NCBI RefSeq assembly: GCF_037042905.1
Contig: NC_087247.1
Location: 25,978,001 to 26,042,000, forward strand
Direction: 5' to 3'
DNA: 64,000 bases
Origin: Lytechinus pictus
Lineage: Eukaryota
The notes beneath the pieces are model-generated. The model was not told where the DNA came from. It ran no database searches and worked only from the letters and a program-made list of their open reading frames with translations. Below are positions 1 through 64,000 of the stretch, in pieces; within the stretch, counting starts at the first letter, position 1, and the number at the start of each line of letters is the position of its first letter. Made by a program: the position numbers and the translations under genes.

Positions 1-1139
1 CTGACAAAATGTCTTACACTGACTGATGGTGACATAATTATATTCTGAAATATCAATTTTCGCTAATCTAACTCTGAAAAAATTGTATTTCCCCCATACA
101 CAAAAACTGTCTAGGTCAAATGACTCAGCTTGTCCTCCAGCTGACCCCCTGTAAAATAAGTGAGAGTCAAATGACACACTACACTTAGTCAAATTGCATA
201 CATAAGTGAGTCGAATGATGTAATGAACAGACACTGTGTGTCCTATGACACTCTTATGTTTTACATGGCTCGCTTACAGATATCACAATGACAAACCTAT
301 ATGTGTATTACAAATTATTTGTGTCATAAAAATGTGTCGCGGGACACATGAAGGCAAATTAAATATGTTTTGACTCACTTTAATTTGACTCATATAAATC
401 ATAAGATGGGTCACCTGCTGGGGACAGATTGTAACTCACATAAGTGTGTCACTTGACTTGTAAAAGTTTTCTGTACCTTCTTGTCATTACTCTTTTTTTC
501 ATCAACATTGTCATGATGTATCAAGTTTGGTCACCTCATTTTGTTGAATTTCCAGAACAACCGGCATATATTAGAGCGCACAGCGAGCGATGAAAATAAC
601 ATATAAGCATTAATGTGGTAGAGATTAGTTCACTATAAGATTGTCTTAATATATAATTCAGTTCAATTCAATTCAACATTCATTAAACCAAAGAATTCCG
701 ATTTTATTTCGATTTCTATATGTAATACTATTCCCACAGCGCGCTTATGCCGCCCAGACATGTGGTTCTAACTGATGTAGAGCAAACCCAGTAAGCAAGA
801 AAAAGTTCTTTTTTGGTATGTTAACATAACCTAAACTTATGTGGGTCATGTTGATTAAGCCCCATCCTCGCACCTGTACAATTTAAAGTAAAAACGTATT
901 AAATTCAGCAGTTATGAACTCGTATAATGACTATAATTCAATGTGTTAAAAACGGTATGCACCTTGGGTGCTAGTATTGACACGTGAAGTTATCAGCACC
1001 TAAAGTGCTCAAAATCAACACCCCGAAGTAACAGTCACTAGACAAGCCCCTGAACTGCAGAATAAATTTTGACACTAAAGAGTGAGATCTCATCTTTAAT
1101 TTGGAACCAGATATTTTGTGAATCGTTCACTCAGATTAC

Positions 1140-1297
1140 GAGCAATAATCATATTTTTTTCATCCGACAAGTTGTCAGATCTCAAAACTTTCCTTGGTAT
1201 GGATTTGCTGAGAAGGACTGGTACCATGGAAACTGTCGGACAAAACAGGACTTGTCGGATAAAATATCTGACAATTCCATGCATGATCTGCTCCCAG
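1140..1297. mobile_element. Decayed palindromic MITE (ATCCGACAAG / CTTGTCGGAT motifs)
   Basis: Internal inverted repeats; ends degraded. Confidence 0.45.
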
Positions 1298-3824
1298 CCC
1301 TGGTATCCATATCAATAAATAGGAAAAAATGAATGTCAAAATATGTAAATAAAAGAAACCCGGAGCAAATTCTTATAGTATACATACGTTGACAAAATAG
1401 ATAATTTAAATTTATTGTTTCTTTATGATACATTATATACCAACTTAAGACAATATTCACCCAGACACACCGTAAATATGATAAAACAATAACTTTATTA
1501 TATCATTCCATCGGCAACTGCAAATGGATGATATCGACACTAACAAAAATATATACATGTATGTACATCATTCTCAAAAATTAGCTAGAACAAGGGTTTT
1601 AAACGCCCCCAAGGTTTACATATTTCATGACTCTTTTCACGTTTAAACAGAGCAAATGGGTAATTTATCTCGTTCACAAAGAAAATATGGAGGTTGTTAT
1701 ATTTACCCTCACTCTTTATTACATCTATGTGTACGATCTTACGGTTATTTGATCAATGAATTTTAATCCAACATTGTAGTAATTACGAGTTTAGTAAGTT
1801 AAAATTACATGATTCTACACCATCGAACATCGGGCACATAGTGGACAAAATATCTGGTATCAGGAGAGATAAGTGGCTTGGGTAGGCCATCATCCAAGTA
1901 AATTGTTTTATGGAATTAATAGCCTAAACCCATTTATCTTGTTTCATCCATGTTAGATCCATAAACCCACTTCAACAGTGCCTAAAAGGAGCCAGTCTGT
2001 ATATAGCTCAGACTGTTAAAAACCAGGATTTTTATTCTTTGCTTGGTATATTTTGTACTCTTTGGAATAGTGGCAAAAGTAAGGACTACACACATTGTAG
2101 TGGCAAAAGTAAGGATAAAGTAATGATTACACACATTGTATTGTTACCATCGATTTACAAGTAACTCTGTATGGTTGGTACTTTATGCAACGCGCAAAGC
2201 GTATTTAAAGTGCCTGATGGTGCCTAAAAAGTCTAAAAATATACCCATATAAGCATGTCATCGGAAGCGGTATGGATCGCTTCCGGCATTGTCACAATAA
2301 AACGCGAACAAGTTTTGGTTCGTTCTGCATCTTATCTTTCTGCGTTAAAAAATATTTTTACAATTCATATACGCATCGTTAAACACACATCTTCACTGAT
2401 CTATTCATTTACTTATATACATAATTGCAAATATGACACACAGTGACGGTGCCATGATTTTTTGTTCGGGGCCAGGCAAACTAAATGATAATTTCTCAAG
2501 TGAATTATATCGGTATTATAGAGTAATACCACCACCATTTATCATTTATATACTGATCCCTTTTCTTTCTCATTTTCACTACTTGAACAATCATATAGGG
2601 GTGTTCTCCCCCTGCCTATCCCCCGTGGCGCTGCCCTTGAGTGTAAACCATTATAAAATCAATATCTATATATTTACATTACGGTTTATTACACAACAGG
2701 GCAAATACATACAAAACTAGAAACTAATGTATTTTTTTTATCAAAATAAAAATATTTACAATTCGTGGATGGAACTCGTCTAATAATGCATAATGATGTT
2801 TGCAGTGCAGATTACAAGTTCTAGTTATACATAGTTCATAAACATCTCAAATATGATTACTGAATATTATTCACAACATAAATATGGCTATAAAATGTAT
2901 GCAGTGTTGATAACTATATTTGCAGCAGTATGATTTGAAGCATCAATGGTTATAAGTTTACTTATTATATCCTAAATGATAAACAATCAACTTTATAACG
3001 AACAGAATGATCTTAAAATGGGTATATAAATCGTTGAACAAAAGTTATACTTTTGTAGTCCTATTTACAAGACACCATAAGAAGTTCCCATGACAAAACC
3101 AGCTAGCGTTCTTGCTGTAACTGTTATAATAATCTATTGCAACACAAGATTTGCACGAAAACAAATTGCACTTCATTTTAGTTTATTGCTTAGTACTTTT
3201 GTAAAGTCCGAGAAGGAAAAAGGAAAATAAGGGAAGAAATGATCTAGAAATAACTTTGCATAGAGAACACTCAGAAAAGTGGTGGACAACATGATAAAGA
3301 CGGGAAATAAGAAGAGAATATTATTAAAGATGAAATAAACCAGTCCAGTTTACTAATGTTTTCATAAAAATCGCCGATGGGGGGGGGGGGTGGCGGAAAG
3401 TGACGGGTTATACCTAGTAGAAAGAATTGCCTTTTTGATTGACTAATAATAAACGAAATGCTCTATATATAATCCAATTTACACGCATTACTGATGCAAA
3501 GATGTAAAGAACTTTCTCCGTTTACATAAACTTGGGCAAGTTAAATGTGACACGATTTTACCTAACAAGAAGTCACATACCACCTTCATTACTTGGAAAA
3601 TACATAGATGGATTATAAACATGGTATAAGGAGATGGGGAATAAGTAAGATGTGTAGGCTAAATATTAAAAAAAAGCTGAATACAGGAATAATAATCTTT
3701 ACAAAATTCTATTTCTACGATTCCTTTGGAAAATATATTAGCCACGAAAAGATATAATCATGGGTTTTTCTTTGGAATCTTTGAATGGAATATCAGTACA
3801 GTGAAAATTTGAGGCTAAATACAA

Positions 3825-5393
3825 TTAAGAAAATACTGCATTTCGGACGTACCCTGACACAGGATCGGTAACCAATATTTCGCAAACATTTTGGCGTTGT
3901 GGTTGTCTCATTGGAGGGTTGTCTTCTTTGGAAACCCTGCATGGAGACGATCCCGGTGGAATTTCTTTTGATATTGTTTCAGGGTTTATACTGCCACAAT
4001 GAATAGCAGACATCTCGCTTGCTTCCTCATGGGAGACATAATGGCCATTTTTAAAAACGCATCCTCCCTTCCTATGTTGGTCATTCGAGGAGTCTTCCTC
4101 AACATCTCTTGCCAGTATGATCTGTCTGTCTGCATCATCGGAAGGAACCTCAGACACAGACGAATTCGGAGAAGAAGCTACAGAGGTGCAAGGTGAAGAT
4201 GTTGTTGAGGAAGGACATGACGGGTTTGGTATTTTAATGCAGGTGGAACGGAGACGACTTACTTCACTGAGGATATCTACTGGAGATGTATCGAAGACGA
4301 GCACTGTTTTCATTCTTTCGTTTACAGTAGAATCTGATTCTGAGTAAAAGTCACTCGCATCGTAAGTTGACATGGCACTTGTTTGTTCTTGAACAGGTAA
4401 AAAGGTAATTTCGTCACCTCGCTGTGCACAACCATATTGGTCCTTTGAGACGTAGCCATAGTCAGTGTCGCTCTCCTCTTTGGTCGACATACACATATAT
4501 CCTGAAAAGATGTCACTTTCACTTCCAAAGCTCTTGTTAGATGATTTGGACTTCCTACGATACTGAGGTAAGTTGTAGGGAAAGTTGTCACCATTGGAAG
4601 ACCGATACCGTGATGACGCCATTGAACTGCATATGCTTTCGATTTCATCCAGACCAAAGTAATCTGTTCTATCTTTCAAGTCAACGTGTGCATGCAGCAT
4701 GTCCAGATTCGAAGGTATGAACTCTGTGAACATGGGGGAAGTCGTTTCCGTAGGACTGACCTGCCGGGAATCTGGATCACTGTCTGCACTCCCGAAACCC
4801 TGATCACTCGACGAGGTCAAGACAGTGGGAGTATCACTCTGACTAGATTGGAATCTAATCCTCTTAGTAGGTTGATCGTACACGTTTCCCTTTAAGATTA
4901 ACCTTGACACACCTACTGTACCAGGTTCAACATCGTTTGGATTTACATAACCATAGCTGTCTTCATCTTCCTCATCTGCTTCCTCAATGTCGTAATTCCC
5001 ATTATTGATCAATAACTGTTCCATACTTTCCTTTTCTGGAGTTATACCGCATTTAGCTGCTGGTGTTGCAACAGAATAACCTGTTTCCGGGTCTTTCATC
5101 AGAAGAACTTGTTTATTGCTTGTCAACTTCACCCTGCAACCCAAGGTAGACACATCGTGATAGTTGGAAGAATTGAACTGAGAAGATGAACACGATGATG
5201 TCCCACTCCCGCTGTTACTGCTACTGCTCTGCATGTCATAGAAACCGTGATCGACGCTGGAACCCCCGCTGTTGCTAACCATTGTTGGAGAGCGCTGAGG
5301 ATGGTCTTCGAGCAACGACTTGTCTTCCTTGAACTCATGAATTTCGTTAAAATATTCACTAGAGCAGGGCGGTCGAGGGGTCAGTGCTTCTTT
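3825..5393 (-). CDS. Cytokine receptor exon 10, long Ser/acidic/Tyr-rich cytoplasmic tail
   Basis: 1569-nt open frame after a ctgcAG acceptor, phase 0, ending TAA; contains YDMQ, YVNP and YMCM. Confidence 0.85.
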   Translation of the reverse strand, partial: KEALTPRPPCSSEYFNEIHEFKEDKSLLEDHPQRSPTMVSNSGGSSVDHGFYDMQSSSSNSGSGTSSCSSSQFNSSNYHDVSTLGCRVKLTSNKQVLLMKDPETGYSVATPAAKCGITPEKESMEQLLINNGNYDIEEADEEDEDSYGYVNPNDVEPGTVGVSRLILKGNVYDQPTKRIRFQSSQSDTPTVLTSSSDQGFGSADSDPDSRQVSPTETTSPMFTEFIPSNLDMLHAHVDLKDRTDYFGLDEIESICSSMASSRYRSSNGDNFPYNLPQYRRKSKSSNKSFGSESDIFSGYMCMSTKEESDTDYGYVSKDQYGCAQRGDEITFLPVQEQTSAMSTYDASDFYSESDSTVNERMKTVLVFDTSPVDILSEVSRLRSTCIKIPNPSCPSSTTSSPCTSVASSPNSSVSEVPSDDADRQIILARDVEEDSSNDQHRKGGCVFKNGHYVSHEEASEMSAIHCGSINPETISKEIPPGSSPCRVSKEDNPPMRQPQRQNVCEILVTDPVSGYVRNAVFS

Positions 5394-8300
5394 CTGCAGA
5401 TAATGAATCAAAACAAAGGAAAAACATTCAGGTGACGAACGGACAAAGGTTATTTTCGCCATTTATATTGATATGATGATGATAATAATGATGCTGATGA
5501 ACATGTTGGTGATAATGACGATTGCGATAGTGATGACGGTGATGATGGCAATAGTCTGATGAGAACAGTCTTTCCGTATTAGGTATATGTCATGTATCTT
5601 TATTATTAACTCATTTCACAACCATGCGAATAATTCAAGGCAAACTGGATAAGAGCTCATACCGTATTCATGAAATTAAGTAATTCATCATTGACAATAC
5701 TGAATTGTTTGTAAATTAGTACTTGAATCTATGTCCCATCCGCCTTAACCACATGGTTAAATCTTTATACACTCCATTCATCAGCTACGATTGCCCCCCC
5801 CCCTTCCGTCAAAGTCTTTCATTACGTTTTGGATATGGTCTCAAGCTTAGCCAATTGTTTGGATTATAATTCGAAAACTCACCTTCATGGCTAGGACTTC
5901 TGGTGGGATGTATGGTTGAGGTAGACGTGGATTTTTTTTGAACGGATTAATCCCAATATGCCAGCAACACAATCCAAGACCAATGATGAACATCACTTGG
6001 CAGAGAGTTATAGCTGACACGATCATAGCACCGGTCCGTCCTTTTCTTTTACTACCTGTATGAAAAATGGAGATGAGAAATATAGATGAATTCAAATGTG
6101 ATAATTTCTTTGATTCACCATGAGTAACCATTCCCATTTTGCGCGATGATTTGGACTATTTCTTCTCTCCAAGGCAAGAGTAAATTTCTTCAACTGGCAG
6201 CTTACCTATGACGTTTGGGATTTCTGCTCATAGTAAGTCGATATTTTATAGTCACGTTAACATTTCGCGGAATAAAAGATGTACTGATGTTCAATCACAA
6301 TAAGATTCAGAATAAAGATAACAGCCAAGTATAATGAAGTTAAACCCCTCATGTGCATCGTGTTTTGTGTGAAATTACACCGCAATCATACATGAATAAT
6401 CTAGACATATCGATTAATGCGAAAATGCATTTGCTATTTTCCTTATTGCAATGTCTATGGTGTTAACCAACAAAATATACTGCCTATTGAAGAGTGTCAC
6501 TCCTCATTATTTCCCTTTTGACTGTAAATCATGGTGGTTCCAGAAGTGTCCAATAGGCCGCGGTCATCATTTGGCGATGTAATTCTTATCGATTTATCAT
6601 TTTGTGATGATCATGTAGAGTTATACCCACATACTTAAGCCAGCTTCCCCGCCAAAACGCTTTGAAAAATTTAAATTCCTCACAGAATGGGTGGGTGAGG
6701 GTATGGGTTTGTGTCAGTTTAGCAAAAATAATTGTGTACCTGTTCTGTACTTACTTTCTGGAGCGATTGGTAGAGCAATCACTTCAGGTTCAGTCGTGGG
6801 TCCCTCCCCTCTCGTATTTACAGCGCTCACCCATACCAGGTAACTCTGCCCTGCTTCAGAGTTGATTAAGGTGTATTCTAATGGATTGTCTTCCTGCTCC
6901 TCTGTGGTGACAGTAATGTTTTCCACGATTGTTTCATCTGCCGTAGAAAGAATGCAAAATACATTGAAAAGACATGAGTATTATCATTGTTTATAATAAA
7001 AATGATGCTGACTTTCGTAAAATATTGCACAGAGCCAATATTTGCTTCTCATGGGCATTCACAATGCTTGTGCTACAAACTTCTGTTGGTGGCACCATTA
7101 TCTTATATTTTTTTAATCTGATTAAATTTTCAAATCAATTAGATTATCTATTTCTTAGATTCTTGAAGCTGTAAAAAAAAATCCGATATCTAACTTTGGT
7201 ATTCAGTACATACTACAAGTTATGTTTAAATTTGAAAGTGAAATCTAGCTTGCAAAATATAGTAAATAGTATAAAATCAATGAGAGAATTTACCTAAGCA
7301 GAGATGAGATGCCCATTCCTGAGAGTCTCTGCTACTCCTGACAGAATCCCCAACATAGGTATGTGGATATGAACCATTCAGTTCGCAGGAATAGATCATA
7401 TAACCGAATATGATGCCATTTTCTTCCATGGGGTCCACTGGAAACCACGTGACTGAGATCCAATTTGGATTTTCTGAAGATTCGTTCAAGGTGAGGTTTC
7501 GGGGTGCCGCTGATGGAGCTGCGAAAAATACCAAAAGATAATGATAATCATTATTATAATAATAATAATGATAGATCAAAAGATCCTTTCGTTTCCTTTG
7601 GAATAGATATGAGTAAAATCGATTGGATTTGTATCATGCTATTCAGCATGTTAGCACTTAGTATTTCCAACAGTTTCCCAATTATTTGATTTGCGCTTAC
7701 GATTTATATTCATTATCATTGTGCTCTGAATACTTACCTATTCTACTCCTAAAGAAAGTTGGAAAGGGTGCATGACTTGGACTCTAGATTTTGGTGGCGA
7801 ATGTCAGGGATGCGCCAAATTGATAAGCCTATCAAAAGGTCTCCTGGATTTTACAATGGATATCAGTTACCAGCCATTTATTTGATGAGTCAACCTCACA
7901 CACTATATATATATATATATATATATGCGATTTATATAACAATATAACAATGGACATGCCATTGAATTCAAGGGTTACCTGCAAATTTATGACAAAAATA
8001 TGAGATGTAAGTCCTCTATCTGAATGCCAAATCAGTTTCAAATTGCTAATGTTATAAGTGCTTTAAGACTACGACTATTCAGAACCAATTGCACCCTTTT
8101 ATCAGACATGAATTCTTAACATGTCGTCTATTTTGTGTTATTTTGCATGACTATCAAGAACCTCAGTTAAACAGATTGTTTGCTCCTTTGAAGTTTGTGA
8201 AGTAATAATAGAAACATCGGTTTCAGGAATCAGGAAACAGTGGATCGTGAAGTGTGAGGCACTATTTAAAGAGCTAACGGTATGATGCCGAAGCTTTCCT

Positions 8301-11300
8301 TTATCATCACTATACATGTATATCATTATACATGTAATACCTATGATTTATCTTGCTCTTCAAGACTGTATCGGCAACTCTAAATATCGACTAAACAGCA
8401 CCATTATTCCGACAAGATCAAAACACGTGTTAAAGTGTTATCCTTATTCTTTACCATTCTCTCCATTACAGCAGGGGTGTAATATATGTTTTTAAAACTA
8501 GGTGTTTAATTAAGTTCAAGATAATATTTATCTTTATTGTCATGATTATCAATATGGTGATAATTCTGACACAATTGAAGCATGTGTTCAATGATCAGTA
8601 TTTTGTTATCATTCTCTCCATTGCAACAGGGGTATAATATGGGCATAATTTACAATAGTAAGTTCGATGCGGTTCAACTTTTTATTTTATTTTTAATATC
8701 AACGTTTATAGTGGAGGTTTATGTTCATTCGGTCTACAAGCATTGGGATAAACCAATTGGGGAATTTGAACCAATTGTTGTTTGGTCTAAAATCCAATCG
8801 GTCTAAGTTGGCAATTTACAGAACTGTTTAATATTGAACATGTTGACGACGTCCATGTGCTGTTCTCTTATACCCTACTCTTCATTCCATCAGGGATATG
8901 ATCATTTCGGACAATATTGCTCAAAATCCATTTCACTTTAATTTTGTAATTGATTGCAACGATGCATGAACAATAAAGGAAATTTTGAAATATGTCTTGA
9001 ACTTTTATTTAAATTTCTCAGTTCTTTTATTTCCATATTATTTGTATCTTCCCGCAGTAATGCACCCATCTGAATTAGGTTCAGTCTAATTTTTGGTGAT
9101 TCTACAGAAAACTTTTAAACACGAGCTAAAGTTGTTATTCTCTTTCAGGTATTTGCATGATTTCAGGCGTGAAAACTTCATATTTCAGGCCTTTCTATGC
9201 TCCAGAGTACATAATGATCTGGTTTCTTTTCAGGCCCAGTGAGTAGAACTGACCCTGTGTTGGTATCAAGCTCTACCGAAAAGAACCCCCCCACTAAAAA
9301 ATGCTATTATACTCTTAAGAGACTAGGCAATATAGGCAGACAGTGGAGTGGCCACACGAAGCAGATTGTATTCAATGTATAGGAATTTAAGGTAAAGCAT
9401 TTTTGCGAGAACAAGAACTTCACTTAAACAAAAATGTTAGTTATATGATATAAGAATAAATATGTAACTATGCTAGGTGAAAGGGATCAAAACTTGTCCA
9501 TACCTGTTGCTAGAGTTCTTTCTGTAACATGTTTAGACCATGTTTTCATATCATTTTGGTTGAAGTAAGTCGATGATGATACCATTACTTCATATGTAGA
9601 GTAGGACCTTAAGTCGCAGAGTGTGTAGTGTTTAGAAAAAATATACTCTTCCTGGAAATCAAACATATGAAAATGCTTTGATGAATATATCATGACTGAA
9701 ATATAAATGCAGAGTGAACTCAAAATCAACTATACAGCACAGCCATAAAAAAACACTAATTACAAAAGGTGTGTTTCAATTCGACGCTTATTCATCTTCA
9801 CATTGATTTTAAAATGGGATTGAAATTTATTTTACGCTGCTTTGCCACCTAAAAGAGAGATAGGAAAAATGAAGTACAACAGTCAGTGTGCTGTGGTAGA
9901 AGGGAATACATTTTCTTCATTTAAACTGATTTTGATGACTTTTGATACCAGCAAAAGTTAGACGACCACTCTCTTATCTCTTCTCTCAATAATACTAGTA
10001 AGAGATATTGCCAAACACGGATCGTGTGGTCCAGTGGTTAGAGCATTGGACTCACTATCACAAGATTGTGAGTTCGAATCCCCACTCTGCCATTGTCACC
10101 ACTTTGATAAAAAGGCCCGAGAGTAATATCTGTCGTCTATAAGGTCATCCATTATGACTTATTAACCTAGACGTAAAAATGTTTCCGAGGTAATTGGTTA
10201 TATATACCAGCTTGACGTTTACCAGCAAAATGCTGTCCTGTCGAGTTCCTACGGGAGTTACGATAAACAGAAACAGAACAGAAGTTCTAAATCGGTCCTC
10301 CATAAACGCAGTTCACTTTTCCACATTTATGACTACACAAAAGACTGGCTTCATGCAAGAACTGAAGTTCAAAAAAAAAGTGAATCTATGCCTATATACA
10401 GTGGAGAGAACTGTTGCCATTTTTCTTCTTAATCGGTTTTCACAAGTCATGCACTTAGAATACAATAACATGAGAGCCATGATTTTTTTTGTTATCTTGT
10501 AGTAGTTTTCACAACCAAAATCATGTTTTTGAATGTTTAAAAATAACTCCGTACATTTACCTTTTTGTGAATGGTAAAACTTACCTCGGTCCACTGTGAA
10601 TCCAAGGTTGGATGATCCAGGTCTCGGTACCTGATTGAGTATGTCAAGGAAAGAGACCCGTTCATCCACCCAACAGGGTCCTGCCAGGACGCCGTTAAAC
10701 ATCCAGGCACGAGTGCAGTTACGCTGAGATCAGTAACAGGATTGGGACGAACTGTAAATGCAATTTGAATATGAAAATGTCTTACTATGGTTTTATTTTA
10801 ACACCTATTGCTTAGGAAAGGAAATTAAAGTTATTAATTTCAAGTTTCTTTTAGTATGTGGCCATAGTAAAATGAAGTAAGAATGAATGATATCTTAATT
10901 ATCCTATAGTGATAATGGCATATGTCAGTACCTACGTATCTCCATGCGCTGATAATTAAATGCTTTGTAGGATAAAAGTAATCATTGTTAAAAGGATGAG
11001 CATGATTTCTGGTTAAAGAAGTGACCATTATCTAGATTGAAAATGGTTTGTGTCCAAAAAGGCTGAGCATGATTTCTAAATTTAAGAAGTGATCATTATC
11101 TATAGATTGAAAATGGTTTGTGTCAAATGCAATCTACGTCCTTTCTGGTTAGCATGGTTAGGTTGAAACAATATAGCTTGAAACATTTGTCTTCTACGAT
11201 ACAAAGCTGTGTCGGTTTTAGTTAATATACGAACTACATTGAAAAGAATGGGGAAAATGAATGGATACATCCAAACCATTATTATGATTTTCTCAAAATA

Positions 11301-14300
11301 CTAGGAAAATGAACAATATGTTTTTAAATACTGAAAAGGTACCATGACGAACAATCATGTGGCCTATGAAAGGGCCCATCACATACCGTCATAGGTCCAT
11401 GATCACATATTGTCCGTGTACGAACAGTCAAACAAATCAATGTGAGTTAAATCCTCCTTTAATGTTTGTTGGGCAACTTACTAATTTCTTCGAAGTAAAA
11501 TGAAGACTGTTCGCTGAGAGACTTTCCCAGCACATTGGAAGAAACTACACGTATTTCAAATGTGTCATAACAGTCTTGACAGCTTGCTTCACATCTATTC
11601 TGTTCTGTAGGCCTATTCCTACACGTTCGCCAAGAATATCTGGATAACGAGAAATCACACTTTTGACTTGCAAATTCAAGTGTATAAAGTTTCGTCTTGA
11701 AGTACTCACATACTAATTTACCACTGGACACTTCTTCTATAATTACTTCATTTGAGTGAATTATTTCACCGAGTAAAACCAGCTCTGATATTTAGCTGAA
11801 ACTAGTAAAAAACTGCATGAGTCTGTTTCTGTTAGGTAACAGACTATTGACAAAATTTATGAAAATATCATTAAATTTGTCGCAAAATTAATTTTCCATC
11901 CATTTTGATTTCCCATACGTATTTATGATGACTGAAAACCCGATTTACTTCTCTTTAAACGCCAGGAAATACTTTTAGTCCCCATCGGTCTCTTCGGGTT
12001 GTTCTTAAACCGGTACGTACATACAGCTTTATCAAACACTTACAATTGTTAAAAATCAGCCAAAATATCTATAGAGGGTCTTTAATACGTTGGACGGATT
12101 TTTGAAAGTCAAACATGAGCGACTTCAGTGAAGGGGGGGGGGGGGGGGTGTTCCAACTTCTCTCTTTCTAAGAAAAGGGATAGTAAGAAATAAACTGACA
12201 AAATAAAATGAAATCATGTTGGACAGGTATTCGTTTGAAATTGAGATTGGATACAAATTACAATTTTAAAGCACAATACTGTATTGCCATATTTGACATC
12301 ACGCCACCATACAATTTGGGCTAACGGATTCGTTTTTCTGTAGTGGATGTATAAACTTCCAGTAGATACAGATATCGTTTCGCAATTTGTAAAATATGAG
12401 ATTTTGTTGCTACTTAAATGTAAGTATTTGATCCAAGGTTAGATATCTCATTTCGAAATGTCCTGCTGCAAATTGATAAGCTATCTCAAGATTTTTTTTT
12501 ATAAATTCGACCACACATGTCATCTCCCGGATATTTTTATTGTTGAAATACCTGCACATTGTGACAGTGTAATATGAACATATCATAACCCCAAAGTTTA
12601 AATCAACCTACTTTGAACTATTATCATAAATCGCCTTTATTATATATCACTCCTGCCACGAACATGCAATTGATAGTTAATGTTGGTTTATGGAAGCAAG
12701 TAATTCACTTTTAATGTAATATTAAGAGTAAGCTCAAGGAGGGATCTGGGTATACCATCAATCATTCCTAAAATGCAAGTTCATAAGTAAGTGATTAATC
12801 GATAAGTGAACTTGTTGTTAAGTATTAAGAAAATATACTTACTCGTTATATGGTTTGAATTCGAGTGTGTCTGTGACAGCTAGATTTGTAGTAGCATGGT
12901 GGCGATTGTCCCATGTGCACCAAAACGTTGTTAACGTTGGGGCCTCGCATGTTATATTGTCCACAGGTTGGGGTGGCGCTAGGTGAGGGGAAAAAGCAAA
13001 TAAGGTCATTTCTTGTTACTTGCACTATCGAAAAATCCCTATTCCAGTGATTCAAGCATTTATCCTATTAATATACGGCATGACATCATGGAGGGGTTGT
13101 TGTGCGTGTGTGTGTGTGTGTGTGTGTGAAGGAGGGTGTCTGCGTGTGTGTTATTATTCCATTGCACCATATAAAATGCTCTATAAATTGATTCAATCAA
13201 ATAATACATAACATGTTTAGATAAAATGTATCAGGTTGAGAGATCAAACTAGATTGAAATTAAAGGAGAAAAGACATACTAAGGAATTGAGCTATTTCGA
13301 ATATAAAATATCGATATTGCAAGATCCGAGGATTAACATGTACGGAACCATACCACACGGTCACAAAAAAAAGCCGAAGTTAAAAGTGATCGAAATAATT
13401 ATTTTGTGTATAATGATTAATTCTCAAAACTTAACTCTCAAAACAACGTTTAAATAACGTTTAAACAAACTTAATTCTTGAAATGTCTATATAGATGTAA
13501 GGGTCAGATATAAGAAACCGTTTTTTTTTGTCATGACCGATTATTTCACGACATTATTTGTTTTACCCAGCTTTAAAACATTAATGCAATAACTTTAAGT
13601 ACTTTTTTAATGTTGTTAAGGTGACCCGGCCTAGCAAACTGAAAAGATCGCAAAAAGACAGAGCTCATCAATAAGAAAATATAATAGTCTTAAAGAAATC
13701 GATATTCAATAAAATCACTGTGAATGTTGATTTGGCAAACCCTCTTAAATGAGCCTTAAGTTAATCTAACATACTGACATAATGGAAATTAAACACCCGA
13801 AAGCTATAGGAGACAGAAATCCTGCCAAATGATATTTAATTGGAGGAACGTGACTACATATAATTACTACAAATTGTGACGTCTCTGTACAAAATTGAGT
13901 ACGTTTAAAGACTTCTCGGCTTATGTTATAAAGTTGTTTTTTTTTCTTTATATACTCTACCAGCACCCTGTCTGCAGTTTTGAATGTTCATGAATTTTAG
14001 AAGATAACTTGCTCGACAGCGATAGGGGTATTGTAGAGATAATTTTCCAGATTAAATTGATTGAATATGAAAGCTTCTATCATTATCCATCAGGGATCAT
14101 CTAAAACCAGATAATTCCTGCACCAATATAACCCTGCTGTGCGTGTTAACTATTAAAATAATATTTTTGACAACCAGTGTTCGACCAACATTTTTGACAA
14201 CCAATGTTCTATTATACTAAAAGTCAGGTCGGTGAACGGCATTTTAGGAGACGTATCCCCCCCCAAAAAAATAAATGAAAGGGCAAAGCTTTTCCTAATG

Positions 14301-17257
14301 AAGTGCGCTTCTTGCGTTTCGAAAATCTACGCAACATGCAGTGACAGATTATACATGTAGAGGAAGATATAGGCTACATAATTGAACAAAATTAACGTTC
14401 ATATCGCATTTTAAAACTTAGTTAAGCTTCAGCTTCTATATACTTTGCAGGATACCCGTAGAAACAACTTAATATGACGATACACAATCTGGTCATAAAC
14501 TTCATTCTTCATGTTGATTTGATGTAAAAAAGAAATATGTTACGTAATATTCATTATTGTACCGGTAGAGAAGGGTGCGAATAAACTTACAAAATCCCAA
14601 CCTTCCAAACATAAAAGTTGTTTTGCGGTAATTTATGGATTAAATTTTGATTGCTTTGTTATCATGAGATCATAAAACACCTTTCAAGGACTTGATAAAT
14701 AAAACATTTGGCAACCGAAAATGTTTGTTACTGTATCCAGCGGCCGTGGAACAGTTTTGAAGGTGTGGGATGCCGAAGTGGGGTCTTACCATGCAACCCC
14801 CAAGCCCCCACACACAATCAGATCGTAATTGTTTATGTTTTTGGACACGTTTATCGGAAAAAGTGGGGGCTGGATCTCTCGGCCTCCCTCCCCCCGTTTC
14901 AGCGGCCACTGGTATCGATATATTAATCTATATTTTGAGAGCAGCTATGAAAATGAACACATCTTTATATCGATTTGCTATATAAGTTGTACCATATTAC
15001 ACTTATTTCTCTCTATATAGTAACATAATTGATTTAGCCAGTTAAAGGGATGGTCCGGGCTGAAAGTGTTTATAGCTTAATAAATAGAGTATAATTCACT
15101 GAGCAAAACAACAAATAACAAAGTTATTAAATTTTAAAGTTTAGCAATATTTTGTGAAAACAGTCGTCATGAATATTCATTAGGTGGGCTGATGATGTCA
15201 CATCACCACTTGTTCTTTTGTATTTTATTATAGGAAATTAGGTTTATTTCCTCGAAGAACTAGAAAAATTGGATTGACAACTGATTTAGTGCATTAGATA
15301 TCTATTGCTGCAACTTATTTCATTATAAGGGATACATATTATTCACACAAGTATGAAATAATAAAAAAAATGTGATTTTATGTAATAACATAAGAAAACG
15401 GAAAGTGGGGATGTGACATCATCAGCCCACCTAATGAATATTCATGACGACTCTTTTCATAAAATATTGCTAAACTGTTAACTTCAATCACTTTATTATT
15501 TGTTATCCGATTTTGATGAAATTTTCGGCATTTTGCTCAGTGAATTCTACTCTATGTATTAAGATTTAAATATTTTCAGCCCGGATCATCCCTTTAAAGA
15601 CTTTTTTTTATCCAGTAACACAAAGTTTAATTCATCCGCTTTTGTCTGAATTGATTTATCAATACATCGGACATACAGAGATAACTTTGGTCAATTATTA
15701 TTTTCTTTACTATTTATCCTTTTATTTATTTATTTGTTTATTTACTCAATTATTTGTTCCTTTAATACATTTGTTTTTCTCATGGAGTAACGTCTTTCTT
15801 CCTGTTAAACTTCTGCAATGCTTTAGATAGTGATAAACATTACATTAAATAGAGTGTCTGCGTTTAAAACTCAGCATGGAGGAATGCATTTTGTGGTGGG
15901 GTTCACAAACAATTGAGCTCAACTGTATTATGTATATGTTGGAGAAGCAAGCATTCGTGCTGGACAGTGCAATATAAAAGTTAAAAATGAAATTTCATAA
16001 TTTCACAAAATGAAGAAAAAGGTGTAAGAGCAGAGAAACGAAAGCCAGATGACTAACAAAGAATGACATGATGATGGATTGGAAATATCAGATAACAAAT
16101 AAAGTGCATGAATAAAAACATAAATACATTTCGTAGTTAAATGCATATAAAAATTGAAAAATAACATATATTAGAAACCTTTTCCACAAAATGCAACGGC
16201 TAATTCGATATAGACCTTTTATATAGAGGGTACAATCCTTAATCACAATAAAAAAATTCAAACCCCAAAATAAATAATAAACAAACAATTTTTCAAGTTT
16301 ATATAGTATTTACATGCATCTACTTCAGTTTCGTTACAAAGTAGGTCTAACGTTAAAATGATTGTAGAGTATTTTAGAATAGATCTAATATTTTATCTTT
16401 TCTGATGGTCCGTTGAAAACACTCACTTTTTATTTCTTATTTCCACCCGTCTTTTTACTTTGTCATTTTTTACCAAATAAATTGGGTCATTAACTTACTT
16501 CCGATAAACACGTGGACGCCGGGCCTTCTCGACCGATCGTCATCATCTTTGAATTGGCAGTAGTATTTTCCTGCGTCTTCGATTGTGACATTATGCAAAT
16601 GAAGAAGTGACGTCGATGCATTGGGCGTGGTGTATTGAGATGCTGGGATAGGGGTGGAGCCTTTTCTCCATTGTATTGACTGTGATGATCTATTCTCGTT
16701 CTTTCCGTGATGAAGGGTGCAGGAGAGAGTAAGAGAACTTCCGACCTGGATTTCAGGGTCTATAGGATCGAGTGAAGCTAGAGGGACAAAGATAAACAAA
16801 AAAAAAGAAGAGAGAGAAAGAAAAATTGATGAGAACTCAGCATTACTTCGTTCAGTTGATCTGAAATTCAGGAGAGAGAGAGAGAGGGGGGGGGGGGGGA
16901 AGGAGGGTTGAAAGATGATGAGTTGGATGAAGGGTAGTTTAGAAACCAATATTGGTGTACGCTGCCATATTGTCGGACATTCTGTGGACTATAGAGTAGT
17001 TTGATCAATGACGTTTCCAAGGTATACTGGACGTTTATTGTAAACTTTTTTTTTTATTTATTTTTTTAAACCCTTCCACAGGGGTCCTTTATTGAAATCA
17101 CTGTAATACATATTTTTTGACAATACATGATTGAATGATTAACACAGTATATGACACACAAGTTGAATATGTACAATACAATATTCCATGAAATTGTCGT
17201 AACATTTGTATTAAAAAAAGCAAAATCAAAGTGCAAAGGAAAGAAAAAATCCATACA

Positions 17258-17309
<52 letters not shown>

Positions 17310-20300
17310 TTTAGAATGATATCTGAGAGACTTAATGTAATAAAGTAAAAGATGACCACCTTTTTATGAATTTCTTCTCTTTCAGATTTGTTATATATAT
17401 ATACTATACGATTGAAACATGTGAAAAGTATAAGATTTTCAGAACAAGAAATGAACCTTCTTATCCATGAAATTTTTAATGATTTGGAATGGATAAAAAT
17501 ATGAGTCATCCTAACACCACCCTCACTATACGGTTGACACATTTGTTTCCTACTTATTTTATCAGGTTTGCCTTCCCATATAAAGTCGTAAAAACATCGG
17601 TGAATATCATTCATAATTTCTAATTTTGGTTCTGGAAAAGATAAAAACAAGTAATTCAATTTCGGTATAAATATAGATTTAACAATGGTTACCCTCCCTA
17701 AGGGAGTCAAAGATCTTTTTCGCCATACCGCCATCTGACGTTTTATTTCTTTAAACTTTTCTTGATAATTGTAATCGACCATTTTTGATAGTTCAACTGA
17801 AAAGTCTATACCTAGGTACCTAAAATATCCTTCCGAAATCCAGTTCAGTTTGTACTCGTGTAAAATCTCTTTTTTGAAAGTTCTATTCTTCCCAATCCAT
17901 ATCACCTGGGTTTTAGTTATGTTAATTTTGAGGTTGGATATTTTTTCAAATTCATCAAGTGTATCAAGGGCACATTTTAAATCTTGTTCTGAACCATTGA
18001 GTGTCAAAAGGGTATCACCTGCATATTGTAACACTTTAAGTGTTTTCCCATTAATATGCATTCCCTCTAGTTTGTCTGAGTGTCGAATTAAAATACCAAG
18101 AATCTCACTGACTAACAAAAAAAGATAGGGAGATAAAGGATCTCCTTGACGACACCCTCTTCCTATATTAAACCTATTTGCACAATATCCGTTAACTAAC
18201 ACATTGTAAACTTCCTCTATTCATTTTATCTCTATGTATTTTCTTGTAAATCAAATTGATTGAAATAATGATACTGAAAGGAACAATATAATAAGACTGA
18301 GATAAGCCCTTTGACTTTCAGCCCTTACTTTTAGAGAGTGAATAGCTAGGTTTGATTATTGAATTAGAAAAAAAAACCCGCTTAGATGCTCCCTATATGT
18401 ATGCTCCCATGTATTCCTTTACATATATTTCAATATTTTTTCTATCCTAACTTTTTGAGGGGTTCACATTTTACAAGCTTTGCTTTTCAGTGGACCCCTC
18501 CATTCTTCTCATGATATATGATTATATTGATTTAATTATATTTAATTATATTGATTATATTGATTTAAATATATTTGAATCACTTATTGAATATGTATAT
18601 TATTTATTCAATGTTGAATTTTGTTCATGCTTTTATTTGAATTGAATTGATTTATCATGTAATTATTTGTATTATGTTGAAGAATGAAAATAAATTGAAT
18701 TGAATTGAATTGAATATATAGCTTCAGCCTCAATGTATATGATACTCCAAAAATTAGGTGAGGCATAATTCTCATTACCGGGTTCCTCGGAGAAGACCCA
18801 ATGCCATCGCGCAACCAAAGGACCGACCCTCCGACGCGTCGGCCCTCTGGTTGCTTATCGACAAGCATTTTGTACTTTCTAAGGGGCTTTCACATCGAAG
18901 GTTGCGTAGAGTTGCGTAGAGTTACGTAGAGTTGCGTAGAGACTACGCAACACTACGCCGCCATTTGTTTTGCATACGCTAGTCTACGCAAGTGGGTACG
19001 CGGGAGGAACGCAGACAATTAAACATGTTTAATTTCTTGGCAAACTGTTGGCGTAGAGCCAGAGAACGCAGGACATACGCAAGCCTACGCAACACTACGC
19101 AACTGTACGCCACTCCTACGCAACACTACGCCAAAATGCCCCGGTTTCTCAAAACGCCTTTTTTGGAATGGCGTAGTGTTGCGTATAGACCGAAGTAGAC
19201 TTGCGTAGACCTGGCGTACAGTTGCGTATAGTTGCTAATCATTGGTATACTCATGCTGGATCCTACTGTTTCTCATCAGGTTTTTGCTGATTGTGCATGC
19301 AGTCAGTCACGACAAAAGCTCTACCATAACCAAATCAGCAGTCCACTTAATTTGAATGCTTGATTGTTCTGTCCATATTAATGCAAGATGCCAAAAAATA
19401 AGACCAAGAGGGGCAAGAAATCTCCTGTTTCAAGTGACCAAGGTGGAGATTCCCCTGCACCACAATCTAAACATAGTGATGCCGCTCGCGACGAAAATCC
19501 AAAACAACAGAAGAAAAAGAGACAGGCAAAACAATCAAGGTACTAATGGATAATTCGTTTTTCCATTCCAATCATAAAGAAGCGAAAACGGAAATCAGCC
19601 CCGTGGTTCGGTTTTTGAAAACACAACGAGAAAAACGTGTTGTGATTTCGTTTTTGTAGATTAAAAACAGAAAATTGAAATTAGAAATATTTAGTGGGCT
19701 TTTTCTGATTTCTCATTCTAAATTTGTGGTTTTATATAGCAAATACAAAATCAGAACACGGTTTCAGCTCTGTGGTTCTGTTTGCAAAAAACGCAAAAAG
19801 CAAATCGCAACACGCTTTCTGCTCCGTGATTCTGTTTTCGGACAACCTCACCGCAAACATCAAACTTGATGTCGGCTCTCTGATTTCTGATTTACTTTTC
19901 GTTCATCAAGCTTTTATTTTATTTTATTTTCAGTTTGGGCGGAGGTCAGTGGCGTAATGAGACTAAAGTTTTCGGGGCAAGACACGACAAAAGGGCAAAA
20001 TGATTTCAAATTAAGTGAGTGATCGAGGGAAGCGAGCGAGCCAAAAATAGCTTTTTAATACATAAATCAATTTGTTATGATGGATTTTTTCATGATGTTT
20101 AAACCATATATCCAGTGGCGTACCGTGGGTCACGTCATGGGGGGGGGGGGGACCAGCAACATTTTTGAGTCACTAAGCGCGCTCAGTTGCCAGGTATATA
20201 CTGACCCAATAGAGACATTTTAAGGACAGTGCCATTAAACGGATATTATCTCACTGATCACATAACATGTGTTTATATTCAGACCTCAAAAGGGACATTA

Positions 20301-23300
20301 TCAGCAAATTTTTGTAATCATGATACGTACCTGTCTCTCAAAACAAACAAGGCGAGCGCGAAGCTCGAGCTGAAATTTTTATATATTGACCCCAAACAGG
20401 GACAGTTTAAGGACTATATTTTAGGAAACCATTAAGAGTTTACATATCTCACCTCAGTCATCTAATGCGAGTGCCAAGCGCAGGTAGATTTTTTAGTAGA
20501 ATTACATCTAAACCCATGAAGCACTTGTAGTCATTGTAATCATGATTAACATACGCATCTCAATCAAATATTGCGAGCGCGAAGCGCGAGCTGAAAATTT
20601 AGAAAAGTTAGGAAACCTGAAGAGGGGAATTTTAAGGATTGTTTGTACAATTTCACGAAGATCATACGTATTTCACTAATCGAATGATGCGAGCGCGAAG
20701 CGCGAGCTGAAATTTTTGTATATATTGACCTCAAACAGGGATATTTTAAGGACTATTTTTTTAGGAATCCATTAAGAATATCTCACCATAGTCATCCAAT
20801 GCGAGTGCCAAGCGCTTGCTGATTTTGTTAGAATTACATCTAAGCACATGAAGCACTTTTTGTAGTCATTGTAATCATCATTATCATACGCATCACACTA
20901 ATCAAATATTACGAGCGCGAATCGTGATCTGAAAATCTAAGAAATTCAGACCTGAAGAGGGGAATTCCAGGGCTTGTTTGTAGGAATTCACTAATGTATT
21001 TCACTAACCAAATGATGCGAGCGCGAAGTGCGAGCTGAAAATATTTGATATTCAAATCAGAACAATTGACATTTTAAGGACTGAATTTAGGAATTCATGA
21101 AAAGCAGACATATCTCACCAATCCACTAATGCGAATGTAAGCACGGACAGGAAATGTTTTATATTAAGACCTTAAAATGGGGCGATCACTTTAAGTAGTC
21201 ATGAAAAAGAAGCATTTGTCACTACATAAAACAATATTAACTTGAAGTGTGAGGAAATATATTTGGTATATATTGACTTGAAAACGGGAGGTTTTAGTAC
21301 AAAAGGGTTATATATCTCATTAAACCGACAAAGCGAGCACCAGGAACAATGAAGACATAGGCCCTGAGCAAATTATATCATAAAGTTATGGAAAAATGTT
21401 TCTTATGTAATATAGCATAATTGAAATATAATACAACATTATAATGAACAATAATTTCTTCTTTCCCATTAGGTTTCTCTTACTTTCTCCCTCTTTTTCT
21501 CCTTTTCCCCGTTTTTTTTTTTTTTTTTTTTTTTTTTTTTGGGGGGGGGGGCACGTGCCCCCCATGCCCCCCGTAGTTACGCCACTGCATATATCACTTG
21601 CAAAAATTTGATTTATCTAATTAAAAGGCTATTTTTGGCTCGATCGCTTCCCTCGGTCACATCATTTAAAAGTAATTTAGCCCATTATGTCATGTCTTCC
21701 CCCAAAAACTTTAGAATGGACTAAACAGACAACTCATTACATTTTTATACTACTTCACAGCAGTGCAGTGTTCCGGACAGCAGCAAAGAGTTGCTTGAGA
21801 AGTTTATAAAGCAGGGAATGATATAGGCCTACTGTATTTTGTTTCCGCAAAGATGCCATACGCAACCGTATACGCAACGCTACGTAGACACGTTACGCAA
21901 CACTATGCTCTCCTATATACGCAGGGACTACGCCGATGAATACGCAGCGAATTTTCGCGTACTCCCTACGCAACTCTACGTAACTCTACGCAACTCTACG
22001 CAACCTTCGGTGTGAAAGCCCCTTTAGCAGTTGAGTGAAATAAAAACCAATATCCTACTCATTAATGGTGTTAAGAGGGATTCGAATTTCCAACACGGAT
22101 TGGGATGGTGGTCGCAAAAAGTACGTTCACTACCTATTCCTGAAATATTTAAATTATAACAATGTATTACCCAGAAGACTTAATTTTGAAGGTTTGTTCG
22201 CATGAATCATCATAATATTGACCTCTATCTTCATTTCCAGTATCAACAACATGATATTCCTTGACAGAACGCATCATAAAATACCAATATCATGAATATC
22301 ACGTGTGTGTCACCATGGACCTACTAGAGGTCCATGGTGTCACAGACGACGTTGTGGTTTAGTTGGGTGTTTAATGCTAAGAAAACTGGTGGTAATCTCG
22401 TAATGTTGACGGACAATTAAATTTTCCGAATGGAAACATCAATTTTATTACATGCAATTGCCATTTCTGATTAAAGCCATAATGATGGACTGCACTTTTA
22501 AGGTAAATGGCACAGCGGTTGTTTTAGCCTATTTTTCTATATTCGGAAACGTACATACTTTAAAAGTCATGATTGTGACGATTCTACTATTCGGTATAAT
22601 CCATACAGAATGTTTTTAAATGATTATAGAATACACTATTTAACCAAACCAAAAATAGCATGATTAAAGCATGAAAACGTCCATACTTTATCATTCATGT
22701 TGCGATTTTACTATTAGGTGTAATTCATGCAGAATGTTTTTAAATGATATAGAATAAACTATTTAATCAAACCAAATATAGCATGATTATCAATTATTTA
22801 AGAAGGCGGTCAGATATCTCGAATGGACATTAATGAAGAGGACAATGTCTATTTTTTAGAGCTGTGTAGGGTAGCTAAGAAAATCTATATCATTGCGCTG
22901 GCGGACAATAATTATCTTCGGCTATATTGTCTGTATATTATCACTCTTCTGTTTTTTGGTATATTGTATCATTATTTCATAAAGCGAACCGATCTTTATC
23001 AATGATAAAATACAGGTACTTGAAAAGCAGATAAACTAAAGATGTGACCAAAAAAGATAAGGTAGAGCCGGTTATGGTAGGCTGATATTGTTTTATTTTT
23101 GTTCTTCAATCATAGAAAATGATAAAAAATAAAAATTATGACTCACCCAAACCCCAACAAACACCATTAATAGACGCCATGACCATGGCCCCAGATTGGA
23201 TATCATTATTAGATATTATATAACAGTAAAATATGATATACGTATTTGATAGACTTGTATAAAAACTATTAAAAAAATCCCAAACCAAGAACTGCCACCA

Positions 23301-23425
23301 TCAAAAATCGGGGGTGAAAAGAAAACGAAGAAGCAAAGGAACTTACCAGATATACTTTCTCCACATTGTATTCGAAAAATGCACAGCACTGCCAGGAGTA
23401 AATGGCCGATTCCACAAGATGACAT
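3825..23425 (-). CDS. Class I (gp130/Domeless-like) cytokine receptor, 10 coding exons, ~1038 aa: complement(join(3825..5393,5883..6055,6755..6937,7294..7518,9504..9651,10585..10751,11482..11639,12843..12978,16499..16777,23347..23425))
   Basis: All introns GT-AG with consistent phases (1,1,2,1,0,1,1,1,0); 3117 nt open to TAA. Domain order: signal peptide, Ig-like, PPQPVDNITC-x9-CTW cytokine-receptor N-domain, FN3 ending TWS, extra FN3, hydrophobic TM, Pro-rich Box1, long Tyr-containing tail. Confidence 0.85.
5883..6055 (-). CDS. Cytokine receptor exon 9, transmembrane helix and Box1
   Basis: AMIVSAITLCQVMFIIGLGLCCW followed by KKNPRLPQPYIPP; GTGAGT donor. Confidence 0.85.
6755..6937 (-). CDS. 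Cytokine receptor exon 8, FN3 D4 C-half
   Basis: YTLINSEAGQSYLVWVSAVNTRGEGP FN3 motif; GTAAGT donor. Confidence 0.85.
7294..7518 (-). CDS. Cytokine receptor exon 7, FN3 D4 N-half plus insert
   Basis: APSAAPRNLT...ISVTWFPVDPMEENGIIFGYMI FN3 motif. Confidence 0.85.
9504..9651 (-). CDS. Cytokine receptor exon 6, second half of D3 (WSXWS position reads MKTWS)
   Basis: YTLCDLRSYSTYEVMV...MKTWSKHVTERT FN3 pattern; phases 0/1 match neighbours. Confidence 0.85.
10019..10283 (+). mobile_element. tRNA-derived SINE
   Basis: A box TGGTCCAGTGG, B box GTTCGAATCC, non-tRNA body, (AAACAG)n tail. Confidence 0.8.
10585..10751 (-). CDS. Cytokine receptor exon 5, first half of FN3 D3
   Basis: IRPNPVTDLSV...LTASWQDPVGW...YSIRYR...WTE; tttacAG acceptor, GTAAGT donor. 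Confidence 0.85.
11482..11639 (-). CDS. Cytokine receptor exon 4, second half of D2
   Basis: YSWRTC...NRC...FEIRVVSSNVLGKSLSE; canonical splice sites. Confidence 0.85.
12843..12978 (-). CDS. Cytokine receptor exon 3, first half of cytokine-binding domain D2
   Basis: Spliced frame TPPQPVDNITCEAPTLTTFWCTWDNR (C-x9-C-x-W signature); this is a different frame from the ORF track. Confidence 0.85.
14738..14911. mobile_element. Short CAG..CTG MITE with 5-bp TSD
   Basis: CAGCGGCCGTGGAAC / GTTTCAGCGGCCACTG; TSD GTATC; related to the 44324 element. Confidence 0.7.
15046..15593. mobile_element. TTAA-targeting (Kolobok-like) palindromic MITE, copy 1
   Basis: TTAA|AGGGATGGTCCGGGCTGAAA ... TTTCAGCCCGGATCATCCCT|TTAA; long internal inverted repeat. 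Confidence 0.85.
16499..16777 (-). CDS. Cytokine receptor exon 2, Ig-like domain
   Basis: VGSSLTLSC...IQW...LHLHNVTIEDAGKYYC Ig motif; polypyrimidine/AG acceptor and GTAAGT donor. Confidence 0.9.
17045..18205 (-). mobile_element. 5'-truncated non-LTR retrotransposon (L1/Tx1-like RT fragment) with poly(A) tail, in receptor intron 1
   Basis: GCRQGDPLSPYLF, LQYAGDT (YADD decayed), LKINITKT, FRYLGI, GRVTIVKS; T-run at 17046-17067. Confidence 0.85.
18290..18715 (+). mobile_element. LINE 3' end fragment with stem-loop and (TTGAA)n tail
   Basis: GAGGGGTTCAC...GTGGACCCCTC hairpin, AATAAA, TTGAA repeats. Confidence 0.55.
19948..21740. mobile_element. Long-TIR MITE (CAGTGGCGTAATGAG...) nested in the 18882 element
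   Basis: GAAGCGAGCGAGCCAAAAATAGC at ~20030 vs GCTATTTTTGGCTCGATCGCTTC at ~21630; right terminus decayed. Confidence 0.6.
20113..21587 (+). mobile_element. hAT-type non-autonomous element, copy 1
   Basis: TIR CAGTGGCGTA/TACGCCACTG; perfect 8-bp TSD CATATATC; internal GCGAGCGCGAAGCGCGAGCTG repeats. Confidence 0.9.
23347..23425 (-). CDS. Cytokine receptor coding exon 1 (signal peptide MSSCGIGHLLLAVLCIFRIQCGESIS)
   Basis: ATG at 23425, hydrophobic core, GTAAGT donor in phase 1 matching the Ig exon; an acceptor (ttttattcAG) at 23467-23468 suggests a further upstream UTR exon. Confidence 0.75.
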
Positions 23426-26356
23426 CTTTCCTGCTTCTAACGAGTTGCGACACTCCAAAGATTATTCTGAATAAAAGAGATATTACCCATAGATATAAAT
23501 AATACTTCTTCCAATTATCAAGAGGCGCCAAATTGTATATCACTTCTCGCTCATCATGTTTTATATACATTCGGCAGTAGCCAATGAGAAACGATGTTTT
23601 CTTTAGAGCTGAGAGTTTAATGACACGAGTGGTACCTCATGTTAACCAGTTAACTTGGCATTCACGGAATATACAGAAATAGGTGTGTGTTTCCGCCAGC
23701 CCCCCCCCCCCCCGCGTCAATCTCACTACGTCTTATCCTTTTCATTGTTTTGCTTGTTATCTTACCTCATTTTTAGCTGAAAGATTAATAAAAATCACTG
23801 ATTTATGTGACTTAGAACTAGCAAAAAAACAAAAACAAATTATAACCGATTATAGAAATGGCGATTTGAGTGTTTCCGCCTTTTCTATATATTTTCCGCC
23901 GCCGTTTAGTTTTGGTTTTCTCCCCTTACCTCTATTTTTCTCTTTCTTAGATGGTAATAATCAATATAAATATATTCATAACCCCAATGAACATTTTTTC
24001 GTCGCAAAGATTTCAGATTTTTTTTTTTAAACACTCTGTTTTTTAATACTTTGTCTCCCGTTCCTTTCTCTTTCGCTCCATCTCTCGCTATAAATTTATC
24101 GCTCTATTTCATATTGATATTCTCTCATAATGCTTCTCCCCTGTTCGCCATCAATACACAAGTTGAGGAACTCGTATTATAACGTTGCACCAGGCACATG
24201 CCCGCATATTCGTATGGCTGACTTCTTCTGTAAAAAATACCTTCATTTTATCTCTTATAACAGGATCCATTTCCCAATTACCCTTTACATTTCATTAGAT
24301 GGACATTACCAACAGGTCAAAAAATAGTTAGCCGGATAGTTAGCCCTTCGCTAGTAAAGAACGGCAGTAATTCTTTTATTCTAAGGGACCGCGCACTGGA
24401 ATTAAATTTCACCTGTCTCTGACACTTGAGAATATAAACCTACAGGTAGGGAATCTAGGCATATAGTTTTTGATAGACAGCTATATCTGACATGAATTGG
24501 TTGATAAACTCTAATTATATGTTATACTTCTTTATCTACCATTAATTTGAGCCTATCATTTTGTATTCCCTATTGATCAAATCACACTACACTATTAAGG
24601 CAATGATCTAACACTTATTACAAGTTGAATACCGATTAAAATCTGACTTGAAAGTTCGTGGAGAGAAACGTATGCACATTTTATCGTGAGTGCAATTTAG
24701 CAAATTTCATCAACATAAAGACAACTGCAACATTGGCTCTCAAGGATATTCCAACTTCACATAAAATTGATATAAATCTAGTCGTATTATTCATACAAGA
24801 AAACGGTAAAACTTACTCCAAATCTTATCAAAATAACAAGCACATTCCATATAGAAAAGGCAACCAAGCTGAGTTGATTTTATATCACCAGCTATTTTCT
24901 TAATACGTGAGAAACCGTCACAAAGCCAATCTAAAATGTTACTTTAAGAATATAAAACATGTATTTTTCATAGTTGGTGTCTGGTCATGACAACAAGTCA
25001 AATTATTTCAGGCGTAAAACATTACACAGATCTTCATCATTAAACGGATGAAATTCTAATGTTTACGCTATTCATAATAATTAACGATTAACAATCATTT
25101 TTCAAGCCATGAACGGGCTAAAATGTCAAGATATGATATTTATTTGTAGCTTTTTAATATGTGTAATGATTGGTCAAGAGTTAACAATGCTTTTTAAAAG
25201 AATATTACAATTTAAAACGTTACCAAAAGAGCACACTAGAAATTCGCTAATTGATGTAAAATAAAGATTTTCACAAGGAAACAACGCCACTCTTCTAATA
25301 TGGTAACGTTATGTGGCTTTATCAAAGTTTGAGATAGACTTTAAATAAACGTTAGATTTTTTTCTTGTTCAGTTTTCTTTTTTTTTGCAGGGGTATGCCA
25401 TATTTTTTCGTATAATTATTACATGATTATAAATAAATCATCTGCCAAAATTTTGGACGGGATTATACTGCAACAGATAAACCTGGAAAATGTATAATTT
25501 CAGCAAAATTTGAATATTAAAATAAACCACTTTGGAATTCTTGGGGTGGGCCATCTGCCACAAGCTTCCTTACCTATCAGCATACAAATGTTCTCACCTG
25601 GGTCTCACTCTCGAATGTAAATAATACTGTCAATAGACATAATAAATTTAGATTGGAACAAAGTCTTTACATGTTTATAAAACAATACTTTTACTGCAGT
25701 GGGAATTCATAGTGAAATACAAAGAACGGTTCATCTGTATGACATCTTCGACTCACTACGACGGTAACGTAGATAAAAAGAACAAGTAATATATATTACC
25801 ATCAAGATTTTATCCAGCTCTATTCTTAAAAATTGATAAAAAGTTTATTGAAAGTTGGGAGTTGATTCACATCCGAGCATTAAATGTAACTTATATTCAG
25901 CTTCAGATTCATTTTATTGGTCCATATTAAAACATAGAAATTTGTCCTCCACTGGCAGTACATAACATGAAGTATATAAATAAATGCTAATGACGTATAA
26001 ATTTGAAAAATATTTAAACGTTGAAGGAATATATATGAACATATATTGCAATAAAATGAAAAGGAATTGGCAAAATAATTACTTATACAGGCAAAGAATG
26101 AAAAACGGGTGGAGAGAGATAACTGAAGAGAAAGGATGGAAGAGATCATGTAAAAGCGAAAAGAAAGAAGTCAACTGGATATAAAATTTGAGACAGAAAG
26201 TGGCAGGTAAAGAAAGGGAAGTGAGAAAAGGGACAAAGATAAAAGGAAGGAAAGAGGGGAAACAGATGGAAAGAGAGAGAAATAGATAGATAGATAGAGA
26301 GAGAGAGAGAAGGGAGTTAAAGGGGATGAAAAATTACATCACAACATGGAGAGAAG

Positions 26357-27550
26357 CAGTGGCGTACCGTGGGTCACGGCATTAAAAAATTGAGTCACTT
26401 AGTGAGCGCACTCAGTTGCCAGGACAGTGCCACCAAACGGATATATATCTCTCTGATCAAACAATGCGAGCGCGAAGCGCGAGCTGATATTTTTGTATAT
26501 ATTGACCCAAAACAGTGACATTTTAAGGACTATATTTTAGGCATCCATTAAGAGTATACATATCTCACCATAGTCATCGAGTACCAAGCCCTTGCTGATT
26601 TTATTACAATTACATCTAAACACATGACGCATTTGTAGTCATTGTAATAATGATTAACATACGCATATCACTAATCAAATATTGCGAGCGCAAAGCACGA
26701 GCTGAAAATTTAGGAAATTCAGACCTGAAGAGGGGCATTCTAAGGCTTGTTTTTAGGAATTCTCTAAGACCATACGTATTTCACTAACCAAATGATGCGA
26801 GCGCGAAGCGCGAGCTGAAATTTTTTATATTCAGATCAGAAAAAGGGGACACTTTAAGGACTGATTTTATGAATTCATGAAGAGCAGACATATCTCACCA
26901 ATCCACTAATGCGAACGTAAGCACGGACAGGATGTGTTTATATGTTTTATGAATGTGGGGCAATCACTCTAAGTATATGAAAAAGAAGCATATGTCACTA
27001 CATAAAACAATAATAACTCGACGAAGTGCGAGGAAATATATTTGGTGTATATTGACTTAAAAACGGGAGGTTTAGTACAACCGGATCATATATTCAATTC
27101 AATTCAAATAAACATTTATTTTCTTCCATTTCAAAACACTTTTCATAAACATTAGTTCATACAAAAATCAAATTGTTATGAGGAATATAAATATGTACAT
27201 GTTTGGTATAAAGAAGAAGGCGTCTACCCTAAAAGCCGAGGCTTGTGACGGGATACGCCTATAGACAGAAATACAATACAAAATCTTGTTAAACAGAAAA
27301 TGCGAGCACCAGGAACAAGACATAGGCCCAGAGCAAATTATGTTTCAGAAAGTTATGAAAAATGTTTCTTATGTAATACAACATAACATGATTATAATAT
27401 AACATTGTAATGAACAATAATTTCTTCTTTCCCACTACGTCTTTCTTCCTTTCTCCCTCTTTTTCTCCTTTTCACCGTTTTTTTTGGGGGGCCAGCCGAT
27501 GGGGGGGGGGGGGCACGTGCCCCCACGTGCCCCCCGTAGTTACGCCACTG
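26357..27550 (+). mobile_element. hAT-type non-autonomous element, copy 2 (same family as 20113)
   Basis: Same TIRs, perfect 8-bp TSD GAGAGAAG, colinear body; carries a ~190-bp insertion at ~27091-27285. Confidence 0.9.
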
Positions 27551-29479
27551 GAGAGAAGATGCACTTAATTAAAGTAATTGCATAATAAGAATACATTAAA
27601 ACCGGCTTTGTGGTGCATGCATGGAAATGACAGAGGCAAGAATGGGCAGGAGGTCGGACAACTATAGTGGTTTGAAATTTTAACTGACCTATAAATACAA
27701 ATACATAAAACAATAACAATATAGACCATGTAAATGCTACAATCATGATTATATAAAGTCTCAGTGTTGAACTATTCCAAAAGTCTCAGCGTTTGACATT
27801 ATCACTGTACATATGAATTGCATTGAAAACGGGATTGTAGACTTCCAAACTGGCATGTGAATGCTTTCATTGGACTTCCAACATGACAGTTTCTCTTCAA
27901 ATTTGGAAATATTTGTTTTTTCGAATGGTCTTTAACAAACTTGAATTAAAGAACTTAATGTTTGACGCTAATAGAATTATATTTTTCTTGTACTTGAATT
28001 ACTTCTTTTGTCACGGTGACGCTCATTCATTGAATTTTCTTAAATAATTATAAACTTTACTGACAGAAAGCTTTAGTATCTACACTTTTAAGAGTTGCAA
28101 AAGATTATCAGTTTAGTTTTTATATATATATATAACGACGATATACCACTTTTCTTACCAGCATGTAATACCAGCATGATATTGGTCTACTGCAAACCTC
28201 CTTCAGTCTCTTCGGCACAGGCAGTAGATGCAGACTGCACAAGTCCCTCTTCACCCTTTCCTATATGTCTGGAAGAATTAAAGAATAGCTGGCAAAATTT
28301 TCATCACTTTTGGTTGGAGTAGATCGATCCTCAATTCATCTTATCTTTGGGATAAATGGCACATATACAAAACTAATTGTTTGAAATACAGTCTCTCTTC
28401 ATGCACATACCGCTTAAGAGACAAGGCAAATTTCTTTTCCTTTTCAGAAGTATGCAGTATATACCCATCTGTAACTGTGCATGTTGTCTGTTATAGAGGC
28501 AAGGAGGCGCTCTCGACTTAATTGTTTTGGTCATTTTTTTTTTCTTCTCCGTGCGTAAATTTTCTTTTGGTAATATACTGGTAGTATCAGCATGCAGTCA
28601 CATTAGAATCCGGACTTCACGTTTGCTGGTATCTAGCTAGGCTGATTTTACTATACATGCTATCTCCTCAGATAGATCAGGATCTTTTGTTTTGTACGGA
28701 TGATCATGGACCTACTTTCTAGTAGCTCTCCATGATCAAATTACAGTATACTTTTTGAAGTGGTTCCTGACTTTCGTCATTATCACTTCAAGGTGAGATC
28801 TATCAACCTATCCACCTATCCACCTTGAAGACAAGTGTGTATAATAACATGATAATGGAATATGATTATGGTATATATACCTGTCATTCTCATATCCTTA
28901 AAGTAAACAAGATAAAGAATTATCAACACAATAACATGCACCTACGCGGTAATGTTTAGCCTGCTATATACCTAAATGGTATATATGATGTGATTCTAGA
29001 GGTTTATTTTATGGGGGTGGGGATTGATATCAAAAGTATACCCCACGTGCACGCATCTTGCACGAATAGCCCATTGAGCTGTATTGCCCAATTATTTATG
29101 AGCAAAGTCCTATAACTCCAAATAGTCTTGCTGGATATTCGATAAACCTTTTTTCATCTTTCATTTTTTTCCTCAAAATTAACTTAAATTTCAGTACTTC
29201 TGTGGGGGGGGGGGGGGGACATCAACCATTACTTCCACATTCACAAACCACAAACGGCTGGTATATGCCAAGTCACGACGGAAACCAGCGAACAGAATGT
29301 TTCCAAAGGATTGGATGGACTGTCTCACAACAGCAAAGAACCTTCTAAACAATCCTCACAATTAAATGTTAAAAATTGTGATGGAAACAGCTTTATGAGT
29401 ACTTCTTCAATTGACTCAGAACATGATGTTAATTGGGCCCATACATGTAAATATTTCGGAGTCCAGGATAAATTGTTCA

Positions 29480-31165
29480 GGTTTCTTCCAAAGAAGGGTT
29501 TAAAATTATGTCACATTGATATAAATAATTCACTAGTGTCAAAGCTATCTGAACTTAAAGTTGTACTACGAAATCATCCTTTCCATGTTGTTGCCATCTC
29601 TGAGACCAAATGCGATGGTACAATATCCGATTCCGAATTAGATATTGAACACTACAATGTTTTCCGCAAAGACCGCAATCGACATGGAGGGGTGTAGCAC
29701 TCTACGTGAAAGATGAAATAAATTGCTCATATGAAAATGATATCGTATGTGACGACATTGAAGCTCTTTGGGTTAAACTATCAATAAAACACTCAAAAAC
29801 AATATACTTATATGTGTTATATACAGACCACCGAACTCGGCGTCTATTTTTTTTGATTTATTGAACAATATGTTAAATCAAGCTATCACAAACACAGATG
29901 CAGAAATTATATTACTTGGAGATCTAAACTGTGAATATGTATCCAGGTTATATTGATTCTATGTCACGATCTCTTGATGAAATCATAACTGATTTTCTGT
30001 TTGATCAATTAATTGATATACCAACAAGAGTGACGACAACGTCACAAACTATTATTGATCTTATATATTCCACTGATATGGACAACCACTCAATGAATGG
30101 AGTAATAAAAACATATTTCAGTGATCATTATATGATTTTCACTGTCTACGGTGATACAGATATTAGTCAAAAAGAAAATATTATAGAATGGAGAGATTTC
30201 AAAGGCTTTGAATTCTCTGAATTTCAGTCTCTATTATCCCAAGTTCATTTTGAAGATGTATATCAATGTGAAGATGTAAATTGTGCATGGGACATATGGT
30301 ACAAGCCGCTGATGGAAATTATAAACAAATGTGCACCATACAAAAGAAAACGTATAAGAAACAAGGCGTGTCCGTGGGTGACAGGTGATGTAATTGCATT
30401 GATGAATACAAAAAGCAATCAAACTATCGTCATTATATCTTTGGAATCAATATAAAAGGTGTAGAAACCTTGTGACAAGGGAACTCAATAGGCTTTAAAA
30501 ATCATATAATTATTACCTCTTTATTAGATGTTAAATCAGGTAACGCAAATGCACTGTGGGATGTTATGCGGCGTCTCACTAAGAAAAGGCAACCTAAACT
30601 ATGACATTGAACGTAAACGATGTCGAAATATCAGACTTGAAAGAAATTCTCGAGCACTTCAATAGATATTTTATTGACTCAGATCAGGAACTCACTAACA
30701 ATTTTGAACAAAATGTTGAGAATTTCAAAGATTGTGAACATATTAATGAAGAAAATTCGGAAAAGGAGACAAAAAGTGATTTGCTTAATTTCTCTATCAT
30801 TTCTGTAGATTTCGTCATCAAAGAGATAAAATCTTATAGTTGCAACACAGTGGAATATGTATTCATAGTGTTCAGTAATTATACCAATCATAGTCACGAA
30901 CCCTTTTTATGAGGCCGCCATCAATTACAAGCTTAACCGCTCACGATGGCGGTCTCCTGCGTTCATTAAATTTTGTTAATGTTCCTTTTTTATTATCAAA
31001 ATGTGAAGTATATGCCCACACCATTTTTTTCCTTCAAATTTTGTATTATGTTTATATTGTATGCATTATGAATTATTTTGTATATTACAAACAATGTAAA
31101 TATTTATGATAATGTATTGTGAACGCAGAAATAAAAATAAAACAAACAAACAAACAAACAAACAA
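29480..31165 (+). mobile_element. Degenerate CR1/L2-group LINE: frameshifted APE endonuclease, RT missing, 3' stem-loop and (AAAC)n tail
   Basis: ISETK, RKDRNRHGG(G)VALY, YRPPN, LGDLN, PTRVT...IDLI, SDH, PWVT motifs across frames; hairpin GGCCGCCATC/GATGGCGGTC near 30912-30955; tail at 31130-31165. Confidence 0.85.
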
Positions 31166-33374
31166 GTGTGTTATACAATGCGAATGCGTACACATCAGTC
31201 TTAATATCAGAGTGAAAAAAAGTGCCCAACTTTATCGTTGTGGAATTACAATGTGTACACAGTTTAATTTTTTTTTCTCTCTGTGGTTAAGCCACTTTAT
31301 GTTATTATTCTCAGTGTTGACACAGGACACTGGGATGATTTCTTACAGGAGCTGCTGGAGTAAATTTGACATTTTGGTTATATTACCAGATTTCCAGGGG
31401 GTGCTGCGTATGGAAAATAACACATACAGATACAGCACCCCCGCTTCCCAGGCCTATGCGCTGACACACTCTTCACATCAGTATGGAATGACTATGTGAA
31501 CACACTGTGAATCCCAGTGTTTCACAGTTTGGTGTGTTATTTCCACCAGAAACATAATTCGTGGCACACATTATACAGACCTTGGTGTGATGTTATGTAA
31601 AATTAGTACAAGAATGACAAGGGACACACAATTTCATTTCTGTGTAATTTTTCTCTATTATAGGCCCTTGTCATTTGACTCGCGTAGATTTTCCAGGGGG
31701 TCACATATCATTAGTACAAACATCTTGATAAAAGGAAATGCAATATGAGAAAATTAGCCTCGTGGACCCCCCCCCCCTTGAAATCACTAACTGAATAGTT
31801 GGGATCAGCATTTACTTTTGTCACGTGCGATATGAAGATCATTTAGCATGAATGTCACTCGTTACTTTTTATGCATCCTTCGAAATAACATCGTTAGTTT
31901 TTAAACTCTACTAGCACCATCCATCCCTGATTTCGAACTTCCGCTGACTTCGAGCACCGAACTTCGACTTCCATCATGAAAACAAAATACTGGTATCAAT
32001 TACATCTATAATATGTTAACATCGAAAGGAATTAATTCGTATACAGTTCAAAGAAAAAAAGTAAACTATATAAACTAACAGACTAGCATGACGAGAGAAT
32101 GACCCGTTGAATAATTAGCAAAGCTGCAAGTATAGTGTCTGGATAGACAGACTCATACATCTTTTTTAAATAAACGTGTACAAATACACAAAAATTACCA
32201 TTAGTCGAGTCGGAAATAGGGGTTCCCGTGCACCATCATGATATATATTTTTAACCAGCTTTTTTGTATTGCCTGAAGTGTCTAGTTAATGATTCTTGAT
32301 GTTCCCTTGCAAAATCGTGTCCCATGGAGTCGGCCATCTTGGATTTTTCATGAAAATCAATAATTTTCATATTTTTTTGCACAGACAATGGGAAAATCGT
32401 GGATCTAGATCTGGTACAGTGACATAAACTGAACTTTGTGAAATCATAAAATCTAAGCTGAAAAACGATCACACTGAAGATCGCCAACACATATAGGCAC
32501 ACGTGGGACAGTATATTATTATTGCTGGAATAAAGACCCGACGGAAGTGCTCGAATCCGCGCTTATTTTGCTTATTTCTCAGCAATTACACAATTTCTTC
32601 CAGAATCCTTTGGCACATATTTTTTATTCATACAAACAGACACTTTGGTGATCATTATATTAAATTCTGCAGAAAGAGTAGAAATCGATTGCGATCATTG
32701 TTTGGACTGTCCGGTTAATATTTTTTGAAAAATAAGATAGTTTATGCCAAAATTATAATGTTTTTGGTCAAAAATTTGCATGTACATTGATATCTTTCTG
32801 ATTTATCATTAACATCAACAACTAATGCAAAATATCAGCATTCGACCAGAAAGAGGATATATTAACGAGAATATCTATATGCTTCGTAACGGTATTAATG
32901 TCTTAACTTGCTTAGATAAAGTACAGATACCTCCAAATGCATGTATTACACGATATCGCGATAAAATGACACCAACAAGCAACCTCTGTGTCCTAGTCTC
33001 ATTAGTGATACCGACTACAATGCGATCGCTGGCATACTTTTCAAGAGAGTACAATAAAATAAAATAAAATAACCGGTCTTACCTCACCTGTGTTGGTGTG
33101 ACTAACACGCAGAAATGCAAGCAGTGAGCGTAACGAAAGAAAGATGTATATTACATATAGATGTTCATGTGGGCAAAAGGTATTTTCTATATATTAAAGT
33201 AACTGTAATGTTATTAAAGTAACTGTAATGTTAATGAAACCTCTTGGTAAAGTTAGAGGAGGCACTGCTCTGCATGTTGCATGTATTTACGTTCGGGCAC
33301 CTTAAGCATAGTCTCGCAAGAGCCTGTCCAAGGTACCCGACCCTTATCCGTAGCTTGACTGTTAATATATCTTG

Positions 33375-34915
33375 CGTTTTGGAGCTCCCAATGTGGCAAA
33401 ATGGTGTTTCCGCTATTTAGAAAAACAACTTTAATTTTCTTGAAATCACTTGGTGATGAGAGAGTAGGCATTTCTCTATCAGTTACACAAAGAAGTGCTG
33501 GCACAGCAAAGCCTACCCCCTCAGGGAGCTGCCGAAGTCACCCAACCCCTATTTCGTATTTTGCCCATTTCTCGAAAAATTCGCCATTTTAGAGCCCTTT
33601 CGAGGCGAAAGGCGTTTCTCCTTTGCAGTAAACAAATTTGTTGTTTTTAACCACTTGGAGATAAAAAAAAGTAGATCTTCCTTTATCAGCTACATAAAGA
33701 AGTGCTGGCACAACAAAGCCTACCCCCCCCCCTTCCTCAGCGGCATGCCGAAGTCACCGAACCCCTTTTTCGTATTTTGCCTATTTCTTGGAAAATTTGA
33801 ATTTTGGAGCCCCAATTGAGGCTAAAAATCGTTTCTGCTATGTAATAAAGTCACTTTTATTGTTTTGAAATCACTTGGAGAAGAACGGGTAGACTTTGCT
33901 CTATCAGCTACATATAAAAAGATTCTGGCACATCAAAGCATACCCCCTCAAGGGGGCTGCCGAAATCACCCACCCATTTTTAGTATTTTACCTATTTATT
34001 GGAAAATCTATCATTTTGGAGCCCCTATTGAGGCAAAAATCACTTCTGCTATGTAATAAGGTTACTTTTATTATTTTGAAACCACTTGGAAAAAAGAGTA
34101 GACTTTCTTCTATGTGCTTCATATAAAGAAGTGCTGGCACATTGAAGCTTACCCCTCTCAGCGTGCTGCGGATTTCACCCACCCCTTTTCCGTATTTTGC
34201 CAATTTATGGGGAAATCTGCAACTTTGGAGCCCCCATTGAGGAAAAGGGTGTTTCTGCTATATATAGGAAGCCACTTTTATTGTCTTAAAACCACTTGTA
34301 GACAAACAAGTAGTATTTCTTATATTTGCTACATAAAACGAAGTGCTGGCACATTGAAATCTATCCTCCTCAGGGGGCTGCCGAAGTCACCCCATTTCTT
34401 TTTCATATTTTGCCCTTTATTGGGAAAATTTGCGATTTTGGAGCCCCATTGAGACAAACAGCGATTCCACTTTGCAGAAAAGTATCTTTTATTGTTTTGT
34501 TACCACTTTCTATCATCTACATAATTTATGACAACTTGCTGGCAGACCGATCCTACCCTGTCAGGGGCTCCCGGAGTATCCCCACCCTTTTGCCTATTTT
34601 CCCCCTATATTGAAAAATTCGCAGTTGTTAACCCCCTCATTCAGGTAAGGAGGCATGCTATGTGGTAAAGCCACTTTTATTTTTAAAACCACTTAAAGAT
34701 TGAAGAATATGCTTTCCCCTATAAGCTACATGTAAAAAAGTGCTGGTAATTGAAATCGACGCTACTCAATTCAGGGATTGTTAAAGTCACCAAACCTTTT
34801 TGCCTATTTTCTCTCTTTATTGGAAAATTCGAAGTGTTTAGCCTCCATTTAGGCAAAAAGACATTACTGCTATCAAGTAAAGCCACTTTTATTTTTTGAA
34901 CCCATCTGGAAATGA
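33375..34915 (+). repeat. Tandem array of ~7 diverged ~200-220 bp units forming the core of the foldback element
   Basis: AAGTGCTGGCACA...GCCGAAGTCACC...TTTTGGAGCCCC recurring near 33491, 33698, 33921, 34127, 34341, 34537 and 34738. Confidence 0.9.
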
Positions 34916-34919
34916 AAGA

Positions 34920-35440
34920 GTAGGGGAAGGCGGGGTAAGTTGTGACACTTTTTGCATTTTGAATGTTAGAATTGATATGACTAATAATATTGCAGAAATA
35001 AGTACCTTGCCTTTAAATTTGATTCTCGGGAAATATTTTTCACCTATATATAACTTTCTAACCCCACACTGAAAGTTATTGTGACCTTTGAAAAAAAAAA
35101 ACGATGTCAAATGGCTCAACTTGCCCCATCTGTGGGGTAAGTTGTGCCACCTTCTGGGGTAAGTTGTGCCACAAAAACCATGTACATAATGTATGCGGGA
35201 AGAACCAGCATGACAATTTTTAATTCAAAGTCTTTTCACTTGCTAATTCTCTATAAATACCAACATCCTCTAAAAGTAAAAGAACTGTCATGTGAATTTG
35301 CTCCTTTCTGCCTGCATATATGGCTTTTTAAGGGTTGTTTTTTTATTATCATTATCATTATACATTACCATACGAATTACCATGGCTCAACTTGCCCCAT
35401 GTTCATGATGTTGGTTGGCTCAAATTACCCCTTTCCGAAC
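34920..35440. mobile_element. MITE-like fragment with GGGGTAAGTTG / CAACTTGCCCC inverted motifs
   Basis: Repeated GGGGTAAGTTGTG(A/C)CAC and GGCTCAACTTGCCCC motifs; right end decayed. Confidence 0.55.
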
Positions 35441-36859
35441 TTCATGCAATTTTTTTTACATCAACACACGGCATCCATCATGTTAAAGACTATGACAAGA
35501 ATGAGAATCCATACCTGGACTAACAATATTGTTCTTATTTCTTTAACATATTTAAAGACGAAATAAATAAACACAATTTTGCCACATTGGGGGCTCCAAA
35601 ATGCAAGATATTTTAATAGTCAAGCTACGAATAAGGGTGGGGTACCTTCGACGGGCTCTTGCGGGACTATGCTTTAAGGTGCCCGAATGTAAGTGCATGC
35701 AACACGCAGAGCAATGTGTCCTATAACTTTTCCAAGAGTTTTCATTAACACGTTAATAAATCTAGAAAATGCCTTTTGCCCACATGCACATCTATGCAAT
35801 ATACACCTTTCTATCACTACGCTAATTGCATGCATTTCTACGTGTTAGTCACACCAACGCATGCGCGTAGCCGGGGGGCGGCGGTGGTGGCGATCGCCCC
35901 CCCCCCCCAAAAAAAAAAACCGTCCCCAAAAAGAAAAAAAAAGAAGGGAAAAAGAGAGGAGAAAAGGAAAAGCGAAGGGAGGAAAGGGATGAAAGGTAGC
36001 TTTGTGGGTTTTTCTTTTTATTCTGTATTTTTTTTCTCAAAAGAGAAAATCCTACACTCTTGCTCTAAATTTATATATGAATTTTGCTTCCGCGCTGCGC
36101 GCGGTTAAATGACAATATTGCAGTTCTCCATTGTTTCCTCCACCCTTTCTCTAACCCTGTTTTTCCACCTCAGCTGTATGTGTTTCTTGCCAGTTAAAGT
36201 TCAAATGTATACATTAGGGCATGGAATTGGAGTATAAGGTTTAATAGGCCGAAGTATATGAAGTTATCTTTTTTTTTTATTGATCGCGCAACTTCTGGTC
36301 GGGTCGGCTCCGGGCGGGTAAAATCTTTATATTAATTTCGGCCGTCATCTCCATATAGGAAACTTCTCCCGCTTTTCAGCTCATAAAGCCCCTTTCACAA
36401 TTGGCGCCTCACTCGTGCGATAATTTTTTTTTTCGAAAATATTTTTTCCGTCCTGTTGTAGAAGTGTTGTCTTTGAGTCGCAAGCAATATATAAAATCGT
36501 GAGGTGAACGACCACTGCACCAGGATACAACAGTCGTGAGACGTAATCGTGCGATTATTTTCATGTTTCCGGGTGCAACAGTCGTACAACGGCTGCAACG
36601 GTTGAACGATGATGCGACCAAGTCGCACGACATATGCGTTTTGTAGCGCCATATGTCGCGCGACCTAGCGACCCGTTGTACGACTACTACAACCGATCGT
36701 ACAAGGCTACGACCCATTGTGCGACACACCGCACTACCTGTCGCGCGAGGTGTTGGCCTATAAATACGACACGCGATGCGACTTTCTTCATTACAACCGC
36801 TGATGCCTGACGAGACGCTGCTACAGTGAACAAGACACAACCAAAATACAAGCATCGGC

Positions 36860-38248
36860 ATGGCCCCAAAGAAGTCAAGGAAAAAGAGGAAAAATTAGCC
36901 TGATGAGGAGGAAGGGCCCCAGTCTATACCCGTGGCCGAGGAGAAAGCTACTGCTTCTGTCATAGCTGGTGATGAGGGTGATGCATTTGGTGAAGCCCAG
37001 ACCGAGGATGATGAAATGCTGCAGGAAGGGGGCCAAGATCCACCAGCCGAAGCCAGTGATGAGAACAACGTGACAGATGGCCATGCTACCTGCGGTATCA
37101 CCAAAGCCATGGAGCAGGAGCTGGCCGAGTTTTTCGCTGACAATGAGTTCATCTACGACAAGAGCAAGGTGGACTTCAAAAACTCTAAGAAGAAGGAGCG
37201 CAAGTACATGGAGATGGCGGAAAAGCTGGGAGTCACCGGTAAGTAGTAGCTGAAAAATATGCACATTCCGATTTATTGATGATGTTTATTAGTTAAACAT
37301 GCCAATTTTTTGGATGTTGACTAATTTCTTGCTTCTACATTTTGTATATTTTCAGTGGCCGACATCAGACTATGGTATAAAAGCCAGAGGACCATCCTGG
37401 GGAAGATGAAGACCGCTGGAAAGAAGAGTTGTCAGAAGGCCATCGTCCTTACCCACAGGCAGAGATGGGTCAATAATAACCTTGGTTTTCTGACGAAGCA
37501 CATAGTCCATCGGTCACAGGGCTGCCAACTGGGCCACCTCAGTGGCCGAATTACTGAAGCCGCCTCCGACGAAGAGGGTTTAGATGAGGAGGGTCCAGAT
37601 GCCAGCCAAGCACCCAGCTCCAACCAAGTCTCCAGCCAGGGGGCTGCACCTCCCAAGAAGAGGCAGAAGAGGGGGTCGCCCACCGATGTGGACAAGGCCC
37701 TCCTGGAATTCATCAGAACATCCACCGAGCAGACGGCCATCCGGAGCCAGGTGGATGCGGCACTCACCCAAGGCGCTGACGAGAGGCAGGCCTGGCTAGA
37801 ATGGATGCTGCAGGCCGTCCGCCCACTCCCAAGACCCCTCTGGCGAGAGTTCACCAGGGACACTTTCAACTTGGTGAGCCGCTACCAGGATCGGGCGGAC
37901 CACCTTTCCACCACCCCAGTATCTCGCCCCAGCACTCCCCAGATGATCCAGCCACTCAGGCCTCAGTCAGCGCCGATCGGCTTCACCCAGGACGCTCCAC
38001 CTGCTTCCTTCCTTGGGATGCTCGGGCCAAGCAGCACCTGGACCCCTCAGAACCCTCAGGGAGGATTTCAGCAGCCCAATTTACAGGCCCCCTTCCAGCA
38101 GCAGCGTGCCCTCTTCCAGCAGCAGCACCCCCACTTCCAGCAAAAACAGCAGGCCCCCTTTAAGCAGCAGCAGCAAGGAGGCAGCAACAGCGCCAACACA
38201 TCAATCATCACCCAGTTGAACTTGTCAGATGAAGAAGATGAACAGTGA
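36860..38248 (+). pseudogene. Harbinger MADF/Myb-SANT-like DNA-binding protein, join(36860..37238,37356..38248), premature TAG at codon 13
   Basis: ATG-APKKSRKKRKN-TAG(36896)-PDEEE, then in frame LAEFFADNEFIYDKSKVDFKN...LGVT/VADIRLWYKSQRT (MADF pattern) across a GTAAGT..ttttcAG intron; Q-rich C-terminus. Confidence 0.8.
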
Positions 38249-39122
38249 ACTTTTGTTAAGATTGCTTTTATTGTTACTTGACGAACTCTCTCAACTCAAA
38301 TTATAATTTGACTATTTTGGAACATTTATTTCAAACTTTTTTAAACATTTACTCGGTGAATAGAATTCATTTTCGTTAACAAAATGTCTTGGAAAAAATA
38401 TATAATTTTTAAAACAACATGATTAATGACAATATAAAATTTGTTATATCTGTACATCTTTTTTATTCTCATAAATCACGTTTTTTCAAAAATGTTTTTT
38501 TTTTATATTTCAAATACATGCTATTAAAGGAGAATCAACGTTTATTATTTCAAACATTTCATTGTCAAAGAAATTTTTGTTTAAAATAAATGTTGACATG
38601 ATCATTCATTTCTTCTTTGAAATGATTCATTCCACTAAATCAAGGAGGCAGCAACAGCGCCGTCACATCAATCATCATCCATTTGAACTTGTCAGACTTG
38701 TCAAATAAAGAAAATGAACAGTGAACTTTTGTTTGGATTGTTATTGTTACTTGATGAACTCTCTCAATTTAATTTACAACTGACCCATTTTGGAACATTT
38801 ATTTCAAACTTTATTCTAAACATTAACATGGTCAATAAAATTAATTATCGTTAATAAAATGTCTTTGAAAAATATATATCATGTTTAAAACAACATGATT
38901 AATGACAAAAGAAAATATGTTATATCTGTACATCTTTTTTATTCTCATAAATCACATTTTTTCAAACATGTTCTCCTTCATTATTTTATTTCAAACACAT
39001 ATTATTAAGGAGAGTTAACTTTTTAAATTTCAAACTACCTTTCGATGTAAAAGTAATGTATGTTTAAAATAACTGTTGACATGGTCATTCATTTCTACTT
39101 TGAAATGATTCATTCCACAAAA
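38174..39122 (+). repeat. Diverged ~470-480 bp tandem duplication of the MADF gene 3' end and 3'UTR inside the Harbinger element
   Basis: CAAGGAGGCAGCAACAGCGCC starts at 38174 and again at 38641, with colinear downstream sequence. Confidence 0.9.
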
Positions 39123-39196
39123 TCATGATCGAAGTTTACATGCCATTTTTATGGCAGAGTCTGTGCTGTATCCCAATTAGTGCGCCAAGTGGCAGT

Positions 39197-40498
39197 CTAT
39201 ATCATGTGTTGTTGCCAGGGCAGGCTTCCAACTGGACTGTTGTAGTAGTGCTTCAGGTAAGTTCTCAGCTTCTTGCCCTCTTTGTTTGCCTGGTAGCCTC
39301 CGCCAACTCGTTCAACATCCTGCAGAACTGCTGCGTTTCTCCATGCCCCAGGGATGTGGTTGCCCAACTCATCTTCATGGTCAACGTCAATGTTCTGAAG
39401 CCCAGGAAAACGATCTCTCATTAGGTTGTGGAGGCACATGCAGGCCATGATGACTGTCCTGGCTTTTTCTGGATCAAGCTGTAGGGTACTCAACAAGCAT
39501 CTCCAGCGATGGGCAAGGATGCCAAAGCTGTTCTCCACCACACGGCGAGCCCTCGAGAGACGGTAGTTGAAGATTCTCTCATCGTCGGTCTGCTCACGGT
39601 TGGAGTACGGCTTCTGCATCCATGTCCTGAGAGGGAAGGCGTCGTCCCCAATTAAGAAGTAAGGGGTGTCTCGGTCATCATCTGGCAGGGGCTCTGGATC
39701 TGACAGGCCAAGAGTACCATTCTCCAGTCCACGTCTCAGCGGGCTGTGGTTGAAGACCTGGGCATCCGATGATGAACCGGGATTACCAACGTCAGCCCAG
39801 AGGAACTTGTAATTGCCATCAACTAGGGCCAAGAGGATGAGGCTGTAGAAACCCTTGTAGTTGTAGTAGATCGTACCAGAGCCTGGTGGATTTCTGATGG
39901 CCACGTGTTTTCCGTCCAAGGCTCCGCAGACATGATGAAAGTTCCATCTGTCAGCGTAAGTCCGTGCCACTTCTCTCCATTCATCTGGGGTAGTTGGACA
40001 GGAAAATACTTCATCTTGGTATTCACTGATGATGGCCTGGCACACCTCTGGTATAAACAGAGAGATGGTATTATGGGCAACACGGAAGGCATACTGCAGG
40101 GTTTTGTAGCTGTTGCCGGTCGCAAGATATCTCAAGGTGATGGCCAGTTTGAGCCCAGGATCCAGTGGCTGCCGGTAGCGATAGGACTTCTCTATCCTCG
40201 GAGTGATGCGCTGCAACAGTTCAAGGAACGTTTCTGGTGGCATCCTCATGTAGTTCAGGAAGTCACCCTGACATTCTCTCTGCAACTCCGTCATCAGATT
40301 ATCATACTGTCCAAACAGCACACGTCTCTCAATCCAGGGTTTGACCCACCACCTTCTTCTTTGCCTTGCATGTCTTTGACGTCTACGGATGAGTAAGGCC
40401 ATCAATATGACATGTCTGTCTTGAACGTTTTGGATTTGCCTTCTCAGACTTAGCAAATGCAAGAGCCTCCCAGGAGCTATTGATCGAGCAGCAGCCAT
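39197..40498 (-). CDS. Harbinger (HARBI1-type, DDE_Tnp_4) transposase, 433 aa, intact
   Basis: LAITLRYLATG, GALDGKHV, YYNYKGFYS, SSDAQVF, IGDDAFPL, FNYRLSRARRVVENSFGIL; D-D-E triad present. Confidence 0.95.
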   Translation of the reverse strand: MAAARSIAPGRLLHLLSLRRQIQNVQDRHVILMALLIRRRQRHARQRRRWWVKPWIERRVLFGQYDNLMTELQRECQGDFLNYMRMPPETFLELLQRITPRIEKSYRYRQPLDPGLKLAITLRYLATGNSYKTLQYAFRVAHNTISLFIPEVCQAIISEYQDEVFSCPTTPDEWREVARTYADRWNFHHVCGALDGKHVAIRNPPGSGTIYYNYKGFYSLILLALVDGNYKFLWADVGNPGSSSDAQVFNHSPLRRGLENGTLGLSDPEPLPDDDRDTPYFLIGDDAFPLRTWMQKPYSNREQTDDERIFNYRLSRARRVVENSFGILAHRWRCLLSTLQLDPEKARTVIMACMCLHNLMRDRFPGLQNIDVDHEDELGNHIPGAWRNAAVLQDVERVGGGYQANKEGKKLRTYLKHYYNSPVGSLPWQQHMI

Positions 40499-43306
40499 GT
40501 TTACAGTATGGATGGTCCAGACATTTGGGATGAAAGCTCAGGAGTTCTCGAGCTTATATTGGGGGTGAAAAAAAATCGTACAACGTTGCAAAGGGGGCAA
40601 GACAGGTCTTCCAATAGTCTTAGGGTGGTACAACGGACTCGTACGACAGGATGCATCATCGTACGACATGAAAATACTCGTGCAACACTCGTTCGGGGTC
40701 TTACGAGTGCGTGCAAAGTCGCACAACACTCGTACTGCCTGTCGTGCAATTATTTTTCATCGCGTCAGTCGCTCAAAATATCGGAGCAGCACGGTTTTTT
40801 TTTCCCGACCGAGATGCGACCATTTTGTCGCATCTGGATCGTACAATAAGTGGTACAACGGCTACAACGAGTCGTACAACGGGAAAAATTTCGAGTCGCA
40901 AGCCGTTGTAGTCTGTTTGGCAACAATTGTGAAAGGGGCTTTACTAAACAACCATAATTTTGGTGCAAACAGGTTCCTAATTTAAAAAGAGGAAGGTATA
41001 AAATTCGTGTCGTATTGAATAAAAAGTACAATATTTTTTATCAAATTCTATTAAACTTCATGTCATTTCCCTGCACATTCATCTCCTGTCCTTTTTTGCG
41101 CCCTCAGTTTGAAATTTTGAATGACACTTAAGTTTCTTTATCATTCAAAATGAAGCGCTTCAGGATAAGTCAAAGAAATTATACATCATTCTTTCTTATC
41201 TAATTTCAATAAATCACACAAGTTTCAACTTTTTGCGCACTATTTTCCTTGTAATAAAGTTCGAAAATCTAGAAAATCAATTGAATTAGAGCCGATGGGG
41301 TATTAAAGATATCTGCATTTGATGAAACGTCCGCCCTATGAAATTTCAGAGTTTCATTGCTCTGCGCGGGGAGGAATATCTTCCTCCCGGCATATACACT
41401 TCTCCTCTGTTTTGCGAGTTAAAGATATGCACTGTCGCTAAATTGCTTGTAATCAAATCTGATCTTTCCAAGGAAAGTATTCAATATATCTTAGAGAATA
41501 CCCTTTATTCGGGACCCTTTTCTTTGCAAAAAAAATGATAAAACGCTTTAGCTTCCGCGCTTCTCGCGGGGTTATTATTATTTTAATTTCCTCCATTGTA
41601 TTCCTTTTTTATGCGTTCACAATTACTTTTGAAAACAAGATTCAAAATCACAATATAGTCAAATGAATTGGAGCTGATATAGGTACTAGAGACAAGAGAG
41701 ACGGCTCCTTTTCATTTTAATTTATGAAAAAATGGCACCGAAAGCTTCGCCCGAGAGGGGGGAACTCCCCTCCCTGCACCCACCCCTAGGGAGCGCGCTT
41801 CGCGCGCTCTGTAAGTGTTGGCACCTTTGGTTGGCACGCTTCGCGTGCATTTACCGCCGGCCCCTCCAAAATGTATTCCTGGCTACGCGGTTGCAAAGGT
41901 GAGGTAAGACCGATTATTTTATCTCTTGAAAAGTATGCCAGCGATCGCATTGGACACCGAGGTTGCTTTTTTGGTGTCATTTTTAGAGTCGCAATATCGA
42001 GTAATATATTTGGAGATATTTGCCCCTTATATAAGCAAGTTAAGACATTAATACTGCCATGAAGCATATCAATATTCTCGTTTATATATCCTCTTTCTTG
42101 TCGAATGCTGATAGTTTGCATTAGTTGTTGATTAATGATAAAACAAAATAATATCAATGCACATGCACATTTTTGACCAAAAACATTAAAATTTTGGCAT
42201 AAATTATCATCTTTAAAAAAAATATTAACCGGACAGTCCAGAAAAAGATCGCAATCGATTTCTTCTATCTAAATCATCGTGAAATGCGTATTCATTTATT
42301 ATTTAAAAAAATGAAAATAATTGATTTTCATGAAAAATCCAGGATGGCCGACAAAATTGCCAATTTGAACCCCATGGGACACGATTTTGAAAAGGGAACA
42401 TCAAGAATCATTAACTAGACACTTCAGACAATAAAAAAAAAATGGTTAAAAGAATATAGGGCCTGTCATGATGGTGGACGGGAACCCCTATTTTCGACTC
42501 GACCAATTACGTATTTGAAGGCGTTTATTGAAATAAAAAAGATGTATGAGTCTGTTTATCCAGACACTTGCAGCTTTGCCAATTATTCAACATGGTGCAC
42601 GGGAACACCTATTTCCGACTAGACTACCCGGGTAGACTACATCTGATTGCGATTTTTTTTAATTACCCTGGCTGTATATAGCAGAGAAGCTATTCCACGT
42701 TCCGTGTTTCAATTCCAGCCAGCTCACCAGGGTTATAAGTGCAGCAGCACATGAAAAAGATGGTTGAAATGACAGGATGCTTCCTGTAGGCTGTAGGCCC
42801 TATTATCAACGGCACTCTATGCAGCTTGTGAGTTCAAAAATATATCTCTAGAAACAAATTTTCATGATTACTTCTTATATGTGAAGCACCCCCTCATCCT
42901 CGAAAAAGACATGCCTCCCCTATACACTCCCAGATCTGTGGCGGTTTCTTGCACACATAGATACCAGTACAACTAAGAAGGCGCCAGTCTAAAAGTAATT
43001 AGATTCCCCCCTAATTCCCTTTATTTTTTTTTAGTTCCTTTCAAAACTCACAGGAAATTGTAAACAATTTTTAATGTCTTAAAAAACAACAACACATAGA
43101 TGGTTTTAGATTAAAAAAAAAAGGGAAAAAGGAGTCTTCGGAGGCACATAACCTGATGTAACCAGAATGCATAGGCGGATGGGGGGGGGGGGGGGGGGAT
43201 GCGAGGTAGCCTTTATACATAGCTGATAAAAGCCGTATAGTGTAATTTTCTCTGATCTGTCTCTTTCGAGAGACCATTAAACTGTTGGGGGGGTAGGGCC
43301 TATTTA

Positions 43307-44023
43307 AACCCCTCAAAAAAGTATGGAAATCTGAGTTTGGCCATTAATTTCTCCAGATCCCCAATTTTACACAATGCATGTTTGATATAATTCTAAAGAT
43401 AATTTAATTTTCTTTAAAATGATACCACGCTTGTTATGATCATGCCATTACAAAAAGAGCAGGATTCAAAAGTGTTGGATGAGGTCTGAATTAAGCTGCC
43501 AAACGAGCAGAAATAGTCATGAAGGGTCAATGAAGAACATGATTCTTTTGTCTGTGAAAATCCATTTAAATCAAGCCCCTGCTTCTTCATATTTTATGTT
43601 TTGTTGTGGTTTATGTACTTTAGTGAAAGTCTGTGAGATAACATGGTTTGAGTCGTGGTTTGAAATACCCATGTTATGTTATATGTGTTTGCTTGTGCAG
43701 AGGTATGTTTGATTCCATAATGTTGATGTTAAAGTGCATGAAAACAAAAGAAACCGCTGAGAAACTCACTCATCACCACGGAAAAAAGGAAACAGTGACT
43801 TTCAATATTGTGTCATTTTTCAACTTTTGAATTTTGACCTTGTCCCACGTTTCAGGGCACTGCACCTCCATGTGCACCATCATCATTATCATGTATGGTA
43901 TCATTTTAAAGAGAATTACTAATAAATGATTTATTCGATGGTATCAATCACACATTAAAGTTTACTAAAACCGAGAAGGGATTATCTATCAAAGTCAGAT
44001 TTCCAAACTTTTTTTGAGGAGTT
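43307..44023. mobile_element. Tc1/mariner-like non-autonomous element
   Basis: TIR AACCCCTCAAAAAAGTATGGAAATCTGA / TCAGATTTCCAAACTTTTTTTGAGGAGTT, flanked by TA. Confidence 0.65.
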
Positions 44024-44323
44024 TAGCTGTCATTCTAATTTTGTGGCACTAAAGAAAATTTCAAATTTATAAATTTAAGAGTCGAACAATGATCGTGATT
44101 AGCTGGTAAGCCCCGTCACTATTAAAGTCCGTGGTAGTTATTTCACAATAGCAGAGGTACCGTGTACTGAGACTTTTTTTACAGACTCGTAACAATGGAT
44201 CATCATTTACTCCGCAAACCATTTCGATCTTTTCATAAGAATAAGCATTCCATTGGAGCTTTGGGATAGGGCCTATTCCATTTTACATTCATTCATTCAT
44301 TCACTCGATCACTCACTCATTCA

Positions 44324-44505
44324 CAGGGGCCGCGGAACGGTTTTCAAAGTGGGGGGGCTGAGCCAAAAGTGGGGGGGGGGGCTGACCATGCAAAAAATCA
44401 CAATCTTATGGTAATTTTTACGTTTTTGTACACGGTTTTGGAAAAAAGTGGGGGGGAGGGGGGGCTGAAGCCCCCCCAGCCCCCCCCCCGCTTCCGCGGC
44501 CCCTG
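44324..44505. mobile_element. Short CAG..CTG MITE with 5-bp TSD in an (ATTC)n microsatellite
   Basis: CAGGGGCCGCGGAA / TTCCGCGGCCCCTG; TSD ATTCA. Confidence 0.8.
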
Positions 44506-44531
44506 ATTCATTCATTCATTCATAACGTTAA

Positions 44532-45147
44532 AGGACAAGTCCACCCCAACCATTAGCTGATTTAAATAAAATGAGGAAAATCCTACAAGCATTTAACACT
44601 GAAATTTTTTATCAAAATCGGATGTGAAATAAGATAGTTATGACATTTTAAAGTTTCGCTTAATTTCACAAAACAGTTATATGCACATCCTGGTCGATAT
44701 GCAAATGAGGAGACTGGTGACGTCATCCATGCACTCACTATTTCTTTTGTATTTTATTATATGAAATAGTGAAATATTCTAATTTTTCCTCATTGTCAAG
44801 TGAAACTAGGATTGATTCCACCCTGAACATGCGGAATTAGCGTTATTTAAAGGAATGGTCCAGGCTGGAAATATTTATATCTCAATAAATAGAATAAAAT
44901 TCACAAAGCAAAATGCTGAAATTTCATCAAAATCGGATAAAATAACAAAATTATTGAATTTCATAGATTTGCATTATTCCGGTGAAACAGTTCTGGCATG
45001 TCTTTATGAATATTCATTAAGTGGGCTGATGATTTTATATCCCCACTTGTTCTTATTATACATCCGATTTTGATGAAATTTTTCAAGTTTGCTCGTTTGA
45101 TTTTTCTCTATTTATTCAAATCATCATTTCTGGGGTGGACTTGACCT
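44532..45147. mobile_element. Related TTAA MITE (AGGACAAGTCCACCCC / GGGGTGGACTTGACCT) containing a partial copy of the 15046 family at ~44850-45060
   Basis: TTAA on both sides; internal TTAAAGGAATGGTCCAGGCTGG marks the nested insertion. Confidence 0.75.
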
Positions 45148-45487
45148 TTAATATTCGACAACTAATCGCCCGGCCCCGTGGCCAATAGAGGGCAGTGGTA
45201 TTTTACGGGTCTGCAGCAGACGTGGACGACAGGATCGATCCGACGGTAAATATTATCAAAATTGTAATTATTTCTGAATTAAAAGTGCCAATAATTTTCA
45301 TTCTGTGTGAATGGCTTAAAAGGATGTCTTGGATCCAAATTGAAAATCGTTTAAGTAGACGTAAACGTATGTCAGTGTCTGAGAAATTAATTGTGCTCAT
45401 GTGTGTTCGTTATTGTCACTCAGCGCCAGCGGGTCAGCGGCAGCGCCATGACATGAATGCCGGGGCGTCACCGGCTGCAACCCTTAA

Positions 45488-46373
45488 GGCCACCGCACAC
45501 GTGCACCTTACGACCCGACTGGTCTGCGACTGGCTTGCGACTGAGTTAGGGGAGATGAATCGCTAGGTGGTCATAAGCCTCGACACCACACACCTTGTGA
45601 TCCGATCTGCGACTCACGCATCCGCTTTTTGCTATTAGTATTTGGCATAGCAACTGAGAAAGTGCGCTTACTAGTGCGTATGCGCGTTGTTTATCATATA
45701 CGCGTCGTGCAACTCTGCTGTCTGATTGGCTGGAAGCTGGATTGAGCTTGCGATCATGTCATAAGGATTCGACATGTCAAATCCTTCCGATTTTCCTTGC
45801 GACTTGTCTCTGACCGGTCTGCGACTTGAAGCTGACAAGAGCTGTGACGTCACATCTCCCCTCACCCAGTCGCAAGCCAGTCGGCGACTGGTCGGGTCGT
45901 AAGGCAGTAGAGGCGCACGGCCAATATGGGAGACTCTCTCCAATAGGGGAGACAATCTCCCACATGTCATTGGAGACTTGCTTTGCAAAAGGACAAAAGA
46001 AACAACACCAACAAAAGCATGATTTTTTCCACCCAAAATTTTGTCTCACTGAGGTCAGAAGCCCATTTGTTTTGTGTGTGATTGACAACAAAAATCCTTA
46101 TCAAAACAAAAGTAGACGGTGAATTTTTAAAGTAGACGGTGAAAGGGGGTAATTTTTCATGAGGAATCTGCTTATCACATTTTTATTTGCCGCCAAGGTA
46201 ATCCTTTTGCAGCAAATGTAAACAAAGGAAATTGGTCTCCAAAACTGGAGACTGTCTCTGAAATTGGATACCCAAATTCTTTACAAAAGTCTCTGATATT
46301 GGAGATAATCTCCCACATTGGAGACAGTCTCCAATATTGGCCATGCGCCTCTACTGTAAGGTGTGCTGTGGCC
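45488..46373. mobile_element. Harbinger-like MITE (GGCCACCGCACAC / GTGTGCTGTGGCC) with GCGAC repeats
   Basis: TIRs flanked by TTAA on both sides; subterminal CTTACGACCCGAC / GTCGGGTCGTAAG. Confidence 0.75.
45905..46356. mobile_element. CAGTAGAGGCGCA-terminated MITE nested in the right TIR of the 45488 element
   Basis: ~31-bp TIR; perfect 5-bp TSD TAAGG at 45900-45904 and 46357-46361. Confidence 0.85.
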
Positions 46374-48777
46374 TTAACAGTAACAGTTAGTAAGGGTAAG
46401 GCGCCGCGCGCAGCCGGTTGTTGCATGCATCACTGCCTTAAGTAAATCCTACTTTCTGAGCTCAATACTATTTTTGTATTAAGTTGTTTAATAGGCCGGC
46501 CTTACTTTAGTTATACAGTCACTCACACTAGTGCGAGGTTAGTATTAGTATTATTACTAACCTCTCACTACCTCGAGCGATGTTCACGTTCATGCATCAT
46601 GTTTTGTTTATTATGCCACTGCGTTGAAGTAATGTGTTTTGTAAAACCTAAACCCGTGATTTGATTGAAAATAGCTGCATCTTTAAGGTTTATAATGGCT
46701 GAATCTGGAGTGGTCTAGGGGTCTCCCCCCTTGAGCTTAGGGTCAACACTCGTGTACAATCATCATTATGAAAAGTCTTGTTCACATCAAGATATGACTG
46801 GGAAATTTTTTGCTCTAGCCTAGCATGTATAAAGTTTGTGCTTGTTGCATATCTTCTTGTACTAGAACCGTGCAGATACATGTCACAGACAAGGGGGACT
46901 GCGCAGACTCTGGGGATCTTACCATACAAGGTACACTCTCAGTTAGCTATCTTTAACTCCTTAATACTATTAAATAAAACCTGTAAAATAAAAACAGAGA
47001 ACAATAGATTTGGTCTCTGGTTTTTACAGGTAATAGTGAGTTAAAGAAAGCTGACTGGTGGAACCTTGTTCTCTGTAAGGACTCCCTGTGTGGTGAAATA
47101 AGGTTGGCTTGTTTTCTCTTGTTACTGAGGATAAATGCTTGATTTTTTACACTGTCAGTTTCTGTTACAGCTATTCATCATATATCTTGGTTCTAAAGTT
47201 AATTGAAATCTTTCAATTGTTTTTTTCTAAATAAAAGATTGTTTGGTGACAATTCTGACCAACTTTACTTTTCCACTAATAGAGCGTCCACTAAAAAATA
47301 TGCTCAAAATTAAAGGTTTTTTAGTGCTCTGGTGAATAAAAAATGATGTCCAAGTTAATAAAAAAAATCATAACTGTATGGAACTGATTATTTTTGGTAA
47401 CAAAAGTGATATTTTAAAGAATGTTTGCTGTATGTTCCATAGATCTAAATATAGATTAACAACAGGCAGCGTGGTTGCAGTGAACAAGTGGGCGCGCAGG
47501 GGTAATAGACTGAAAATCTGCTTTTTCTTCAGAGTTTTAAAGAATTTTCTGATTTTTCTCAGTCCTCCTCCTACACAGACAACTTTAACTACAGCCTCTA
47601 TTTCGAAAAGGGTGTGCTACCTCACCCGTTTTGGTTTCTCTTTAAATCTCGCTTTCAATGGGAGAAACAAAGTGCCAGAATGAAAATTGCCATTTTAAGA
47701 ATACAATCAGCTTTATAACAGTTTCTCAAAATATGTGATGTGAAATCCCAAAGTTTGATTCCAAAGAGGCGATGTCAGGTCAGTCGATCGTTTGTCTTTG
47801 TGTTTCGAATGCAGCTAGAACATGTAGGCCTACCGATACGCACACCAGCCAATCATGTTTGTATATCATGGCATGATGTCTACCACCACCAAGTGTTGCG
47901 GTCTGTATGGAGGGAGAAGATGCAAAAATAGACTGATTTTTCAGCATAGGTTAATGTCAGCCAATGATTAGGGTCATACTTGTGAAGCATCAAGGTCTCT
48001 TGTGCTACCCTTAGGGAGACTACTTGGGTGTGGAATAGACCAAAAACGAACAACACCACCCGTGAGCCCAATTCATCTATGAACAAGTGTATGCAACTTA
48101 GGCTTCTTTAATCTATCTGAACGCATTCCTTTTGGACATACCAATTTGCCTATCTTTGCAGATTCTCAAGTGCATCAACAAAACTATTTATGAATTAATA
48201 ACGTATTTGCAAGGACAGATGAAAGCTACTGAATTGATACAATTTGATTGGCTCAATAGTAAACTGATATTGTAAAATAAGTGCATTTGCCATTAGGACC
48301 CAGATGACCAAAGTTATATCATGTATCTTGCCATGACCCGGTGGGGGGGTGTTAATATTTTCCTGTCACTCAAAATATCAAGCGTAGCTCTTTAAAACAG
48401 AAAAAAGGTCATCACTTAAGATAAAAAATTGGGTTATGTCTTAAAGTGATAAGATAATGTTCAATAAAATGATGATATCTCAGATCTTTTAAAAACATAA
48501 ATTCTTCCCTTAGAATAGATAATGAGATAACAAGATCTTGGCTCTCATCATGTCGTCATACTTTAGAAGAAATGATGACAATATCTTGGATCGTCATGTC
48601 AACATCCTTCAGCAGACATTATGAGATGACAAGATCCTTTTTTACAAAAGCATGTGCTTGCAAATGCCATGCATATCAGCAATCAGCATGCTGAAGTTTG
48701 TTTGTCTCAACTAAAATCCAGATTCATACAGCTTCATATCTGCATAGTCCGGCTGTTTACACTTTACATTAAGCATA

Positions 48778-49058
48778 TAATAAATAAATAATATAGGATT
48801 TGTATAGCGCACATATCCACCTTGCGAGGTGCTCAAGGCGCTCCTATACGGTATTATCCGGGTTAAGCTAGTCTACCGATTCTGGTGCGCACAGCTTTTT
48901 GAGGAATTACTTCCTGCCGGTACCCATTTACCTCACCTGGGTCGAGTGCAGCACAGTGTGGATAAATTTCTTGCTGAAGGAAAACACGCCATGGCTAGGA
49001 TTCGAACCCATGACCCTCTGTTTGAAAGGCGAGAGTCAGAACCACTGACTAGACCGCG
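48778..49058 (-). mobile_element. tRNA-derived SINE; decayed relative at ~63690-63860 on + strand
   Basis: B box GGTTCGAATCC on minus strand, central CCCAGGTGAGGTAAATGGGTACC block, ATT-rich tail. Confidence 0.75.
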
Positions 49059-49730
49059 ACGCGTCCACATATGTCTGCTCATAGACAATTATTGTTCACA
49101 TTGGCTTTCCATAGAGATGTCGTTGAGCTGGAGTCATGATGCTTTCATGAAATGAAGGTAGTCTACACAATGGGTTGACTTGAATTGGAAAGAGCAATAT
49201 CAGACAAGCATACATGTATGGCATAGCACTGACAATTTTATAACACTCTGGACATTGTAGATGTAAAATAAAAATGAATTTTCTACGCAATTGAAAAAAA
49301 AAGAAAAATCGTCAACTATTCTTTTTAATATGATACTTGTTGAACCCTTGAAATTGACAGACTAATTGCCTTTTTTGTGTGTGTTTTTTTTCATGGAAAA
49401 AATAAATTATTATCATAATTATTTATTTTGATGCAAAGAGATGTCGAACTGTAAAAGTAGTAATCTTTTCTTGAATCTTTTTTAGTATAAGATTGAGGAC
49501 TACTCTAGCTGGCAGATACGGTAAGTTTCTGTCTTGTGTGATTATACAAAGTAGAAACTGGGCCTGGATCCACAGCTGGTTGTGTTTTATCGTCTGTGAC
49601 TTTTTTGCAAATACACCCAACACATATTTGCATTGTGATTGGTGATGGTCCTTTGATTTGAACTTGAAGTCAATGCTGCTTATTTTTTTACCTCATTGAT
49701 TTTGGGAGTTGAGTAGTGTAAGCCATCCAG

Positions 49731-49887
49731 GGGCCCATTTCATAAAGGACTTGCAACTGTTGTAACTTTGCCATTATGGCAACTACCATGGCAACAGGGC
49801 TCAGCAGCCAATCGTAATCAAGGTTTCCATGGTTGTTGCCATAATGGCAAAGTTACAACAGTTGCAAGTTCTTTATGAAATGGGCCC
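49731..49887. mobile_element. Near-perfect palindromic MITE (Harbinger-like, CAG TSD)
   Basis: ~60-bp arms GGGCCCATTTCATAAAG...; CAG on both sides. Confidence 0.85.
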
Positions 49888-50138
49888 CAGAGATATGTCC
49901 ATCTAGACTAGACCACAGATCATGCAGCCAATAGTAAGATAAACCAGGCATACACAAAGGTTTAGAGTCATCCTGATAGGAAGTTCATCCTTCAAGATCA
50001 ATCAATACATGGCTATTTACATTTGTTCTACCACAAATAATTGCATTGTAATGATTTGTATTATCTTTACCTGTAATTGCAGAGCTCTGGCAATGTGTGC
50101 ATGACTTTGGACTGAAACTGTAGCACAAGGAAACAGAC

Positions 50139-53100
50139 ATGGCGTATAGTATGCATGTTTATATGGCCATGGCCATGGTGTTCATAGGATGTGGTGCTAA
50201 TGTGTTCTTCTTGGAGCTTATAGTGAGGTGAGTAAAATGTCCAGTTGTTTCATTAGAAGAATAATGCCCATCAGAAAAGGTTTCCATATTGGAGTTTGAA
50301 TGAGTTGCAGTTTTACATTTTGGGCAATTCCATAAAATGATCAACCTTTTTGTACGTCCGACCCCCATTTTTCTCAAGTCTTACTTCACTTCATAAACTG
50401 ACCGAGTCATGGTCCTTTGAAAACATTACAGACTGAAAAAGAACAAGAAATCAGAGACAGAAAATTTCATGAAGGTCCCATACATATGGTATGGAATTGC
50501 ACTTTTAATACCATTTAATGTCATTTTTGTGTGTGTGATGTATTTTATCTGCTCAAAAGATTTTGTATATTTTGTGTCTTATCTGTTCTTTTTATTGTAA
50601 TAAACATGTCATGTATCTGCTTTATCACCTTTTTTTCCAATATTTTTTTTCATTGATTGAATTTTCAAACTAAGGAACAAGTGTAGCAACTATTCATACA
50701 TTAATTATTATTTTTTAATGGTAAAGACAGGCCACTGTTTAAAAATGAGATTTTGGCAATTAATGGTAATCTTTTTTTTTATAGAAATGATGGAAGTGAT
50801 ACTGATAGCTAATATTTCTATGTAACATTTGCTTAAAAAAGAAGGTTGCATATGGTTGATTTATTCTAAATGATTTTGTGACTTGAAATTTGAAAAACTG
50901 CAACCACCCCTGTCTCACTTTAAATATTGTAATTGATATTGAATTAGCAGAGGAAGCTGCAGTGAATTTGATTTTGAATCATGGACAGAGATACTAAACT
51001 GCCTTCATATTTTCTTTTGACTTCTAATCAGTGAATATCCTGGGAGTGGAAACATCATTACTTTTGCCCAGTTTCTCCTGATAGCTGTAGAAGGATTTGT
51101 TTTTACCTCTAAATTTGGGACAAAGAGACCTGTTATCCCTTTCAAGTAAGTATGATGTAATCAATGTTTTCTTAGATAACCTTTGAAGGTCTGCATAGTG
51201 GTACAGATAACGTGGGAGAGGTTCATGGTTCACCAAGTGGTTTAGTGTCTTTACATTTCTCTGTACTTTGAAAACAAATGAATTGAACTGAATAGTCCTG
51301 AAAAGGACTGTTGAGTGGTGGATTGATAGAGATAAAAATGGAAGATGAGAAATGGAAAGGTGTTATGGTGTAGTTTCTTCCATGTAGTCCTAAAAGGGAT
51401 GGTCCAGGCTGGATACATTTATATCTAAATAAATATAGTAAAATTCACAGAGCAAAATGCTAAAAATTTCATCAAAATCGGATAACAAATAAGGAAGTTA
51501 TTGAATTTTAAAGTTTTGCATTATTCTGGTGAAACAGCTCTAGGCATGTCTTCATGAATATTCATTAGGTGGACTGATGATGTCATATCTTCACTTGTTC
51601 ATTTGTATTTTATTATATGAAATTAGGTTTATTCAAAATCTTACTAACAAGAACTAAAACAATAGGATTGACAATTGACAACTGATTAAGTGCATTAGTT
51701 ATTTATTGCCGCAACTTATATCATAATGGAGACATAATTTACACATTTATAAAAAAATTAAACAATTATTATTTCATGTAATAACATAAGAAAAGGGAAA
51801 GTGGAGATGTGACATCATCAGCCCACCTAATGAATATTCATGACGATGTGCATATAACTGTTTTCACAAAATATTGATAAACTTTAAAATTCAATAACTT
51901 TGTTATTTGTTATCCAATTTTGATGAAATTTTCAGCATTTTGCTCTGTGAATTTTACTCTATTTATTTAGATATAAATATTTTCAGCCCGGACCATCCCT
52001 TTAAAAGGACTGTGAACAAGATGGAATCGACGACTTAGATGAGTTGAGATGAGATGAGAAGTCCTGGTGGTGTTGAGTGGAAGACGAGTAGATAAGAAGA
52101 GTAGAGTGGTGACGAGAAGATGAGCAGTGAAGAGTAGTAGCAATGAGGTGTATTGACGTCCCGGGCAGCTTGACAGTCTGTCATCAATCTTATATCATTG
52201 ATTTCTTTACATACTAACATGCAATTGTTTGATTTATTGAAATTACCCTAGGTTGTTTCCAAATAATCTCACTTTATCTGTATGTCTTTTTTTCTTTTTA
52301 ATCCATATTTTGATGCAGGAACTACTTTATAATGGTGGCATTCTTTTTCTCAACAAGTGTTGTGAACAACTATGCTCTCAACTTTAAAATATCTGTTCCT
52401 CTTCATACTATCTTTAGAAGCGTAAGTATGTTGCAATTTTATTTGAAATATGTGAAATGTACTATATAAGTAAACTTAATATGTATTATTCTCATAATTA
52501 AACCATTGTTTAATTCCAGAATAAAATATTTGTAAAGCCACATTTCTATTGAATTCCAAGTTTAATCTTCAATATTCAAGATAACATACTAAATAATTAT
52601 TGAACTTGTGTGTATCCTTACATTATCCTATTCCTTTAATAGATTGGTTAATATAATATTTTCTTTATTAATCAGGTGGCATATTGCATTCCATAAAAGT
52701 GTGGTGTAAATTAGCCTAGTGTTTTCTAGACCATTGCTATGGGGACACAACCCAGTATGTTATTTTCTTGTTGTAAGTAACTTTAGCTTTTTTTATGTAG
52801 ATTTAAGATCCTGCATTAAAGTAGGAACATTTTTCAGATCCGTTAAACAAAATGATCATTGACATATATTCTTTCTTAAAGAGAAGCATGCATAGTTTCA
52901 ATGAACCAAATGTTAGTTTGACTTAACTTTTAATTAAATCATTGTTCTTTGCTTCGTCCAAATCATTGTCATTTGTTAAAGCTAAATGAAAGTAGTTGCA
53001 GTAAAACACTGATTTCGTAAGAAAGTCTGTAAAACCAAGGTTAAGTAGTACTATATCATCGTGGATCTAGATCTGGTACAGTTACATAAACTGAACTTTG

Positions 53101-55260
53101 TGAAATCATAAAATCTAAGCTGAAAAACGATCACACTGAAGATCGCCAACACAGATAGGCACACGTGGGACAGTGTATATTATTATTGCTGGAATAAAGA
53201 CCTGACGGAAGTGCCCAAATCCGCGCTTATTTTGCTTATTTCTCAGCAATTACACAATTTCTTCCAGAATCCTTTGGCACATATTTTTTATTCATACAAA
53301 TAGACACTTGGGTGTTCATGATATTGGATTCTGTAAAAAGTCATTTTGAGATCGTTACCACAACTGGCATTTATCTTTAAGTCCAACTTTGATTCTGCTT
53401 TGTCAATGTACAGGGATCTCTCATAGCAAACATGGCTCTTGGTATAATCATCTTACACAAACGGTGAGTTGTTGATTTCTAGAATTCTAAACCATGTAGT
53501 AATAGATACAATTATTAGACTAATTGGTGGTAGACAATCGAGGATTAGACCATGTGAGATTAGACTAAACGGGAAGTAGACAAAATAGGTTTAGACCAAG
53601 TGGCAAGTAGTTACCTTGCTTAACCCATTGGAAACTGAATGACTTTGCTATAACAAATGTTTTCCATAGACTCCAGCCCTTGGGCTCAGTCTCTAAGGGG
53701 TTAACCCAATGTCATGCTGGCAAATGCTTTGAAGTACCCATCAGCTGTCACAGGGACAAAACAAAGTCATACATCATCGTTTTAACACTTCAAGGTTTGT
53801 TTAAAATTAAAGTTATTTCATTTCATTCTGAATATCACGTATTTGATGGATATCCACTTCTTTGATGAGGGCTTTGACTGTTGCAGTAAGAAAAAAGTCT
53901 ACATTCTTATTCTTCCTTATAGTGCTTTCTGATAATCTTATCAATTGATTCAAAAGAGAAATAGGTTCATAAAAGATGCAGGGTAGGCCTACTGGTGGGT
54001 TCTATGCTTGCAGTGAAAAATTAGAATGACACTTTTCATTTACTTCTAAAACCAGAGTTGAATACCACATCATTCTTTTGCATTCAATACAAACAAACAA
54101 GGTTTGGAGATTTTCCTTTTGAGCGAAGTAGTATTTTTATTCTTTGCATTTTTTAATTTGAAATTTAAATTTTCATTTTTTTTTTAATAATTCCTATGAT
54201 AGATATGCTCCTTCCAAATATATGGCTATATTCATGATATCAGCAGGAATCTGTCTGTGTACCCTTATGTCGGCCAAGAACATAGTGAGTTTAAAACATA
54301 TTTTTAATTGATTTAATGTTTTTTAAGAATTTTAGTGTAAGATCAATCATTAATAGTCATGTAATCATGTATGTAGGGGAAAGAGGAGAATTACAATAAT
54401 AAAAACATGAAAGTTCTTGACCTTTTTTTCACAATAGTGATGAAGGGGTAGGGTCCAGCTGAGTAATATGGAAAAAAAATGTTTAATATTTATCATCTGA
54501 ACTAAAATGGGAGGTAAATACATGTAACAAGATAATAATTTCAATATTTCACCCTCTTTTTTTAGGTTTGCCTTGTATATCTAGAACATTAGCCATCAAC
54601 TTCCTGATATTTTAAAACTGGCTATTACAAAAAAAACCATGAGTTTCATATTCCAAATCTAGTGCAAAACTCTCATGAAATGGGAGATTAGAAACGTGTA
54701 GAGAACTTATGTTTTGCTCTATTACATCATATTGGGGTTAGTATTTTATGATACAAAAATACAGGGTAAATAATTTTGTAATCACTTTTCTTCCCTTTTC
54801 AGTTTATCAAAATATATATATCATGATATGCATGGTAGTAGTCTTAGACATTACAAAAAAGTGTTATCAATCTAAAAAGTACATTGCTGGAATTTGCAAT
54901 TGTTTTGAAGCATCCATATGAATTCTTACCCCCCCCCCCAACATTACCTTCATACCCCCAATCAGTGGATGAACACACAATTGAATCTGTCCGAGTATTC
55001 ACCATTGGGTCATGGTGATTGTTTTACCAGTTTTTTTTTTTTAAGCATTGTGCTCTATATGGGATGAAGATCTGTTTATGTCTTGAAATGATTTAAACTT
55101 CAGGGTAATGAAGATCAACCCAAAACGGAAGGATTTGACTCCACGTCAGATTTCATGTTGTGGATAATAGGTAAGATCTCTTCTATGCTTCCCTCCCCTC
55201 CTCCTATCCTCCTTTTCCTGTTTCTGTCTCTCTTTCACTTTCATTTCTACTTTCCTATCT

Positions 55261-55291
<31 letters not shown>

Positions 55292-58200
55292 CCACCTTGT
55301 TCCAATCATTATCTTTTGTTGATGCATGTAATATGTGTGTAATATACTTGTAAGAAATTACTGTTCACACCTAGAATGTCTAAGAATCACTTTATACATT
55401 TCCAATGAAAATAACGAAATGAATAAAAGACAGTATCCCACAACAGAAGTATGAGTATAATTTTCAAGCACTGACAATTAGAGAGCACCCTTTTTTATGG
55501 ACATTCAGACAGTTGGTATCTACATGATTCTAATTTTCTCTCACATTCTCACGGAAATGCAAACATTTGATATGTGATCTGGGATGTATGTTAAAGCTTT
55601 TGGGGAATGGGGGAAGGCAGCAAACATACCAGATGAAATCCTTTGTGTATAATCTCTGCCTTTGTGTGGGAAGTATTGTGTGTGTGTGTATCTTGAATTG
55701 ATTGTAATCCAACTGATGGTAGATTGCTTCGTCATGCAGTGTAATCTTGAGATTTAACAATAATGAGCTGATTGGTTCAGTCTGTAATGAGCCGGTAGGG
55801 TCCACACAGAGACATTGGGTTCCAGTCTCATTTGAAATGATGATGAATGATCCCCCCCCCCCAGTGAACATGCTACAAATGAATGAATCTATTGAGATTT
55901 CTCGGTAAATAGTCAATCGGCTTTAAGTGTCAGCCACTCCAAACAAATATGGTGGATTTCAGTCACTGAAGGCTACATTCATGTAATGTGTCAACTTGCC
56001 ATCCTATGTTTCTTACAGCCACAGATGAAAATATTTCTTCGTGATTTTTTTATACGCCCGCCCGGCTACGTTTCATCATGAAATCAATGGAAATACAGCC
56101 ATTGTTAGATATTTAATGTATAGAACATACTCATGTTGGAATGGAGGGTTTCTCTTCAGCATGTGTTATCATGTAGTATTAATGCAATGTTCTCTCTGTC
56201 ATCAGGTTTGTGTATGTTGACCTTTGCCCTCTTCCTGTCTGCTCGCATGGGAATCTTTCAAGAGACGCTTTACAAGGCCCATGGCAAACACCCCAGGGAA
56301 GCCCTCTTCTATTCAGTAAGTAGTCACTTGACACTGATTCCTATGCACTTTGATCTCACACATATAGTATACAGGAGCTACAAGTAAATTACGTTGCTGG
56401 GAATTTAATGTTAACAACATTAATGAATATTTATAATTTAACACTAGTATAATCTTACAAAAAAGTTAATGCCCATATTTTGCTGAAAATGTTGAACATT
56501 ATAAACCTATGGGTTATACATGTTTGTAGTAGTTTATGTACATCTTTGCTGGCTCTGTGTGGGATGACTTGGAGTATATGCTACAAAAAATACTTATTCA
56601 AGATTGTGATTAATTTGGTACTCATCAAGTAAATAATTTTTGTGATTTCTAAGAAATCTTATACTGTCCTACTTGCCTTTATTGCTTAATATTCTTGTTT
56701 GTGTAGTTTATTAATAAGGATGGGAGGTTTTGGCTAGTTTCTCTCGGAAAGTTGCAGGTTAAGGATTGATGAAGCGATTATCAGACACAATCTTTGAATA
56801 GGCAGGACAGTTATGGGTGGAGCCAAATGCACACTAGTGAATAATCATATATTGTTCAATTATCTATTGACCAATGGTAATAGGTGGGTGTGGCAACAGT
56901 GATATGAATATTCATGAGTCCACTATTCCATATTCTGCTCGATGGGCAAATACAGGGAAAACAATCAAATGTTAATATTCTCTGATTCAATTCTTGACCT
57001 GTACCATTGTAGATTAAATGACAAGAATAATTTATTTTCATTTCATAGAATATTAATGTATGCATTTATTTCTTCAGTGATGTTCAGGGATGTTTCCTCT
57101 TTGTTTGTATTATCATGCCCATTCCATTAAACTCCATGATGGGATATACCAATTAAATTGACTGGTAGATCTATACAAGTATACAGCTATTGTTGATTCC
57201 TGTCGTGTTAGTTTAATAGTTTTTTATGTACATTTGCTTCCTATGAAATGAGAATGAAATGAGTTTATTGACCACATGTATGGTGACTGGCCAGTTTTCC
57301 TCTTTGCATTGGTCAAAATTCAATGAATTGATGTTATGTAGCTTTCCGCAGAAAGAACGCTTGAAATATCATGGTTATCTTTACTTTAAAACTAACATCT
57401 TTATTTTGAATAGCGTACAAACCGCATATTTGCCCTCATACAGGCCCCCAAAGTGCAGATCAGTATAGGTTGAATCTTCTGAATTGTTGAGAAAAAAAAA
57501 GTGCAAGGAGTGTTTTATACAGAAATACTTTAACTCATTATCCCATCTTGTGAAGCAGACCAATTAGGTTACACAACATTATATTCCATCATCCGAGAGA
57601 AATCAAAATAACGTACAGTTCTTGCAGGAAGGGTACCGTAATGGTATCCCTTGAGTTCTAAAGACTCGTAATATAAAGTACAATTAATGAAGAATGAATG
57701 AAAGAGCAGTGAGATATGGAGTGTGATAATATCTACGGACTGCTATGAGAGGCATGGTTGTTTGTAGAGGCTCAAGGGGACCGCAACGCGACTATGCCCA
57801 AGGTTTTTGCCCGAGGGCATGGTCTGGCCAGTGCAGTACCCGTGGTATCCACCTAATTGTTTATTATTTCACAGGCATGGTGAAATACATGACCCCACTT
57901 TTGACTGATCAGAGGAACAGATTATTTGACATTCTTATTAAAAGAGAGGTTTATAACACCTAACAATAAAAAAAATCAGCAGAAATCATCAAAGTTGATA
58001 ATTGTTGCCCTTAAGACAAAAAACAACCAACCATCTCTTCTATCTATATGTGTACGGATACGGTTCACATACATTAAAAAAAATACCTTAAAACAATACA
58101 GGAAATTGTGTCTTTATTGAAACTGAAAGCATGTCTTTTTATGTAAATTCAGATAGAGATAGTCAGCTGTGTATAATACTTAATATGATATTTATTCTTG

Positions 58201-60287
58201 TTTGTTTGATTGATTCCTACTTTCTTTGTTTCACCAGCATGCATTGCCTCTTCCTGGGTTTCTCCTAATGGGTAGAGATATCTATCATCATGCTGTAATG
58301 TATAGTGCTACAGGTAAGTGGCTCCATACAATGACTGAAGACCTAAAGGCCTATTTTCTGAAGTCCTAGGCCATGGACTAACTCTCTGTTAAAATTATGG
58401 GAAGCCGACCATTTCAAAATTGCATTTAAGTTAAATGTATCCTTTCTTTACTTGGCTCTTTCCTCATGTTTTGAAGATGAAGAGAACTATTATAGTAAAT
58501 ATCCCCAGTCACTTATTAACAATCTGAGTAAACAGATGAGCTTGTAAATTGAACCTGTAATGTTAGAGATTTGTTTCACGATTGGCTACCCATAGTTTAC
58601 TACAACTTTAGACCAGAGGTAGGATTAACCAGAGTTCAGAATACGGGTCATAGTGACATGACAGGTAATGTTGCTTGGGAAATTTTGTTTCTCTGATGAG
58701 GGTTATGGTCATTCATCATTCGAGGTGCTAGAAATTTCTAATGAGACCAAAGATTGGAGGGGCCAACTGTTTTGTGTCCACGTCTTCATCTGATCAAGCT
58801 TTCTGGTACCACTGGTGTTTCGGTACCAATAACTAGTATCATGGGGGAAAAGAATACACCATTGTTAAGTTTTAGGGTAATTTTGTGTTTGGCTTTAATG
58901 TGCAAATTTTCCATGAGGGCAATAATCACTAGATCAAGACCACAATAGACATCTGAAGTACAAATCTTTTGCTATGTGGATAAATAAATATGTTGGTATA
59001 ATACTGTCTTTGTAACATGGTTTAGTGGAAAGCATTTATTGTAATGTTATAGCCGGGTTAATTCATAAATTGTTAATTAATATGACTACTTCCACATGTC
59101 ATATATTGTGGTAAAACACTCATTGAGTTTACAAGAATTTCTCTGAAAAAAGACTTTGGCATTGAATGACTGACAACTGGTGGTTACCATTTTTTGTGTT
59201 AAGGTGTATTCGTATGTAAATTTGCAGGTAATGCTGACTTTTTTATTAGCACCATTTTACGACTCTACCAGTATTATTTTATGTGTGGTATGCAGTGTCC
59301 GTTTCGAATGGACAACCTCATTTAACCTTTCTTTTTGTTAATTTGTTATTTTTTTATGTTTATCATTCCAGAACCTATTGTGGTCGGTCTTGGAATAGCT
59401 ATACCAAAGATGTGGCTTTATCTAATTGGAAATATGCTTACACAATATCCTTTTTGCTTCATATATTTTATTGGCTTAGAATGTATGAACTAAGAAGTAG
59501 AACATGTTTTGGTCAGAGCAGTATTTGTGAGAAAATACTTTATAATTCATGTCAGAATGGAAGTGGGGGGGGGGGGGGGGGTAGATAGTAGATGTAAAAT
59601 GGAATTGAATAGAACGAGATGTAATATGTAATTGAATACTAAATATTAGAATAAGGGGTAAGGGGAATTAAATAAAAGTGAAATCTTGAATCAAATTTGA
59701 AACTGCATTCTAGATGAATATATAAGAGAGAGAGAGAGAGAGCAAGAGAAGAATGGAAGAAAAAAATAAAAGAAAGAAAGTGAATTAAAATAAGGATGCT
59801 AGCAACATATCTTGATACTACAGCCTTGTGCGAAGAAGAAAATTTGAAATAACATTTCATCGTCTTGATGGAATATAATAACGTCAATTCCAATACTGAT
59901 ATATGAAAATTAAGTGATCATAGATTGTGGAGTGAGCACTGCCCTATAACCTGCTGTGAGAGAAAGTTGATGTGAATAGGGTTGATAAAATGAAAAATTG
60001 TTATTTCCTCCCTTAACCTTGCCCTTACGTATATATGCATACGCAGTGTGTTCATCCTGACCTCGGAATGCCCGTCTCTCATCACCACCCTAGTCGTCAC
60101 CCTCCGCAAGTTCATAAGCCTCGTTGCTTCCATCATCTTCTTCCAAAACCCTTTCACCCTGTGGCATTGGGTAGGAACCACCATGGTGTTTGGTGGTACC
60201 CTTCTTTTTACTGGTGTCCTCCATCAGTTGAAGGATGCCATCTTTGTGAGGCCACCACCTGCATCTCAAGACAAGAAGACTGATTAA
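50139..60287 (+). CDS. SLC35B4: Nucleotide-sugar (UDP-xylose/UDP-GlcNAc) transporter SLC35B4, 10 coding exons, ~340 aa: join(50139..50227,51032..51145,52319..52421,53414..53463,54203..54284,55104..55170,56206..56315,58238..58313,59372..59444,60029..60287)
   Basis: Spliced protein carries SLC35B4 motifs: GCGANVFFLEL, GNIITFAQFL, VVNNYALN, PLHTIFRSGSLIANM, SARMGIFQETLY, HALPLPGF, TQYICIRSVFILTSEC, VTLRKFISL, FQNPFTLWHW. All phases consistent (1023 nt). Start is 50139 or 50151; in-frame TAG upstream at 50121. Confidence 0.93.
51395..52000. mobile_element. TTAA-targeting (Kolobok-like) MITE, copy 2, in an SLC35B4 intron
   Basis: Colinear with 15046-15593; same termini. Confidence 0.85.
52980..53376. 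mobile_element. TTAA-flanked non-autonomous element; a ~270-bp internal piece is also present at ~32397-32670
   Basis: TTAAAGCTAAATG ... CATTTATCTTTAA; near-identical ATCGTGGATCTAGATCTGGTACAG block at both sites. Confidence 0.75.
58348..58649. mobile_element. Decayed MITE (GGCCTATTTTCTGAA / TTCAGAATACGGGTC)
   Basis: Imperfect TIRs only. Confidence 0.45.
59445..60028 (+). other. U12-type (minor spliceosome) AT-AC intron of SLC35B4
   Basis: 5' site ATATCCTTT at 59445; branch point CCTTAAC at 60011-60017, 11 nt before the terminal AC ending at 60028; splicing restores ...LTQ/YICIR. Confidence 0.92.
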
Positions 60288-60750
60288 CAATTGAGCTTCT
60301 TGATGAAACTGTTATTAGATTTTAATTAGCATTATGGTGTTTGGTGATAACCTTTTTACTGGCGCCCTCCATCAGTTGAAGGATGTTATCTTTGTGAGAC
60401 CACCACCTGCATCTCAAGACAAGAAGACAGATTAACAATTGAGCTTCATGGTGAAACTGTTTTTAGATATTATTTAGCATTATGGTGTTTGGTGGGACCC
60501 TTCTTTTTACTGGTGTCCTCCATCAGTTGAAGGATGTCATCTTTGTGAGACCACCACCTGCATCTCAAGACAAGAAGACAGATTAACAATTGAGCTTCAT
60601 GGTGAAACTGTTCTTAGATTTTAGTTAGCATTATGGTGTTTGGTGGGACCCTTCTTTTTACTGGTGCCCTCCATCGGTTGAAGGATGCCCTCTTTGTAGG
60701 ACCACCACCTGCATCTCAAGACAAGAAGACTGATTAATGGTTGAGCTTCT
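60183..60750 (+). repeat. Four ~150-bp tandem copies of the SLC35B4 C-terminal coding segment, stop codon and early 3'UTR
   Basis: Units start ATGGTGTTTGGTG at 60183, 60334, 60482 and 60633. Confidence 0.95.
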
Positions 60751-60833
60751 TGCTGAATGTGGTGCCTTATTTCCTTAACATACTCATTGTAAACCGTTTA
60801 CTTATGCTACATAAGTACATGAATAGTGGCAGT

Positions 60834-61679
60834 TAGTGCTGTAACCTGCAAACGAGAACCCGACCCGTACCGTCCGGTATAATCCAATGATTTGCAGGTG
60901 GGACCCGCTGACCCATCGGGTTGGAACCTGGAGTTTGAATCACATAATCTAGGTCTACCATGGGCACTCACTCAATCACATGTGTTCACCATGACATGAG
61001 ATTCTATCCTCACTTTATACAGGCTCACATCAGGAAGAGATATTCCAACTAAGCTAGAATGAATTCACTTCCAAAATCACTGATTTAACTTTAATCCAGA
61101 GTTCTGGGAGTGACATTGTACCACGAAATGGGTCTGCGCCAATCTCATAAGCATTGTGCAATAATTCTCGGAGCCAATTTAAGAATCACCGATTGCAACA
61201 GTGATCATTACTATTTACGTGTCATACGCTGGTACACAATGTGCTGCAAAAACAAGCTCCTCAAATTGACAATAAAATAATGAAAAATCAATGAATATCT
61301 TCAGCGGCAGTATGTGTGACGTATATGGTAGGCACTTTTGAGGCTAATGTACGTTGATGCGGTATTTGGTGAACTGAGCTCACGGGCCCACACAATGTTC
61401 ACAAGACAAAAATATATCAGTAATTTTTTTAAGGAAGCATAAGCATCTCTAAAAGAATCTACCACGTAAGAAACACAGGATCTTGAGTAATCCGAACTCA
61501 ATTTATTTCGTTTGTGTGTTTTGAATATTTGTATATGTGTCATAACTTCTCCCTTTGTCATACCTACGCTACAGCTACGGTCTGTGGATTTGAAAATGAA
61601 CTCGGCCTGACCTGCAACCCACAATGGGGGCATACCGGCAGGTTACCCCATACCACAACTGGTATGGTTTACAACACTA
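60834..61679. mobile_element. hAT-type MITE just downstream of the SLC35B4 stop (probable 3'UTR)
   Basis: TIR TAGTGCTGTAACC / GGTTTACAACACTA; perfect 8-bp TSD GTGGCAGT. Confidence 0.8.
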
Positions 61680-62676
61680 GTGGCAGTAGTTTACAGTTTT
61701 ACCCTTAACTCTTTATGGAATGCAGCTCTATGGGCTTTGTTAGGTCTATTGTTTGGTGCCAAAAGTTGACAAAGTGCTTACTCCTTTGAAACTTACACTA
61801 GATAGTACTGTATCAACTCACATCCTTAATCGATTGGTATAAATATGTTGTATCACATGATTACCTTTTGAACATTAGTACAGCAAGATTTCTAGTATAT
61901 GAAATATAAAGATTGTATCACTCATTGACAGAGTTTGATGATTTTAAGGAGAAATTAAACCATTGTAATTGGTTGAGTGAATGAAAATGTTCGATATATT
62001 GCATAAGAGAATACAGAAGACAATTTGAGTGTGCCTACTTTGACTCATTTTTTTGCTAACCACTGACATTATTTTGTGAATGTCACTTTTTCGTGAAACT
62101 GAGCAAAAAGTGAAAAGCCATGCAAAAATTTCTCATTTGACATGCAAATTTGATGAAATTTTATTGATATACTAATTTATTCATTTGAACCCATTGTTGG
62201 GATGGACCTTGTTATTTCTCTAGTGCAAAATCATGTTCTAAAGTCGACACAAATCTCTAACAGAGCAAATAAGGAGAACTTCTATTCTATCTTCATGAGT
62301 ATGGTGGGTGCTTGGGCTGCCAGCTAGCTCAGCTGGCAATTCTGAAAGTGCTTCTCAGACATCACTGCGCATTATCATAACATTGAGCACTTAACCTCAA
62401 AAGTGTCTTGGTCGGGTGGGAATGATTGCGGAAAATAATTAATCTAATTAAAATAGATGAATTTCTTGTAAATTTATGTGTATTTTGCCGATCGAATGGG
62501 TTTGAAAGCACCTACAGTATACCAAAAACATTATTATACATAAAACATATGTTAATTGATTAAATGTATATATCTTTAAGTGCCTATTGATCACTATGAT
62601 AATTTTTTATTACCATGTGCAATGATATTCATTCGTTTCTGACATTTCTTTGCATTATCATATTGCTGTAACTATA

Positions 62677-62790
62677 ACCGGTTTGTTTTCTCAGTTGGTA
62701 GAGCGTTTGTCTCACTCTCACAACTAGGAGGTCAGGAATTCAAGCTCCTGCTGCCTCGGACAAAAAAAAGACTTTAAAAGATGGGAGTTA
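62677..62790 (+). mobile_element. Decayed tRNA-derived SINE head
   Basis: CTCAGTTGGTAGAGCG A-box/D-arm, degraded B box, followed by AAAGACTTTAAAAGATGGGAG. Confidence 0.5.
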
Positions 62791-63031
62791 CTTGGAGAAG
62801 GTTTATGGTTCACCATGTGTAATATAAAGAAGGGAAAGGAAATACTGGCCAAAAATTCAAATGGAAAGACGAGAAAGTATGAAAAGAGGAAATCAGAGGT
62901 ATTCATTTTTGAAAGTGAGTGAAGTCCTGAATTGGACTGTAAACCAGATGAGATGAGCTGAATATGGCTTGAGTAGCGATGATTTGAGTAGTGATGATTT
63001 GAGTAGTAGCAGGTTGAAGTGAAGAGAGGTT

Positions 63032-63072
63032 ACTCAACGTTTCGGGCAGGTTGACTGTCCGTCTTCAGGAGT
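63032..63072 (-). ncRNA. Minimal type I hammerhead ribozyme motif (Penelope-like-element type)
   Basis: Minus strand reads ACUC-CUGAAGA-C-GGACAG-UCAAC-CUGCCC-GAAAC-GUU-GAGU: both catalytic boxes, stem II (one mismatch), stem I ACUC/GAGU, palindromic ACGU in place of stem III. Confidence 0.65.
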
Positions 63073-64000
63073 CTGGGAGTGGTTGGAACCTTGTTTAGCG
63101 GTCAATAATTCAAGGGATAGAAAAAAGCATCTGGCGCTGCACAGTAGCTTCTGGGCCCATGATCAATTGGGGAAAATGAATTTTCAGTGTATTTCTATTT
63201 CAGATTTCTATTTTGAGCACTAAAATATGGATGTTTATTTTCATATGTCAGAAATAACCAAAGTGTTCGCCAGTGTGCAGTGATTATTCGGTAAAGTATG
63301 ATAATATTTGAAACTCAATGGACTTACTACTATTTTATTGAAATTATTAGCTTTTTTTACTGCTTTTCATGTTTGCTAATGTTGCATAATGCCTACTTGG
63401 GTGAACAGGCAATAATTGAAATAAAACTCATTCTAAACCTGTGAGATGAAGGTGAAGATTATGGGGTTAAAGTCTCTGACATTTATGACTCAATGAAATT
63501 ATTTTTTCTACAACATCTAGTGCAAACTTATTGATTTTTCATACGTCAGGGTATATCGCAGAAGCTTCTAAATATGCATCAAATCATTTTGCTTTTAATT
63601 AATGATAAATATTTTATTTGATTTTTGAATATTGTAGTCTGACACTTGATGAAAGGCTAAATTGTATTCTATGTTAGTATCGTATTATTGAGACTCCAAC
63701 ACAACCCAGGTGAACGGGTACCTTGTCGGAGATTATTTCTTCAAACACAGGAAAGAGTAACGGGTGTGTTAATAGCTCCATGGACAGGGTAAATATGCTG
63801 CATCATTGTAGAGCCTTCAGGTATTTCTAATAAAGCACTATATAAGTATAATTATTATTGAAGAGCGAAGGAAAAAAAACATCCCAGAGAGACAGACAGA
63901 GAGAGAGAGAGAGAGAAAAAATATTTGAATTATCAACTTTTAACATGGTCTACGTACATGTATGTGTGTAGAGTGACAATGACCTGATTAGTTTTAGGAG

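What the first reader, a model, noticed from the sequence alone, without database searches (positions are those of the whole stretch)
3825..23425. Invertebrate class I cytokine receptor with an intermediate ectodomain and an oversized signalling tail
Seen in sequence: ten phase-consistent exons encode SP-Ig-CHD(2xFN3)-one FN3-TM-Box1 plus a ~550-aa tail; the ORF track shows only fragments, some in the wrong frame. Established: gp130/LIFR/G-CSFR/Domeless have three membrane-proximal FN3 domains and IL-6Ra-type alpha chains have none, and helical-cytokine ligands are largely unidentified in non-chordate deuterostomes. Inference: this is a lineage-specific JAK/STAT receptor with a one-FN3 stalk and an unknown ligand, an entry point to an uncharacterised cytokine system.
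Basis: partly seen in the sequence, partly recalled or inferred. Interest (0 to 1): 0.75.

Follow-up and report, generated by a model that had tools for sequence, protein, structure and literature searches.

The report
Short-stalk sea urchin cytokine receptor gene
This is a real, transcribed sea urchin (Lytechinus pictus) gene for a relative of the vertebrate cytokine receptor gp130 with one stalk domain instead of three to five and a long tail of conserved signalling motifs; databases call it "uncharacterized", and it is a shortened variant of a known receptor kind, not a new kind.

Summary
Ten GT-AG, phase-consistent exons on the minus strand (23425..3825) translate exactly to NCBI "uncharacterized protein LOC129257543" of Lytechinus pictus (1038 aa). 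Transcript contigs join exons 5 to 10 at the predicted junctions, with no extra exon between 7518 and 9504.

The protein is signal peptide, gp130/LEPR-type Ig, cytokine-receptor homology module, one FN3 with a helical insert, TM, a proline-rich Box1-like motif and a 545-aa cytoplasmic region. A profile search of solved structures ranks CRLF1, gp130, IL-12Rb2, CNTFR and IL-11Ra about eight orders of magnitude ahead of Robo and contactin. The class I cysteine signature fits exactly. WSXWS is canonical in the Diadema orthologue (WSAWS) but degenerate here (MKTWS).

The tail keeps tyrosine motifs invariant across three urchin genera: YDMQ (a STAT-type YxxQ), YMxM and YVNP. A JAK and a STAT are present in the genome.

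It is not the only such receptor. A longer paralogue (Ig-CHD-5 FN3) lies on another chromosome and is collinear with a hemichordate receptor. This scan probably noted that gene before (s1-329195). The single FN3 here matches FN3 number 3 of the long form, so this looks like a shortened derivative.

JAK/STAT coupling, the ligand and the partner chain remain inferred.

The parts
23347..23425 (-). Exon 1: start codon and signal peptide (aa 1-26), donor GT, phase 1
   Evidence: Sequence and model. Identical to the N-terminus of P0001. Not covered by laid reads.
16499..16777 (-). Exon 2: the whole Ig domain (aa 27-119), gp130/LEPR type
   Evidence: Pfam on the exon alone: Ig_2 3.4e-11; Lep_receptor_Ig 33.7 bits against a cut-off of 28.8. 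Aligns with gp130 D1.
12843..12978 (-). Exon 3: first half of CHD domain 1, holding C130-X9-C140-X-W142
   Evidence: Weak LIFR_D4 and EpoR_lig-bind hits. Cysteine signature. Phase 1 in, phase 2 out.
11482..11639 (-). Exon 4: second half of CHD domain 1, holding C171 and C185. The acceptor is at 11639, not 11666.
   Evidence: Translation equals P0001 only with 11639. The signature regex fits P0001 and fails my 1047-aa model. Orthologues lack the extra 9 aa.
10585..10751 (-). Exon 5: proline hinge (RPNPVTDLSV) and first half of CHD domain 2
   Evidence: fn3 weak hit. Junction 10585|9651 is present in transcript contigs.
9504..9651 (-). Exon 6: second half of CHD domain 2 with the degenerate WSXWS position (MKTWS)
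   Evidence: Aligns with WSDWS of gp130. Diadema orthologues have WSAWS. Junction 9504|7518 is in transcript contigs.
7294..7518 (-). Exon 7: first half of the single stalk FN3 (strands A-C) and the start of the Cys367-Cys396 bounded helical insert
   Evidence: Pfam fn3. AF2 model with pLDDT 78. Best match is FN3 number 3 of the long receptors.
6755..6937 (-). Exon 8: second half of the stalk FN3 (strands C'-G)
   Evidence: Pfam fn3 4e-4 on the exon alone. 47% identity over 34 aa with the paralogue's FN3 number 3. Junctions are in transcript contigs.
5883..6055 (-). Exon 9: basic juxtamembrane KRKGR, transmembrane helix (about aa 467-490), Box1-like NPRLPQPYIPPEV
   Evidence: Hydrophobicity peak. 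AF2 helix. PQPYIP is invariant in Lytechinus, Strongylocentrotus and Diadema. Junctions are in transcript contigs.
3825..5393 (-). Exon 10: 522-aa Ser/Asp/Glu-rich tail with conserved tyrosine motifs (Y568 YDMQ, Y622, Y665 YVNP, Y815 YMxM, Y828/Y830, Y968, Y1031), then the stop codon
   Evidence: No Pfam domain. 100% identical to P0001 residues 517-1038. Motif conservation. All of its sampled 31-letter words (share 1.00) are held in eight listed contig sets from two studies.
2618..3824 (-). Probable 3' UTR, at least about 1.2 kb. Inferred, not read.
   Evidence: Contig X1 record 1 has 2682 nt on the 3' side of window position 5300, of which 1475 are CDS. Contig X15 record 4 has 3822 nt there. 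This assumes the UTR has no intron.

Best explanation
The locus is an intact, transcribed, single-copy gene of Lytechinus pictus (NCBI LOC129257543). It encodes a type I membrane protein of the gp130/Domeless group of class I cytokine receptors. The layout is signal peptide, one gp130/LEPR-type Ig domain, a two-domain cytokine-receptor homology module, a single FN3 domain carrying a disulfide-closed helical insert, one TM helix, a Box1-like proline motif, and about 520 disordered residues studded with conserved tyrosine motifs.

It is most likely a shortened paralogue of a longer ambulacrarian receptor (Ig-CHD-5 FN3) that kept only FN3 number 3.

Inferred mechanism:
1. An unidentified helical cytokine binds the CHD elbow and the Ig domain.
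2. The chain dimerises, with itself or with the long paralogue.
3. The sea urchin JAK held on Box1 phosphorylates the tail.
4. The invariant YDMQ then docks STAT, while YMxM and YVNP could recruit PI3K p85 and Grb2.

Shown here: gene structure, transcription, domain architecture, family assignment, motif conservation, and the presence of JAK, STAT and a long paralogue. Inferred: ligand type, JAK binding, STAT, PI3K and Grb2 docking, partner choice, and the direction of domain loss.
For: Gene and RNA:
- The exon model equals P0001.
- Five junctions appear in two transcript contigs, with no extra exon.

Family:
- Pfam Lep_receptor_Ig and fn3 pass their cut-offs; LIFR_D4 reaches 22.8 bits, just under its cut-off of 25.
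- phmmer against PDB puts gp130 on top at 5e-15, collinear from D1 to D4.
- The profile search gives CRLF1 1.5e-22, gp130 5e-21, IL-12Rb2 5e-19, CNTFR and IL-11Ra before any adhesion protein.
- The best Foldseek hit of the whole-ectodomain model is gp130 (8dpt_A, 1.5e-15).
- Language-model neighbours are EBI3 and CRLF1 at 0.92.
- The signature C-X9-C-X-W-X28-C-X13-C fits the definition quoted in PMC1963337.
- WSAWS is present in the Diadema orthologues.
- The CHD is split into four exons with phases 1-2-1-0-1.

One FN3: Pfam; AF2 with pLDDT 78 and pTM 0.76; Foldseek hits to single FN3 domains with TM 0.7-0.8.

Tail: 10 of 21 tyrosines are invariant across Lytechinus, Strongylocentrotus and Diadema. 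These include the YxxQ, YMxM and YVNP motifs and the Box1 PQPYIP.

Pathway genes in the genome: a JAK exon (FERM_F1 53.7 bits; best PDB hit JAK2 at 4e-15) and STAT_alpha at 57 bits.

Paralogue and origin:
- A long receptor lies on C11.
- It is collinear with the hemichordate protein P0015.
- The short receptor's FN3 best matches FN3 number 3 of both long forms: 38.9 against 22.7 bits for the next in P0015, and both halves in C11.
Against: - No biochemical evidence exists for ligand, JAK or STAT binding.
- WSXWS is degenerate in this species (MKTWS) and in Strongylocentrotus (LKSWS).
- The whole-ectodomain AF2 model is poor (pLDDT 52). Generic Ig-FN3 proteins such as contactins and neogenin sit among its top Foldseek hits.
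- The excess conservation of tyrosines is not significant on its own (0.48 against 0.30 overall; Fisher p = 0.07).
- Short motifs such as YxxQ arise by chance in a 545-aa tail, although invariance across three urchin genera argues against that here.
- No tree with vertebrate and insect receptors could be built, so "derived from the long form by domain loss" rests on domain-by-domain similarity of 26-40 bits.
- Exons 1-4 lack read-level support.
Confidence: 0.7

Rival explanations
1. It is an obligate partner chain, not an autonomous receptor. It works only as a heteromer with the long paralogue. Either it is the second signalling chain, as the FN3-less IL-23R pairs with tall IL-12Rb1, or it tunes the long receptor, as Drosophila Latran does for Domeless.
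For: A long paralogue with Ig, CHD (WSDWT), five FN3, a canonical Box1 (SWPDPV) and a 725-aa tail exists in the same genome. Drosophila has such a long/short pair that forms heteromers (PMC2914635). Stalks of different length occur in vertebrate heteromers (my own knowledge).
Against: Unlike Latran, this chain keeps a Box1-like motif, an invariant YxxQ and a long conserved tail, so a purely non-signalling antagonist is unlikely. No evidence of co-expression or contact was obtained. The two tails share only short motifs.
Confidence: 0.25
2. It is an Ig-FN3 cell-adhesion or guidance molecule, or a receptor of another class, that merely resembles cytokine receptors because all are built from Ig and FN3 modules.
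For: Contactin-2, Robo2, DCC, neogenin and titin appear in the sequence and fold searches at 1e-12 to 1e-14. Word-indexed database searches return neogenin and L1 as the next hits. According to scan note s1-329195, public annotation labels a gp130-type receptor gene in this genome, probably the long paralogue, "sidekick-2-like".
Against: There is a single Ig domain, of the Lep_receptor_Ig type. The exact class I cysteine signature is present and WSAWS occurs in orthologues. The alignment with gp130 is collinear across D1-D4. The profile search favours cytokine receptors by about eight orders of magnitude. There is no phosphatase or other domain in the tail.
Confidence: 0.04
3. It is a decaying or mis-assembled gene model: a pseudogene or a chimera of unrelated exons.
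For: Exons 1-4 have no read-level support here. WSXWS is degenerate. The protein is only 66-68% identical to the Strongylocentrotus orthologue.
Against: The 3117-nt frame is open across ten exons. Transcript contigs of 4.7 and 5.1 kb come from two studies. Orthologues of the same architecture occur in three urchin genera, with invariant motifs in both ectodomain and tail.
Confidence: 0.02

Closest known systems
Vertebrate gp130 (IL6ST) and its close relatives (G-CSFR, IL-12Rb2, LEPR)
   Same: - N-terminal Ig of the Lep_receptor_Ig type, then a CHD with the four-cysteine signature and a proline hinge (RPNPVTDLSV here; KPNPPHNLSV in gp130).
- FN3 stalk, single TM, Box1-like motif and a YxxQ in the tail.
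- Best sequence and profile matches in the PDB.
- The CHD is split into four exons.
   Different: - One stalk FN3 instead of three (two in LEPR, from my own knowledge).
- That FN3 carries a 30-35 aa helical insert closed by two cysteines.
- WSXWS is reduced to xxxWS in this species.
- The tail is about twice as long as gp130's and cannot be aligned with it.
The long ambulacrarian receptors: the L. pictus paralogue on G000:C11 (about 18394332-18431225, minus strand) and Glandiceps talaboti LOC144436643 (P0015)
   Same: - Ig plus CHD align collinearly: 89.7 bits, E 1e-23, between the Diadema short receptor and P0015.
- They share the FN3 type with the Cys-bounded insert.
- All have long Ser-rich tails with GYV-type, YxxQ and YxxM motifs.
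   Different: - The long forms have five FN3 domains between CHD and TM, a canonical WSXWS-like motif (WSAWS, WSDWT) and, in the paralogue, a canonical WPxP Box1.
- The window gene has only FN3 number 3.
- The tails are otherwise unalignable.
Drosophila Domeless and its short paralogue Latran (eye transformer)
   Same: An invertebrate long/short pair of class I receptors produced by duplication. Domeless has a CBM, three FN3 and a YXXQ STAT site (PMC2914635).
   Different: - Latran has no FN3 and no YXXQ and acts as a non-signalling antagonist. The urchin short chain keeps one FN3, Box1 and an invariant YxxQ.
- The Dome and Latran genes lie in tandem, whereas the two urchin genes are on different chromosomes.
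- Dome's CHD is a single exon (PMC1963337). Here it is four exons, as in the Ciona gp130-like receptor and vertebrate class I receptors.
IL-23R (my own knowledge, not tested here)
   Same: A signalling chain with an N-terminal Ig and a CHD but a reduced stalk. It pairs with a tall partner and carries JAK and STAT docking sites.
   Different: IL-23R has no FN3 at all and a much shorter tail. No orthology is implied.

Membership tests
Class I (haematopoietin) cytokine receptors | Cysteine signature CX(9-10)CXWX(26-32)CX(10-15)C in the first CHD domain (definition quoted in PMC1963337) | tested here: met
   C130-X9-C140-X-W142-X28-C171-X13-C185 in P0001. It is also met in the Strongylocentrotus orthologues and in D. 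setosum. It fails in my alternative 1047-aa model.
Class I (haematopoietin) cytokine receptors | WSXWS motif at the end of the second CHD domain (stated to be variable, for example in GHR) | tested here: inconclusive
   L. pictus has MKTWS and S. purpuratus LKSWS, so only the second WS remains. The Diadema orthologues have canonical WSAWS at the same column. The position aligns with WSDWS of gp130.
Class I (haematopoietin) cytokine receptors | Two tandem FN3-like domains (the CHD) most similar to known cytokine-binding modules | tested here: met
   The profile of six urchin sequences against the PDB gives CRLF1 1.5e-22, gp130 5e-21, IL-12Rb2 5e-19, CNTFR 1.4e-18 and IL-11Ra 4e-17. The best non-cytokine-receptor hit is Robo2 at 3e-14.
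Class I (haematopoietin) cytokine receptors | Type I membrane topology: signal peptide, one TM helix | tested here: met
   There is a hydrophobic N-terminus. A single strong hydrophobic peak lies at residues 467-490, and nine N-X-S/T sequons all lie before it. AF2 predicts a helix over the TM.
Class I (haematopoietin) cytokine receptors | Box1 proline motif just inside the membrane that binds a JAK FERM domain | tested here: inconclusive
   The motif NPRLPQPYIPP starts about 10 residues after the TM, and PQPYIP is invariant in three genera. It is not the canonical WPxxP that the paralogue has. JAK binding itself was not tested. A JAK gene exists.
Class I (haematopoietin) cytokine receptors | Binds a four-helix-bundle cytokine | not testable with these tools
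   No ligand candidate sequence was available. Pfam IL6 and CNTF models find nothing in the genome, which is uninformative for short, fast-evolving, exon-split genes.
gp130/Domeless-type 'tall' receptors (Ig-CHD-FN3x3-TM-Box1) | N-terminal Ig domain of the gp130/LEPR type | tested here: met
   Pfam PF06328: 33.7 bits on the exon, 29.0 on the protein (cut-off 28.8) and 37.7 in the Diadema orthologue.
gp130/Domeless-type 'tall' receptors (Ig-CHD-FN3x3-TM-Box1) | Three membrane-proximal FN3 domains | tested here: not met
   There is exactly one FN3, at residues about 323-458. Transcripts hold no additional exon and the introns hold no relic FN3 exons. I therefore file it as a variant, not as a standard tall receptor.
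gp130/Domeless-type 'tall' receptors (Ig-CHD-FN3x3-TM-Box1) | YXXQ STAT-docking tyrosine in the tail | tested here: met
   A single YxxQ (Y568, FYDMQ) sits in an 18-residue block that is invariant in Lytechinus, Strongylocentrotus and D. antillarum; D. setosum differs at one position just after the motif. This is a motif only; docking was not tested.
Ig-FN3 adhesion/guidance molecules and receptor tyrosine phosphatases (contactin, neogenin/DCC, sidekick, LAR) | Several N-terminal Ig domains, a run of generic FN3 domains, and for RPTPs a cytoplasmic phosphatase domain | tested here: not met
   There is one Ig domain only. Two of the three FN3-like domains carry cytokine-receptor signatures. The 545-aa cytoplasmic part has no Pfam domain.
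Latran-type short non-signalling receptors | No FN3 stalk, short tail, no YXXQ (PMC2914635) | tested here: not met
   One FN3, a 545-aa tail and a conserved YxxQ.

The most novel reading that the evidence does not exclude
Echinoids run a two-chain helical-cytokine system that arose independently of the vertebrate one. The short chain in this window and the long five-FN3 paralogue would form a heteromer around an undiscovered sea urchin cytokine. The helical insert of the single FN3 would serve as a new contact or geometry-setting element, and the 545-aa tail would act as a multi-adaptor scaffold for STAT, PI3K and Grb2. This would give the genetically tractable L. pictus a complete, testable cytokine-JAK-STAT axis in a non-chordate deuterostome.
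Probability: 0.2. Interest if true: 0.7.

Novelty: new variant of a known kind. Interest (0 to 1): 0.45.

Why it matters
[quoted passage not shown] A 2026 survey lists one S. purpuratus "IL6R" in a tree, without an accession in the text I could read (PMC13203501).

This locus, together with the long paralogue, shows that sea urchins carry at least two gp130/Domeless-type receptors, plus a JAK and a STAT. One of the two has an architecture (Ig-CHD-1 FN3) that I did not find described. It also shows how such a form can arise, by keeping one particular FN3 of a five-FN3 ancestor.

All orthologues are labelled "uncharacterized", so the naming alone improves annotation. For function, the conserved YDMQ, YMxM, YVNP and Box1 motifs give precise mutational targets.

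L. pictus is a laboratory species with short generations and established CRISPR lines (my own knowledge). The receptor can therefore be used to look for the missing ligands, which current reviews say have not been identified outside vertebrates and insects (PMC12284397, PMC13203501).

Tried and rejected
1. My first splice model used the exon-4 acceptor at 11666 (1047 aa). I rejected it in favour of 11639 because only that reproduces P0001, fits the cysteine spacing and matches the orthologues.
2. AF2 of the whole ectodomain with a 6-sequence alignment gave pLDDT 52. Its Foldseek list mixes gp130, LEPR and IL-12Rb2 with contactins, neogenin and the insulin receptor, so I use it only as weak support.
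3. Three word-indexed protein searches returned only urchin orthologues, one hemichordate protein and generic Ig-FN3 proteins. No vertebrate or insect cytokine receptor sequence could be obtained by reference, so no phylogeny was built.
4. The exhaustive search with the tail exon found only four proteins, all from sea urchins or unnamed marine assemblies. The tail is not recognisable beyond them.
5. Genome searches with Pfam STAT_bind, IL6, CNTF and IL6Ra-bind gave nothing. The tool itself warns that this is uninformative for exon-split genes. STAT was found with STAT_alpha instead.
6. Genome searches with the hemichordate receptor were either swamped by generic FN3 or found only this gene's Ig exon. 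"At least two receptors" is therefore a lower bound.
7. The tails of the two paralogues are not significantly alike; they share only short motifs such as SGYVRN.
8. The test for excess tyrosine conservation was not significant (p = 0.07).
9. Complex prediction was not used. Only one JAK exon (F1 and a truncated F2 lobe) was available by reference, and a truncated FERM domain would not give an interpretable result.
10. No paper mentions LOC129257543, LOC115919021 or LOC100891084.

Full report
**1. What is in the sequence**

Stop-to-stop frames on the minus strand of 3.8-23.5 kb showed a series of open pieces with Ig, FN3, TM and tail-like content. Reading their borders gave ten exons, each with an AG acceptor and a GT donor (mostly GTAAGT) and consistent phases. 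An exhaustive protein search with the last exon returned a 1038-aa protein, P0001, identical over the tail. A word-indexed search named it NCBI "uncharacterized protein LOC129257543 [Lytechinus pictus]".

My first model was 9 aa longer because I chose an exon-4 acceptor at 11666. With the acceptor at 11639 the spliced CDS (3117 nt) equals P0001 exactly. That choice is the only one compatible with the orthologues and with the class I cysteine spacing.

The exons are:

| Exon | Window coordinates |
|---|---|
| 1 | 23425-23347 |
| 2 | 16777-16499 |
| 3 | 12978-12843 |
| 4 | 11639-11482 |
| 5 | 10751-10585 |
| 6 | 9651-9504 |
| 7 | 7518-7294 |
| 8 | 6937-6755 |
| 9 | 6055-5883 |
| 10 | 5393-3825 |

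**2. Transcription**

Eight contig sets of organism A from two studies hold every sampled 31-letter word of the tail exon (share 1.00). I laid two raw RNA runs and two contig sets on 5300-11299. One contig from each set (4695 and 5136 nt) joins 5393|5883, 6055|6755, 6937|7294, 7518|9504 and 9651|10585. These are exactly the model junctions of exons 5-10. Nothing lies between 7518 and 9504.

The few raw reads have the first mate on the + strand, as expected for a minus-strand RNA in a standard stranded library.

The 4695-nt contig extends 1023 nt beyond exon 5, where the model needs 652 nt to reach the ATG. It extends 2682 nt to the 3' side of position 5300. This is compatible with a full-length mRNA carrying UTRs. 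tblastn with FN3 domains of the long relatives found no relic FN3 exons in any intron.

**3. Domain architecture**

- *Ig domain.* Pfam on the protein gives Ig_2, Ig_3 and ig, plus Lep_receptor_Ig at 29.0 bits against a cut-off of 28.8. The exon alone scores 33.7 and the Diadema orthologue 37.7. LIFR_D4 reaches 22.8 bits, just under its cut-off. fn3 scores 44.6 bits in two stretches over residues 327-448. Nothing is found in the tail.
- *First CHD domain.* It carries C130-X9-C140-X-W142-X28-C171-X13-C185. This satisfies the class I definition CX(9-10)CXWX(26-32)CX(10-15)C quoted by Liongue and Ward (PMC1963337).
- *Second CHD domain.* The hinge reads RPNPVTDLSV, against KPNPPHNLSV in gp130. 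At the WSXWS position L. pictus has MKTWS, S. purpuratus LKSWS and Diadema canonical WSAWS.
- *Exon structure of the CHD.* It is built from four exons with intron phases 1-2-1-0-1. I recall this pattern as typical of vertebrate class I receptors but did not verify the phases. PMC1963337 states only that the multi-exon CHD structure is conserved from Ciona gp130-like to vertebrates, and that Dome's CHD is a single exon.
- *Stalk.* AF2 of residues 316-470 with seven sequences gave pLDDT 78 and pTM 0.76. The model has seven strands, with two short helices inserted between strands C and C'. The insert is flanked by the invariant Cys367 and Cys396. Foldseek matches single FN3 domains at target TM 0.7-0.8. 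So there is exactly one stalk FN3.
- *Membrane and cytoplasm.* A single hydrophobic peak lies at residues 467-490 and nine glycosylation sequons all lie before it. The cytoplasmic part has 545 residues, 16.5% of them Ser.

**4. Family assignment**

phmmer of residues 1-480 against all PDB chains puts gp130 first (5e-15). The alignment is collinear from the Ig domain through the CHD into D4. CRLF1, IL-6Ra and IL-12Rb2 are close behind, but contactin-2 also scores 1e-14.

A profile of six urchin sequences separates the classes:

| Hit | E-value |
|---|---|
| CRLF1 | 1.5e-22 |
| gp130 | 5e-21 |
| IL-12Rb2 | 5e-19 |
| CNTFR | 1.4e-18 |
| IL-11Ra | 4e-17 |
| IL-6Ra | 3e-13 |
| Robo2 | 3e-14 |
| contactin-2 | 8e-13 |

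The protein language-model neighbours are EBI3 and CRLF1 clusters at 0.92, with 190 or more shared features. The whole-ectodomain AF2 model was poor (pLDDT 52). Its best Foldseek hit is gp130 (8dpt_A, 1.5e-15), but generic FN3 arrays are interleaved.

Together with the cysteine signature, the single gp130-type Ig and the absence of any catalytic domain, this rejects the adhesion-molecule and phosphatase alternatives.

**5. Relatives and origin**

Orthologues of the same architecture are S. purpuratus LOC115919021 and LOC100891084 (66-68% identity) and "uncharacterized" proteins of Diadema antillarum and D. setosum (about 41%). No paper mentions these identifiers.

In the L. pictus genome the ectodomain matches only itself at E <= 1e-3. 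A scan with Pfam Lep_receptor_Ig found a second gene on another chromosome, at G000:C11:18431019. Reading 60 kb there shows, on the minus strand:

- an Ig domain (PF06328, 35.4 bits);
- a CHD with the motifs LTCFSHNSKDFQCEW and WSDWT;
- five FN3 domains;
- a TM helix and a canonical Box1 (SWPDPV);
- a 725-aa tail exon containing YPSQ and YMPM.

It is probably this gene, though I could not verify the identity.

A hemichordate protein, Glandiceps talaboti LOC144436643 (P0015, 1325 aa), has Ig, a CHD with WSAWS, five FN3, TM and a tail. It is collinear with the C11 gene exon by exon.

The single FN3 of the short receptor best matches FN3 number 3 of P0015, including the Cys-bounded insert: 38.9 bits at E 5e-8, against 22.7 bits for the next domain. 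It also best matches both halves of FN3 number 3 of the C11 gene, in all three urchin species tested.

The simplest reading is that the five-FN3 form is ancestral in Ambulacraria and the window gene is a duplicate that lost FN3 numbers 1, 2, 4 and 5. This is inference from modest scores. No rooted tree was possible.

**6. The tail and the pathway**

Aligning the Lytechinus, Strongylocentrotus and Diadema proteins, 30% of cytoplasmic positions are invariant. Tyr is the most conserved residue type, with 10 of 21 invariant, but the excess is not significant (Fisher p = 0.07).

The invariant blocks are:

- RxPQPYIPxxVLxMK, directly after the TM (Box1-like);
- SGGSSVDHGFYDMQSSS, holding the only YxxQ of the tail (D. 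setosum differs at the last position);
- GYSV;
- GY(V/I)NP, a YxN motif;
- SDQGFGSADSDxDSRQxSPT;
- GYMxM, a YxxM motif;
- DYGYV;
- GYVSH;
- a C-terminal GYVxNxVF(S/T).

From established motif specificities (my own knowledge):

- YxxQ is the STAT3-type docking site of gp130 and Dome. It is cited as the STAT site in PMC2914635.
- YMxM is the p85 PI3K SH2 motif.
- YxN is the Grb2 SH2 motif.

The genome encodes a JAK. A FERM_F1 exon scores 53.7 bits, and its ORF hits JAK2, JAK1 and TYK2 in the PDB with a best E-value of 4e-15. It also encodes a STAT (STAT_alpha, 57 bits). The components needed for the inferred mechanism therefore exist, but no interaction was tested.

**7. Comparison with what is known**

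The protein meets the class I definition (cysteine signature, CHD similarity, topology) and most gp130/Dome-group features (gp130-type Ig, Box1-like motif, YxxQ). It does not meet the three-FN3 stalk, and it only half-meets WSXWS in this species.

- It differs from Latran, which has no FN3 and no YXXQ and does not signal.
- It differs from alpha chains such as IL-6Ra and from IL-23R, which have no FN3 (my own knowledge).
- The tail length is not exceptional among its own relatives.

On the literature:

- A 2012 analysis said sea urchins lack an apparent cytokine-receptor system (PMC3296744).
- A 2026 survey includes one S. purpuratus "IL6R" in a tree without further description (PMC13203501).
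- I found nothing describing an Ig-CHD-1 FN3 receptor.

I therefore class this as a new variant of a known kind. It is a useful annotation and an evolutionary example, of moderate interest.

**8. Limits**

- There is no phylogeny with vertebrate or insect sequences.
- There is no read support for exons 1-4.
- No ligand candidate was tested.
- The receptor count in the genome is a lower bound.
- "Echinoid-specific" reflects what the capped searches returned.
- Every signalling step is inferred from motifs.

Noticed in passing
G000:C11:18394332-18431225 (loci L009, L011, L012, L015, L018, L019), minus strand: A long paralogue of the window gene. It has a Lep_receptor_Ig-type Ig split over two exons, a four-exon CHD (CxxxxxxxxxCxW; WSDWT), five FN3 domains, a TM helix, Box1 SWPDPV and a 725-aa tail exon with YPSQ and YMPM. 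It is collinear with the hemichordate protein P0015. It is probably the gene of scan note s1-329195, which NCBI annotates as sidekick-2-like.
   Followed up: partly
G000:C11:18424465-18428300 (L015): The intron between the Ig and CHD exons of the long paralogue holds about 4 kb of imperfect ACN-type microsatellite. It reads as poly-Thr with a periodic PSM in one frame, giving a 1330-codon open frame that is almost certainly not coding. A smaller copy lies at about 18434056-18434787.
   Followed up: no
window 10015-10283: Intron 5 holds a repeat of about 270 bp with very high depth in RNA reads and contigs on both strands (summed contig word depth of roughly 1,900-7,000 in the two 200-bp bins). 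It has many variant letters and loose ends, and a tRNA-like B-box-like stretch (GGTTGTGAGTTCAAATC). It is probably a SINE family.
   Followed up: no
window 17066-18202 (-): Intron 1 holds a 378-aa open frame with the C-terminal half of a reverse transcriptase (Pfam RVT_1, 7e-11). It runs into TA/TATA microsatellite. This is a truncated non-LTR retroelement on the same strand as the gene.
   Followed up: partly
window 36875-40498: An intact 433-aa DDE_Tnp_4 transposase ORF (Harbinger/PIF type, 8.7e-32) lies at 39197-40498 (-). Beside it is a 297-aa Gln/Pro-rich ORF at 37355-38248 (+) with no Pfam hit, in a GC-rich (50%) island. This may be a recently active two-gene Harbinger element.
   Followed up: partly
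P0002 (621 aa, ENA contig of 4.8 kb; a relative's tail exon): In another urchin-like assembly, the tail segment around SSPNSxVSExPSxxADRQxLIARDFEEEG is tandemly repeated five times. In the other orthologues it is single, so the tail evolves by repeat expansion.
   Followed up: no
P0003 / P0010 (Diadema antillarum) versus P0009 (D. setosum), CHD domain 1: The D. antillarum models carry a 17-aa insertion between the two cysteine pairs. It breaks the class I spacing rule and is absent from D. setosum. This may be an exon-extension artefact of annotation or an alternative splice form.
   Followed up: no
window 6030-6055 (aa 459-466): A basic stretch (SSKRKGRT) sits just outside the membrane, with SKRRGRT in Strongylocentrotus and PGRRSS in Diadema. 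It fits a minimal RxxR convertase motif and could be an ectodomain-shedding site. This is speculative.
   Followed up: no
G000:C8:15090740-15090928 (L008) and G000:C3:19813113-19813816 (L013, L014): There are JAK (FERM F1/F2 exon, best PDB hit JAK2) and STAT (STAT_alpha) exons. The STAT gene lies on the same chromosome as the receptor, about 6 Mb away.
   Followed up: partly
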